From: Chitinophaga pinensis
Lineage (GTDB): Bacteria > Bacteroidota > Bacteroidia > Chitinophagales > LD1
NCBI GenBank assembly: GCA_945867505.1
Contig: CAMBIM010000002.1
Span: 1 to 47,357, forward strand
Direction of reading: 5' to 3'
Length of the DNA: 47,357 nt
Below, in pieces: positions 1 through 47,357 of this stretch; positions within the stretch are counted from its first letter, which is position 1, and the number at the start of each line of letters is the position of its first letter. The position numbers were made by a program, and so were the translations under genes. The notes under the pieces are model-generated. The model had not been told where the DNA came from. It worked only from the letters and a program-made list of their open reading frames with translations, and did no database searches.

Positions 1-1
1 T

Positions 2-1213
2 AGCGATATAAAGAACCCTGAAGAGTTGTTGGTTATAGATTCTATCTATCATCCTACAGTTGGGGTAGAAGGTTATGGCAGACATTGTGTAGACGATAGT
101 TGCAACGCTAGTGTGTTTAAATATACCATGGGCAATGCGGTAATGATGGCTCCTTTTTATTTCATCGCACACTATGTTACGCTTGCCTCCAAAAGTTTTC
201 CGGCAGATGGCTATTCAGAACCCTATCAATTGGCCGTAGCTTTGTCCACTTGCTTTTGGGCAATAGCCAGCTTGGCAATTCTTATTTTACTACTTGGTAA
301 TTGGTTTACTCCGGCAGTTACAAGTATTACAACTTTGCTCATCGCTCTCGGCACTAATTATTTTTATTACGCTTCGCTGGAAAGCGGTATGACACACATT
401 CCAAGTTTTTTTTGCATAGCCTTATCTTTGTTAAGTATGTTGTTGTGGTTGGAGAAAAAATCATGGCTATACGCTTTTGTATTCGGTATCTCCACCGGCA
501 TGGTTGCCTTAATCCGTCTGCCTGATTTAGTGTTTGGTATTATTCCCGCTGTTCTGTTTATCAAAACATTTATTGATTCGGATAGAAGTAATCGTATTAC
601 GCTTTTAACGCAAGCCCTCTTTGCCATCTCACTTATTGTAATTGTTTTTCTACCGCAGATGATTTATTGGAAACATGTTTCGGGTAGTTGGTTTTACTAT
701 TCGTATGCCGATGAAAAATTCTATTTCAACGACCCGGAAATTTTAGCCGGATTATTCAGCTATAAAAAAGGGTGGCTGTTATATACTCCCGTCATGTTGT
801 TTGCCCTTGCAGGAATACTTTTGGCAATAAAGAAATTGCCTTGGTTGGGCTTAGGCGTATTACTTTTTATAGCAGTAAATATTTATGTGGTATTCAGCTG
901 GTGGATGTGGTGGTATGGTGGAAGTTTTGGTGCAAGAAGTATGATACAATCATATGCCGTGCTGGCAATTCCGTTAGCGTTTGTAGTGCAATGGCTGTGT
1001 GATAATGTTTCAGCCATAAACAAGAGGAAGAAAGCAATGGCAATCTCTCTTAGCTGTATTCTGCTGTTCTTCTTTACGCTTAACCTATTCCAAACATTCC
1101 AATATAAACGCGGCATTATTCATTACGATAGCATGACAGAAAAAGCATACTGGGCGGTATTTGGAAAGATTAAAGTTGATGGTGAAGAATGGCGGAAGAT
1201 TTATTCAGAATAA
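2..1213 (+). CDS. Polytopic membrane protein, GT-C/ArnT-PMT-like glycosyltransferase, C-terminal part (5' end lies outside the window)
   Basis: The frame is open from base 2, with no stop before the TTG at 26, so the gene is truncated by the window edge. It has about 10 hydrophobic helices with aromatic-rich loops. Family call by eye only. Confidence 0.5.
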   Translation, partial: SDIKNPEELLVIDSIYHPTVGVEGYGRHCVDDSCNASVFKYTMGNAVMMAPFYFIAHYVTLASKSFPADGYSEPYQLAVALSTCFWAIASLAILILLLGNWFTPAVTSITTLLIALGTNYFYYASLESGMTHIPSFFCIALSLLSMLLWLEKKSWLYAFVFGISTGMVALIRLPDLVFGIIPAVLFIKTFIDSDRSNRITLLTQALFAISLIVIVFLPQMIYWKHVSGSWFYYSYADEKFYFNDPEILAGLFSYKKGWLLYTPVMLFALAGILLAIKKLPWLGLGVLLFIAVNIYVVFSWWMWWYGGSFGARSMIQSYAVLAIPLAFVVQWLCDNVSAINKRKKAMAISLSCILLFFFTLNLFQTFQYKRGIIHYDSMTEKAYWAVFGKIKVDGEEWRKIYSE

Positions 1214-1225
1214 ATCTGCACCGCA

Positions 1226-4200
1226 TTAATTCAAACTTCTAAAATCTACCGGCACAACTCTTGAAACGCCTTGTTCTGCCATGGTAACACCGTAGATAGC
1301 TTCTACAGAACTCATGGTCATTTTGTTGTGCGTTACAATAATGAACTGCGATTCTTTAGAGAACTCGCTGATGATTTTGTTGAACTTGCCAATATTGGCG
1401 TCATCCAATGGTGCATCCACCTCATCGAAAATACAGAACGGTGCGGGTTTTAGTAAGTAAAGCGAGAAGAGCAAGGCTGTTGCCGTCAACGTTTTTTCAC
1501 CACCTGATAACTGGTCTATAACCGTAGGGCGTTTGCCTTTTGGTTTAGCTATGATTTCGATTTTAGATTCCAACGGGTCGTCAGGATTTACCAGGAACAA
1601 ATCGCATTGGTCATCGGAACTAAAGAGAGTTTGGAATACTTTAATAAAGCTTTCTCTGATTTTGGTGAACGCTTCAACAAACTGTGTTTTAGCCGTGTCT
1701 TCAATTTCTTTAATGGTAGCCATCAAAGAACTCTTCGCATTTTCTAAATCGGTTTTTTGAACAATGATAAAGTCGTAACGCTTTTTCATTTCTTCAAAAG
1801 CCTCTAACGCCATCGGGTTTATCTCGCCAAAGTTCTCTATGCGCTTCTTCACCTTTTCTACTTCTGCCTGCACTTCTTCCAGCGGCTGAACCATTTCAAA
1901 ATCTTCATTCAATACCACGTTAATGTCTACATTAAACTCTACGCTCAATCTTTCTTTCATGGAAGTTAAAGACAACTTCAACTCATTGAACTTATCGCTG
2001 ATATTGGTGAGCAAGTTGGCTACGCTATCGCGGTTGCGGGTAAGTTCGCGCACCTTGGTATCGTATTCGTTAATAGCTCCGCGCGAATTGTAGTAGCCTT
2101 TTTCTGCGGCTTCTACTTCGGCAGCATAACTTTCTTTATCGGCATAGTTGCTGAGCAAAGCGGTTTCAATGTCTTTTGCCTTCTTCTGACTTTCCTCTAA
2201 CTGCATCTGGCTTTCCAGAATCACTTCATTGTTTCTGGTCAACTGACTCGTCAACGTTTCAATCTGGCTTTTCTTAAAGCCTAATTCCTGACTGATAGAG
2301 TTTACGCGGTTCTGTTGTTGGTGGAATTCGATGTTCTTTTGGTTGTAGCGCGATGATGCTTCGCTTAACTTGTTGGTCAACTCTACAAACTCTTTATCTG
2401 TTTTTTCAAGGATGGCTTTTGCCGAACCTTGAGTTTCGCGCAAAGAACTTAACTCGGTATTGATAGTTTCTACTTCCGTCTTTAACGTATCTAAACGCTG
2501 TGTAATCGTCTTGCTCTTTTCATCGGCACTTTCTAAAAACTTCACTAAGCTATTAATGCTGGCTTGCGAACCCGAGAACTTAGAGGCCAACTGATTTACC
2601 AGGTTGCGTTGCGCATCAATATCGCGCGCTACACTGCTTGCCTTCAGCTGATTAGTTTTTACCTGCGCGTTAGAAACCTGTTGGTGCAATTTGTAAGTAG
2701 AAAGTTCTAATGCTTTTATTTCTTCCTGTAGCTTTTCAAGGTTCTTTGCACGACCAATTTTCTTTCCTTCAAACAAACCAACAGCACCACCACTCAAAGC
2801 AAAATCTCTACGGATAAACTTACCGCTCTTGGCAAGCACTACTACTTTCTTTCCTTGTGTGTCAAGATTAGTTGCATCAAAGCCCGCATCGTCAATCATG
2901 TAAACTTTATCGAGCAGATAAGCACCAAGCTTTTTGTATTGCGCATCTAACTCTACTAATTCCTGCACAGGTTTTGTTCCGGCTATTTCAACAGCAGAAG
3001 TTGGCTCATACTTTTCAAATTCATCCAGAATGAAAAAATTCGCGCGACCCATCGAAGAATCGTTCAGCATGTTTACCGCCATTACCGCTTCCTGAATGTT
3101 TTGCACCACGTAGTAGTTCAAATACGGTTCCAGGTAATTTTCAATCGCCACGCGGTATTCTTCGGCACAGTAAATAATATCGGAAAGGAGAGGCGCCTCT
3201 TTGCTCCACTTCGCATTCTTCTTCAAAAACTTGATAGACTCCGGAAAGCCTTCCAGGTTCTCTACCAAACTCTTGGTTAAATCGTATTCGTTCTTCTTGG
3301 CATCCAGTGTTCTGGTTTCGGCAGTTAACTCCTGGCGGGTTTTTTCTACCGAAGTTTCCAGCTCTGCAATTTCTTTCTTCTTGTTTTCTTCTTCGGCTAT
3401 CAGCGATTGCAGTTTTACTTCCGCAGTTTCTTTATCAGTCTTCAGCTTTTCGAAATCTTTTTGCAGTTGCTCTAACTCCAGGCGTTTCTTCTGCACATCT
3501 TCATCGCTGTTCAGTAAATCGCGCTGCAAACTTTCGTTGCTGCTGCGGTTAACCGCCAGCTTTTTATCCAGTTCAAATATCTGGCGTTCTTTTTCGGTGT
3601 AAGTTTTCTGCTCGTTGGTCAGCGTATCTTTTAAACCATTGTGTTGACTGCGTATTTCGTTCAGCTCGGTTTCCAACACCGTCAGTTCGCTTTTGCGGGC
3701 ATCTAAAATGCGGGCTTCGCTTTCGTGGTCTATGCTTAGTTTTTCTATAGATAACTTCAACTTCTCTACCGAGTCGCTGGCTTCTAATATTTGCTTTTCC
3801 GCAGTATCTTTTTTGTCGAGGGCGTATTTTGTTTGTGAGTTGAGGAGGTTGCGCTCGTTTTCTTTTTCGCCTACACCGGCTACTAAAATGTTGAGCTTAC
3901 GCTGCACATCGAACAATGCCTTTTCTTTGTCCACGTTGCCCAGTTTCTCTTTCTCCAACGTAGCTTCGGCATGGGCCATGGAGGCTTCCAACTCAAACTT
4001 ATTATCGGTTTCTTTTGTTCTTGCTTCTTCTAAGTTCTTGTAGGTTTCTTTATAGGCCTGTAAGTTATACCGAGTTAAAAGAAGGCTCAACTGCTTGTAT
4101 TCTTCTTTAAGTTCGTAGTAACGCTTGGTCTTTTTAGCCTGCGCTTCCAGGGTTTTTAAGTTGCCTTCAATTTCAAAAAGCAAATCTTTAACGCGGTCCA

Positions 4201-4762
4201 AATCGGCATCGGTGCCTTTTAGTTTATCAATGGTTTCTTTCTTGCGCTTTTTGTATTTGGCTACACCGGCAGCCTGCTCAAACAGTTTACGTCTGCTGTT
4301 ATCGCGGTCGTTCAGAATTTCGTCCATCATCCCCAATTCGATAATGGCATAGCTATCGGCACTAACCCCGGTATCCATAAACAGCGAGGTAATATCCTTT
4401 AAGCGGCAAGGCACATCGTTCAGGCGGTATTCGCTTTCGCCATCGCGGAACAGCCTGCGGGTAATGGTGATGGTTTTATAATCGGACGAAACTAAATTCT
4501 TGGTGTTTTCGAACGTGAGCGAGACCTCTGCCATGCCCGCAGGTTTGCGGTTTTTGGTGCCGTTGAAAATCAGGTTCTCCATCTTCTCTAACCGCAAGTG
4601 GCTGGTCTTTTGCTCGCCCAATACCCAGCGGATACTATCTACCACGTTGCTTTTGCCGCAACCGTTAGGGCCTACTACTCCAGTAATTTTATTATCGAAG
4701 TGGATAGTGGTTTTTTCGGCAAAGCTTTTAAAGCCTTTAATTTCGAGGGTTGTTAATTGCAT
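1226..4762 (-). CDS. smc: Chromosome segregation protein SMC
   Basis: N-terminal MQLTTLEIKGFKSF...GPNGCGKSN (Walker A), long heptad-rich coiled coils around a central hinge, and C-terminal LSGGEKTLTATALLFSL signature plus FCIFDEVDAPLDD (Walker B). The ATG at 4762 (Met27 of the listed ORF) gives the canonical SMC N-terminus. Confidence 0.95.
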   Translation of the reverse strand: MQLTTLEIKGFKSFAEKTTIHFDNKITGVVGPNGCGKSNVVDSIRWVLGEQKTSHLRLEKMENLIFNGTKNRKPAGMAEVSLTFENTKNLVSSDYKTITITRRLFRDGESEYRLNDVPCRLKDITSLFMDTGVSADSYAIIELGMMDEILNDRDNSRRKLFEQAAGVAKYKKRKKETIDKLKGTDADLDRVKDLLFEIEGNLKTLEAQAKKTKRYYELKEEYKQLSLLLTRYNLQAYKETYKNLEEARTKETDNKFELEASMAHAEATLEKEKLGNVDKEKALFDVQRKLNILVAGVGEKENERNLLNSQTKYALDKKDTAEKQILEASDSVEKLKLSIEKLSIDHESEARILDARKSELTVLETELNEIRSQHNGLKDTLTNEQKTYTEKERQIFELDKKLAVNRSSNESLQRDLLNSDEDVQKKRLELEQLQKDFEKLKTDKETAEVKLQSLIAEEENKKKEIAELETSVEKTRQELTAETRTLDAKKNEYDLTKSLVENLEGFPESIKFLKKNAKWSKEAPLLSDIIYCAEEYRVAIENYLEPYLNYYVVQNIQEAVMAVNMLNDSSMGRANFFILDEFEKYEPTSAVEIAGTKPVQELVELDAQYKKLGAYLLDKVYMIDDAGFDATNLDTQGKKVVVLAKSGKFIRRDFALSGGAVGLFEGKKIGRAKNLEKLQEEIKALELSTYKLHQQVSNAQVKTNQLKASSVARDIDAQRNLVNQLASKFSGSQASINSLVKFLESADEKSKTITQRLDTLKTEVETINTELSSLRETQGSAKAILEKTDKEFVELTNKLSEASSRYNQKNIEFHQQQNRVNSISQELGFKKSQIETLTSQLTRNNEVILESQMQLEESQKKAKDIETALLSNYADKESYAAEVEAAEKGYYNSRGAINEYDTKVRELTRNRDSVANLLTNISDKFNELKLSLTSMKERLSVEFNVDINVVLNEDFEMVQPLEEVQAEVEKVKKRIENFGEINPMALEAFEEMKKRYDFIIVQKTDLENAKSSLMATIKEIEDTAKTQFVEAFTKIRESFIKVFQTLFSSDDQCDLFLVNPDDPLESKIEIIAKPKGKRPTVIDQLSGGEKTLTATALLFSLYLLKPAPFCIFDEVDAPLDDANIGKFNKIISEFSKESQFIIVTHNKMTMSSVEAIYGVTMAEQGVSRVVPVDFRSLN

Positions 4763-4900
4763 AAGGTGTCCATGTTTATCTCTGTAAAAAGGGGTGGTGA
4801 AAATAGAAAAACAGAGTGGGCAAAAACGGAAAGAAACCAACAGCTATCCACACTGTATCCACAAAATTTGGGCTGAAATTAGGTAAGAAAACGGGCGAAT

Positions 4901-4933
4901 AACCCCGAAAGGGTTTCAACCCCTTTCGGGGTT
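4901..4933. terminator. GC-rich hairpin in the smc upstream / Spy-like downstream spacer
   Basis: aaccccgaaaggg / ccctttcggggtt, 13-bp perfect inverted repeat with a 7-nt loop. Confidence 0.5.
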
Positions 4934-4975
4934 TGGCAATGGGCTCTCTATATCGGGTACTTGGTTATCGTTTTA

Positions 4976-5015
4976 AAAACAGAAGCCCCGTATTTTTGCG
5001 GGGCTTCTGTTTTTG
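4976..5015. terminator. Bidirectional intrinsic terminator
   Basis: aaaaacagaagccccg-tatttttg-cggggcttctgttttt. The 11-bp stem is flanked by an A-run and a T-run. It lies directly downstream of the minus-strand gene that ends at 5057. Confidence 0.75.
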
Positions 5016-5056
5016 TGTTCTAGAGCCGCTTCTGTTGCCAATCCACTATATAATAA

Positions 5057-5515
5057 CTACCTCCTTGGCGGTCTTGGTCCCATCATTCGCAAAGCTTCGC
5101 CAATAATTTCATCAAATTTTTTTTGCTGCTCGGCATTGCAGATGGCGCGTATCTTTTTGAAATCGTAAAAGGTAGTCAACTCCGTTTGTAGCCGGTTAGC
5201 GGCAATAGAATCGGCTAAGATTTTTACCGTCACCGAGTCGGTGGCTTCGCCTTGCATCAGCTTAACATAAGGATCGTGCAAATGGCGGTCTTGCGTATGG
5301 ATAGCTTCCATATTGGCTCGGTGTTCTTCCTGCAAGGTTTCGTATTGTGCTTGTTGTTGTTCGTTCAACTGTAATTGCTGGGTCAACCATACCGAAACCT
5401 GACGCGGGTTGTTGGGTTTGCCGCCTTTGTTTAAAAACACAAACGCCAGCGTTCCTATATTCATGAGCACCAGGGCTATGATAACGGCATAAAGAAATTT
5501 GGTTTTGTTGGTCAT
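5057..5515 (-). CDS. Periplasmic Spy/CpxP-like (LTXXQ-type) stress protein, third gene of the ECF sigma operon
   Basis: N-terminal membrane anchor/signal (FLYAVIIALVLMNIGTLAFVF), then a Q/E-rich helical region (LQLNEQQQAQYETLQEEHR) resembling the LTXXQ family. It lies 6 nt downstream of the putative anti-sigma gene. Confidence 0.55.
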   Translation of the reverse strand: MTNKTKFLYAVIIALVLMNIGTLAFVFLNKGGKPNNPRQVSVWLTQQLQLNEQQQAQYETLQEEHRANMEAIHTQDRHLHDPYVKLMQGEATDSVTVKILADSIAANRLQTELTTFYDFKKIRAICNAEQQKKFDEIIGEALRMMGPRPPRR

Positions 5516-5521
5516 AGTCTC

Positions 5522-5812
5522 TTAAAAATTATCGCTGCTGTTATGCAGCGCGTATTCTTTGGCAAAGGCTTGCAATTGTTCGCTGCCGCCATTGCTTTTA
5601 TTGTTCGAAAATGAAACACAGGCAAATACATTTAAAGTAATCAGCACCAACAGCGCAGCGGCAATCTGCAAAACATAAGTAGTAGAAACTGCGGCTTCTG
5701 CATTTATTCTGCTCATGGTTTTTGCATAAAAGCCCGCACCGGCTTTAGCGCGCTCAATAGTATCGGCACTGGCTAAAACTTCTTCTGCCCATAATTCCCT
5801 TTCATGGTTCAT
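5522..5812 (-). CDS. Small single-pass membrane protein, putative anti-sigma factor
   Basis: Position immediately downstream of the ECF sigma gene. One TM helix (IAAALLVLITLNVFACVSF). No recognisable zinc-binding anti-sigma (ZAS) motif. Confidence 0.5.
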   Translation of the reverse strand: MNHERELWAEEVLASADTIERAKAGAGFYAKTMSRINAEAAVSTTYVLQIAAALLVLITLNVFACVSFSNNKSNGGSEQLQAFAKEYALHNSSDNF

Positions 5813-5850
5813 ATATAATTTAGATGCTTTTGGGTTTAAAAACTTGCGGC

Positions 5851-6432
5851 TTATTGTATTTCATTTTCCTCATAATAGTCCATCAATATCTTCTTCAAAT
5901 TCTGCTTAGCACGAAATAGCAGCGACTCCACAGCCGAAACCGACATACCGGTTATCTCACTCACTTCCTGATAGCTCAGGCATTCAATTTTATTCAGCGT
6001 AAAAGCTATGCGTTGGTTTTCGGGCAGCTCTTCAATAGCTTTAAACAGATAAGCAGCGCGCTCTTTGTTTTCTAACTGCACACCGGGGTGCACATAATCA
6101 GGAATTTCAAAGCGCGGTCCGTTATCGCCTTCACCAAAAATGCTTTTTACAAACGCAAAACGTTTCTTGCGTTTCTTGCCGCGCAAATGGTCGAGCGATT
6201 TGGTGACGCAAATGCGGTAAATCCAGGTAGAGAGTTTGGACTCTGCTTTAAAACTTTGCACGGCCCGGTGCACCTCTACAAAAACTTCCTGCGCAATATC
6301 TTCGGCATCTTCGGCATTGTGCAGCACACCCAAACAGGTATTGTAAACTCTATCCTGATAGTTTTCTACCAAGTAGCCGAACGCTTTTTCGTTTCCTTCT
6401 CGCAACTGTAATATGAGCAACTGTTCGGTCAA
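5851..6432 (-). CDS. RNA polymerase ECF-type sigma-70 factor
   Basis: Region 2 (YQDRVYNTCLGVLHNAEDAEDIAQEVFVEV...STWIYRICV) and region 4 HTH (LPENQRIAFTLNKIECLSYQEVSEITGMSVSAVESLLFRAKQNL). The start codon in the ORF track is TTG. Confidence 0.9.
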   Translation of the reverse strand: MTEQLLILQLREGNEKAFGYLVENYQDRVYNTCLGVLHNAEDAEDIAQEVFVEVHRAVQSFKAESKLSTWIYRICVTKSLDHLRGKKRKKRFAFVKSIFGEGDNGPRFEIPDYVHPGVQLENKERAAYLFKAIEELPENQRIAFTLNKIECLSYQEVSEITGMSVSAVESLLFRAKQNLKKILMDYYEENEIQ

Positions 6433-6694
6433 AGTGGTTGCATGTTTTGTAAAAAAAGCTAAGCCTATGCCATCTGATAAGCGTTACAATAAAGCGCAAA
6501 AAAGTTATAAGATTCTATTTTATTTTCTCGCAGACTACAAGGGCTGCACGGAAATATAGTTTGTATTTGTCTATGTTTTCTGTGCTGTTTTTAGAAAATA
6601 GATTTCAATTTTAAACTCACCGAAAGTTTTAGGAACAAGTGTCGTCTAATAAACCATTAATGAGGAAACTCAAATTTTTTTAAATCAAAATAAT

Positions 6695-7936
6695 ATGAAG
6701 AAAAATTCTCTGACCATCATTTTTGCAGTTTTGCTTTTTGCTTGTTTGCAAATAACCGCGCAAGTTACCGACCCTGCTGTTACTTCATGGATTATTAATG
6801 TAAATAACGCTACTGGTTATAATGGACTAACGGCAAACGTTCAGCAGGTGAACTATACCGCTACAGATGTATATGTAAGCTGCACTTGCATTCCGGGTTA
6901 CGATATTGGCCCTTGGGTGGGCAACCCCAATACACCAGTCAATGAAAATTTCTGTTTTAAAATTACTCGTGCACCGCAGCCTAAAACCGGCACCAAAACC
7001 GCCACCGGTGGCGGGCATATAGGTGTTTGGACCAACGGTGTAAGCATTTTTAATGCAAAAGATGCTATGTCATATAATAATGGCGGTATCTGGAATCAGG
7101 ATGCTTTGCCAAATGAAGGAGCTAGCTTTGATAATTGTTTGGGTCATCCTGCGCCCAATGGCGAATATCACCACCACGTAAACCCAACTTGTTTGTACGA
7201 TGACCAGGCAACCACAGTTCATTCACCAATTATTGGTTTCGCTTTTGACGGGTTTCCTATTTACGGAGCCTATGCTTTTGCTGATACTAACGGTACCGGT
7301 GGTATTACCCGAATCAAAACAAGTTACCGAATACGCACCATTACCGACCGCACCACGCTTGCCGATGGCACAGTTTTGCAGGCTAATCAGTACGGGCCGG
7401 CAATTAGTTTGCAATATGCATTAGGAAAATACATTGAAGATTATGAGTATGTGCAAGGCTTGGGACATTTAGACCAATACAACGGGCGCGTTTGTGTAAC
7501 CCCTGAATATCCGCTTGGCACATACGCTTACTTTGTAACTATTGATAGCAATCAGGTTCCTGTTTATCCATACACTATTGGTGCTTCGTATAATGGCGTA
7601 GTTGCTGCCGGAAACACTGGTATGCAATCTGGCCATAATACTATACCCGGAAATGCAGCTTTATACACTGCACCAACTACCGGTATAAATGAAACTACTG
7701 ATGAACTTGCAGTGAATGTTTTTCCTAACCCAGCGAAGAATAAAATTTCTATTCAGGCACAACAGCAATTGACGGACGTTGCGCTTACAGATATAACAGG
7801 GAGAGAAGTAGTGAGGATTAATAATATTTCTTCATCCAATTCAACTATTGATGTTTCGGGTTTAAGTGCCGGAACTTATTTACTACGTGCAAAAAATAAC
7901 CGCAACAATTTTGTAACTAAAGTAGTAGTGGAGTAA
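6695..7936 (+). CDS. Secreted YHYH-domain protein with T9SS C-terminal sorting domain
   Basis: Signal peptide, GHPAPNGEYHHHVNP...GFAFDGFPIYG (YHYH family signature), and a C-terminal ~80 aa VFPNPAKNKISIQ...GTYLLRAKN...KVVVE typical of a T9SS type A CTD. Confidence 0.8.
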   Translation: MKKNSLTIIFAVLLFACLQITAQVTDPAVTSWIINVNNATGYNGLTANVQQVNYTATDVYVSCTCIPGYDIGPWVGNPNTPVNENFCFKITRAPQPKTGTKTATGGGHIGVWTNGVSIFNAKDAMSYNNGGIWNQDALPNEGASFDNCLGHPAPNGEYHHHVNPTCLYDDQATTVHSPIIGFAFDGFPIYGAYAFADTNGTGGITRIKTSYRIRTITDRTTLADGTVLQANQYGPAISLQYALGKYIEDYEYVQGLGHLDQYNGRVCVTPEYPLGTYAYFVTIDSNQVPVYPYTIGASYNGVVAAGNTGMQSGHNTIPGNAALYTAPTTGINETTDELAVNVFPNPAKNKISIQAQQQLTDVALTDITGREVVRINNISSSNSTIDVSGLSAGTYLLRAKNNRNNFVTKVVVE

Positions 7937-7993
7937 TTGCTAAACTTTTCTGCGCAACTGAAATTTCTATTTTCGTTTTGATTTAAAACGCAT

Positions 7994-8065
7994 GGCTGCG
8001 TAGTTCAACGGATAGAACGAGGGTTTCCTAAACTCTAAATAGCAGTTCGATTCTGCTCGTGGCTA
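7994..8065 (+). tRNA. tRNA-Arg (anticodon CCT)
   Basis: Hand-folded cloverleaf: acceptor GGCTGCG/CGTGGCT, D arm GTTC-AACGGATA-GAAC, anticodon arm AGGGT-TTCCTAA-ACTCT, variable AAAT, T arm AGCAG-TTCGATT-CTGCT, discriminator A, no encoded CCA. A T-run follows. Confidence 0.75.
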
Positions 8066-8089
8066 CGATTTTTTGAAAAGTTTGTCCTA

Positions 8090-9211
8090 TCAAACTATAG
8101 AAGCTACCACTTCTTCCGCCAAGCCAAAACTCAGAGTCATACCGGCACCGCTTAAGCCGTTAATGATGTGAATGTCCTTTTCAGGTGAAGCCACAAATTC
8201 CGTTTTGCCTTTAAGTTTTGCGTAGGTGCCATTCCATGTTTGGGCAATTTCAAAATCCTGAATTTGTGTAAATGAATGTAGGTAATGAATGATGAGTTGG
8301 TTGATTTCATCTCTATCAAAAGGCTCATGCACTAAACCGTATTCGTGCGAATCGCCAATTGTAATTTCGCTCAACCCATTTTGCGAAATCATTACATGTA
8401 TTCCCCATTTAATGTAATCGGGAAGTTCGCGGTTGTAACGTTCTTGCAATGTTTGAAGCGAAGGGCAATCGGCAAATGCTCCATAATGTGTAAGTGTTAA
8501 TCCTGCGCTCAATGCGGGACCAATTTGCCAATTATTATCCTGCGCTACTGTACGCAGCATTTGTAATTTGCATTTGGTAATTCCGCTGGCGATGAATGTT
8601 TCTGGATACAGCGTTTCGAAATCGGCACCGCTACAAACAAAAATCATATCGGCTTCGAACATTTCTTTTCCGCTGTATGCTTTTCCGTTTTCAATTCGTG
8701 AAATAGCTTTGTTAAAATGAAACTGGATGCCGTATTTTTTATTCAGATAAGCAGGAAGTTTTTCAATGGCTTCACGCGGGTCAACAATCAGTTCAGTGGA
8801 ACTCCACAAACTTGCTTTAAGTTTCTTAGGATTTGTTGCCTGAGATTTTGCAACAGTTTCTTCGGCTGTAAGAATTTTGCAGTCGTGCAAATCTTTATTA
8901 GCAGCATAAAATTCTTCTATCACCGCTAATTCATCATCGTGATAAACGTTGAGCAATGAACCCACTTCGCCAAACCAAATATTACCTTCTGCACAACTTT
9001 GTTTCCAAATTTCTCTCGAGCGCAAAGCGCGTTCGCGCAACTTACCAAGCGGCTGACCCATAGGCCAGACCATTCCGAAATTGCGAATGCTTGCACCAAC
9101 AGCTTTTTCATTACGTTCAATAACTTTAACCGTAAAACCTTTTTCTGCCAACGCGCGTGCGGTCGCCAAACCAACAATTCCTGCACCTATAACAATAGCC
9201 GATTTACTCAT
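8090..9211 (-). CDS. FAD-dependent oxidoreductase of the phosphonate-associated clade (TIGR03364-like)
   Basis: N-terminal Rossmann motif AIVIGAGIVGLATARALAEKG, DAO-family length (373 aa). Start overlaps the stop of the upstream permease by 8 nt. Sits with a phosphonatase-like HAD gene. Confidence 0.8.
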   Translation of the reverse strand: MSKSAIVIGAGIVGLATARALAEKGFTVKVIERNEKAVGASIRNFGMVWPMGQPLGKLRERALRSREIWKQSCAEGNIWFGEVGSLLNVYHDDELAVIEEFYAANKDLHDCKILTAEETVAKSQATNPKKLKASLWSSTELIVDPREAIEKLPAYLNKKYGIQFHFNKAISRIENGKAYSGKEMFEADMIFVCSGADFETLYPETFIASGITKCKLQMLRTVAQDNNWQIGPALSAGLTLTHYGAFADCPSLQTLQERYNRELPDYIKWGIHVMISQNGLSEITIGDSHEYGLVHEPFDRDEINQLIIHYLHSFTQIQDFEIAQTWNGTYAKLKGKTEFVASPEKDIHIINGLSGAGMTLSFGLAEEVVASIV

Positions 9212-10487
9212 GATTTACTTTAGATATTTTTTGATTGAAATAGACAAGCGAGAACAGCGTTAAAATAATTCCTGCAACACTTGCCATGTATAATGCATTG
9301 ATGAAAAAGTTGCTGTAGCTCATTTCGGCATGACCGAAATTTTTAAACAACAAAACGCCTATGCTTCCGAGGTAACCGAACGAATCGGCAATGTAAATCA
9401 GGAAACCAACATTTGCCGGCTTGCGGGTGGAAGCAATCAACCGCTCGAAGAAAACAACATTGAAGGGAATATAGCCAAGATATAAGCCAAGCCCGTTCAA
9501 AACCATCCAATAAAAAGCAGAAATCTGATGATGCGTAAAAGCATAGGTTGAAATTCCTGCAATAGCAAAACCAATTATTACCATGTAATGATTGATTTGC
9601 AGTGCGCGAAAATTATTTTTCACCAGCATAATTAAACTCATGCAAAAAAGAACAGCCACTGAAATAGGCGTTTCGGTAGTGGTGAAAATAGAAGCATTGT
9701 CAAAACCAAGTTCTTTCCATATATCGGCTACAAAGTTGTCGCGAAAATCGCGTATAACGGAAAGCAATACGTAAGTCAGCACTAAAACAATTATGCCCGG
9801 TAAAAAGTGCGAGATAAATTCTCTTCTTTCTGCACCGGTCATGGGCAGGCGTGGACTGCGGTGTTCTCTGTCATCTTTATTTGGATGTGGGGTTTGCTCT
9901 AAAAGAAAAACGGCAATAAGCATAGGCACGAAAAAAATCATGGCCGTAACAAAGGGCATCCAGTATTCCGTTACGTGCATGTCCTTCATCAGCCATTTGC
10001 CTATTGATTTTACAAAGCCGGAAGAAAAAATAAAACTTACTGCCAATACGCTTCCCATAAATTCTGTAGCTCTTCTTCCCTCCAAATACGAAAACACCAA
10101 ACCCCAAACCATCCCTAACGGAATACCGTTAAAGAAAAAACAAAGAATATTAAACGGAGCGGGAACGAATGGGAGAATAAGTAAGCCAACAGCAGAAAAT
10201 GAAATAAGCCCAATAATTCCTGATGCCCGATGATGATGTTTCATTTCAGAAACAATGCGGATGCCTAAAAACTTACTCAAAGTATAGCCTGCTAACTGCG
10301 CAATAATGAACAGGATTTTCAGATTAATTCCGGCATAAGATTCTCCATCGAAAGTAGCCGCAGTAAATGGTTTCCGAAACGCATACATGCAACTGTAGGT
10401 GCAAAAGGCAATAATTGCCGCATACACTGCTATCAATGCAGTTGAACTCTTTTCTAATTTAGGAAGAAGCGGTTTAGGAATTTGCAT
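9204..10487 (-). CDS. 12-TM permease-like membrane protein (DUF5690-type), probable aminophosphonate importer
   Basis: 427 aa, about 12 hydrophobic helices. It lies between the HAD hydrolase (7-nt gap) and the FAD oxidoreductase (8-nt overlap). Confidence 0.65.
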   Translation of the reverse strand: MQIPKPLLPKLEKSSTALIAVYAAIIAFCTYSCMYAFRKPFTAATFDGESYAGINLKILFIIAQLAGYTLSKFLGIRIVSEMKHHHRASGIIGLISFSAVGLLILPFVPAPFNILCFFFNGIPLGMVWGLVFSYLEGRRATEFMGSVLAVSFIFSSGFVKSIGKWLMKDMHVTEYWMPFVTAMIFFVPMLIAVFLLEQTPHPNKDDREHRSPRLPMTGAERREFISHFLPGIIVLVLTYVLLSVIRDFRDNFVADIWKELGFDNASIFTTTETPISVAVLFCMSLIMLVKNNFRALQINHYMVIIGFAIAGISTYAFTHHQISAFYWMVLNGLGLYLGYIPFNVVFFERLIASTRKPANVGFLIYIADSFGYLGSIGVLLFKNFGHAEMSYSNFFINALYMASVAGIILTLFSLVYFNQKISKVNHE

Positions 10488-10494
10488 GAAATGC

Positions 10495-11202
10495 TTATTG
10501 TGCCGACACTATTTCTGCTACTTCCATTAAATCATCAATTAGGTGAGTGTGTTTTTCCTTTGCTAACTCTTTGCGCGTATAAGCACCGGTGGTAATGCCG
10601 ATGACAAATTTGCATCCCGCAGAAGTTCCTTCTTTTAAATCCGAAATGGTGTCGCCAACTTTTGCTACTTCGGTGGCAGACTTTATTCCAGCAATTTTCA
10701 TGGCTTCAAAAATCATATCCGGATGTGGCCTTCCGTTTTTTACTTCATCGCTGGTTACCGAAAAATCAATCAACTGATTTTTCGTCCAGCCTAATCGCTT
10801 AATAATTGTATCGGCAATATCGCGACTAAAACCGGTGTCAATACCCACTTTAACTTTTTTCTCTTTAAGCAATTGAAAAATAGCTTCGGCATTCTCTTTT
10901 GCTTTTACCGATGAATCGGTTTTGTAAAACGAAATCATATCCTTCAAAAATTCTTGATGAATTTTTACTACTAAATCGTTCAGCTTTGGTGCTTTAATAC
11001 CAAAATCGTTTTTCAATAATTGCTCAATGGCAACCGGCTTGGGAATACCCATTACTTTATTTGCATCTTCCCGTAGTATATTGTAATCAAACTTTTTAAA
11101 AGCATGGATTAGCGAAGCATGAACATTGTCTTTGTCCTCAACGGTAGTTCCCGCCATATCAAATACAACTAACTTAATTGCCATGGGTTTTGTTTTGTGC
11201 AA
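10495..11202 (-). CDS. HAD-superfamily phosphonatase-like hydrolase (PhnX-like, TIGR03351-type)
   Basis: HAD motif I VVFDMAGTTV, motif III/IV ...KVGDTISDLKEG. Size and gene context match phosphonoacetaldehyde-hydrolase-like enzymes. An alternative start is Met7 (11184). Confidence 0.8.
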   Translation of the reverse strand: MHKTKPMAIKLVVFDMAGTTVEDKDNVHASLIHAFKKFDYNILREDANKVMGIPKPVAIEQLLKNDFGIKAPKLNDLVVKIHQEFLKDMISFYKTDSSVKAKENAEAIFQLLKEKKVKVGIDTGFSRDIADTIIKRLGWTKNQLIDFSVTSDEVKNGRPHPDMIFEAMKIAGIKSATEVAKVGDTISDLKEGTSAGCKFVIGITTGAYTRKELAKEKHTHLIDDLMEVAEIVSAQ

Positions 11203-11264
11203 AACAAATTTTCTTTTGCTAAATGATACGTTAAGGTTGCATTAACATTTACAGATGCAACTTG

Positions 11265-12341
11265 CTAAGGTTTACTTAGTGCTTTACCCAATGCAGCAAT
11301 TCTCGGAACTAATTGATGCCATAACTCTTTTTCATTTGTTACGTATTCTGTCCACAGCGTTGCTTCGCCACCAATAATATTTTTGTTCTGTTCTGCTGAA
11401 AGCAATTTTGATTTTGGCGTAAACCGCTCTACCTTTTTTACTGGTATATACGTCATCCACCAAGCGTGTTTTTTATCTTTTGCAGTTTGCGGATAATCAA
11501 AATAGCAATAGAAACGCGGAGCCATTATTACCTGATTGCCGTGTTTCGCGCCTTTGATTCCAGCACCTTTTCCGCGCCAACTCATCACTAATGTACTATC
11601 GTTAATTCCACCGCGAATAGCTTCGCCCCACATAATGCTTCGTCTTCCTTTGGTTAAAAGATAATCTTCCAACTGTTTCATAAAGTAATGTTGTATTTGC
11701 TCACCACTTTTCAAATTTTTCTCTTTCATCAGCTGTTTGCAAAATGGGTTTTGCATCCATTGCTGTTTAGGCACCTCATCTCCCCCTATGTGTATGTATG
11801 GCGATGGAAACAATGCACATATTTCATCTAACACATTAAACAAGAAATGAAAAGTAGTATCGGTTGGGCATAGAATATCTTTATGAATTCCCCAACGGTT
11901 AGAAACCGAAACAGGCTTACCGGTGCAACCCAAAAACGGATAAGCGGCAATTGCTGCAGTTGAGTGACCGGGCAAATCAATTTCAGGAATTACTGTAATG
12001 CTTTTGCTCGAAGCATACTTCACAATTTCATGTACATCATCTTGCGTATAAAAACCTCCGTAAGTGGTGCTGTCTTTTTCTTTTCGCCAGGCACCAACTT
12101 CTGTCAGCTTCGGATATTTTTTAATTTCAATTCGCCACCCTTGGTCATCGGTTAAATGCCAATGGAAATAATTGAGTTGGTATTTTGCTAGCGTATCTAT
12201 GTATTGCTTCACAATTTCTTTGGAGAAAAAGTGACGCGACACATCTAAGTGCATTCCGCGATAAGCGTATGATGATTCTAAACTTTGAGCATATGAACCT
12301 ATGCAGAGATAGCTGAAAACAACAAATAGAAAACTTCGCAT
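11265..12341 (-). CDS. Beta-N-acetylhexosaminidase, glycoside hydrolase family 20
   Basis: GMHLDVSRHF, WHLTDDQGWR and the catalytic HIGGDEV motif. The ATG at 12341 gives a clean signal peptide (MRSFLFVVFSYLCIGSYAQS). The ORF-track start at 12362 is TTG. Confidence 0.9.
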   Translation of the reverse strand: MRSFLFVVFSYLCIGSYAQSLESSYAYRGMHLDVSRHFFSKEIVKQYIDTLAKYQLNYFHWHLTDDQGWRIEIKKYPKLTEVGAWRKEKDSTTYGGFYTQDDVHEIVKYASSKSITVIPEIDLPGHSTAAIAAYPFLGCTGKPVSVSNRWGIHKDILCPTDTTFHFLFNVLDEICALFPSPYIHIGGDEVPKQQWMQNPFCKQLMKEKNLKSGEQIQHYFMKQLEDYLLTKGRRSIMWGEAIRGGINDSTLVMSWRGKGAGIKGAKHGNQVIMAPRFYCYFDYPQTAKDKKHAWWMTYIPVKKVERFTPKSKLLSAEQNKNIIGGEATLWTEYVTNEKELWHQLVPRIAALGKALSKP

Positions 12342-12386
12342 TGCAGCAGTATTAAATTTCAATCTTCAATATTAACCCTTCAATCA

Positions 12387-13400
12387 TTAAGCAGCTTTCT
12401 TTCTCCTGCCTTCAACAGGTGCATGAAGAATGGCATCAATAATATTGGGCAAATCATTGTCAAATTTTATTTGAACGGCTTGTTCATGTTCAAGCCAAAA
12501 CTTTACTTCGTCTTCGTTTAATCGGTCAGAGGTTCTAACTCCCATAGCGGCCAACTCACGCGCATTGCTGATTTGTTCGCTTTGTTTTTTGATAGGGATA
12601 ACAAATAGTTTCTTGCCCAGATAAAGTGCTTCGCTAACCGTTTGAAAACCTGCAGCGGTAAGTACTGAATTGCAATTAGAAATATCCTGAACAAATTTTT
12701 CGTTGTTTAACGGCTTTATCGTGCAGTTGTTGATGGTTCTTTCATACTTCGCAGTTTTAGAATAAATAATAAACTGATTGTTTGAAAGAGATTTTGAATG
12801 GAAGAAATGCAACAGCTCTTCATCGCTAAACGAATTCAAATAAACCAACGTGAAGTTTTTGTCGCTCACTACCGTATCTCTAATTTCGGAACGGATAACG
12901 GGATAGTAAATAAAGTCATCAAACTTCTGAAAGTGCATGCCTATTTTATTTTTTGTTGGGCACATTACTGTAGCAAAAAATTTTGTAGTGCGATTGCCTT
13001 TTACTCTTCTTAATTTTTTTGAAGTAACCGAATACATATTACCAATCCCCACCGATTTTACACCCGCAATTTTTGCACCCCACAAAGTAATGGGCTCAAA
13101 GTCGGAAATAATTAAATCATATTCTTTAAACGGAACGCACATTAGTCCGTATGCAAACGAAGCAAAGTTTGCTTTGCCTATAGATTTTAAAACTGAAATT
13201 TTGCCCTTCTTGCCATAGTAAAAACTAAACGCTTTATACTCGTAATTTACCTCAAAAGGCAAACTCATTTGCGCTTTGCCTCCGCTAATCAGCACATCCA
13301 ATTGTGTAACTTCAGGATGTTGTTTAAGCAGTTTGTAAATTTCTGTTGAGCGGCTAATATGCCCGTTGCCTGTTGCCTGAATTCCAAATAGAATTTTCAT
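12387..13400 (-). CDS. Glycosyltransferase, GT-B fold (MJ1255-like / GT28-related)
   Basis: N-terminal ILFGIQATGNGHISRS loop and C-terminal ...AAGFQTVSEALYLGKKLFVIPIKKQSEQ..NA nucleotide-sugar binding region. Confidence 0.7.
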   Translation of the reverse strand: MKILFGIQATGNGHISRSTEIYKLLKQHPEVTQLDVLISGGKAQMSLPFEVNYEYKAFSFYYGKKGKISVLKSIGKANFASFAYGLMCVPFKEYDLIISDFEPITLWGAKIAGVKSVGIGNMYSVTSKKLRRVKGNRTTKFFATVMCPTKNKIGMHFQKFDDFIYYPVIRSEIRDTVVSDKNFTLVYLNSFSDEELLHFFHSKSLSNNQFIIYSKTAKYERTINNCTIKPLNNEKFVQDISNCNSVLTAAGFQTVSEALYLGKKLFVIPIKKQSEQISNARELAAMGVRTSDRLNEDEVKFWLEHEQAVQIKFDNDLPNIIDAILHAPVEGRRKKAA

Positions 13401-13533
13401 AGCAAAATTGGTTTTAGATGAAACGAAAAGAACAGAGAGATTATTTCGTGTGGCGAGAAGAGTTGAGTTGGAGAGTCAGATTCGGAATTTCTTCCGTAGA
13501 AAAATGAGTTTGAAGCGTTATGTGTTTTTTGCT

Positions 13534-14412
13534 TCAAGCTATGCGGATTTCATTAGCAAATGAGGCTTTAGCGGAATTAGCTTCGCGGTGTTTATCGAAA
13601 GCATTCTGCATATCAATTATATCAGGCGAAAGTTTGCGGATGATGGTTTCATCTTCATTCTCTGTTGCAAATTGTAAGTCTTTAAAGTAAACCAAGTTCC
13701 AATCGTCTGTATACTCCAACGAAGTAAGATTCTCAATCCAGTCACCGGAGTTGAGGTAATGAACAATGCCATCGCCTCCTACATACTTTTTCATTACAGG
13801 TTCATGAATATGCCCGCAGATAACGTGCGAGTAGTTGTTTTGAATAGCAATTTCAGCGGCCGTCTTTTCAAAATTATTGATATGCTTAACGGCAGCCTTT
13901 ACACTATCCTTTACTCTTTTAGAAAGAGATATTTTTTCGCGACCAAATTTTTCAAGTATAAGATTGACAAATCGATTGATAAGTATCAGAATATCGTAAC
14001 CCGCACCGCCAATTTTAGCTAACCATTTAGAATGGCGCATAGTTACATCAAAAATATCTCCATGAAAGAACCAATGCTTTTGTCCGTCAATAGTCAGTAT
14101 CAGTTTGTCTTCTAAGTGAAGACTGTCTAAACTGAATCCACTGAACTTGCGCAGCAACTCATCGTGGTTGCCTGTAAGATAATACACTTGTGTGCCGTGC
14201 ATCATCATTTTAATTACGCGTTGAATTACGCGCCAATGCGAATCGGGAAAGTAAAATTTAGAAAGCTGCCAGATGTCAATAAAATCGCCATTGATGATGA
14301 GGATTTCAGGGTCGATACTTTTTAAATAAGTATTCAACTCTTCTGCATGGCAACCGTAAGTGCCAAGATGCACATCGGATATTACTGCCACTTTCATTTT
14401 CCTTTTTTCCAT
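13534..14412 (-). CDS. LpxH-like UDP-2,3-diacylglucosamine pyrophosphatase / metallophosphoesterase
   Basis: Calcineurin-like motifs VISDVHLG, INGDFID, LTGNHD, FHGD, ICGHIH. Confidence 0.75.
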   Translation of the reverse strand: MEKRKMKVAVISDVHLGTYGCHAEELNTYLKSIDPEILIINGDFIDIWQLSKFYFPDSHWRVIQRVIKMMMHGTQVYYLTGNHDELLRKFSGFSLDSLHLEDKLILTIDGQKHWFFHGDIFDVTMRHSKWLAKIGGAGYDILILINRFVNLILEKFGREKISLSKRVKDSVKAAVKHINNFEKTAAEIAIQNNYSHVICGHIHEPVMKKYVGGDGIVHYLNSGDWIENLTSLEYTDDWNLVYFKDLQFATENEDETIIRKLSPDIIDMQNAFDKHREANSAKASFANEIRIA

Positions 14413-14597
14413 GTTCTAAACGTTTCACAAATGTGTGCGGCACACATCAAGTCCACGTTCCCATTCCGTTAACATTCAATCAATGTTGTGTTTGGAAATT
14501 GTAAATGGTGCAGAAACGTTGTGGTGTTTTTAGGAGTATCCACAAATTGAATTTGAACGAAGAAAATTATGTTGATGTGTGCTTAACACAACAACCT

Positions 14598-16043
14598 TCA
14601 GAAACCGGTGATAGCAATTATACTTGACTTATTAAAAGGTGCAGGATTAGTAGTGCTTGGATGTTGAATAGATACAAAATAGGTTTTGCCATCAGGCGTA
14701 AACATATTTCCGGTAGTTTCGCAACCTTCGGGAGCTACCATAAAACGTTTCAAATCTTCCAGTGTTGGGTTTTTAATAGACAAATCGAGAAAGTAAACTT
14801 CGTTATAAGTTTCGTCTTTAGCTACAACCGTTGCGCTCGCGCTCCCGTTTCTATTGCCGTGTGTGTCTTCACTTATTACTAAATATTTTTTGCCTTTAAT
14901 GGTTACTGATGTCATTGCATCCGGGCTGCTGAAGCAGAACATTGAATCTATCTTGGTTATTCCGCCATTCAGTAATACGCGAAGTTTGTTTGTTTTTAAG
15001 TCCAATTCCAGAATTCGTCCAAACGGGTCTCTATAACTGTTGCCGGTTGTTCTGCAAAGTTCATTTAAGTGTTTAGCAGGTTTTCCACCCATCGCTATTT
15101 CTTTATCAAAATCAAATTCATTAGTGCCTGATTCGGTGATGTAAAGTTTGACATCTACTTCTTCAATCCATTCGTGGCTGATAAACATAGACGCCCCTTT
15201 ACGTACTGATACATCAATAATATCCATCAGCGAATCTTCCTGCATGGGCAGTTCAATCCATGTTCCGGTTTCTGCATCGGCACTTTGTTGGTAGGCGTAT
15301 AGTTGACCGTTGTTGTAATCACCTTTTTCTTTCGCTACATATTTAAATATGATGGCAGGCTTATTATCGCTTGTTAGGTAAACTGTTTTCCCATCAGGCA
15401 TGCATTGCGCATCTTCGTGGCGGTAACGCCCGAAGTTTTTAATCTTTTTAATTGCCTGATGCGTTTTAGGGTCTACTTCTATCATCCAACCATAATTCAG
15501 ATATTTCTTTTTGCAGTTGTAGTCAGCAGTATCTGTAATGCCAAAGCGGGAATTTATTTCTGTGTTGCTCAATGGAAATTCTTCTTCAGTTGTTAGAATA
15601 GTTCCGTTGGGTGTAATTGTTCCTCCGCAATTTCGAAATGTTTCGCCAACGTTGGAGAAATCAATGGCATGAAAGTCGCCTATTACTTTCCATTCCTCAT
15701 TTTCTTTTTTTACTTCAAAAACAGTTCCACCTCCACCATCGCCAAGTAACGCGTTTGGCTTGTGTTCTTCATGGTTTACATACAAATAACCGTGTTCGCT
15801 TGAGTTATCAATAGGAAGATAAATAACCATATCCTGACTTCCTTTAGCACCTGCACGAATACCCGAGTTTGTAACCACCGTGTCGTCTTCGCTAAAAAGG
15901 ATTCTGTATTTGAATCCTTCGGGAATTAGAACCGTGTGGTTATCGTAGTTAATGGCAACAGGTTTGAATAATTCATTTTGCATTTGTTTTGTATTGCAAG
16001 AAGAAATTATAAGCAGAAGAAAGAATGCCGGTGTATATTTCAT
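14598..16043 (-). CDS. PhoX-like (DUF839) phosphatase lipoprotein
   Basis: FRNCGGTITPNGTILTTEE resembles the NCAGG.TPWGT.LTCEE core of PhoX/DUF839 beta-propeller phosphatases. The ATG at 16043 gives a lipoprotein signal (MKYTPAFFLLLIISSC). Confidence 0.7.
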   Translation of the reverse strand: MKYTPAFFLLLIISSCNTKQMQNELFKPVAINYDNHTVLIPEGFKYRILFSEDDTVVTNSGIRAGAKGSQDMVIYLPIDNSSEHGYLYVNHEEHKPNALLGDGGGGTVFEVKKENEEWKVIGDFHAIDFSNVGETFRNCGGTITPNGTILTTEEEFPLSNTEINSRFGITDTADYNCKKKYLNYGWMIEVDPKTHQAIKKIKNFGRYRHEDAQCMPDGKTVYLTSDNKPAIIFKYVAKEKGDYNNGQLYAYQQSADAETGTWIELPMQEDSLMDIIDVSVRKGASMFISHEWIEEVDVKLYITESGTNEFDFDKEIAMGGKPAKHLNELCRTTGNSYRDPFGRILELDLKTNKLRVLLNGGITKIDSMFCFSSPDAMTSVTIKGKKYLVISEDTHGNRNGSASATVVAKDETYNEVYFLDLSIKNPTLEDLKRFMVAPEGCETTGNMFTPDGKTYFVSIQHPSTTNPAPFNKSSIIAITGF

Positions 16044-16143
16044 GCGGCTAAAGTATAAGCCGTAAAGCAAAAGCAGGTTAAATAATCATTACGATTTAGC
16101 AATTAGGTAACAATGCCTATTTACATTCGCTGAAAATTATTTT

Positions 16144-17094
16144 ATGAAACTGTCACGCAAAAATTTTCTGCAAACCGGCACACTTGCCGCCATTGGATCC
16201 GCTTTACCTACAGCTCTACAAGCCGAGCCTAAAATTATTTCACCTAACAGAAAAAGACTATTACGCATAGCACACCTAACCGATGTGCATGTGCAACCGG
16301 AATCGCCAGCACCTCATGGTTTTGCAGCTGCACTGCATGCCGCTCAAAACATTGCAGATAAAGCAGATATTGTTTTCAATACCGGTGATTGTATTATGGA
16401 TAGTATGAGTAAGCACAGAGACCGTGTTCAGTTACAATGGGATGTTTGGAATTCTACTTTAAAGAATGAAAACTCGTTAGAAATAATTAATGCCATAGGC
16501 AACCATGATATTTGGGGAATTACCATGCCACATGCTACCATCAAAGGCGATGCGCACTATGGCAAAAAATGGGCCGTTGAAGAATTAGGCATTAAGAACC
16601 GTTATTATTCATTCGATAAAAATGGCTGGCATTTTATTGTGTTAGACAGCACCATGCCCGTTGCCGGTTTTAGTTATACAGCTATGTTTGATGACGAGCA
16701 AAAGGAATGGTTGAAAGAAGATTTAGCAAAAGTACCAGCATCTACTTTTATTTGTGTACTAAGTCATATACCCATTTTAGCAGCTTGCGTATTTTTTGAT
16801 GGTGCAAAGGCAAAACACGATTGGCAAGTAGGCGGAGGAAACATGCACCGCGATGCGCAGGAATTAAAGAACATTTTTTTTCAACATAAAAACGTGAAAC
16901 TTTGTTTGAGCGGCCATATCCATTTGGTTGACCAGTTAGAATATTTGGGTGTAAAATATTTGTGCAATGGCGCAGTAAGTGGTGCCTGGTGGGGCGGTAA
17001 CAATCAGGAATTTCCGCCAGCATTTGCTACCATCAATTTATATGATGATGGAACCAGCGACCATGAATTACATTATTACAATTGGAAGTTTTAA
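16144..17094 (+). CDS. Tat-signal metallophosphoesterase
   Basis: N-terminal SRKNFLQTGTLAAIGSALPTALQA (Tat-like), then DVHV, TGDCI, GNHD, LSHIP, SGHIH calcineurin-like motifs. Confidence 0.8.
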   Translation: MKLSRKNFLQTGTLAAIGSALPTALQAEPKIISPNRKRLLRIAHLTDVHVQPESPAPHGFAAALHAAQNIADKADIVFNTGDCIMDSMSKHRDRVQLQWDVWNSTLKNENSLEIINAIGNHDIWGITMPHATIKGDAHYGKKWAVEELGIKNRYYSFDKNGWHFIVLDSTMPVAGFSYTAMFDDEQKEWLKEDLAKVPASTFICVLSHIPILAACVFFDGAKAKHDWQVGGGNMHRDAQELKNIFFQHKNVKLCLSGHIHLVDQLEYLGVKYLCNGAVSGAWWGGNNQEFPPAFATINLYDDGTSDHELHYYNWKF

Positions 17095-17122
17095 TACTTT
17101 GTTCATTCAAAACATCACGATT

Positions 17123-17785
17123 ATGTCTAAAGCAATTAACTATCTTCAGCCCGATGTGCCCTCGGCTTTACCTTGGCACAAACCCAAAACAATTATTGCT
17201 ACTAACGATAATCTGAAAGGCTATGGTTGTTTGGTAAGTAAAGAGGATTACCAAAATTTTCCCATAGAAATTGTGCGATGGCCCAAAACAAAAGGGCGAC
17301 CAGTAGATGCTGGTACGGGTGATGAGGCAGGCACTAAAAAGGGCATTTTCGATTTCTGGTGGGAGGGCGATATTCTTTTCGGAAAGAATAATGCAGTGAA
17401 TGATGAATACCTTTTAGGCTGGAGTGTAAACCCTAAAGATGCAGTGCGCGAAAAGGAAATTTCATCATCGCCAAAGCGTGTTTTATTGTGGCATGCTAAC
17501 TATCATCCGGATGGTGGTCAATTATTCTTTCCTCTTGATGGAACTCCTTTTGTAACTCCACTCGCTATGCCCGGTGATGATATTTTGCCCGAGCATTTTG
17601 TCAATTTTTATTTTGATGGTTCTATGGGTTTATACATTCATCCAAATGTTTGGCATGAAGGAATTTTTCCTTTAGCAAAACGGGCACAATTTTATGATGA
17701 GCAGGGAAGCATACACGCCAGAGTGAGTGTAAACTTTGCTAACGAGTTTGGTGTATTTTTAGAAACAGTTTTAAACCGACCGTAA
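17123..17785 (+). CDS. Cupin-fold protein, ureidoglycolate-lyase-like
   Basis: NYHPDGGQLFFPLDG...GLYIHPNVWHEGIFP parallels ERHPLGTQAFIP...NVWHHPLF of AllA-type enzymes. The start is moved to the ATG at 17123, because the listed 16979 start overlaps the preceding gene. Confidence 0.5.
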   Translation: MSKAINYLQPDVPSALPWHKPKTIIATNDNLKGYGCLVSKEDYQNFPIEIVRWPKTKGRPVDAGTGDEAGTKKGIFDFWWEGDILFGKNNAVNDEYLLGWSVNPKDAVREKEISSSPKRVLLWHANYHPDGGQLFFPLDGTPFVTPLAMPGDDILPEHFVNFYFDGSMGLYIHPNVWHEGIFPLAKRAQFYDEQGSIHARVSVNFANEFGVFLETVLNRP

Positions 17786-17828
17786 TAACACTTAAAGAAT
17801 TACTTTACACACTTAAAATAAGGCTGTC

Positions 17829-19664
17829 ATGCAAAAACATTTATTCTGTATTCTTATCTTCTTCCTGCTTTCGTTTTCTGGCAAAGCGCAACTATCGGTT
17901 TATCATCCAATTCAAAAAGACATAAATGGCAATTTGGTACATTGGTACAATCCTAACCACGGAACTTCCTACGACCATTGCTTAGAGTTGGTCTGGAATT
18001 TTTGGAAAAATGTAGATACCTGTTGCGGAGGTCATAAATTTTATATGATGGATCACTCGCACAACGCTACTATTTCGGGCAATAAACTTGGAGGAGACCA
18101 GTTGGCAATGGCACTTTCTTCCTGGTCGCTTTATTATGCTTACACCGGTGATACCGATTTGATAAAGAACATGGTTTACATTGCCGACCATTACATTACC
18201 CATAGCCTATCAAATAGTTTTGATGCCTGGCCTAATTTTCCTTATCCGTGCAATTATACCTACACCACCTTACCATTGTATGACGGAGATTTTTTGTTAG
18301 GGGCTGGCTGGACACAACCCGACAAAGCTGGTTCATTTGCCAATGAGTTGGTGACTCTTTATAAAATAACCGGCAAAAACAACTATCTGCAACTGGCTGT
18401 TGGTATTGCCAATACATTAGCCGATAAAGTTCAGCCCGGTAATGTTGCCACTTCACCCTACCCTTTTAAAGTTAACGCAGGAGATGGAAGTCTTCCACCC
18501 TCAGTACCCGCTACTTGGCACTACACAGCCAGCCTTGTTCCTATTTTACGGTTGTTCGAGAATCTTAAAAAGTTGAATCAAGGAAATATTGTGCAGTATG
18601 ATACTGCCACTGCCAAAATAATCCGATGGGTTAAAACCTATCCATTGCAAACCAACGAATGGGGTTCGTTTTTTGAAAATATAGCGGTACCTTCTAACAC
18701 TGAAATAAATTCAGTAAGCATGGCATGGTATATTTTAGAGCATAACAGCAGTTGGGGAAATACTTGGCAGCAGGATTCAAGAAGCATTTTGGATTGGACA
18801 CTTAGCGCACTTGGAAGCCACGCTTACGATACACTTGGAGTTACAGCCATTTTCGAACAGAGCGTAGATTTGAAAGAAGCAGGAAGTCATACCTCGCGCC
18901 TTGCCGCTACCGAACTACTTTACAGCAAACTTACAGGAGATACTTCGCGTAGAGTTCAAGCCTTACGCCAGTTAGATTGGTCGAACTATTTATGCGATTT
19001 TGACGGTAAGGTGCGGTTCACCCCACCATCCGGCACTGTTTGGTATACGGATGGCTATGGCGATTATGTAAAACATTTTTTAAGAGCAATGGCAGCTTAT
19101 CCTATTGTTGCTCCGGATAGCAGTAATCACTTACTTGAATCTTCATCGGTTATTACTTACATGCAATATCTGCCTTACGAAATACACTACAACTCCTATG
19201 ACGATTCATCGACAGAAACGTTGCGCCTTGCTTCAAAGCCACTGGAGGTAAAAGCGGGTGGTGTTTCATTAAATGAACTGGGCTCACTAATTTCAGAAGG
19301 TTGGACATGGACACCTTACCCGCTAGGCGGAGTTCTGAAAGTTCGTCACGATAATGCTGCAGGCATAGACATTTTATGGGCAGGTACGGGTATTAGAGCT
19401 AATGATGATGGAAAATTAATTGAGTTGTTTCCTAATCCTGCAACTGAACAAGTGGGAATTCATTTTACATCGAAACCAATTGATGATGTAAAGATTGAAA
19501 TAATAAATGCAACCGGTGAAAAAGTGAAAGAGTTGACTGCAAATGTTTCTTCTTTCAGCAATAGAGTACAGCTGAATGTATCCGATTTGCAATCCGGAAT
19601 TTATTTTTTGCATATCAGTTCAGTAAATTTTTCTGCATCTAAAAAATTAGTTGTCACAAAATAA
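17829..19664 (+). CDS. Secreted protein of unknown function with T9SS C-terminal sorting domain
   Basis: Signal peptide (ILIFFLLSFSGKAQ), a ~520-aa W/Y-rich body, and C-terminal LFPNPATEQVGIHF...GIYFLHISS...KKLVVTK. Confidence 0.7.
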   Translation: MQKHLFCILIFFLLSFSGKAQLSVYHPIQKDINGNLVHWYNPNHGTSYDHCLELVWNFWKNVDTCCGGHKFYMMDHSHNATISGNKLGGDQLAMALSSWSLYYAYTGDTDLIKNMVYIADHYITHSLSNSFDAWPNFPYPCNYTYTTLPLYDGDFLLGAGWTQPDKAGSFANELVTLYKITGKNNYLQLAVGIANTLADKVQPGNVATSPYPFKVNAGDGSLPPSVPATWHYTASLVPILRLFENLKKLNQGNIVQYDTATAKIIRWVKTYPLQTNEWGSFFENIAVPSNTEINSVSMAWYILEHNSSWGNTWQQDSRSILDWTLSALGSHAYDTLGVTAIFEQSVDLKEAGSHTSRLAATELLYSKLTGDTSRRVQALRQLDWSNYLCDFDGKVRFTPPSGTVWYTDGYGDYVKHFLRAMAAYPIVAPDSSNHLLESSSVITYMQYLPYEIHYNSYDDSSTETLRLASKPLEVKAGGVSLNELGSLISEGWTWTPYPLGGVLKVRHDNAAGIDILWAGTGIRANDDGKLIELFPNPATEQVGIHFTSKPIDDVKIEIINATGEKVKELTANVSSFSNRVQLNVSDLQSGIYFLHISSVNFSASKKLVVTK

Positions 19665-19707
19665 AACGGCAGGAAAAAATATAGCCCTGCGTCTAATTTG
19701 AACGCTC

Positions 19708-19984
19708 ATGGCTTTTGCAACAAAAGCACAGGTAAATCTAAATATTGTAGATTTTGGTGCTGTAGGGAATGGCACTACCATAAACACCCTAGTCATGCAG
19801 TAAGTAATCGCCTGCTCTAATGCCGGGGGAGGAATGGTGGAAGTGCCTATATGTAATTTTTAACGGTGCGTTGTATCTTAAAAGCAATGTAAATTTTTAC
19901 ATCTCACAAGGAGCCACAATAAGAGGGTCTCAGAATGAGCAACCCGCCCTTTTTTACCTTGAACATAACGTTTCAATAACTTAA
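19708..19984 (+). pseudogene. Relic of a GH28 / pectin-lyase-fold glycosidase (N-terminal ~90 codons only)
   Basis: NIVDFGAVGNGTTINTLVMQ*VIACSNAGGGMVEVPICNF, then after a +1 shift NGALYLKSNVNFYISQGATIRGSQ. This matches the FGA.GDG..DT.AIQ.AI.AC...GGG.V.VP.G.F..G.L.LKSNV.L....GA.L.GS start of GH28 enzymes. In-frame TAA at 19801, frame change at ~19861, and the body is missing. Confidence 0.7.
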
Positions 19985-20003
19985 CTGTAACCTTGGGCTT
20001 AAC

Positions 20004-22976
20004 ATGCGCCTATACATTAGCGCGCTTCTAAAACGCGCTTACTTGAAACTTATTTACACCCTCCTTTCACTCTTATTGTTGCCGGTATTTCTTTTTTCGC
20101 AAATGGCTACTGTAAGCGGTAGAATACTTTCTGCCAACAAGGAAACGTTACCGGCTGCTCAAATTCTGCTTGCAGGAACAACTAACGGAACAGTAGCCGA
20201 TGCCAACGGAAATTTTGAGCTAAAAAACATTGCTGCCGGTAAAATTAAAATCATCATTTCATTTATTGGTTATAGAACCGATACGATAGAAAAAAATATT
20301 TCCGCCAATCAAAATTTGCAATTGGGCGATATGCTTTTAAAAGAAGAAGGCAAAAACCTGAATGAAGTAGAGATTACAAGCACCCTCAAAAAGGGCAGCG
20401 AAAACAAAGCTATCAGCATTACCAAAAATTCTTCGCGAGTGGTTACGGTGCTTTCATCAGAAACTATCAGCAAGCTACCCGATAGAAACGCGGCTGAAAC
20501 TATAAAGCGTATTGCCGGTGCTGCGGTGCAAAACAATAAAGGCGAAGGGGCTTACATTTCGCTGCGCGGCACTCCGCTCGACTGGACTGCTACTTTAGTT
20601 AATGGCGACCGCCTACCCGTTGCCGATGAAGAAAACACTTCGCGCATTTTTGAGTTTGAAGTGCTGCCGAGCAACCTGGTAGATTATGTAGTAGTAAGCC
20701 GAACCGTAACGCCCGATATAGAAGGCGACAATATTGGCGGCAGTATTAACTTTTTAACCAAAGGCGCGGTAGAGCAACGAACCTTTAAAGTAAATGTAGC
20801 TGCCGGTGCCAGTGTGCTTTCGCGCAAGCCTTCGGGCAGTGTAGATTTTTTATGGGGCGATATTTCCAAGAACAAAAAATTCAGCTACGTTATCAATGGT
20901 TCTTACTTCGGGCGCTATTATGCTTCGCAAGCATACAAGCTGGCCTTCGGAAGTAATTTCAACCACGGGTTAAACAGGTTTGAAATAAAAGATTACGATG
21001 GCGAACGCCACACCACCGGTGGCAACTTTGCCTGGGAGTATAAAGCCAACAACAAAGTTCGCTTTGGCACCAAAATGCTTTTTGGACACATGTTGGATAA
21101 CAAGTGGCAACGCAAAACCATGTATGTATATGATAGTGGCGAAGGCAAAGGGGTGCGCCTGCAAAGCATACACGGCAAGCTGGTGCGCATACTGGGCGGG
21201 GGAGAAGTATTTGGAGAATTTAAACCTACCGCAAAACTCAAAATTGATTTGCGTGTAGCTTCCTACCACAATCAGTTTACTTACGGCAATGTGCCTATTA
21301 AAGGTAAAGATGCCCGCAACGGTTACTTTACCCAAGAGTATGGTTTACGAAGTGTTTTTGTTTTTAAAGATGTAGATACCATTGATTTGTTTGGCGACCC
21401 TTACACCGGTGCTGCGGGGCAAGTTCCTTTCCCTACCAAATTGCTGGATGTAGATAACCCTACCGGGCGAGGAGATAACTACCGAAACATTCAACCCCAA
21501 ATTACTACGCCAATTATTGCCGACAGCTTTGAGTTTAAGCGCGCTTTTTCGGAACTAAATTCTACCAAAGAAACCGACCCCATTATTGCCCAGCTTGATT
21601 TAACCTACACCTTTAATCCTAACATAAAACTCATGGCGGGTGGTAAGTTCCGGTGGAAATTTGGCGAGCGCAAAATAAGTTTTCATGAATGGCTGATAAA
21701 CATAACCAACCAGCAAAGCGCAGCACCTATATATATGATGAGCCTGGAGACCCAGCCATTTGACGAGCGCGGTGGTTACCTGAAAGAGTATGGCAGCCCT
21801 TACAAAGGAACGTTTATGCCCTTTATTACCAAAGAGCAAAACGCCAATTTTTTACAGCAATACAGCAACCGGCTGCGCGAGCGCGAAATGAACCAACTGC
21901 ACCCGGAGTATAGCCAATGGGTTGGCTCTACATACAAGTATCGCGAATACACTACTGCGGCTTACGTAATGGGCGATTTTCATTTTGCCAAACGCTTTAA
22001 CATAGTTGCCGGTATGCGCTTAGAGCATACCAATATGCACGTAGAGAGTGATACCCTAAGCGGTAAGTATGCTATTGACACCGCCAGCGGACAGGTGTAT
22101 TACCCGGGCGAAAAAAGAAGTACGGATATAAAATACCTTGCCCTGCTGCCTGCCATCAATTTTACTTTTGCAGTAAACGAAAAAATGAATTTACGAGCCG
22201 CTGTTTCGCGCACCTACCACCGCCAAAATTTTGCCGAAGTTAAACCCGGCCATGCCGTGGTGCGCTACACCGAGTTTGAATTTACTTTCGGTAACCCCAA
22301 CCTTAAACCGGCATACAGCTACAACTTCGATTTAATGTATGAATACTACTGGGGCAACAAAGGTTTGTTTAGCATAGGCACTTACTTTAAATACATTACT
22401 GACCATATTTTTAATACCACCCAAGCCGACTTTGACCCCCGCACCGGTATCGTGTTCAAATCGCCCACCAATGCCGGCAAAAGCTGGGTGTTTGGGGTAG
22501 AAGGAAACATTCAACGCAAGTTCGATTTTATACCATCGTGGGGTAGCGGCTTTGGTATAAATGCCAATATCACCTACTCGCTCTCGCGCATGTTGGTGCC
22601 GGGGCGCAATGCCCAACAGGCTATGGCAGAGCAAACGCCTATTCTTTACAATGTTGGTTTGTTCTACGAAAAATACGGGGTTAACGCCCGCATTGCCCTT
22701 AACTATACGGGGGCGTATTTAAAAGAGCTAAACCTGGCCTCGGTTAAAGGCATTGGCCTGCTACATAAAGATGCCGACTTTGATACCTACCAGGGCGAAA
22801 ACTATTCGCTCGATTTTCAATGTTCTTATACCTTCAAAAAGCACTTTACCGTTTTTGTAGAAATGAACAACCTGTTGGACTGGCCTTTTTACGAATACCG
22901 AGGGCTAAAAGACCGCCCTATACGCGTAGAATATTACAAACAACGCGGGCAGGTAGGGTTCAAATACGAGTTGTAA
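20004..22976 (+). CDS. TonB-dependent outer-membrane receptor with N-terminal carboxypeptidase-regulatory-like domain
   Basis: VSGRILSANKETLPAAQILLAGTTNGTVADANGNFELKNI (CarbopepD_reg), plug (ISLRGT, VVVSRT), a ~700-aa barrel, and a C-terminal aromatic end ...GFKYEL. No SusD-like gene follows. Confidence 0.9.
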   Translation: MRLYISALLKRAYLKLIYTLLSLLLLPVFLFSQMATVSGRILSANKETLPAAQILLAGTTNGTVADANGNFELKNIAAGKIKIIISFIGYRTDTIEKNISANQNLQLGDMLLKEEGKNLNEVEITSTLKKGSENKAISITKNSSRVVTVLSSETISKLPDRNAAETIKRIAGAAVQNNKGEGAYISLRGTPLDWTATLVNGDRLPVADEENTSRIFEFEVLPSNLVDYVVVSRTVTPDIEGDNIGGSINFLTKGAVEQRTFKVNVAAGASVLSRKPSGSVDFLWGDISKNKKFSYVINGSYFGRYYASQAYKLAFGSNFNHGLNRFEIKDYDGERHTTGGNFAWEYKANNKVRFGTKMLFGHMLDNKWQRKTMYVYDSGEGKGVRLQSIHGKLVRILGGGEVFGEFKPTAKLKIDLRVASYHNQFTYGNVPIKGKDARNGYFTQEYGLRSVFVFKDVDTIDLFGDPYTGAAGQVPFPTKLLDVDNPTGRGDNYRNIQPQITTPIIADSFEFKRAFSELNSTKETDPIIAQLDLTYTFNPNIKLMAGGKFRWKFGERKISFHEWLINITNQQSAAPIYMMSLETQPFDERGGYLKEYGSPYKGTFMPFITKEQNANFLQQYSNRLREREMNQLHPEYSQWVGSTYKYREYTTAAYVMGDFHFAKRFNIVAGMRLEHTNMHVESDTLSGKYAIDTASGQVYYPGEKRSTDIKYLALLPAINFTFAVNEKMNLRAAVSRTYHRQNFAEVKPGHAVVRYTEFEFTFGNPNLKPAYSYNFDLMYEYYWGNKGLFSIGTYFKYITDHIFNTTQADFDPRTGIVFKSPTNAGKSWVFGVEGNIQRKFDFIPSWGSGFGINANITYSLSRMLVPGRNAQQAMAEQTPILYNVGLFYEKYGVNARIALNYTGAYLKELNLASVKGIGLLHKDADFDTYQGENYSLDFQCSYTFKKHFTVFVEMNNLLDWPFYEYRGLKDRPIRVEYYKQRGQVGFKYEL

Positions 22977-22993
22977 AAACAAACGCATTTTGG

Positions 22994-23040
22994 CGCGTCC
23001 CCGCGTTGTCCTCCGCCAGCGGAGGACTAATGCGGGAACG
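22994..23040 (+). terminator. Compound hairpin downstream of the TonB-dependent receptor
   Basis: Inner perfect stem gtcctccg-ccag-cggaggac, nested in an outer imperfect stem gcgtccccgcgtt/aatgcgggaacgc. Confidence 0.55.
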
Positions 23041-23538
23041 CGACAGCATTAAATAAAACCGGGTAAGCAAATCTGCGGAATAAATTTTATCGCGCTTTTA
23101 ATACCTTATTAAGCAGTTTGCAACTTGTATCATATTTGCGTGGAGCTCGATATTTGGGTATTAGCAAAATTCTATTCTGCCAGTCGGACTAACTGCCTTA
23201 TAGCACCAATCAATTTAGAGTTTTGTGTTAGCATTAAACGTTGGCTTCCTCAAAAAATAAATGTTACCCATCCAATTTAAATTAAAAGCGTGACTCACGC
23301 GTAACTCGAAATTGCGGAAACGCTACGTTCAGTTACTGGCCATCTTATTTTTTTTACAGGTGCTGATATAATACAAGGTAGATGCTGCGATTAAAAACAG
23401 TAAAAGTTTGATTTTACTCTTGTGTTTACTTTGACATGTAAGAACAACGATTAAACCTTTTGTAAAACAGGCAGGGGTTAAGTAGTTTTAAAAATAAAAA
23501 GCCGGCCTGCTATTAATACCTTTAATAGTATATCTAAT

Positions 23539-23974
23539 TTATACAAAAGGCGAAGTAGAGAGTATTTCCTGTGCTGAAAATTTAAACAAAAAACGGGCAC
23601 TGGTGGTGTCTTTCATAGAGCGGGTAGTGCCTAATATTGATTTATGGCTTATTCTTCCAGGCTGCAATAGGATTTTTTTATCAAGGTTATGAAAAGCCAT
23701 TTCCCAATCGTCAAAAGCCCGATCCTCTATAGGGCCTTGTGCCAGGGCTTCAACATTTCTATGTCGGGGGTCTTTCTGTATTTGCGCGTATAAATCCTTT
23801 ATGGCCTTCTTCAGGCCCTTCTATAAGTTGCAAAAATTCAACATCGTGGTAAATTAAACAGCCGGTAATTTGGTTTTGGGCGTTGTGGATTCTGGCCTTT
23901 TTTAAAATATCGGGTATGGCATTTACATTAAAGTTGCGGGCTGTGGTGCTGTGGTAAATAAGTTCATAAAGCAT
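23539..23974 (-). pseudogene. Short BLUF (blue-light FAD) photoreceptor gene interrupted by a +1 frameshift
   Basis: Listed ORF: MLYELIYHS...ITGCLIYHDVEFLQLIEGPEE, then nonsense. Deleting one base near 23804-23806 continues with AIKDLYAQIQKDPRHRNVEALAQGPIEDRAFDDWEMAF... to a TAA at 23539 (144 aa in total). The photocycle Tyr, Gln and Trp/Met are all present. Confidence 0.8.
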
Positions 23975-24151
23975 TTTTAATAGTTTAAAGTAAAAAAAGT
24001 ATTAGCCCGCTTATCGTTTACTTGTAATCCTTCCGCTGCATTTCAATGTTTTTCAACAAAAAGAAACCGTTTTTGTTTTATAAGCTGCAGGCTTACATAA
24101 TCTCCCGTTTTGATAGGTATGAAACAGCAGGCTTTATTTTTTGAAACTGCT

Positions 24152-24274
24152 CTAAACAAAGTTGGTGAGTTCGTAAACCAGAAACACGGCTACGGATATA
24201 GCCACTGAAAGGAGAGTTGCCTTTAAATAAAATTTGGTAGTGCCCTGCTGAATTACGGTAACTATATTTTTCAT
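24152..24274 (-). CDS. Possible 40-aa single-TM peptide (MKNIVTVIQQGTTKFYLKATLLSVAISVAVFLVYELTNFV)
   Basis: ATG in the recurrent local context AGCTATGAA. A TTTTTTTG -7-like box and dyad site 24319..24338 lie at the same spacing as at proven neighbours. Too short for any homology argument. Confidence 0.3.
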   Translation of the reverse strand: MKNIVTVIQQGTTKFYLKATLLSVAISVAVFLVYELTNFV

Positions 24275-24318
24275 AGCTGGAATTTAAGCACAAAAAAAAG
24301 TAACATTTTTGGGTTTTA

Positions 24319-24338
24319 AATAGGCAGGCGTACTCAAT
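24319..24338. promoter_or_regulatory. Island dyad site (AATAGGCA-GGCG-TACTCAAT)
   Basis: Matches AATGAGYA-N4-TACTCATT. The centre is 30.5 bp from the first T of the minus-strand box TTTTTTTG (24291..24298). Confidence 0.6.
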
Positions 24339-24617
24339 TTTAGGGCAACTAGGGGTGCGCTACACCACTTGCCAATTTAACTCTAACTGCTCCTACAGGC
24401 GCAGCTTAATAGCTGGCGGCTTTTGCGGTTAGCCTGCTGATGATTTTTTAGCAGTTATGCCGTTGTTGGTGTTTTAGCATCGGTACCGCGATGCGTCACC
24501 AACAACTATTATTCCCAAGTCTGAACTTCCTTTCCAATTTAACACCAAACCTCTTTTTCACCCGTCCGCCCCCCCTACCTCAATTTCCTACTTCACAACC
24601 TCCTCCAACTTTTTCTC

Positions 24618-24785
24618 TTCTAAAAACTTCGTAAACACAACCACATTCGAAGTTTGTAGTTCTAAAAACTTCAAAAGCAGAACCACATTCGAAGTTTGTT
24701 GTTCTAAAAACTTCAAAAGCAGAACCAAGTTCAGCTTTTTTGGTTCCAAAAACATTGTACATGGAACCATGTACAATGTTTTTAG
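24618..24785. repeat. Four tandem 42-bp units, each an internal hairpin
   Basis: Units start at 24618, 24660, 24702 and 24744. A/B/C share ttctaaaaacttc...; B and C are identical over the first 26 nt. Unit D is a perfect 17-bp palindrome aaaaacattgtacatgg-aa-ccatgtacaatgttttt. Confidence 0.85.
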
Positions 24786-25200
24786 TACGCTTTGCGTAAA
24801 AGCCTGGTTTTAAGCAGCCAAAAATGCGGTCAGCCGCGCTTGCCTTTGTTTTTTAGCTGCTCCTGCTGCAAGCCTATAATGTCATTTTTGGCTGCCAGCA
24901 GTTCTTCATACAGCTCCTGATGCTTGGCATCCAGCAACTTGGGCGGTCTGGTTTTGGGCGGGGTGGTCTGTTTACAAAACCGCTGCGGGCTTTCCGCTCT
25001 ACCCCTCGCGTAAACAAAAGAACCCTGCGCTTATTAGGGTCTACCCTTTACTTGCCTCAGGGTCGTCTGCGACAGACCGGGGAAGAAAAACCAACAGCCG
25101 GGTAATATTACACGGCTGTTGTAGTTTGTTGGGGCATGGTTTATTTAAAGTTTGAATGGCGTGCATCTGCCATGCCTGGCCACAGGCAACGAAACCCTGA

Positions 25201-25220
25201 AATGAGTATATATACCTATT
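25201..25220. promoter_or_regulatory. Island dyad site (AATGAGTA-TATA-TACCTATT)
   Basis: Matches the consensus. It lies 105-124 bp upstream of the ATG of the kinase at 25325. Confidence 0.6.
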
Positions 25221-25324
25221 GCAGCCGCAGTGGGTTTTATAGTAATTGCACAAGTTCTAGATAGAGCAACAAGAAGCGGGCGGTTGATATTTTAAGTGAC
25301 TGTTTATTATCTATAATTCAATAC

Positions 25325-27319
25325 ATGAAAAACAACCGTTCAGCACTTAAAGAGCAAATAAAAAAGAACGGGATAAATGTTGATACACAAGCCCTGCAAA
25401 AGGCTATTGAGCTACAAGAAAGCAACGCGATGTACCGTTCGTTACTGGATCGAACATCTGATTTAATTACCAAGCTTGACGGTATGGGTAATATGCTTTT
25501 TGCCAACCGCACCTGGTTAAACAAAATGGAATACACCTTAGATGAGGTAATACTAACCCCCATTTTTAATTACATACACCCCCGCTGTATGGAGCACTGC
25601 ACTACTTTTTTTGGCTCATTACAGCAAACCGAAAACGATATACCTATTGCCTATTCCCTCATTAGCAAAAGCGGTAAAGAAGTACAAATTGAGGGCAGGG
25701 TTAATGTAACGTTTAAAAACGACCAGCTATACAAGATTGATACGCATTTTAGAGATGTAACACAAATAAACAGTCTTCAAAAAGCAGAAGAAAGCTCTGG
25801 AAAGCTTATAAATATTTTTAAAGAGGCTATTAATGCTTCGTCAATTGTATCGGTAACCGACCATAAAGGCATAATAAACTATGTAAACGAAAACTTCTGC
25901 CACATATCGGGTTATACGGCCAATGAGTTACTGAACCAAAGCCATGCCTTGGTTAACTCCGGCTACCACGACAAGCAATTTTTTAAAGACTTATGGAAAA
26001 CCATCAGCAGCGGCAAAACCTGGAAGGGCATTCTCAGGAACAAAGCTAAAAACGGAAATTTTTACTGGGTAGATTCTACCATTGTACCTTTTCCTACCCA
26101 AGATAATAACTACGAGTATGTTTCTATAAGGCACGATATTACAAAAGAGTATGAGGCTGAAAAAAATCTAATGAATCAGAAGAATTTTTACGAAAATATT
26201 CTTCATAATATTCCTCTTGATATTGCCGTGTTTGATAAAAACCATAAGTATGCTTTTATAAATAAGGAGGCTATTGCTGATAATACGCTGAGAGAGTGGA
26301 TGGTAGGGAAAGATGATTTTGATTATGCCGCTTTAAAAGGCCTGCCTGCCTCTTTTGCGCAACAAAGACGAGATGCGTTTAATCAGGTGCTTAATTCGGG
26401 CAAGGATTTAGTATGGCTGGATAAACAGATAGCCAAAACCGGAGAAGCGAAATACAAAGAAAGGCGTATGCACGCTTTTGCCGATAAACAAACAGTGGTA
26501 GGGTATGCGGTGGATATTACCGAACTTCATTCTACCCAACTTAATTTAGCGAAAAGCCGGGAAGATTTAATAGAAAATAATAAAAACTTAGAGCTTGAAA
26601 TTGAAAAAAGGGTCAGAGAACTAAAAGATTCGAATGCCGGCCTTGAAAGTTTTGCTTACTCTATCTCTCACGATCTAAAAGCACCGGTAAGGCAAATAAG
26701 CTCGTTTACCGGGCTATTGAAAAGGGCAGTTATAAAAGATGACAAGGAAGGGGCGCAGGAACACTTTACGTATATCGAGAGTTCGGTTGCTGTGCTAAAC
26801 GAACGTATTAACGCCATGCTGGCGGTGGCAAAATACGGCAGACAAGAGCTATCTGTTTCTGAATTTTCACTAAGAGAGGAGTTTGACAAAGCATTTAATC
26901 TGTATATCAATAACTACCCCCAAATTCATTACACCTTTGCAAATAACATTACATCTTCCGTAACAGCCGATAAATCTTTAATGGGTGCAGTAGTTGAAAA
27001 CTTGGTATCCAACGCCATTAAGTATTCAATACCAAAGAAAGACATATATGTAGAATTAGGTGAAATGGAAAAAGAAGGAGAAACGGTTTACTATGTACGC
27101 GATAATGGAGTGGGCTTTGACATGAAATATTACGATAAGATATATGCCCTGTTTCAACGTCTTCATCAGCAGTCGGAGGTAGAAGGAATGGGGATTGGCC
27201 TAGCGCACGTTAAACGGATAATAGAAAGGCATAATGGCCGTATATGGGCCGAAAGTGAATTAGGCAAGGGGACTACCTTCTATTTTACAATTAACCTGCG
27301 GGAAATAAGAAAAAAATAG
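25325..27319 (+). CDS. Soluble triple-PAS sensor histidine kinase (HK1)
   Basis: Three PAS modules, a coiled-coil linker, H-box FAYSISHDLKAPVRQI, and the N/G1/G2 boxes of HATPase_c (NAIKYS, DNGVGFD, GMGIGL). No TM segment. Confidence 0.9.
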   Translation: MKNNRSALKEQIKKNGINVDTQALQKAIELQESNAMYRSLLDRTSDLITKLDGMGNMLFANRTWLNKMEYTLDEVILTPIFNYIHPRCMEHCTTFFGSLQQTENDIPIAYSLISKSGKEVQIEGRVNVTFKNDQLYKIDTHFRDVTQINSLQKAEESSGKLINIFKEAINASSIVSVTDHKGIINYVNENFCHISGYTANELLNQSHALVNSGYHDKQFFKDLWKTISSGKTWKGILRNKAKNGNFYWVDSTIVPFPTQDNNYEYVSIRHDITKEYEAEKNLMNQKNFYENILHNIPLDIAVFDKNHKYAFINKEAIADNTLREWMVGKDDFDYAALKGLPASFAQQRRDAFNQVLNSGKDLVWLDKQIAKTGEAKYKERRMHAFADKQTVVGYAVDITELHSTQLNLAKSREDLIENNKNLELEIEKRVRELKDSNAGLESFAYSISHDLKAPVRQISSFTGLLKRAVIKDDKEGAQEHFTYIESSVAVLNERINAMLAVAKYGRQELSVSEFSLREEFDKAFNLYINNYPQIHYTFANNITSSVTADKSLMGAVVENLVSNAIKYSIPKKDIYVELGEMEKEGETVYYVRDNGVGFDMKYYDKIYALFQRLHQQSEVEGMGIGLAHVKRIIERHNGRIWAESELGKGTTFYFTINLREIRKK

Positions 27320-27616
27320 GTCGCTCCATCTCTGGAGCTACTCTGCAGAATAACACCCATGTTGCTCAAAACAAGAACACGAAAAAGCAACAATATTTTA
27401 TAGTAAGGAATTGGAAGATGTGCTCATTATTTAGTTTGCAAAGACCCCGTTTATCAGTTTACAGCAAATGGCGGGTAGTGCTTACCGGTAAATAGTAGTG
27501 GCCAGGTAGAAGCAGATATTAAAAAGCAATATCAGCAGTAAAAGTATAATAAAGTCATAGTCGCTTTGTTTCATGGCTTAGCGAGGGGTTTAAATTCAAA
27601 TATGAGGTGGCAGCTT

Positions 27617-27835
27617 TCAGCGTTTGCTCAATTCTTCCTGCTCCTTTTTTTGATGGTAACTGTTACCCAGCATTTTTATAAGGCAGATAAACGATACCAG
27701 CAGCGAAAGCATGGTAGCTTTGCTTACCTGCACGGTTGGCTGAAAGCCGGTAAGCTGGTTAAACATTAAACCAAAGGTGAAAGCTGCGGTAGTAATAAGC
27801 GCAATGTAGTTTCTGAAGGTTTCTTTTGAGTTCAT
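27617..27835 (-). CDS. Possible 72-aa two-TM membrane protein
   Basis: ATG at 27835 in the context CAACTATGAA (the listed start 27856 is GTG). Two hydrophobic helices. Dyad site 27911..27930 lies upstream. Confidence 0.4.
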   Translation of the reverse strand: MNSKETFRNYIALITTAAFTFGLMFNQLTGFQPTVQVSKATMLSLLVSFICLIKMLGNSYHQKKEQEELSKR

Positions 27836-27910
27836 AGTTGTGTATTTACCGGTCACCTTATTTTTTAAGCAGGCTAATTACTTTCGTGTACGTAAAAAAA
27901 CTGCCCGGGT

Positions 27911-27930
27911 AATGAGCACCGGTACTCAAA
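27911..27930. promoter_or_regulatory. Island dyad site (AATGAGCA-CCGG-TACTCAAA)
   Basis: Matches the consensus. It lies in the spacer between the small membrane ORF and the end of the DUF1573 operon. No clean TAnnTTTG box at the standard spacing. Confidence 0.5.
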
Positions 27931-28243
27931 ATGCAGGTTTATTTTAAGTCCACTTAATGCGTAATCTGTATGGTAAACTTGGGCGAGCTTTTAATGTTGC
28001 AACTAAATGGTTTGCCATCCTTATTTAGTATTTCTACATGGCCCGTAAAGTAGGTTATTAGCACATTACCTCATTGATAAACCGCAGCTACCATATTGCG
28101 GGTGGCTATTACCTGCATCAGTTTATTTGTGGTTGCCCATAATTCTACCCAACGGGGGAGTGTAGGTAATAATTGCCTTGATTTTGCAATCTGGCTACAA
28201 TACCCTTCCAATTTCAGCTTTTTAAATGCTTATAAGTGGTAGA

Positions 28244-28756
28244 TTAATCCCCTAAACCGTCAAAACCGCGATGGGATTCAACGCCATTTAGCTTTATGAT
28301 GTTTGCTTTAACAGTTAAAACAGTTGTTCTGGGGCTCGTATTGGCAGTTATGGTTACCAGCTTACTTTGCTCTCCACTTTTCCCATTCGGGTCAAAAGCC
28401 ACTTCAATAGAACCGGTTTTACCGGGGGCAATACTTTGTTTGGGCCAGGTTGGCACGGTGCAACCACAGCTACCTTCGGCACTTATAATCACCAGTGGTT
28501 CTTTACCTGTATTGGTAAACTCAAACTGCGTGTATACTTTCTGGTTATCCGGTATGCTGCCGAAATCGTGCGCCTGCTTTTTAAAAAACACGGCTGTTAC
28601 AGGCAGGTCGGGCATGCTCTTAAAATGAGCTTGCTCGGCATTGCCATATGGCTGCGCGTAGTTATTGCTGCTGTTAAATAATCGATAAAACTCTATGCCC
28701 GTAATAATTAACAGGCATAGAGTAATTGTCCATAGTGGTATTAATACAGGTTTCAA
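28244..28756 (-). CDS. DUF1573 domain protein (membrane-anchored, Ig-like fold)
   Basis: HDFGSIPDNQKVYTQFEFTNTGKEPLVIISAEGSCGCTVP.W.K..IAPGKTG.I.V.FD is the DUF1573 signature. N-terminal TM anchor. TTG start in the ORF track. Confidence 0.8.
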   Translation of the reverse strand: MKPVLIPLWTITLCLLIITGIEFYRLFNSSNNYAQPYGNAEQAHFKSMPDLPVTAVFFKKQAHDFGSIPDNQKVYTQFEFTNTGKEPLVIISAEGSCGCTVPTWPKQSIAPGKTGSIEVAFDPNGKSGEQSKLVTITANTSPRTTVLTVKANIIKLNGVESHRGFDGLGD

Positions 28757-28776
28757 AGTTGGATTCTTAAAAGGGC

Positions 28777-29124
28777 TTAAAAATTAGCCCGGTAAATTAT
28801 ATCGCCTCCGCAGTCAAGCCGTGCTTCTTCGCAGGTAGCATAACAATAGTTGGAACTTGTACAGGCATAAGGGGAGCTGTAAGGGCAGCATCCTCCAGGC
28901 ACTGGAGCACCGAGGGCTGGGTTACACGAAGGATTTGTACCAGTCCATTGTTGCACATTGCAGTTGCCTCCGTTTGTACCATAGCAGCTGAAATTGCAGG
29001 TGCCGTCATCCTTGCCGGCACTTGGGTCGTAGTTGCAGGCATATTTATCGGTGCAACCTTCTTTTTTGCACGAGTTTATGGTTAGGGTAAAAAGAGCAAG
29101 AGCGAGTAATAGATATTTAGCCAT
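28777..29124 (-). CDS. Cys-rich lipoprotein (115 aa, 17 Cys)
   Basis: The ATG at 29124 gives MAKYLLLALALFTLTINSC (lipobox), followed by GCTDKYACNYDPSAGKDDGTC and further Cys clusters. The start overlaps the stop of the upstream gene by 8 nt. Confidence 0.6.
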   Translation of the reverse strand: MAKYLLLALALFTLTINSCKKEGCTDKYACNYDPSAGKDDGTCNFSCYGTNGGNCNVQQWTGTNPSCNPALGAPVPGGCCPYSSPYACTSSNYCYATCEEARLDCGGDIIYRANF

Positions 29125-29581
29125 ATGTTTTAGTATTTGAACTGGTTTGATTATAACTATTGTCATTTCCGGTATTACCCAGTATTATACCACTTGTTCC
29201 CGAATTATTATTAGAAGATGTTCCGGATGTTGAGGTGGTGTTGCTGTTACCGGTAGAGGAACTGCCACCCGCAGCAATGCCCCATTGCGGTTCTTTGTTC
29301 ACCAACTCAGGGCAACAATATGGCTGCCCCATGGTCTTAATGTTCCTTTTGCACTGCGTAATCATGGCATCTACCTTTCTTACATCTTCCTGCTTTACAC
29401 AGTATTTGGCAGAGCAGAAGTATAGGGAAAGCATGGCACATTGCGAGCAGCCTTGCGCATCCTGTGTTTCGGTTAGGTGTTTGTATTTAGCCATGTCGGC
29501 ATCTTTTGCTTCAGTGCATTGGGCCTGCAGTAAAGCAGACAGGCACAAGAACATAAGGCAAAATAAGTAACGTGTTTTCAT
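29117..29581 (-). CDS. Secreted Cys-rich protein with an S/T/N-rich tail
   Basis: Signal peptide MKTRYLFCLMFLCLSALLQAQ, a ~90-aa domain with 8 Cys, then GGSSSTGNSNTTSTSGTSSNNNSGTSG... low-complexity tail. Confidence 0.6.
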   Translation of the reverse strand: MKTRYLFCLMFLCLSALLQAQCTEAKDADMAKYKHLTETQDAQGCSQCAMLSLYFCSAKYCVKQEDVRKVDAMITQCKRNIKTMGQPYCCPELVNKEPQWGIAAGGSSSTGNSNTTSTSGTSSNNNSGTSGIILGNTGNDNSYNQTSSNTKTYG

Positions 29582-29599
29582 AGTATATTTTAGCGGATA

Positions 29600-30709
29600 T
29601 TACCCCCTAACACCCATTACAGCTGCCGGAGTACTGTTTAGATTGTTTTGCTTAGGGAAGATATCTTTGGTTATATGTTTACGTATGGTGCCTTTTATAA
29701 AATCAATGATGTTAATTTCTGACTCTTGTTTGGATTGGTTGTTGTATACCACTTGTACTTCAAAATCACTTCCATCAAATACTAAGTTTGTCGATACAGC
29801 GGGGGGGATAGTTTTCACTATTATCTTTCCATCCTTGGGCTTAAGAATTATAGATGCTTTTTTGTCTTCTGTAAGGTTGGTGAACTTGGCTACTATGCGG
29901 GACCTGTTAGCTGAAGTAAAAAGGATATACTTAGCCTCTACATTGCCGTCATATTTTTCTAAAAGCACACTTCTTCTATTTCCGGAAAACCCATCGGGTT
30001 TTTTATCTGTAATACCATCCGGAAAATCTACCCCATCCTGTTCAATCAGCTTTTTCACATCTCGTGCATCGTATTCCAATGGCATATTCAATGCGTAAAC
30101 CTGGTATTTTCCGGCTTTGCACAGCAATTTCATATCTGCGGCCTTGTAAAACAAACGGGCAATAGCTTCCTGCTCTGTAGTAAATGGCTCGTCTGTGGTG
30201 TTATACGGTCCTACAGCTACCCATTTGCCATTTTCCTGATACGTTGCCAATAAGGCGTGGCGAGGTGTAAGATCTACCGTATTCTTCGCTTTTGTTTCAG
30301 CAGATATAACTTCTTCATACGTTTCAATAGTATAGGTCATAGCACTGGTGCTGGCGTTGGTGCTTAAGCCTAAATCTGCCTCAAGAGAAACAAGCTTACA
30401 TACCCCGTAATCTATCAGCAGTTTATAAGGCGTGCTGTTATGTATGTAAAATACTTCGTGATTGAGTTCTTCTTTGATATCAGATTTTATCTGTTCAAAA
30501 CATCTTTCTTTTTTAATAGATCTGGCGTGGGCCTCCAGCTGTTCCAGAATATTTCCGGTTTCTGAAAGCTGGGTGAGTTTACTGCTGCGGTCTACCGGAA
30601 TAAAAATTTCAAACGCATTTTGGGCGTGCGCTGTTACTGCCATAGATATTAAGCAACACAGTATTACTATGCCTTTTAAAGCAAACTCATTTTTCGCTCC
30701 ACTACTCAT
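29600..30709 (-). CDS. Secreted protein of unknown function, first gene of the Cys-rich/DUF1573 operon
   Basis: Signal peptide (IVILCCLISMAVTAHAQ). No motif I can recognise. Spacing to the next gene is 18 nt. Confidence 0.6.
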   Translation of the reverse strand: MSSGAKNEFALKGIVILCCLISMAVTAHAQNAFEIFIPVDRSSKLTQLSETGNILEQLEAHARSIKKERCFEQIKSDIKEELNHEVFYIHNSTPYKLLIDYGVCKLVSLEADLGLSTNASTSAMTYTIETYEEVISAETKAKNTVDLTPRHALLATYQENGKWVAVGPYNTTDEPFTTEQEAIARLFYKAADMKLLCKAGKYQVYALNMPLEYDARDVKKLIEQDGVDFPDGITDKKPDGFSGNRRSVLLEKYDGNVEAKYILFTSANRSRIVAKFTNLTEDKKASIILKPKDGKIIVKTIPPAVSTNLVFDGSDFEVQVVYNNQSKQESEINIIDFIKGTIRKHITKDIFPKQNNLNSTPAAVMGVRG

Positions 30710-30791
30710 TATGCTTTTAATTATCGCTGGCTTAAACTTGTTTAATTGAAAGGTAAATCTGGTGTAAAGCTATACCACAACTGGCAGTAAA

Positions 30792-30811
30792 AATAGGTAG
30801 AGCTACTCATT
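30792..30811. promoter_or_regulatory. Island dyad site (AATAGGTA-GAGC-TACTCATT)
   Basis: Lies 83-102 bp upstream of the ATG at 30709. The minus-strand box TAGCTTTA (30765..30772) has its first T 29.5 bp from the dyad centre. Confidence 0.6.
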
Positions 30812-30902
30812 TTGTGTAGCTAAAAAAGCAGCGTTGCAAATAATTATGCAGCATACAGCTATCTAAAAAATTTATTGCCCGGTCTTTGTTTTAGGTCCAC
30901 GT

Positions 30903-30942
30903 AATGAGTAGATGTACCTAAATATGAGTACATGTACTCACC
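30903..30942. promoter_or_regulatory. Two abutting island dyad sites (AATGAGTA-GATG-TACCTAAA and TATGAGTA-CATG-TACTCACC)
   Basis: The second site contains the perfect 14-bp palindrome GAGTACATGTACTC. Its centre is 30.5 bp from the first T of the plus-strand box TAACCTTG (30963..30970). Confidence 0.65.
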
Positions 30943-30962
30943 ACTAAAAGCCAAAACCATGT

Positions 30963-30970
30963 TAACCTTG
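30963..30970 (+). promoter_or_regulatory. Putative -7 box (TAACCTTG) of the HK2/response-regulator operon
   Basis: 7/8 match to the Bacteroidota TAnnTTTG, at the same spacing from a dyad as in the XRE/H-NOX module. The first ATG downstream is 31007. Confidence 0.45.
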
Positions 30971-31006
30971 CCTCTACAAAATAGTTATAGAACTAATAGA
31001 CTAAAA

Positions 31007-32818
31007 ATGTATAAAGGTGATGTATTACTTAATTTGCCAGTTGCTCTGAATATTTCAGATGCTAATGGCGATTTTATATATTCAAACGAGCAAGTTTCTT
31101 CATTAACCGGCTATAGTCCAGATGAGTTAATGGGCAAGCATTGGAGCGTGCTTTATAGCGATCAAACATATAAAAGCCTTATCCCTAAGTTTGAAATATT
31201 TTTAGCGAACAAGAAATGGAGCGGTCAGGTTACCATACAGCGCAAAAACGGAACTTCTTTTCCGGCCTATGTATCTTTGTCGGTGTTACCAACCGGCTTA
31301 TTCTCGTGTGTATTCAATAATATAGAGGAACAGATAAGCCAGCAGAAATATCTCAACGATTTGAGCCAGGCGGTTGCCTCTACTATGGATGGTATTGCAT
31401 TGCTGGATGCAGAGGGTAAATATTATTATCTGAACCAAAAGCACATTACGCATTTTGGCTATACCCGCGAGGAAGAATTGTTGGGTAAAACATGGCAGGT
31501 TTTTTATCCTGACGATGAAGTAAAGCGTATAGAGGAGGACCTTTTCCCGAAACTGGCACGCGATGGAAGATGGCAGGGCGAAACCACCGGTGTTTGTAAG
31601 GATGGTACACCCATTTACCAGGAAATTACGCTTACCGGTTTGCCGCATGGCGGATTGATATGCATTATGCGAAATATTACGGAGAAAAAACTTCGCGAAA
31701 ATGAAATAAAAAAATTAGCGCTGGTAGCCAGGAATACCAATAATGCGGTAGTTATTACCAATGCCCTGCAACAAATTGAGTGGATGAACGAGAAGGCTGA
31801 AATTATCTTCGAACGCCCGTATCATGATATTACGAGTTCTACTTTGTTTGATGTGTTGGAGGAAATGCAGCTAGACAAGGAAGCAATTAAAACACTAAGG
31901 CAGAATATTGATAAAGGTGTTGCGGGTAAATTAGAAATTCATTTGCAGAAATGGCATGGAGAGGAGGTATGGCTCAGTTTAAGTATAACCCCCGTTTACG
32001 AAAAAGCTGGAGTAGTGAATTACGTGTGCTTGTTTTGGGATGTTACTGATTCTAAAGTGGCGGAAAGTAAATTAATCACAGCTCTGAACAAGGAGAAAAG
32101 CCTGAACGAACTGAAAACTCATTTTGTTAATCTCACCTCTCATGAGTTCAGAACGCCCCTTGCCAGTGTTCAATCAAGCCTTGATATTCTTAAGCTTTTA
32201 TATGAGCGGGATGCAGTGCTGAGCAAAGATAAGCTCGGTAAACATTTGGAACAGATGGAGTTTGAGGTAGATAGAATGAAGGAACTGATGGATAATGTTT
32301 TGGTTTTAGGTAAAATAAATTCAGGAAAAATAGATTATTGCCCAAAAGCTTGCGAGGTTGTTGATTTATTGAAACAGGTTACACACAGCAGCCGAGTTAA
32401 GGATTTTGGTAAATCTGTTACGCTCAAAATTAATGGCCCGGAAGGCGAAGTTTTTTGTGATAGGCGCCTTTTAGAGCATATACTTTATAATCTATTAATA
32501 AATGCGTTAAAGTATTCACAAGACTCTGATAAAGACCCCGTTGTTGAATTAAACTTTAATAATCATTCATTACTCATCAGCATAACCGATTATGGAATTG
32601 GTATTCCATTAGAAGATCAGTCACAAATTTTTGAATCTTTTTACAGAGCAAACAATACACAGAATATAGCAGGAACTGGCCTTGGTTTACCCATAGTTAA
32701 GCAGTTTGTCGAATTACATGGAGGAACCATTTGGTTCGAAAGTATACCCGGAAATAAAACTACATTTAGTTTTGAAATACCCATCGCATATGAAGAAGAT
32801 ACTAGTGGTAGAGGATGA
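31007..32818 (+). CDS. Soluble multi-PAS sensor histidine kinase (HK2)
   Basis: Three PAS modules, H-box LTSHEFRTPLASV, and HATPase_c boxes (NALKYS, DYGIGIP, GTGLGL). The listed start 30932 lies inside the dyad operator and upstream of the predicted -7 box, so Met26 (31007) is preferred. 30932 remains possible. Confidence 0.85.
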   Translation: MYKGDVLLNLPVALNISDANGDFIYSNEQVSSLTGYSPDELMGKHWSVLYSDQTYKSLIPKFEIFLANKKWSGQVTIQRKNGTSFPAYVSLSVLPTGLFSCVFNNIEEQISQQKYLNDLSQAVASTMDGIALLDAEGKYYYLNQKHITHFGYTREEELLGKTWQVFYPDDEVKRIEEDLFPKLARDGRWQGETTGVCKDGTPIYQEITLTGLPHGGLICIMRNITEKKLRENEIKKLALVARNTNNAVVITNALQQIEWMNEKAEIIFERPYHDITSSTLFDVLEEMQLDKEAIKTLRQNIDKGVAGKLEIHLQKWHGEEVWLSLSITPVYEKAGVVNYVCLFWDVTDSKVAESKLITALNKEKSLNELKTHFVNLTSHEFRTPLASVQSSLDILKLLYERDAVLSKDKLGKHLEQMEFEVDRMKELMDNVLVLGKINSGKIDYCPKACEVVDLLKQVTHSSRVKDFGKSVTLKINGPEGEVFCDRRLLEHILYNLLINALKYSQDSDKDPVVELNFNNHSLLISITDYGIGIPLEDQSQIFESFYRANNTQNIAGTGLGLPIVKQFVELHGGTIWFESIPGNKTTFSFEIPIAYEEDTSGRG

Positions 32819-33455
32819 GAAAAACATCCGTAGGAATTTAATGGATATTCTGGAGATGTCGGGCTATTCCGTAAGCACGGCAGAAAATGGTAGTGACGCT
32901 ATACTAATGATGCAGGAAAACCTGCCGGATTTAGTTATCAGCGATATACGAATGCCGCTAATGGATGGGAAACAACTGCTGATACATATGCGTAAGGAAA
33001 TGCCTCTACGCAATGTTCCTTTTTTGTTTTTAACCTCTAAAATTGAACCGGAGGATATCCGCGAAGGCATGAACCACGGAGCGGATGATTATATAACTAA
33101 GCCTTTTAAATATGATGTGTTATTAAAAGCCATAGAAACTAGGCTGAAAAAGCACGGATCTTTAATTTCAGACACATTAAAAAATCATAATCTTAACTTA
33201 ACCAAGAAGCAATCGGAAAAAATCGCGGAATTGACCCTTTACTTAAACAAACTATCCAAAAGCGAACTGCGGGTGTTAAAAGAAGTAGCTAAGAATTTAA
33301 ACTCAGACCAAATTGCCGGGCAACTGTATTTAAGTGGTAAAACCGTACAAAACCACAGACACAATATGGCTAAAAAACTAAGATTCAACGGTCAAAACAG
33401 TTTATTTGAATTTTCCATTACCTGTCAATACTATGGGCTCTTAAATAAAACGTAG
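32790..33455 (+). CDS. Response regulator, REC + LuxR/GerE-type HTH (NarL/FixJ family)
   Basis: MKKILVVEDE...LVISDIRMP...LTSK...ITKPF receiver, and C-terminal LSKSELRVLKEVAKNLNSDQIAGQLYLSGKTVQNHRHNMAKKL. The start overlaps the HK2 3' end by 29 nt in another frame. Confidence 0.9.
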   Translation: MKKILVVEDEKNIRRNLMDILEMSGYSVSTAENGSDAILMMQENLPDLVISDIRMPLMDGKQLLIHMRKEMPLRNVPFLFLTSKIEPEDIREGMNHGADDYITKPFKYDVLLKAIETRLKKHGSLISDTLKNHNLNLTKKQSEKIAELTLYLNKLSKSELRVLKEVAKNLNSDQIAGQLYLSGKTVQNHRHNMAKKLRFNGQNSLFEFSITCQYYGLLNKT

Positions 33456-33467
33456 TAGTGCTTTACT

Positions 33468-33857
33468 TCAGGCATTTACTGTTAGCACAACCTCGGTAGC
33501 GTTCATACTCGGATTTATATCTCCGCTCATCATTTGTCTAATTATTCCCTTGTAAGTAGCTATTTTTTTACGAAGCTCTAATACTTCTACCACCACATTT
33601 ACCTGGTTATTTAGTCTGAATTCATTAACCGTTTCCGCATTGATAGGTATTTGCGGAGATATTATTAGTGCAGCGTCAATGCCTAATGCCTCACTCACTT
33701 TGTATAGTGTGCTGGTATGAATGTCCTCGGAGTTCTCAATCTGGCTATAGGATTGTTGCGTTACTTCTAGCATGCGCGCAACTGCCGCTTGTTTAACACC
33801 AATTATATTGCGAATAGATTTAATTCTATTGGCTACACTGTATTTTGTTTGGTTCAT
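33468..33857 (-). CDS. XRE-family HTH transcriptional regulator
   Basis: IKSIRNIIGVKQAAVARMLEVTQQSYSQIENSEDIHTSTLYKVSEALGI (Cro/C1-type HTH) plus a ~60-aa C-terminal extension. Confidence 0.85.
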   Translation of the reverse strand: MNQTKYSVANRIKSIRNIIGVKQAAVARMLEVTQQSYSQIENSEDIHTSTLYKVSEALGIDAALIISPQIPINAETVNEFRLNNQVNVVVEVLELRKKIATYKGIIRQMMSGDINPSMNATEVVLTVNA

Positions 33858-33872
33858 AGTTTACTTTTGCTG

Positions 33873-33880
33873 CAAATTTA
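33873..33880 (-). promoter_or_regulatory. -7 box TAAATTTG of the XRE gene
   Basis: Exact TAnnTTTG, with 15 nt between the box and the ATG. First T is 30.5 bp from the dyad centre. Confidence 0.55.
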
Positions 33881-33900
33881 CAGCACTCCCGCTGTATTAA

Positions 33901-33920
33901 AATGAGCAGGTTTACTCATT
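33901..33920. promoter_or_regulatory. Island dyad site (AATGAGCA-GGTT-TACTCATT)
   Basis: Best-type site, exactly equidistant from the divergent boxes at 33873..33880 (-) and 33941..33948 (+). Confidence 0.7.
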
Positions 33921-33940
33921 ATTCTAAAGATTTTGCCGGT

Positions 33941-33948
33941 TATCTTTG
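33941..33948 (+). promoter_or_regulatory. -7 box TATCTTTG reading toward the H-NOX operon
   Basis: Exact TAnnTTTG. First T is 30.5 bp from the dyad centre. Confidence 0.5.
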
Positions 33949-33975
33949 TAGCTCATGATCCTTTTTTTTAGTTAA

Positions 33976-34006
33976 GGAGTCGCTTAGTCAGGGCGACTCC
34001 TTTTTT
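33976..34006 (+). terminator. Intrinsic terminator in the leader upstream of the H-NOX gene
   Basis: ggagtcgc-ttagtcagg-gcgactcc followed by tttttt, plus-strand only. It lies ~30 nt after the predicted transcription start and 95 nt before the H-NOX ATG. Confidence 0.65.
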
Positions 34007-34100
34007 ATTGGGTCGAAGCTCATCCTACTACCAGCTTGTTATTCAAAGGTTAAATTAACTACACTTTATGTTACATTGCGTTTCATAAAGTTAAGCGTAT

Positions 34101-34640
34101 ATGTACGGAATAATAAATACGGCTGTGGAGCAGTTAATTGTAGAAAATTACGGAAACAACACATGGTTAGAAATTAAAAAAAAGGCAGGTGTTGCCGAAG
34201 AACAATTTGTCAATATGCAGCCCTACGATGATAAAATTACCTACGCTATGGTGGGGGCAGCTGCTGAGGTATTGAGACTTGAAGCAGCCGAGGTGCTGGA
34301 AAAGTTTGGCGAATACTGGATATTACACACTGCAAAAGAAGGGTATGGAAACCTTTTAGATATGGGAGGTAATAATCTGCCCGATTTTCTAAAAAATTTG
34401 AATACGCTGCACTTTAAAGTAGGATCATTAATGCCTAATTTGGTGCCTCCTTCATTTGAGGTTTTGGAACTTACTTCCAATAGCCTGTTGTTGGTTTATA
34501 CCACTAAGCGAATAGGCCTGGCACCCATGGTTGTCGGCTTAATAAAGGGGCTCGGAATTCGCTTTAATACACCTTGTAATGTTCTCTATTTAAGCGATTC
34601 TTCAAAGGAGTTTAGCCATCACTTTAAAGTATCCTGGTAA
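34101..34640 (+). CDS. hnoX: H-NOX haem NO/O2-binding sensor protein
   Basis: MYGIINTAVEQLIVENYG start, proximal His104 (NTLHFKV), Y133-x-T-x-R137 haem-propionate motif, 179 aa. The stop overlaps the ATG of the kinase by 1 nt (TAATG). Confidence 0.9.
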   Translation: MYGIINTAVEQLIVENYGNNTWLEIKKKAGVAEEQFVNMQPYDDKITYAMVGAAAEVLRLEAAEVLEKFGEYWILHTAKEGYGNLLDMGGNNLPDFLKNLNTLHFKVGSLMPNLVPPSFEVLELTSNSLLLVYTTKRIGLAPMVVGLIKGLGIRFNTPCNVLYLSDSSKEFSHHFKVSW

Positions 34641-36559
34641 TGATTGAGGTAAAGCTTTCCAACGAAAACCTACAGGCATTATTCCCTTTTCATTTTATGG
34701 TTAGTGGTAATTTGGAGATACTTTCAACCGGTAGAAGTATTTCCAAATTGTCAAATATGATTAGCCCCGGTAAACTCTTATCCGATTATTTCAAAATAAC
34801 TTATAACGGTAACAAATTGTCAAATGCTGAGATATTCAGCGACAATAACGCATTTGTATTGGAAGAAAACATAAATGCTTTTCGCCTTAATGCGCAATGC
34901 GTAAAGGTTTCTGAATCCGTATTTTTAATAGTTTGTCTTCCGTTGGTTGACCATACCTTTAATCAGCAGAAATTTAATCTTACGCTTTCTGATTTTGCAC
35001 AATACGATAATACGGTTAATCAACTTTTTTTGGCGCAGGTAACAAAGAAAACTTTAGACGATGCTACTTCTATAAATGAAAAATTAGTTTTAAAGAATAG
35101 GGAGTTACAGAAAACTAAGGAGCGGTTTGAATTGGTGGTTAACTCTGTACACGATATCATTTTTCAGACGGATGGTCATGGATTATGGACATTCTTAAAT
35201 AAGGCATGGGAAGATATCATGGAGTTCTCACTTGAGGAGTCGATAGGCAGTATGTTTTTCTCTTATTTACATCCGGATGACGTACAGCGTAATCAAGAAC
35301 TATTTCTGCCTCTTATTAACCGCGAAAAGGCATACTGCGCGCACCAGATTAGATATGTAGCAAAAAGCGGAAAAGTAAAGTGCATGAAAGTTTTTGCCAT
35401 TCTAACTTTTGATGAAGCCGGAAACGTAAACGGAACTACCGGAACTTTGCAGGACATAACTATGCAAAAAGAGAATGCTGAAAAATATGAACTTTTAGCG
35501 AACAATGTGAGCGATGTTGTTTGTATATACGATATGCTTGGCAGTTACGTTTATGTGTCGCCTTCAGTAAAGTTTTTAATCGGTTTTAGTGCTGAAGAAT
35601 TAATGGGAAAACATGTTTTAGATTTTTTGGATACTAAAGAGTTTAATTCCTTTGAGCAACTTAAAGCCGCAATGCTGGATAGCAAAAGTCATAACAAAGT
35701 TTTAGAACATCATATCAGAACCAAAGACGGTAAGTGGCGGATTATTGAAACCTCATCCCGTATAATTTTTGATGAAAATTCGCGACCGGTTAATTTTATT
35801 TCAAGCTCAAGATTGATAGAGAAAAGAAAGAGGGCAGAAAATGCAATTATTAATGCACTCAAAGATGCCCAGGATGTAAGCAATCTTAAATCTAAGTTTA
35901 TATCGCTTGTTTCACATGAAATGAAGACTCCGATGACTTCAATTTATAGCGGTGTTGAAATTATGGAGATGAAGGCTCAGCGTAGCAATCAAATTGATCA
36001 AACATTTTTCAGGCAGTTTGACATAATAAAAAGTGAGGTAGGGCGCCTGAATGAACTGGTAGAAAAAATATTATTTTGGGGGAAAGTGGAGAGTGGTAAA
36101 ATTAGTACTGCCAAAGAGGTTATAAATGTTGTAGACTTATTGCAAAATGTTTGTGCAGAGCATAACCGAATACAAGCTGACGGAAGAAAAATTGCAATGC
36201 GTATTAAAGGAAATCCCGTTTTGATTTTGATAGACCCTATGCATTTAAGGCATATTCTTGGAAATCTCATGTCAAACGCTTTTAAGTATTCTTCAGGCAA
36301 AACCAATCCGGAGCTCAATATTGAATTTGCTAAGAAAAATTGGAAGATCACTGTAATTGATCAAGGTATAGGAATTCCGGAATCGGAAGTTGTTCATCTT
36401 TTTCAATCCTTTTTTAGAGCTTCGAACGTTGAACATATACACGGTAATGGATTAGGTATGGTGGTGGTAAAACATTTTGTAGAAATGAATGACGGATTAT
36501 TGAAGGTGGATAGTAAGGAGAATGCCGGAACTAAAATATCTATTGCTTTTCCTTATTAA
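34640..36559 (+). CDS. H-NOX-associated sensor histidine kinase (HNOBA-like N-terminus + 2 PAS + HisKA/HATPase_c) (HK3)
   Basis: N-terminal LQALFPFHFMVSGNLEILSTG resembles the FPFH motif of the H-NOX-associated domain. It also has two PAS modules, H-box LVSHEMKTPMTSI, and the NAFKYS, DQGIGIP, GNGLGM boxes. Confidence 0.9.
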   Translation: MIEVKLSNENLQALFPFHFMVSGNLEILSTGRSISKLSNMISPGKLLSDYFKITYNGNKLSNAEIFSDNNAFVLEENINAFRLNAQCVKVSESVFLIVCLPLVDHTFNQQKFNLTLSDFAQYDNTVNQLFLAQVTKKTLDDATSINEKLVLKNRELQKTKERFELVVNSVHDIIFQTDGHGLWTFLNKAWEDIMEFSLEESIGSMFFSYLHPDDVQRNQELFLPLINREKAYCAHQIRYVAKSGKVKCMKVFAILTFDEAGNVNGTTGTLQDITMQKENAEKYELLANNVSDVVCIYDMLGSYVYVSPSVKFLIGFSAEELMGKHVLDFLDTKEFNSFEQLKAAMLDSKSHNKVLEHHIRTKDGKWRIIETSSRIIFDENSRPVNFISSSRLIEKRKRAENAIINALKDAQDVSNLKSKFISLVSHEMKTPMTSIYSGVEIMEMKAQRSNQIDQTFFRQFDIIKSEVGRLNELVEKILFWGKVESGKISTAKEVINVVDLLQNVCAEHNRIQADGRKIAMRIKGNPVLILIDPMHLRHILGNLMSNAFKYSSGKTNPELNIEFAKKNWKITVIDQGIGIPESEVVHLFQSFFRASNVEHIHGNGLGMVVVKHFVEMNDGLLKVDSKENAGTKISIAFPY

Positions 36560-36574
36560 TCAAAAATAGCGTAA

Positions 36575-36961
36575 TCATCCCTTAGCCAACAAGCGTTTTA
36601 TACAATTATGTAGTTGGTCGAACTTAAATGGCTTGGTAATGTAATCTGCCGCTCCTGAATTTAAGCCGCTACTTATATCATTCGGTTCAGATTTAGCCGT
36701 TAAAAATACAAACGGAATTGAACTTAGGGAGGGCGTTTTTTTTATAGTTTCAAGTAAAACATGCCCGTGCGCACCAGGCATAACCATATCGCAAATAATT
36801 ATATCGGGTAAAAAATTACTTAAGCAACTAATTGCGTCTTCCACAGACGAAGCTTCTTGAACAATGAAGTTATGCATGGCAAGTAGCATAGAAATGTTTT
36901 CACGAATGTTTTTTTCGTCTTCTACTAAAAGAATTTTTGCTTCTTTTTGCTTGTGTTTCAT
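36575..36961 (-). CDS. Stand-alone receiver (CheY-like) response regulator
   Basis: ILLVEDEKNIRENI...IICDMVMPG...LTAK...ITKPF. Close paralogue of the receiver of the LuxR-type regulator. No output domain. Confidence 0.9.
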   Translation of the reverse strand: MKHKQKEAKILLVEDEKNIRENISMLLAMHNFIVQEASSVEDAISCLSNFLPDIIICDMVMPGAHGHVLLETIKKTPSLSSIPFVFLTAKSEPNDISSGLNSGAADYITKPFKFDQLHNCIKRLLAKG

Positions 36962-37024
36962 AGCTGTTTGCTGTAAAGCAAGCCAAATATGAAACTAAAA
37001 TTGGTTCATAGTCTACTTTTGCTA

Positions 37025-37032
37025 CAAAATTA
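37025..37032 (-). promoter_or_regulatory. -7 box TAATTTTG reading toward the receiver-only regulator
   Basis: Exact TAnnTTTG. First T is 30.5 bp from the centre of dyad 37053..37072. Confidence 0.5.
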
Positions 37033-37052
37033 CAGCACTCCTGCTGTAATAA

Positions 37053-37072
37053 AATGAGCAGAGCTACTCATT
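37053..37072. promoter_or_regulatory. Island dyad site (AATGAGCA-GAGC-TACTCATT)
   Basis: Both half-sites are identical to those of 33901..33920. Confidence 0.7.
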
Positions 37073-37092
37073 ATTCTGAAAATTTTGACGGT

Positions 37093-37100
37093 TATCTTTG
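37093..37100 (+). promoter_or_regulatory. -7 box TATCTTTG of the orphan short transcript
   Basis: Identical to the box in copy 1 and at the same spacing. Confidence 0.45.
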
Positions 37101-37128
37101 TAACTCATGATCATAGTTTTTTAGTCTA

Positions 37129-37159
37129 GGAGTCGCTTAGGAAGGGCGGCTCCTTTTTT
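37129..37159 (+). terminator. Intrinsic terminator of module copy 2
   Basis: ggagtcgc-ttaggaagg-gcggctcc + tttttt. The only stem change relative to copy 1 turns U-A into U-G, so pairing is kept. Confidence 0.6.
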
Positions 37160-37271
37160 ATGCTCTGCAATTCCAAACTTGAATAAAAGTTTAGCGTATA
37201 TGTTGATCCCCCAATGTAGTAACCTTAATACAAATCCTTACTGTACGAAATAAGGAAGGCTCTATGCACTT

Positions 37272-37448
37272 TTAATGGTTGAGTATATCATATAGGTAGG
37301 GATGCCATTGCAAATTAGTGCTATTTCTGCTTGCCGCAACACGTGGCTTCTTATACCCGCATTTTAGAATAAAGTAGATGCATCCGGTGAGCATTATAAG
37401 CAGTACCAGCCATTGGAAGAATCTTTGGGGCTCATATTTAGGGTTCAT
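37272..37448 (-). CDS. Possible 58-aa single-TM peptide
   Basis: ATG in the context TACTATGAA. One hydrophobic helix (FQWLVLLIMLTGCIYFIL). No other support. Confidence 0.25.
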   Translation of the reverse strand: MNPKYEPQRFFQWLVLLIMLTGCIYFILKCGYKKPRVAASRNSTNLQWHPYLYDILNH

Positions 37449-37589
37449 AGTAGGGTGTTTTGTTTACTGCAACAAAAAAAAACTCAAATTCTTATTTGAG
37501 AATCATAGTAATTTTTTTCCTATAAACCATAAGAGCTGAAAGAAAAGTATTGTATACGGATAGTGCATCAGTTTATATCCTTTACAACC

Positions 37590-39428
37590 CTATAAAGTGC
37601 CACTTCTCATCTTTTTTTCAAGAGCTTCCGATTTTGCAATCGCTTCCGGAATTCTGAAGGCCAATTGTTTAATAATTCCATTGCCCATGCTTTCATTTGC
37701 CTTTCTTTTCATACCTATGAAGAATGTACAGCCTTTATTCGGCTGGCTCTCCGCCCAAATTTCAAGCCCATGGGCCGTAACTATATTTTTAACAATTGAC
37801 AAACCCAAACCCGTTCCTTCAAATTCATCCTCTCGGTGCATTCTGCGAAAAGGTTTAAATAAATCAGTAGCAGTTTTCGAATCAAATCCGGCACCGTTAT
37901 CGTGTATAAAATATAAACTTTCACCCTGTTCGTTTCTGGTCATTCCTATACTCACCACTGGGTTTTCTACCTTCGAAGAATACTTAACGGCATTGGAAAT
38001 AAGGTTAACCCAAACCTGAGCACACATACCTTCATCCCCAATGCAGTCATCTAAATGCTCCAGATTAAATTGGGTAGCAACTGCATTACTGTCTTGCTGA
38101 ATTTCTTTTATGATATTTCTAATCAGTTCATTTAGGTTCACGCGTTTTTTTTCTAATTCCTTTTTGCTTATGTGTGCCAGCTTAAGCAAATCGGTAATTA
38201 TGTTGTTCATTTTCGATGCCTTGCTTTTCACTACCCCCAGCATCTCTTTAACATCAGGGTTGACATTCTCTGGTAAATATTTTTCTATAAGTGAGGCGTA
38301 ACCAATCATAGTATGCAAAGGCGAACGCAGATCGTGCGTCACAGCATAAACAAATCCTTCTAAATTATCGTTTGCCTTTTCAAGTTTTTCTGTTCTTTCT
38401 TTTACTATTCCCTCTAATTCTGAATTTATATATTCTATTCTGCTTTGCACCCCCATAAGCTCCGTAATATCGCGGGCAATGCACATATACTTCAAGGTCT
38501 CTCCTTGTTCAGTTATAAAAGGAACTATAGTGCTGTCTACCCAATAATGAGAGCCATCCTTGGCTCTGTTTTTTACTATAGCATTCCATGTTCTACCGGC
38601 TTTAATAGTATCCCACATGCCTGTAAAAAACTGTCTGGTGTGATATCCGGAATCAATCAGTTTATGTGTTTTGCCAATAATCTCCTGCTCTTCATATTTT
38701 GATGTTTCGCAAAATATTTTGTTCACGTGCGTAATTATACCCTCACTATCTGTTACGCTTATTATAGTGGTTAAGTCTAACCCCTTTTTATAACCATCTA
38801 ATTCAACATGTTGTTTTTGCTGAATTTCCATTTTCTCTTTCAGCATAGTGTTTAGCAAACTCAAACTTTTAGCCTTTTCTTTTAATTTTCTCTCATTAAT
38901 TCTCAGTTCGGTTATGTCTTGTCCATAGCCCAGTACGTGCTTAACATTACCGGTTGTGTCAAACACCGGCATAAATGTTCTGTGTATTATTACTGGTAAA
39001 CCATTTACCTCCCTCTCGTCTTCCCAAACAAATGGCTCTTTGGTTTGCAGTGCCACTTTAAATTTAGAGTGCCTGTCATCCGCAAGTATTTTATCTATAT
39101 TTTTATAAGTGCAGTAATCGTAGTCTGTTTTATTCATAACGAAATTGCGAACATTTTCATCCCTTATTGCTGCTGGATTAATGAATTTGTAGGTATGCGC
39201 AGTGTCAAATACAACCAGGTCATTGGGCAGGTGGTTTAGAATTGACTCATAAAACTCAACCTTTTGTTTGAGTTCATCAATCTCACATAGCTTATTATTT
39301 TTTGCACTGCTGTCTGAAAATCCTGAAACAAGTTTCAGGATTACTTTTTTGGGATTTAACAACATAGGCCATGTTTTGAGTAAATATACGTCAGACAGAT
39401 ACGCTTGGCAATAGGTACTCGTACTCAT
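37590..39428 (-). CDS. Soluble double-PAS sensor histidine kinase (HK4), paralogue of HK1
   Basis: The PAS modules are clearly homologous to PAS3 and PAS2 of HK1, in swapped order. H-box VYAVTHDLRSPLHTM, and HATPase_c boxes NAVKYS, DNGAGFD, GTGLGL. Confidence 0.9.
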   Translation of the reverse strand: MSTSTYCQAYLSDVYLLKTWPMLLNPKKVILKLVSGFSDSSAKNNKLCEIDELKQKVEFYESILNHLPNDLVVFDTAHTYKFINPAAIRDENVRNFVMNKTDYDYCTYKNIDKILADDRHSKFKVALQTKEPFVWEDEREVNGLPVIIHRTFMPVFDTTGNVKHVLGYGQDITELRINERKLKEKAKSLSLLNTMLKEKMEIQQKQHVELDGYKKGLDLTTIISVTDSEGIITHVNKIFCETSKYEEQEIIGKTHKLIDSGYHTRQFFTGMWDTIKAGRTWNAIVKNRAKDGSHYWVDSTIVPFITEQGETLKYMCIARDITELMGVQSRIEYINSELEGIVKERTEKLEKANDNLEGFVYAVTHDLRSPLHTMIGYASLIEKYLPENVNPDVKEMLGVVKSKASKMNNIITDLLKLAHISKKELEKKRVNLNELIRNIIKEIQQDSNAVATQFNLEHLDDCIGDEGMCAQVWVNLISNAVKYSSKVENPVVSIGMTRNEQGESLYFIHDNGAGFDSKTATDLFKPFRRMHREDEFEGTGLGLSIVKNIVTAHGLEIWAESQPNKGCTFFIGMKRKANESMGNGIIKQLAFRIPEAIAKSEALEKKMRSGTL

Positions 39429-39459
39429 AATTAACTGTCACTACCTATCATAAGCAAGC

Positions 39460-40011
39460 TTATGAATAGTAAGGCGAAATCATTAAGTAAACAATTACCC
39501 CTGTTACAGATACATATAACCACAGGGGGAAAGTATAACGTGCCCATTTCTTGTGTTTAGCGTATTCACCTGTTAAACTTCTGTAGGCCGTAAAAAGTAT
39601 GATGGGCAAAATAATAGCAGCCAGAATAATATGTGTGGTAAGTAGCACTAAATAGAACGTGCGGATACTGCCTTCGCCACCAAATTTAGTTTCACCGGCA
39701 AATAAGTGGTGCGCTATGTAAGAAACCAAAAACAAGCCCGAAAGCACAATAGCTGTAAGCATTATATTCTTATGCGCTTCATAATCCTTCTGTTTAACTA
39801 AAACAACAGCGGCAACCAATAAAACAGAAACGGTAGAATTGATAAGAGCATTAAACGTGGCAAAAATATGCGGGTTAAACGGCACCGTAACTCCGGTGCC
39901 TAAATGAATTTTAGGCAATGCAGCAACTACACAAAACACAACAGTAGACACTACCCCTATTATCCATTTAACGGTGCAGTCATTCTTTTCTAATAGCGGT
40001 TTGGGAAACAT
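39460..40011 (-). CDS. DUF420 (CtaM-like) four-TM membrane protein
   Basis: Four helices with conserved His residues (HKNIM, IAHH, TTHIILA, KHKKWARYTFPLWLYVSVTG), as in DUF420 proteins linked to haem-copper oxidase function. It lies 31 nt upstream of HK4. Confidence 0.75.
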   Translation of the reverse strand: MFPKPLLEKNDCTVKWIIGVVSTVVFCVVAALPKIHLGTGVTVPFNPHIFATFNALINSTVSVLLVAAVVLVKQKDYEAHKNIMLTAIVLSGLFLVSYIAHHLFAGETKFGGEGSIRTFYLVLLTTHIILAAIILPIILFTAYRSLTGEYAKHKKWARYTFPLWLYVSVTGVIVYLMISPYYS

Positions 40012-40173
40012 TCGTGGACTTTAATTTAGGTTTCAAATAATTTTTTTAGAAGTCTCTTTTTTCTTGGTAAAACTGAAACTGTTTCGTTTAGCGCAATAGA
40101 AAAAAATTTCACCCATCAGTTTATTTACAGTCAGGTTATATACCCCGCACTAATAGTTGCGCAGGTTTCCGTC

Positions 40174-40551
40174 TTATTCCAAACTATTACTAAAATCTGA
40201 AGCCGCAATTAAAGAATCTGGGTCCAGCTGCGTAATCCATTTTATTTTAGGGTTAATAGAGTAATAAATACATTTCCCTGCTCTTCTGGCCTGCACAACG
40301 TCAGATTCTTTCAAAATCAATAAATGCTGTGAGCACTTAGCCTGTTCAATTTTTAGTTTTTTGTAAATTTCAGTCACCCTTACTTCTCCCATTAGTGACA
40401 GTACATTAATTATCGAAACCCTCGTTGAATTTTGAATGGCACTGGCTACTGTTTTTAGCTTGTTTATTTTATCGAAATCGAAAAGCAACTCGTTTCCTTT
40501 AAAATCCTTCACCAGTAATCTATTTCTTACAACCTTAGGGGTATACTTCAT
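40174..40551 (-). CDS. ArsR/SmtB-like winged-helix transcriptional regulator
   Basis: NSTRVSIINVLSLMGEVRVTEIYKKLKIEQAKCSQHLLILKESDVVQARRAGKCIYYSIN. The start is moved to the ATG at 40551, because the listed 40620 start runs into the dyad site. Confidence 0.75.
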   Translation of the reverse strand: MKYTPKVVRNRLLVKDFKGNELLFDFDKINKLKTVASAIQNSTRVSIINVLSLMGEVRVTEIYKKLKIEQAKCSQHLLILKESDVVQARRAGKCIYYSINPKIKWITQLDPDSLIAASDFSNSLE

Positions 40552-40611
40552 AATATTAGGTATATGCTTATATTTTAATAATGCGAATGTATGGTCTCGC
40601 TTCCTGAAAGA

Positions 40612-40631
40612 AATAGGCACACCTACTCATT
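40612..40631. promoter_or_regulatory. Island dyad site (AATAGGCA-CACC-TACTCATT)
   Basis: Lies 61-80 bp upstream of the ATG at 40551. The minus-strand box TACATTCG (40584..40591) has its first T 30.5 bp from the dyad centre. Confidence 0.6.
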
Positions 40632-40953
40632 CTTAACATAAGTATGCCTTGGTTCCATTACCAATATACGCTCTACGCCACGTTTCTTCCCAGCAGGGTC
40701 TCCGCCTCGGGACCCTGCGCGCATGAAAGGCAAACCCTGTATTCGCTCGGGAGCAAGTCCGAAAACGCGGAGCATTTTTTCGGACTATTTTTTGGTTCCT
40801 TTTTTCTAACAAATGCGTTTCGCATTCATGAAATCCATAAAACATCAATTAGTATTCTGAATAAAAGGAACAAGAGAAATAACCTCCCCTATAAATAATT
40901 GAAGATTGCTTCGTCCGCAAAGCCGTCCTCGCAATGACGTAACCACACAAAAC

Positions 40954-40979
40954 AAAACCCGCACTCACGCGCGGGTTTT
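40954..40979 (-). terminator. Intrinsic terminator of the 342-aa orphan gene
   Basis: aaaacccgc-actcacgc-gcgggtttt. On the minus strand it is followed by gttttgttttg. Confidence 0.7.
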
Positions 40980-41034
40980 GTTAAGCCCCTTTAGAGCCTG
41001 TCCCGAACTCGTTTCGGGAGGGCAGGGGGTGAGG

Positions 41035-42063
41035 CTACCCAATCGTCACCTTATAATGCCCCGTCATACCAGCCACATTGGCAATCACCAAAACAGGGCG
41101 GCTCAGCGTATCATTATAACCCATCGCACCGGCACTAGTATTAACCGCACCACCTGGCGCAGCCACATCAATAGTAGTAACCGGAGGCACACCCTCAGCC
41201 GAAATACCACAACGCATCGTCACTGGTCCGGGTGTTGCACTCACCTCAATCAACACCGGTGTAGCAGCATTAATAGGCAGCGTTTTGATACTAATCACTT
41301 CCGAAGCCCCCCCGGTCAAATCACCCTCAAACTCCTGCGGCAAAGTAGCACCGCCATCCGTTGGCGGAGTTACCAATTCCAAAATACGTTCCCACACAAA
41401 TCGGTCTCTTAACGAAGCATTCTTTCTAAAAATATGCTTTCCATCCTCCATCATCTCTCGGCCATCTTTATAAATGGCATTGTTCGCATTAATCTTCACA
41501 TCCGTCTGCTCCTGCGCGTCCTGTCTGGCATCCTTATACTCGCCATACAACCCGTCAAAAATTACCTTCTTCGCATCATACGCTGCTGCAAAACCCGCGG
41601 GCATACCGCCATCGCTTACCAATACACCACTGTGCGTGGTAATAAAAGTCTTTCCCGCCTCCAGCAGCAAATCCAAATACTCCCAATTCTTAGCAAACGC
41701 CTTATCATAGTACCCCTTTCCCGCCTCCTCAATTCTTGGCTTGTAAAATGCACCTTTAAACGCTTTCACTATATACCCATCCAGCGAGTTCCACTTGTCA
41801 ATCGTTTCCTCATGTATTTCTAATAACTCTAACCGTTTCGATTCCGCATCAGCGTATCGGGCTTGTCCGTCAGGCAAAACCTTCGCTGCCTGTATAGCCG
41901 CTTTCCGCGTCACCGAAAGTCCTGGCACATAAATCGTGTTTTCGGCTGCAAATTGAGCCTCATGTTCTGCTTGGCTATCCCAAGCGGTGTTCAATCCCGA
42001 ATACAAAGCTGCCATTGGGCACTTGTAATCCGGCAATGGTCTTGGCGTGTTTTGATTTCCCAT
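41035..42063 (-). CDS. Hypothetical cytoplasmic protein (342 aa): helical N-terminal two-thirds plus beta-rich C-terminal ~110 aa
   Basis: Long ORF with its own terminator. No signal peptide and no motif I recognise. Codon third positions are visibly more G/C-rich than in flanking genes. Confidence 0.65.
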   Translation of the reverse strand: MGNQNTPRPLPDYKCPMAALYSGLNTAWDSQAEHEAQFAAENTIYVPGLSVTRKAAIQAAKVLPDGQARYADAESKRLELLEIHEETIDKWNSLDGYIVKAFKGAFYKPRIEEAGKGYYDKAFAKNWEYLDLLLEAGKTFITTHSGVLVSDGGMPAGFAAAYDAKKVIFDGLYGEYKDARQDAQEQTDVKINANNAIYKDGREMMEDGKHIFRKNASLRDRFVWERILELVTPPTDGGATLPQEFEGDLTGGASEVISIKTLPINAATPVLIEVSATPGPVTMRCGISAEGVPPVTTIDVAAPGGAVNTSAGAMGYNDTLSRPVLVIANVAGMTGHYKVTIG

Positions 42064-42138
42064 TTTTCTTGTTTTTTGGTTAATGCATTTTTTTTCATAA
42101 AAAATATGCCACCTCGCGTTCCCTCACCAAAAAACAGT

Positions 42139-42369
42139 ATTCGCCTTGACAAAATTTCCATTCGCCTCGACAATTTTTCCATTCGCCTTGTCAATTTTTC
42201 CATTCGCCTTACCAAAATCTTCATTCTCCTCACCCAATCATCCCTCCGCCCAGCTCACATTTCTCTTCGCCTTGCTCAAATTTTCATTCGCCCCGTCCAA
42301 ATTAATCTTCACCTTTTTCAAACTTCCATTCTATTACACTAAATCAATCTTCGCATCAACTATTCTTTA
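42139..42369. repeat. Eleven head-to-tail 21-bp repeats (consensus attcgccttgacaaaatttcc)
   Basis: Units start every 21 bp from 42139. The first four are near-identical and later ones decay. The array lies 76-306 bp upstream of the orphan gene start. Confidence 0.85.
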
Positions 42370-42561
42370 ATTTCCCACACGGCTACCATCATACTTGTTT
42401 GTTCAGTTGTTGTTGTTCTGCCACCATCAACAAATTCTTCGCGCCCACATATCCTCATGCGCTCAGTCACCACCCTCCCCAAACCTTTACTATTTAGTAA
42501 CATACTTTTAATTTTCAAAGCCATTTTCGGGCACACTTTCGCGCCCACAACAAAATACACT

Positions 42562-43803
42562 ATGCAAAAGAAAATTTACTCCCTCCTGCTTATCAGCATC
42601 CTCACCCTTTCGGCTTTTGCTTCGCAAGAGCGCAAAGTTTTAATAATTGGTATTGACGGCACCCGCAGCGATGCGCTTCAACAGGCCAACACCCCCAACA
42701 TAGATGCACTGATTGCTAACGGTCTCTTTACTTACGATGCCTGGCATTGTGGTATTACCGTTTCCGGTCCTTCATGGTCTACTATCATGACTGGTGTTTG
42801 GTGGAACAAGCACGGTGTTACCTCTAACACTTACACCGGCAGTAATTATACCGACTACCCTTATTTCCCTACCCTGGCAAAACAACTATTGCCTAATCTG
42901 CACTGCGTGCAGGTAACCGAATGGGCACCCATGAGCGATAACGTTTACAACGATGGTTGGGACTTAAAGCTAAAAACACCGGATGGCGATGGCGCAGCCA
43001 CAGCAGCCGTGGCTTCTACTCAACTAGCTACCGATTCTCTCGATTGTATGTTCGTATATTTCGATGCCGTAGATTTAACCGGTCACTCTTCCGGCTTTTC
43101 GCCCACCAATCCTTCCTACATTCAGGCTATAGAAAACGTAGATGATAAAGTAGGTATTGTATTAAACGCTTTATATGCCCGCCCTAACTATGCTAACGAA
43201 AACTGGTTAGTGCTCGTGATTACCGACCATGGCGGAATAGGCACCGGTCACGGTGGTATTACCTTTGAAGAGCGTCACATTTGGTGGGTTGCTTCGGGTA
43301 AAGATGTAACGCATCAGCAAATTACTGCAGCCGACCCGGGCACTTACAACTTACTGGGTTCAGGAATATTTAATCAAAGCGGAGTAAACCAAACTTTATT
43401 AAAATCATCACCTGTGCAGGCAGATATTGCTATTACAGCACTTCATCACTTAATTTACGAAACCGGTATTCAGCCGGAAACGTATCCTTTTTGGGTAGGC
43501 TTAGATGGCAAGAGCTGGCTAAGTGTATTTAATGGGGTAGATAATGTGGCGAAAGAAGATAACATTAAAGTGCTTCCTAACCCTAGTAATGGCATTACTA
43601 CATTTTGGTTCGAGAACGAACAAAAGCAAAACGTAACTATTGAAGTGTTTGATATGCTGGGTAGAAATGTAAAGAGCTTTGCAAACTTAGAAGCAGGCAA
43701 CAGCGCAAATATCGACTTGTCGGGTATAGACTGCGGTTCTTATATTGCCAAAGTAAAGATTGGTGCGCAAACGCTTACCAGAAAAATACAAGTGCAATAC
43801 TAA
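42562..43803 (+). CDS. Secreted alkaline-phosphatase-superfamily phosphodiesterase (NPP-like) with T9SS C-terminal sorting domain
   Basis: The ATG at 42562 gives the signal peptide MQKKIYSLLLISILTLSAFA. VLIIGIDGTRSDAL (nucleophile Thr motif) and ITDHGG. C-terminal KVLPNPSNGITTFWF...GSYIAKVKIG...KIQVQY. Confidence 0.8.
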   Translation: MQKKIYSLLLISILTLSAFASQERKVLIIGIDGTRSDALQQANTPNIDALIANGLFTYDAWHCGITVSGPSWSTIMTGVWWNKHGVTSNTYTGSNYTDYPYFPTLAKQLLPNLHCVQVTEWAPMSDNVYNDGWDLKLKTPDGDGAATAAVASTQLATDSLDCMFVYFDAVDLTGHSSGFSPTNPSYIQAIENVDDKVGIVLNALYARPNYANENWLVLVITDHGGIGTGHGGITFEERHIWWVASGKDVTHQQITAADPGTYNLLGSGIFNQSGVNQTLLKSSPVQADIAITALHHLIYETGIQPETYPFWVGLDGKSWLSVFNGVDNVAKEDNIKVLPNPSNGITTFWFENEQKQNVTIEVFDMLGRNVKSFANLEAGNSANIDLSGIDCGSYIAKVKIGAQTLTRKIQVQY

Positions 43804-43811
43804 ATTGAGGA

Positions 43812-44378
43812 ATGAAAAGTTTAGATGCCGAAAAAATAGCGGATGAAATAATTGCACTGTTTGAAACCAAAGGAGGAGCAAATTATTCCGGTGAAAAAAT
43901 TACACAGTTAGAACACGCTTGCCAGGCTGCTCAATTAGCAGAAAAAGATGGCAACGATGATGAAGTTATTCTTGCCGCATTTCTGCATGACCTTGGTCAT
44001 TTGTTAGATGAGGGCGAAGAGGAAATGGATGGCTATGGTGTAAAAGACCATGAAGCCATAGGTGCAGAGTATTTAAAGGCGCGTGGATTCTCTGCTAAAA
44101 TTACAACGCTGGTAAATGCACACGTAGAGGCAAAGCGTTATTTGTGCGCGGTAAACCAACGCTACTTCGATAACCTCTCGCATGCCAGTAAAATGACATT
44201 GACTTTTCAGGGCGGGGTAATGCGCGAAGATGAACTGGACGTATTTGAAAGAAATCCTTTAAAGAATCTCATTATAAAAATGAGAACCTGGGATGAGGAA
44301 GCCAAACATGAAAATATTTCTCTGCCCGATTTGAGTCTATTCCGAAATAAGATTGTAGCTCACTTAGAAATAGTTTGA
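43812..44378 (+). CDS. HD-domain protein, PhnZ-like (phosphonate-associated HD oxygenase family)
   Basis: ITQLEHACQAAQLAEKDGNDDEVILAAFLHDLGH... with the later H and D ligands (KDHEAIGAEYL, NAHVEAKRYL). 188 aa. It starts 8 nt after the phosphodiesterase gene. Confidence 0.7.
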   Translation: MKSLDAEKIADEIIALFETKGGANYSGEKITQLEHACQAAQLAEKDGNDDEVILAAFLHDLGHLLDEGEEEMDGYGVKDHEAIGAEYLKARGFSAKITTLVNAHVEAKRYLCAVNQRYFDNLSHASKMTLTFQGGVMREDELDVFERNPLKNLIIKMRTWDEEAKHENISLPDLSLFRNKIVAHLEIV

Positions 44379-44751
44379 CTATATCTTCAAACAATTGTAT
44401 TCATTTCAATTTATTTTAGACGTTACTTTACCAAACCACTGCTAAGCTTGTAGTCAGCACCACTTCATTAAAATTGGTAGTAGACAAGAACGAGTTTTGA
44501 TAATGATTGTAGCGGCAGTTGACAGACAGCGTTAAGTGCTTTAAAAAGAAATTCAAAAACTAAAAGATGAATTAAATGTATCAATTTTGGATGCATCTAG
44601 CACACAACACTTTGGTGGGCTGCCTATTGTCAATGGTTTTTTAGATTCTAAGTTAGCAGAGGTTAAAACAGATGTTCGGTCCGAAAAAAGCTAATTCATT
44701 TATTTAGTGTTTCAATCAATTACTTAATTCGCATTTGGTTGATTGGTAAGA

Positions 44752-46182
44752 ATGTCTTTAAAAATATTGGATATGCCTAACATGAATTACAAAAAAATTA
44801 CAACAGAAGATTTAGCCTATTTCAAAACGATAGTAGGAGAGGAGTTTGTTTTTACAGACCAAGCCAACATCGATAAATTCAGTCGCGATGAAACCGATGG
44901 TGTAAGTTTTCCGCCCGAAGTAGTCATTAAGCCAGTTACCGCGCAAGAGATTTCAGCAGTGCTTAAATACTGCAATAAAAACTTAATACCAATTTCTCCC
45001 CGCGCGGCAGGCACAGGTTTAAGTGCAAATAGCTTATGTGTGCATGGTGGTGTCATGCTCTCTATTGAGCGTATGAACAAGATTTTAAAGATTGACGAAC
45101 GCAACTTGCAGGTAACAACAGAACCCGCAGTTATTACCGAAGCATTGCAAAATACTTTGCAGGAAAAAGGTTTGTTCTATCCGGTTGACCCTTCAAGCAG
45201 AGGAACAAGTTTTATTGGTGGAAACGTAGCTTGTAACAGCGGTGGGCCAAGAGCAGTGAAGTATGGTGTGGTGAAAGATTTTGTTCTGAATTTGGAGGTG
45301 GTTCTCCCTGATGGTGAAATTATTTGGACCGGTGCTAATACTTTAAAAAACTCAACAGGATATAACCTTACGCAACTAATTGTTGGAAGTGAAGGAACGC
45401 TCGCCATTATTACAAAAATTGTTCTCAAACTTTTGCCTTATCCTAAATTCAACAACGTAATGCTTGCTCCATTTAAAAGTATGGATGATGCAAGTGCTGC
45501 AGTGAGTGCAGTTTTTCGCGCAGGAATAGTTCCTTCGTGTATTGAGTTCATGGAGCGCGATGCAGTAGAATATGTAATGAAATTTTTGGGCGATGTAACT
45601 GTTCCGTTAGCAGACGATACACAGGCTACGCTTTTAATTGAGGTGGATGGCAATGATTTAGAAGTGATTCAAAAAGATTGCGAAAAAATTTACGAAGTGC
45701 TTACACAGTTTGAAGTGGGCGAAATACTTTTTGCCGACAGCGAGGCACAGAAGATTGATTTATGGCGTATGCGCAGAAACATTGCTTATGCGGTAAAGAA
45801 AACAAACATGACGGTAGAAGAAGATACCGTAGTGCCGCGTGCAGATTTACCGGAACTTTTAAAGCATATAAAAGCAGTTGGTAGAAAATGGAATTTTAGA
45901 AGTGTTTGTTATGGCCATGCCGGTGATGGCAATGTGCATGTTCGTATTTTGAAAGATGAATTGACAGAAGATTATTGGAAGGATGAAGTGCCGAAAGGCA
46001 TTCGCGAAATATTTGAAAAGGTGGTTGAACTTGGAGGAACAATTTCCGGAGAACATGGCATTGGTTGGATTCAAATTCCTTATATGAATATTAAATTCCG
46101 CGAAGTGCAGCTGCAGTTAATGCGCGACATTAAAAAAGTTTTTGACCCGAATAATATTTTAAACCCGGGCAAGATATTTTAG
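44752..46182 (+). CDS. FAD-linked oxidase (GlcD / D-lactate dehydrogenase family)
   Basis: FAD_binding_4 motifs (PRAAGTGLS, GGNVA.NSGG, GSEGTL) and C-terminal GGTISGEHGIG...FDPNNILNPGKIF. Start uncertain: 44743 TTG, 44752 ATG or 44782 ATG. Confidence 0.9.
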   Translation: MSLKILDMPNMNYKKITTEDLAYFKTIVGEEFVFTDQANIDKFSRDETDGVSFPPEVVIKPVTAQEISAVLKYCNKNLIPISPRAAGTGLSANSLCVHGGVMLSIERMNKILKIDERNLQVTTEPAVITEALQNTLQEKGLFYPVDPSSRGTSFIGGNVACNSGGPRAVKYGVVKDFVLNLEVVLPDGEIIWTGANTLKNSTGYNLTQLIVGSEGTLAIITKIVLKLLPYPKFNNVMLAPFKSMDDASAAVSAVFRAGIVPSCIEFMERDAVEYVMKFLGDVTVPLADDTQATLLIEVDGNDLEVIQKDCEKIYEVLTQFEVGEILFADSEAQKIDLWRMRRNIAYAVKKTNMTVEEDTVVPRADLPELLKHIKAVGRKWNFRSVCYGHAGDGNVHVRILKDELTEDYWKDEVPKGIREIFEKVVELGGTISGEHGIGWIQIPYMNIKFREVQLQLMRDIKKVFDPNNILNPGKIF

Positions 46183-46282
46183 CATTTAGTGCCAAAACGG
46201 CACTATTCTTACTAAAAACTTGCTTTTATTGAAGTTGAATTTTATTTTTGAAACATTAACTAAAAACTAAAAATAATCGATC

Positions 46283-46495
46283 ATGAAAAAATTATTCTTC
46301 GCTTTTATGACAATCGGCATTCTTGCCTCTGGTACTTCTTGTAAAAAATGCGGCTATTGTAAATACAGCAACGGTCAAGGAAATGGCTCTTCTGTTTGCC
46401 AAAGTACTAGCATTATACCAGGGATACCAACGGAGTATGATGAAACAAAATCTGATTGTGCTGCAAACAACGGTACTTGGACTACTACTAACTAA
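46283..46495 (+). CDS. Small Cys-containing lipoprotein (70 aa)
   Basis: MKKLFFAFMTIGILASGTSC lipobox and 6 Cys. A strong terminator follows. Confidence 0.5.
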   Translation: MKKLFFAFMTIGILASGTSCKKCGYCKYSNGQGNGSSVCQSTSIIPGIPTEYDETKSDCAANNGTWTTTN

Positions 46496-46514
46496 AACTT
46501 AGTTTTCTCAAAAC

Positions 46515-46549
46515 AAAAAAGCCATCTGCTAAAGCGAGATGGCTTTTTT
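46515..46549. terminator. Bidirectional intrinsic terminator between convergent genes
   Basis: aaaaaa-gccatct-gctaaagcg-agatggc-tttttt. Confidence 0.75.
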
Positions 46550-46562
46550 ATTTAATGCCATT

Positions 46563-47357
46563 TTACTTAGCATTTTTGATAGCCCTTTTGCATCTCAAGT
46601 TCATATAGTTTACCAAGAACCAAAAGTTTTTAAAAGCTGGGTTGGTGGTTTGCTTGTGATGATACCGGTAGTAAATCTGTTGCATAATTACCGCCAAGCG
46701 GAATATTCCGTACACTTCATAGAAGGTAAAGTCTTCTGCTCTATAATTCATTTTGCTGCAATAATATTCTACCACTTCTTTTCGCGTAAACATTCCGTCT
46801 AAATGCGTGGGTTGCCTTCTTGTTTGCCGCGCTACTATATCATCATCGGCTTGCACCCAGTAGGCTAGGGAGTTTCCTAAATCCATCAGTGGGTCGCCAA
46901 CGGTTGCCATTTCCCAATCTAATACTCCAATCACTTTCATCGGGTTTCCAGCATCTAATACTACGTTATCAAAACGAAAATCATTGTGAATCAAACAGCT
47001 TCTTTCTTCTGTAGGAATATTTGCTTTCAGCCAATCCATTATATAGTTGCACGAAGGCACATTCCATGTTTTTGCTCTTTTGTAACGTTCCGTCCAGCCA
47101 TCAATTTGTCGTTTGCAGTAACCGGTTCCTTTTCCTAACTCGTTTAACCCGGTTGCCTGAATATCTACTTGGTGTAATTCAATCAACTTATCAATTACGT
47201 TGGTGCAAAGTTTTTGCACTTCGTTTTTATTCAGCACTAAATCTTTCGGAAGGTTTGCTCTCGGAATTATACCAACGAGCTTCTCCATTATATAAAACTC
47301 TCTTCCTATAAAACTTTCATCCTTACAAAAAGCAATCATCTGCGGCACATACGGATA
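46563..47357 (-). CDS. Phosphotransferase-family (APH/ChoK-like) kinase, N-terminus outside the window
   Basis: FYIMEKL, the catalytic loop CLIHNDFRFDNVVLD, and DWEMATVGDPLMDL. The frame stays open to the window edge (YPYVPQM...). Confidence 0.8.
   Translation of the reverse strand, partial: YPYVPQMIAFCKDESFIGREFYIMEKLVGIIPRANLPKDLVLNKNEVQKLCTNVIDKLIELHQVDIQATGLNELGKGTGYCKRQIDGWTERYKRAKTWNVPSCNYIMDWLKANIPTEERSCLIHNDFRFDNVVLDAGNPMKVIGVLDWEMATVGDPLMDLGNSLAYWVQADDDIVARQTRRQPTHLDGMFTRKEVVEYYCSKMNYRAEDFTFYEVYGIFRLAVIMQQIYYRYHHKQTTNPAFKNFWFLVNYMNLRCKRAIKNAK

Follow-up and report, generated by a model that had tools for sequence, protein, structure and literature searches.

Which protein reads a 20-bp palindromic site that recurs, at a fixed upstream distance, in at least ten promoters of a sensing-gene cluster in an uncultured Bacteroidota bacterium, and does its binding turn these promoters on or off? 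The window, which is the whole stretch of 47,357 nucleotides that was analysed, carries the site as a 7-4-7 inverted repeat with the core ATGAGTA-N4-TACTCAT and A/T flanks. Allowing up to three mismatches, this pattern gives 19 strand-matches in the window against 1.24 expected, and none of 100 shuffles reached 19. A symmetrised matrix places ten sites at 20.4-26.0 bits, set apart from all other matches in the window. The runners-up are at 27409 (15.8 bits, intergenic) and 16102 (10.9 bits), the chance level being 16.8 bits (95th percentile of the shuffle maximum). The matrix scan found no comparable dyad in the ~30 kb of the window outside the island, in agreement with the original prediction. 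It should be mentioned that the within-window matrix score is circular, since the training set consists of those very sites, and independent support for the dyad therefore comes from other loci.

Beginning at the left end of the island, dyad AATAGGCAGGCGTACTCAAT (24319..24338, 21.5 bits) faces a small minus-strand ORF starting near 24293, with a frameshifted BLUF gene beyond. Dyad AATGAGTATATATACCTATT (25201..25220, 20.5 bits), kept at position 170 of the 95%-identical contig L085, lies upstream of the kinase gene HK1 (25325-27319, plus strand). Dyad AATGAGCACCGGTACTCAAA (27911..27930, 21.6 bits) is found about 85 nt upstream of a conserved minus-strand ORF of 72 aa with two TM segments (ATG near 27835), and its counterpart in locus L001 (12783) has an equal 85-nt distance to the orthologous small ORF. 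Dyad AATAGGTAGAGCTACTCATT (30792..30811, 24.6 bits; kept in L085 at 8002 and in L001 at 6335) is the candidate driver of a minus-strand secreted Cys-rich/DUF1573 operon running from 30709 down to 28244. Two tandem dyads at 30903-30922 and 30923-30942 (21.3 and 20.4 bits) precede the operon of HK2 and a response regulator, at about -41.5 (proximal) and -61.5 (distal). This pair is kept in L001 (6204/6224), L002 (2983/3003), L085 (8113/8133) and L087 (8103/8122). HK2 (31007..32818, plus strand) is a soluble kinase in which Pfam finds three PAS domains, HisKA and HATPase. It likely starts at ATG 31007 and not at 30932, the gene call in L085 being 603 aa, and its end overlaps by 29 nt with the gene of the REC-GerE (NarL/FixJ-type) response regulator (32790..33455, plus strand; Pfam Response_reg 1e-28, GerE 3e-11).

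The two sites that match the consensus with 0 mismatches lie further downstream. The dyad AATGAGCAGGTTTACTCATT at 33901..33920 is common to the divergent promoters of two proposed targets. One is the gene of an XRE-type HTH_3 protein (33468..33857, minus strand; Pfam), and the other is the operon at 34101..36559 (plus strand) of H-NOX (34101-34640) and an HNOBA-PAS-PAS histidine kinase (34640-36559), with Pfam matches to HNOB (2e-46), HNOBA, HisKA and HATPase. The dyad AATGAGCAGAGCTACTCATT at 37053..37072 serves as the candidate site for a receiver-only gene (36575..36961, minus strand), a further proposed target whose product is 49% identical to the receiver domain of the response regulator, and for a short hairpin-terminated transcript on the plus strand. 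The control region of XRE and H-NOX is duplicated, and this dyad lies in the copy, where the minus strand also retains a remnant of the XRE start, ATGAACCAATTTTAG, at 36995-37009. As both dyads belong to this duplicated segment of ~200 bp, they are paralogous and cannot be counted as independent. At the right end, AATAGGCACACCTACTCATT (40612..40631, 24.1 bits; kept in L085 at 17828) lies upstream of the string of ArsR (40174-40551, minus strand), DUF420 and HK4, and AATAGGTACTCGTACTCATA (39410..39429, 20.6 bits; kept in L001 at 862 and in L085 at 16624) lies between DUF420 and HK4, where it would be a candidate internal promoter for HK4 (37590-39365, minus strand).

The original prediction had listed nine sites, all of which are present with the sequences and positions given. 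The list was incomplete, lacking the strong dyad at 39410-39429 and a weak dyad-like sequence, AATTGGAAGATGTGCTCATT, at 27409..27428, 90 nt past the HK1 stop codon. The latter has an identical copy in L085 at 2378 and scores below the 16.8-bit level, and its status as a genuine dyad is uncertain. The TAC at dyad positions 13-15, described as invariant, is so on the strand that had been chosen for each site; the other half has G for A in 5 of the 10 sites, and the invariance is thus only apparent, a result of the choice of strand. The assignment of every site to intergenic DNA, or to an ORF extension to be rejected, agrees with the independent gene calls on L085, which put the starts of HK2, HK4 and ArsR downstream of the dyads.

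A matrix derived from the window sites only was applied to 12-13 other metagenomic loci (187 kb) that carry an ortholog of the response regulator at 40-95% identity; altogether the motif scans covered the window, flanks of up to 10 kb and control loci. These ortholog loci contain 58 distinct dyads in 187 kb, compared with 2 weak matches in 1.75 Mb of unrelated controls (including ~585 kb of low-GC, mostly Bacteroidota-type sequence), a density gap of about 270-fold. Intergenic DNA makes up 13% of the eight loci for which genes have been called, yet it holds 44 of their 45 matches (binomial P ~1e-37). The dyad is restricted to loci that encode this REC-GerE regulator family and is co-inherited with it. 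At orthologous islands, where the original prediction had suggested looking for the motif, the dyad recurs with its phasing to the -7 box conserved. In L092 a lone HK-RR pair stands amid housekeeping genes (rpsF/katG/secA), and the single strong dyad at its promoter (22.5 bits, 50 nt upstream of the HK gene) is followed by an exact TAACTTTG at offset 20. Only degenerate dyads were found in L176, where the response regulator and XRE are both present, and in six loci of a second response regulator family, whose GerE recognition helix is near-identical (SGKTVQNHRFS), the surrounding 10 kb contain no dyad. In 34 orthologs of the response regulator, D9, D52 and K104 never change, and the recognition helix KTVQNHRxNM hardly varies. 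It is noted that the near invariance of this helix matches the constancy of the dyad across the family.

The position of the dyad relative to the core promoter is nearly constant. Of 17 exact occurrences of the Bacteroidota -7 box, TAnnTTTG, at offsets 5-44 nt past the dyad, 14 begin at offset 20, and one-mismatch boxes peak at offsets 20-21. The dyad centre is accordingly near -41.5, the spot usually taken by the -33 element, and for many targets it is 45-60 nt from the start codon. A single dyad is common to divergent promoters in the window, L001, L087 and L093. The dyad at 33901 has exact -7 boxes at 20 nt both ways, TATCTTTG at 33941-33948 (plus) and TAAATTTG at 33873-33880 (minus), and that at 37053 likewise has boxes at 37093-37100 (plus) and 37025-37032 (minus), offset 20 on each side. 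Single boxes accompany the dyads at 30792 (TAGCTTTA, 30765-30772, minus strand, offset 19), 30923 (TAACCTTG, 30963-30970, plus strand, offset 20), 39410 (TATATTTA, 39381-39388, minus strand, offset 21) and 40612 (TACATTCG, 40584-40591, minus strand, offset 20). On the minus side of the 24319 dyad there are imperfect -7-like boxes, TTTTTTTG (offset 20) and TACTTTTT (offset 16), and no recognisable -7 box was found at the canonical offset from the dyads at 25201, 27911 and 30903. The box spacing proposed in the original prediction holds, and more firmly than had been claimed, and the placement of the dyad near -42 holds in the window and is conserved in distant loci.

With a probability of roughly 60%, we take the dyad to be the operator of the REC-GerE response regulator at 32790-33455, an autoregulated site of the class II activator type. 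This regulator is the sole DNA-binding protein common to all motif-bearing loci; ArsR is missing from most of them. The degenerate dyads of L176, the second response regulator family without dyads and the window sites that lack a -7 box speak against this reading. The fixed position of the dyad also bears on the direction of control. A site over the -33 position could equally suit repression, and in the unlikely event that the dyad is a repressor operator, unphosphorylated response regulator on the -33 region would block RNA polymerase until phosphorylation releases it. The model for such control is HnoC of Shewanella oneidensis, a response regulator under an H-NOX-controlled kinase that binds palindromes at the signalling genes of its network in a feedback loop (PMC8738867, PMC12471899, PMC9938897). 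All hno signalling genes are under repression by HnoC until phosphorylation frees it (PMC8738867, PMC12471899), and the targets here are likewise the network's own signalling genes, with the dyad overlapping the place where sigma-A would read a -33 element. Transcriptional feedback on the network's own signalling genes is common to the HnoC system and to our proposal. However, HnoC has a MerR-type DNA-binding domain instead of GerE, and its palindromes leave the -35 region free, covering instead the -10 element together with the start of transcription (PMC9938897); a dyad at -41.5, unlike the HnoC sites, suggests activation. Further arguing against repression, the spacing from dyad to -7 box is constant within 1 bp, and additional dyads near -61.5, one step upstream, lie off the core promoter. 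Fixed spacing is typical of activators that touch the polymerase, and repressor sites usually tolerate variable positions. No separate -33 TTG is seen at the usual spacing in these promoters, which makes them look activator-dependent.

It is somewhat less probable again that the XRE HTH_3 dimer binds the dyad, either activating from -42 in the manner of lambda cI or repressing its own gene, with the response regulator acting elsewhere or via XRE. The XRE gene adjoins the best sites and is transcribed divergently from the consensus dyad at 33901, its orthologs each have a phased dyad ~55 nt upstream of the start, and their recognition helix (TQQSYS.IE) is conserved. HTH_3 dimers typically read dyads with half-sites one helical turn apart. 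XRE accompanies the response regulator in most loci, and its homologs on contigs long enough to tell all adjoin it, but only 8 XRE homologs were found in all, compared with dozens of the response regulator. Moreover, within flanks of up to 10 kb tblastn detected no XRE ortholog in L091/L097, L092 and L094, and in L175 nothing beyond a 15-aa relic, yet all of these loci retain strong, correctly phased dyads. Their persistence favours the response regulator over XRE, as had been preferred from the start. A regulator from outside the loci, for example of the CRP/FNR type, with an indirect linkage to the response regulator, is very improbable. In its favour, the 5-4-5 core GAGTA-N4-TACTC has FNR-like geometry, -41.5 is the classic class II position of FNR/CRP, the related response regulator family lacks a dyad nearby in spite of its shared recognition helix, and the scans span the window, flanks and control loci rather than whole genomes. 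Against it, the dyad is essentially missing from the 1.75 Mb of controls and is not seen in the window beyond the island (30 kb), L092 has its one strong dyad in 20 kb at the HK-RR promoter, and no CRP/FNR gene was found in any of the loci.

We have compared the response regulator and its putative operator with documented systems. NarL belongs to the same protein family, and the half-sites TACTCAT and TACCTAT fit its heptamer TACYYMT. The fit to NarL noted in the original prediction is exact for 11 of 20 half-sites; the remaining half-sites differ, as do orientation and spacer: the dyad heptamers run opposite to those of a NarL 7-2-7 site, so that TAC faces inward, and they stand 4 bp instead of 2 bp apart. 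No exact NarL 7-2-7 site was found in the window, and only the junction of the 30903 and 30923 dyads reads near it (TACCTAA-AT-ATGAGTA). Owing to the inward TAC and the 4-bp spacer, the closest documented design is the SsrB 7-4-7 site. SsrB, a NarL-family response regulator of Salmonella SPI-2, reads an 18-bp 7-4-7 palindrome of inverted heptamers with a degenerate 4-bp spacer, two copies of which precede its own ssrAB operon (PMC2837388). Both regulators are NarL/FixJ-family REC-GerE proteins with two copies of the operator, a putative one in our case, before their own kinase-regulator operon, and each motif would link an island of co-regulated promoters, as is documented for SsrB (PMC2837388). 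When the GerE domain studied here was searched by profile, the C-terminal domain of SsrB ranked second among the solved relatives. In contrast, the heptamer sequences are unrelated, the organisms belong to different phyla, and SsrB targets are secretion-system genes, whereas those here are sensor kinases. SsrB sites also have no strict promoter position and tolerate one degenerate half-site, whereas the phasing of the dyad is fixed within 1 bp. The lux box and tra box of LuxR/TraR resemble the dyad in length (18-20 bp), in being read by a dimer with a GerE/LuxR_C-type HTH, and in a centre near -42 over the -35 region. One such box can serve divergent promoters. They differ from the dyad in sequence and belong to sigma-70 -35/-10 promoters rather than the Bacteroidota -33/-7 type, and LuxR/TraR are controlled through an acyl-homoserine-lactone-binding domain instead of a receiver domain.

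A conserved GC-rich hairpin followed by a U-run is found at 33974..34002 (plus strand), ~25 nt past the predicted transcription start of the plus-strand promoter, and a second copy at 37128-37154. The two are the top terminator-like matches in the region, with folds of -18.9 and -17.1 kcal/mol, and the element is kept in L001, L085 and L087. An Rfam search gave no match. The hairpin may act as an attenuator in the leader, or it may mark where a short transcript ends.

In the mechanism that we propose, at least one soluble histidine kinase of the island, of the PAS or the H-NOX-linked type, would phosphorylate the response regulator, whose phosphorylated dimer would then bind the dyad. The DHp domains of the four kinases form two dissimilar classes, so that feeding of the response regulator by all four is not established. 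Lying ~41.5 bp upstream of the transcription start and 20 nt before TAnnTTTG, the dyad would replace the -33 element, and the bound regulator would recruit or stabilise sigma-A RNA polymerase in class II fashion. One dyad may serve two divergent promoters at once, and a second dyad one step upstream would reinforce the regulator's own HK2-RR operon. The putative targets are HK2-RR, HK1, H-NOX/HK3, HK4, the receiver-only paralog, XRE and ArsR/DUF420, together with the secreted Cys-rich/DUF1573 operon, the small membrane ORFs and probably the BLUF gene. The literature searched holds no description of the dyad motif or of a Bacteroidota H-NOX two-component network. As judged from the sequences compared here, the response regulator most likely turns on the whole sensor network, its own operon included. 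Since the targets include its own operon, kinases and secreted proteins, the network may amplify itself by positive feedback, with secreted proteins as its output.

A search of the window for the dyad, AATGAGYA-N4-TACTCATT, with up to three mismatches returned 19 strand-matches against 1.24 expected, and none of 100 dinucleotide-preserving shuffles gave as many. Re-reading of the sequence located all nine sites of the original prediction, which start at 24319, 25201, 27911, 30792, 30903, 30923, 33901, 37053 and 40612. With a symmetrised weight matrix, ten dyads at 20.4–26.0 bits stand apart from all else in the window, the tenth being a site that had been overlooked, AATAGGTACTCGTACTCATA at 39410–39429. 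The next-best match, an intergenic one at 27409, scores 15.8 bits, and the chance level, taken as the 95th percentile in shuffled windows, is 16.8 bits. A dyad-like ATTAGGTAACAATGCCTATT at 16102–16121 is likewise intergenic, with PhoX on one side and a metallophosphatase gene on the other; at 10.9 bits, under the chance threshold, it is probably not a true dyad. Count matrices show conservation in columns 2–8 and 13–19, and columns 9–12 are almost without information. Positions 4 and 5 of the half-site are coupled: 116 half-sites outside the window include 74 with GA, 25 with AG, 9 with GG and 6 with AA, where independence would give about 58, 9, 25 and 22, respectively. Half-sites thus read either TGAGTA or TAGGTA, with mixtures being rare.

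The island that holds the dyads encodes, by Pfam, four soluble PAS histidine kinases (HK1–HK4; 25325–27319, 30932–32818, 34640–36559 and 37590–39428), whose DHp domains belong to two dissimilar classes. The kinase at 34640–36559 contains an HNOBA domain and follows an H-NOX protein at 34101–34640. Pfam also identifies the REC-GerE regulator (32790–33455), an XRE/HTH_3 protein (33468–33857), and ArsR and DUF420 genes. The receiver of the regulator is 49% identical to a receiver-only protein at 36575–36961. A DUF1573 gene closes an operon of secreted proteins without a Pfam family, two of which are Cys-rich. The window is an entire metagenome-assembled contig of 47,357 bp; T9SS sorting domains occur elsewhere in it and, with the TAnnTTTG promoter boxes, assign the organism to Bacteroidota. 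Downstream of the 24319 dyad lies a split gene for a BLUF blue-light sensor, at 23560–23974 on the minus strand, in which Pfam detects a fragment at 23759–23974. The gene is broken by a frameshift near 23795–23800, with the N-terminal 57 residues in one frame and ...KDLYAQIQKDPRHRNVEAL... continuing in the next, a break that reflects either pseudogenization or an error of assembly. It is noted that the island has two small conserved membrane ORFs, one of 72 aa with two hydrophobic segments and one of about 60 aa with a single segment. They are found at 27617–27856 (minus strand) in the window, at 12877–13095 in the related metagenomic locus L001, and at 2586–2897 and 14476–14661 in L085, a 95%-identical contig. 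In the window and likewise in L001, a dyad precedes the 72-aa ORF by 85 nt. Gene calls in L085 put the starts of HK2, HK4 and ArsR downstream of dyads, in agreement with the earlier rejection of longer ORF extensions.

Orthologs of the regulator were used to collect other loci, and these were scanned with a matrix derived from the window sites alone. The contigs fetched carry orthologs at 95, 89, 62, 57, 52, 52, 48, 46, 45, 44 and 43% identity, the 89% and 62% contigs being ranked by XRE identity; several more loci were added from a metagenome scan, and the fetched flanks extend to at most 10 kb. Sought at these loci, the motif was found there, with 58 distinct dyads above 13 bits in 187 kb. 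Only 2 weak matches occur in 1.30 Mb of control DNA, consisting of 80 unrelated loci picked through generic receiver-domain peptides of the regulator alignment, and none in 0.45 Mb of other LuxR-family loci. In the eight gene-called loci, 44 of 45 matches are intergenic, although intergenic DNA makes up only 13% of the sequence (P ~1e-37). The recurrent targets are PAS kinases, the operon of the kinase and the regulator, XRE, the H-NOX operon, receiver-only genes, and secreted or T9SS-tailed proteins. The dyad is a real, conserved cis-regulatory element.

The spacing to the −7 box claimed in the original prediction holds over nine loci: of the 17 exact TAnnTTTG boxes that lie 5–44 nt from a dyad, 14 begin at an offset of exactly 20 nt from the dyad end, and boxes with one mismatch peak at offsets 20–21. 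Exact boxes flank the 33901 dyad on both sides, at 33941–33948 (plus strand) and 33873–33880 (minus strand), and the 37053 dyad is likewise phased on both sides. Phased boxes with one mismatch accompany 30792, 39410 and 40612 on the minus strand and 30923 on the plus strand. Transcription starts were predicted by assuming that the −7 box sits where it normally does in Bacteroidota promoters. The dyad centre would then lie near −41.5 from the predicted start, where the −33 element would be expected, and no separate TTG is seen there in the dyad promoters. The distance from the dyad centre to the start codon is typically 45–60 nt. The regulator's own operon has conserved tandem dyads, 19–20 bp apart (30903/30923 in the window, 6204/6224 in L001, 2983/3003 in L002 and 8103/8122 in L087). 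The tandem junction at 30915–30930, TACCTAA-AT-ATGAGTA, is close to a NarL-type 7-2-7 arrangement, so the heptamer spacers in tandem arrays alternate between 4 and 2 bp.

The control region of XRE and the H-NOX operon is present twice, as copies of about 200 bp at 33858–34010 and 36962–37160. The second copy contains a dyad, both −7 boxes, a hairpin and, at 36995–37009 on the minus strand, the relic of an XRE start (ATGAACCAATTTTAG), and it now serves the receiver-only gene. The dyads at 33901 and 37053 are not independent sites, because both fall within this duplication. The GC-rich hairpin with its U-run is conserved on the plus strand at 33974–34002 and 37128–37154, and it is also found in L001, L085 and L087. 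The two copies are the top-ranking terminator-like matches of the island and lie about 25 nt past the predicted start of the dyad-dependent plus-strand promoters; the sequence GGAGTCGC...GCGRCTCC persists even where the regulator of the locus is only 52% identical. Such a hairpin would end a transcript of about 55 nt, or serve as an attenuator in the leader of the H-NOX operon. It matches no Rfam family, and the island search gave just one sub-threshold chance match.

The regulator at 32790–33455 combines a receiver (Pfam Response_reg, 1e-28) with a C-terminal GerE domain (3.1e-11). The C-terminal profile matches structures of GerE, SsrB, DosR, FixJ, EvgA, VraR and NarL, and the C-terminal domain of SsrB ranks second among the solved relatives. 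Full-length orthologs extend down to about 40% identity; residues E8, D9, D52, K104 and P105 are invariant among 34 of them, and across the family the residues involved in phosphorylation and the KTVQNHRxNM recognition helix hardly vary. Outside the family, the proteins closest to the receiver are mostly Bacteroidota fusions that join a receiver to a cNMP-binding domain and a Crp-type HTH; they also include receiver-containing hybrid kinases. HK2 overlaps the start of the regulator by 29 nt, and this pairing is kept wherever a locus is long enough to show the neighbours, except in L091 and L093, where the regulator adjoins H-NOX-linked kinase genes rather than an HK2-type partner.

Three DNA-binding proteins are encoded in the island: ArsR, XRE and the REC-GerE regulator. 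XRE has a conserved recognition helix too, and tblastn finds its ortholog in the window, L001, L002, L085, L087 (two copies), L089, L093 and L176. Its homologs number only eight, all metagenomic, and none was found by tblastn in L091/L097, L092 or L094 within flanks of at most 10 kb. In L175, XRE is reduced to a 15-residue relic at 6625–6669, between the regulator and the H-NOX genes, and strong dyads are retained; indeed, the loci without XRE all retain strong, phased dyads. Within the fetched flanks, ArsR is missing from most motif-bearing loci, and it was rejected as the binder. Since ArsR and XRE are each missing from some motif-bearing loci, the REC-GerE regulator is the only one of the three common to all, and it is co-inherited with the motif. 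L092 provides the clearest case for the regulator as the candidate binder: there the kinase-regulator pair sits amid ribosomal-protein, katG, fur and secA genes, and the one dyad, of 22.5 bits, precedes the kinase gene by 50 nt and is followed after 20 nt by an exact TAACTTTG box. Both the regulator and XRE are present in L176, where the dyads are degenerate only (5054–5073 and 2100–2119); the one upstream of XRE reads TATAGGCATTCATACTCAAA. A separate response regulator family (L100, L102, L104, L105, L106 and L109), whose receiver opens with ILIADDHPIF, has a GerE helix, SGKTVQNHRFS, almost the same as that of the regulator, and no dyad was found inside 10 kb at these six loci. In the lineage with the helix STVKNHR (L087 and L175) the spacer CATG is preferred; we discounted this helix/spacer covariation as evidence, since the lineages lack independence and the window and L001 contain CATG too.

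Two other elements were considered at the XRE promoter. One, the palindrome GCTGyAAATTTrCAGC, covers the XRE −7 box and was rejected as an XRE operator, its symmetry not being conserved in the duplicate copy, L001 and L087; the other, the repeat TACAGC-N6-GCTGTA in the promoter spacer, is confined to close relatives. A mobile element or dispersed repeat was rejected, given the promoter phasing of the sites, which have just the 20-bp dyad in common beyond the single duplication of about 200 bp.

The proposed match to the NarL heptamer TACYYMT stands for the consensus half-sites and for 11 of the 20 half-sites in the window, which fit exactly, but not for the remaining 9, which differ at one position, with TGC for TAC or a change in the last base. 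The arrangement also differs: the NarL operator is TACYYMT-NN-AKRRGTA, with TAC outermost and a 2-bp spacer, whereas the dyad is reversed, AKRRGTA-N4-TACYYMT, and no exact NarL 7-2-7 site occurs in the window. The lux and tra boxes of LuxR and TraR hold a comparable position, and a single such site can serve divergent promoters; the dyad recalls them in its position and in its sharing between divergent promoters. SsrB, a NarL-family protein, recognizes an 18-bp 7-4-7 palindrome of inverted heptamers with a degenerate 4-bp spacer, and two palindromes lie upstream of its own operon (PMC2837388). The dyad has this SsrB-like 7-4-7 form, a likeness of design with no sequence homology. The proposed logic, with a regulator in control of the H-NOX signalling network to which it belongs, recalls HnoC of Shewanella; HnoC differs as a MerR-type repressor with sites overlapping the −10 element and the start of transcription (PMC8738867, PMC12471899, PMC9938897). 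In a literature search, neither the dyad motif nor a Bacteroidota H-NOX two-component network was found to be described, and the motif string matched primers only.

Considering the sequence comparisons together, we propose, with a probability of roughly 0.6, that the NarL-type response regulator has the dyad as its operator, and that the dyad serves as a class-II-type activator site of a multi-sensor regulon that amplifies itself. The regulon, defined by comparative genomics in a little-studied phylum, has an unusually rigid promoter architecture but embodies no new principle, and the secreted Cys-rich/DUF1573 operon is likely the physiological output of the network. To our knowledge, activation mechanisms at the unusual −33/−7 promoters of Bacteroidota are little characterised. 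More than 60 natural promoters, with the predicted operator fixed 20 nt upstream of the −7 box, offer a ready system for activation studies, as well as a testable regulon for an H-NOX multi-kinase network, none having been described for the phylum in the literature searched. The matrix can be used to annotate the regulon in metagenome-assembled genomes.

A broader scheme, which we consider unlikely as a whole, is that of a self-amplifying sensory hub widespread in uncultured Bacteroidota. H-NOX (NO/O2), BLUF (blue light) and multiple PAS kinases would converge on one NarL-type regulator, whose single operator would take the place of the −33 promoter element. XRE might act as a brake, at the dyad or an adjoining site, and the receiver-only paralog as a phosphate sink. 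The dyad would also drive a conserved RNA of about 55 nt that ends at the hairpin and has a regulatory role in the network. If the scheme holds, it would supply a model of activator-dependent promoters for a phylum in which promoter logic is little understood, and Bacteroidota would have their first defined H-NOX transcriptional regulon.
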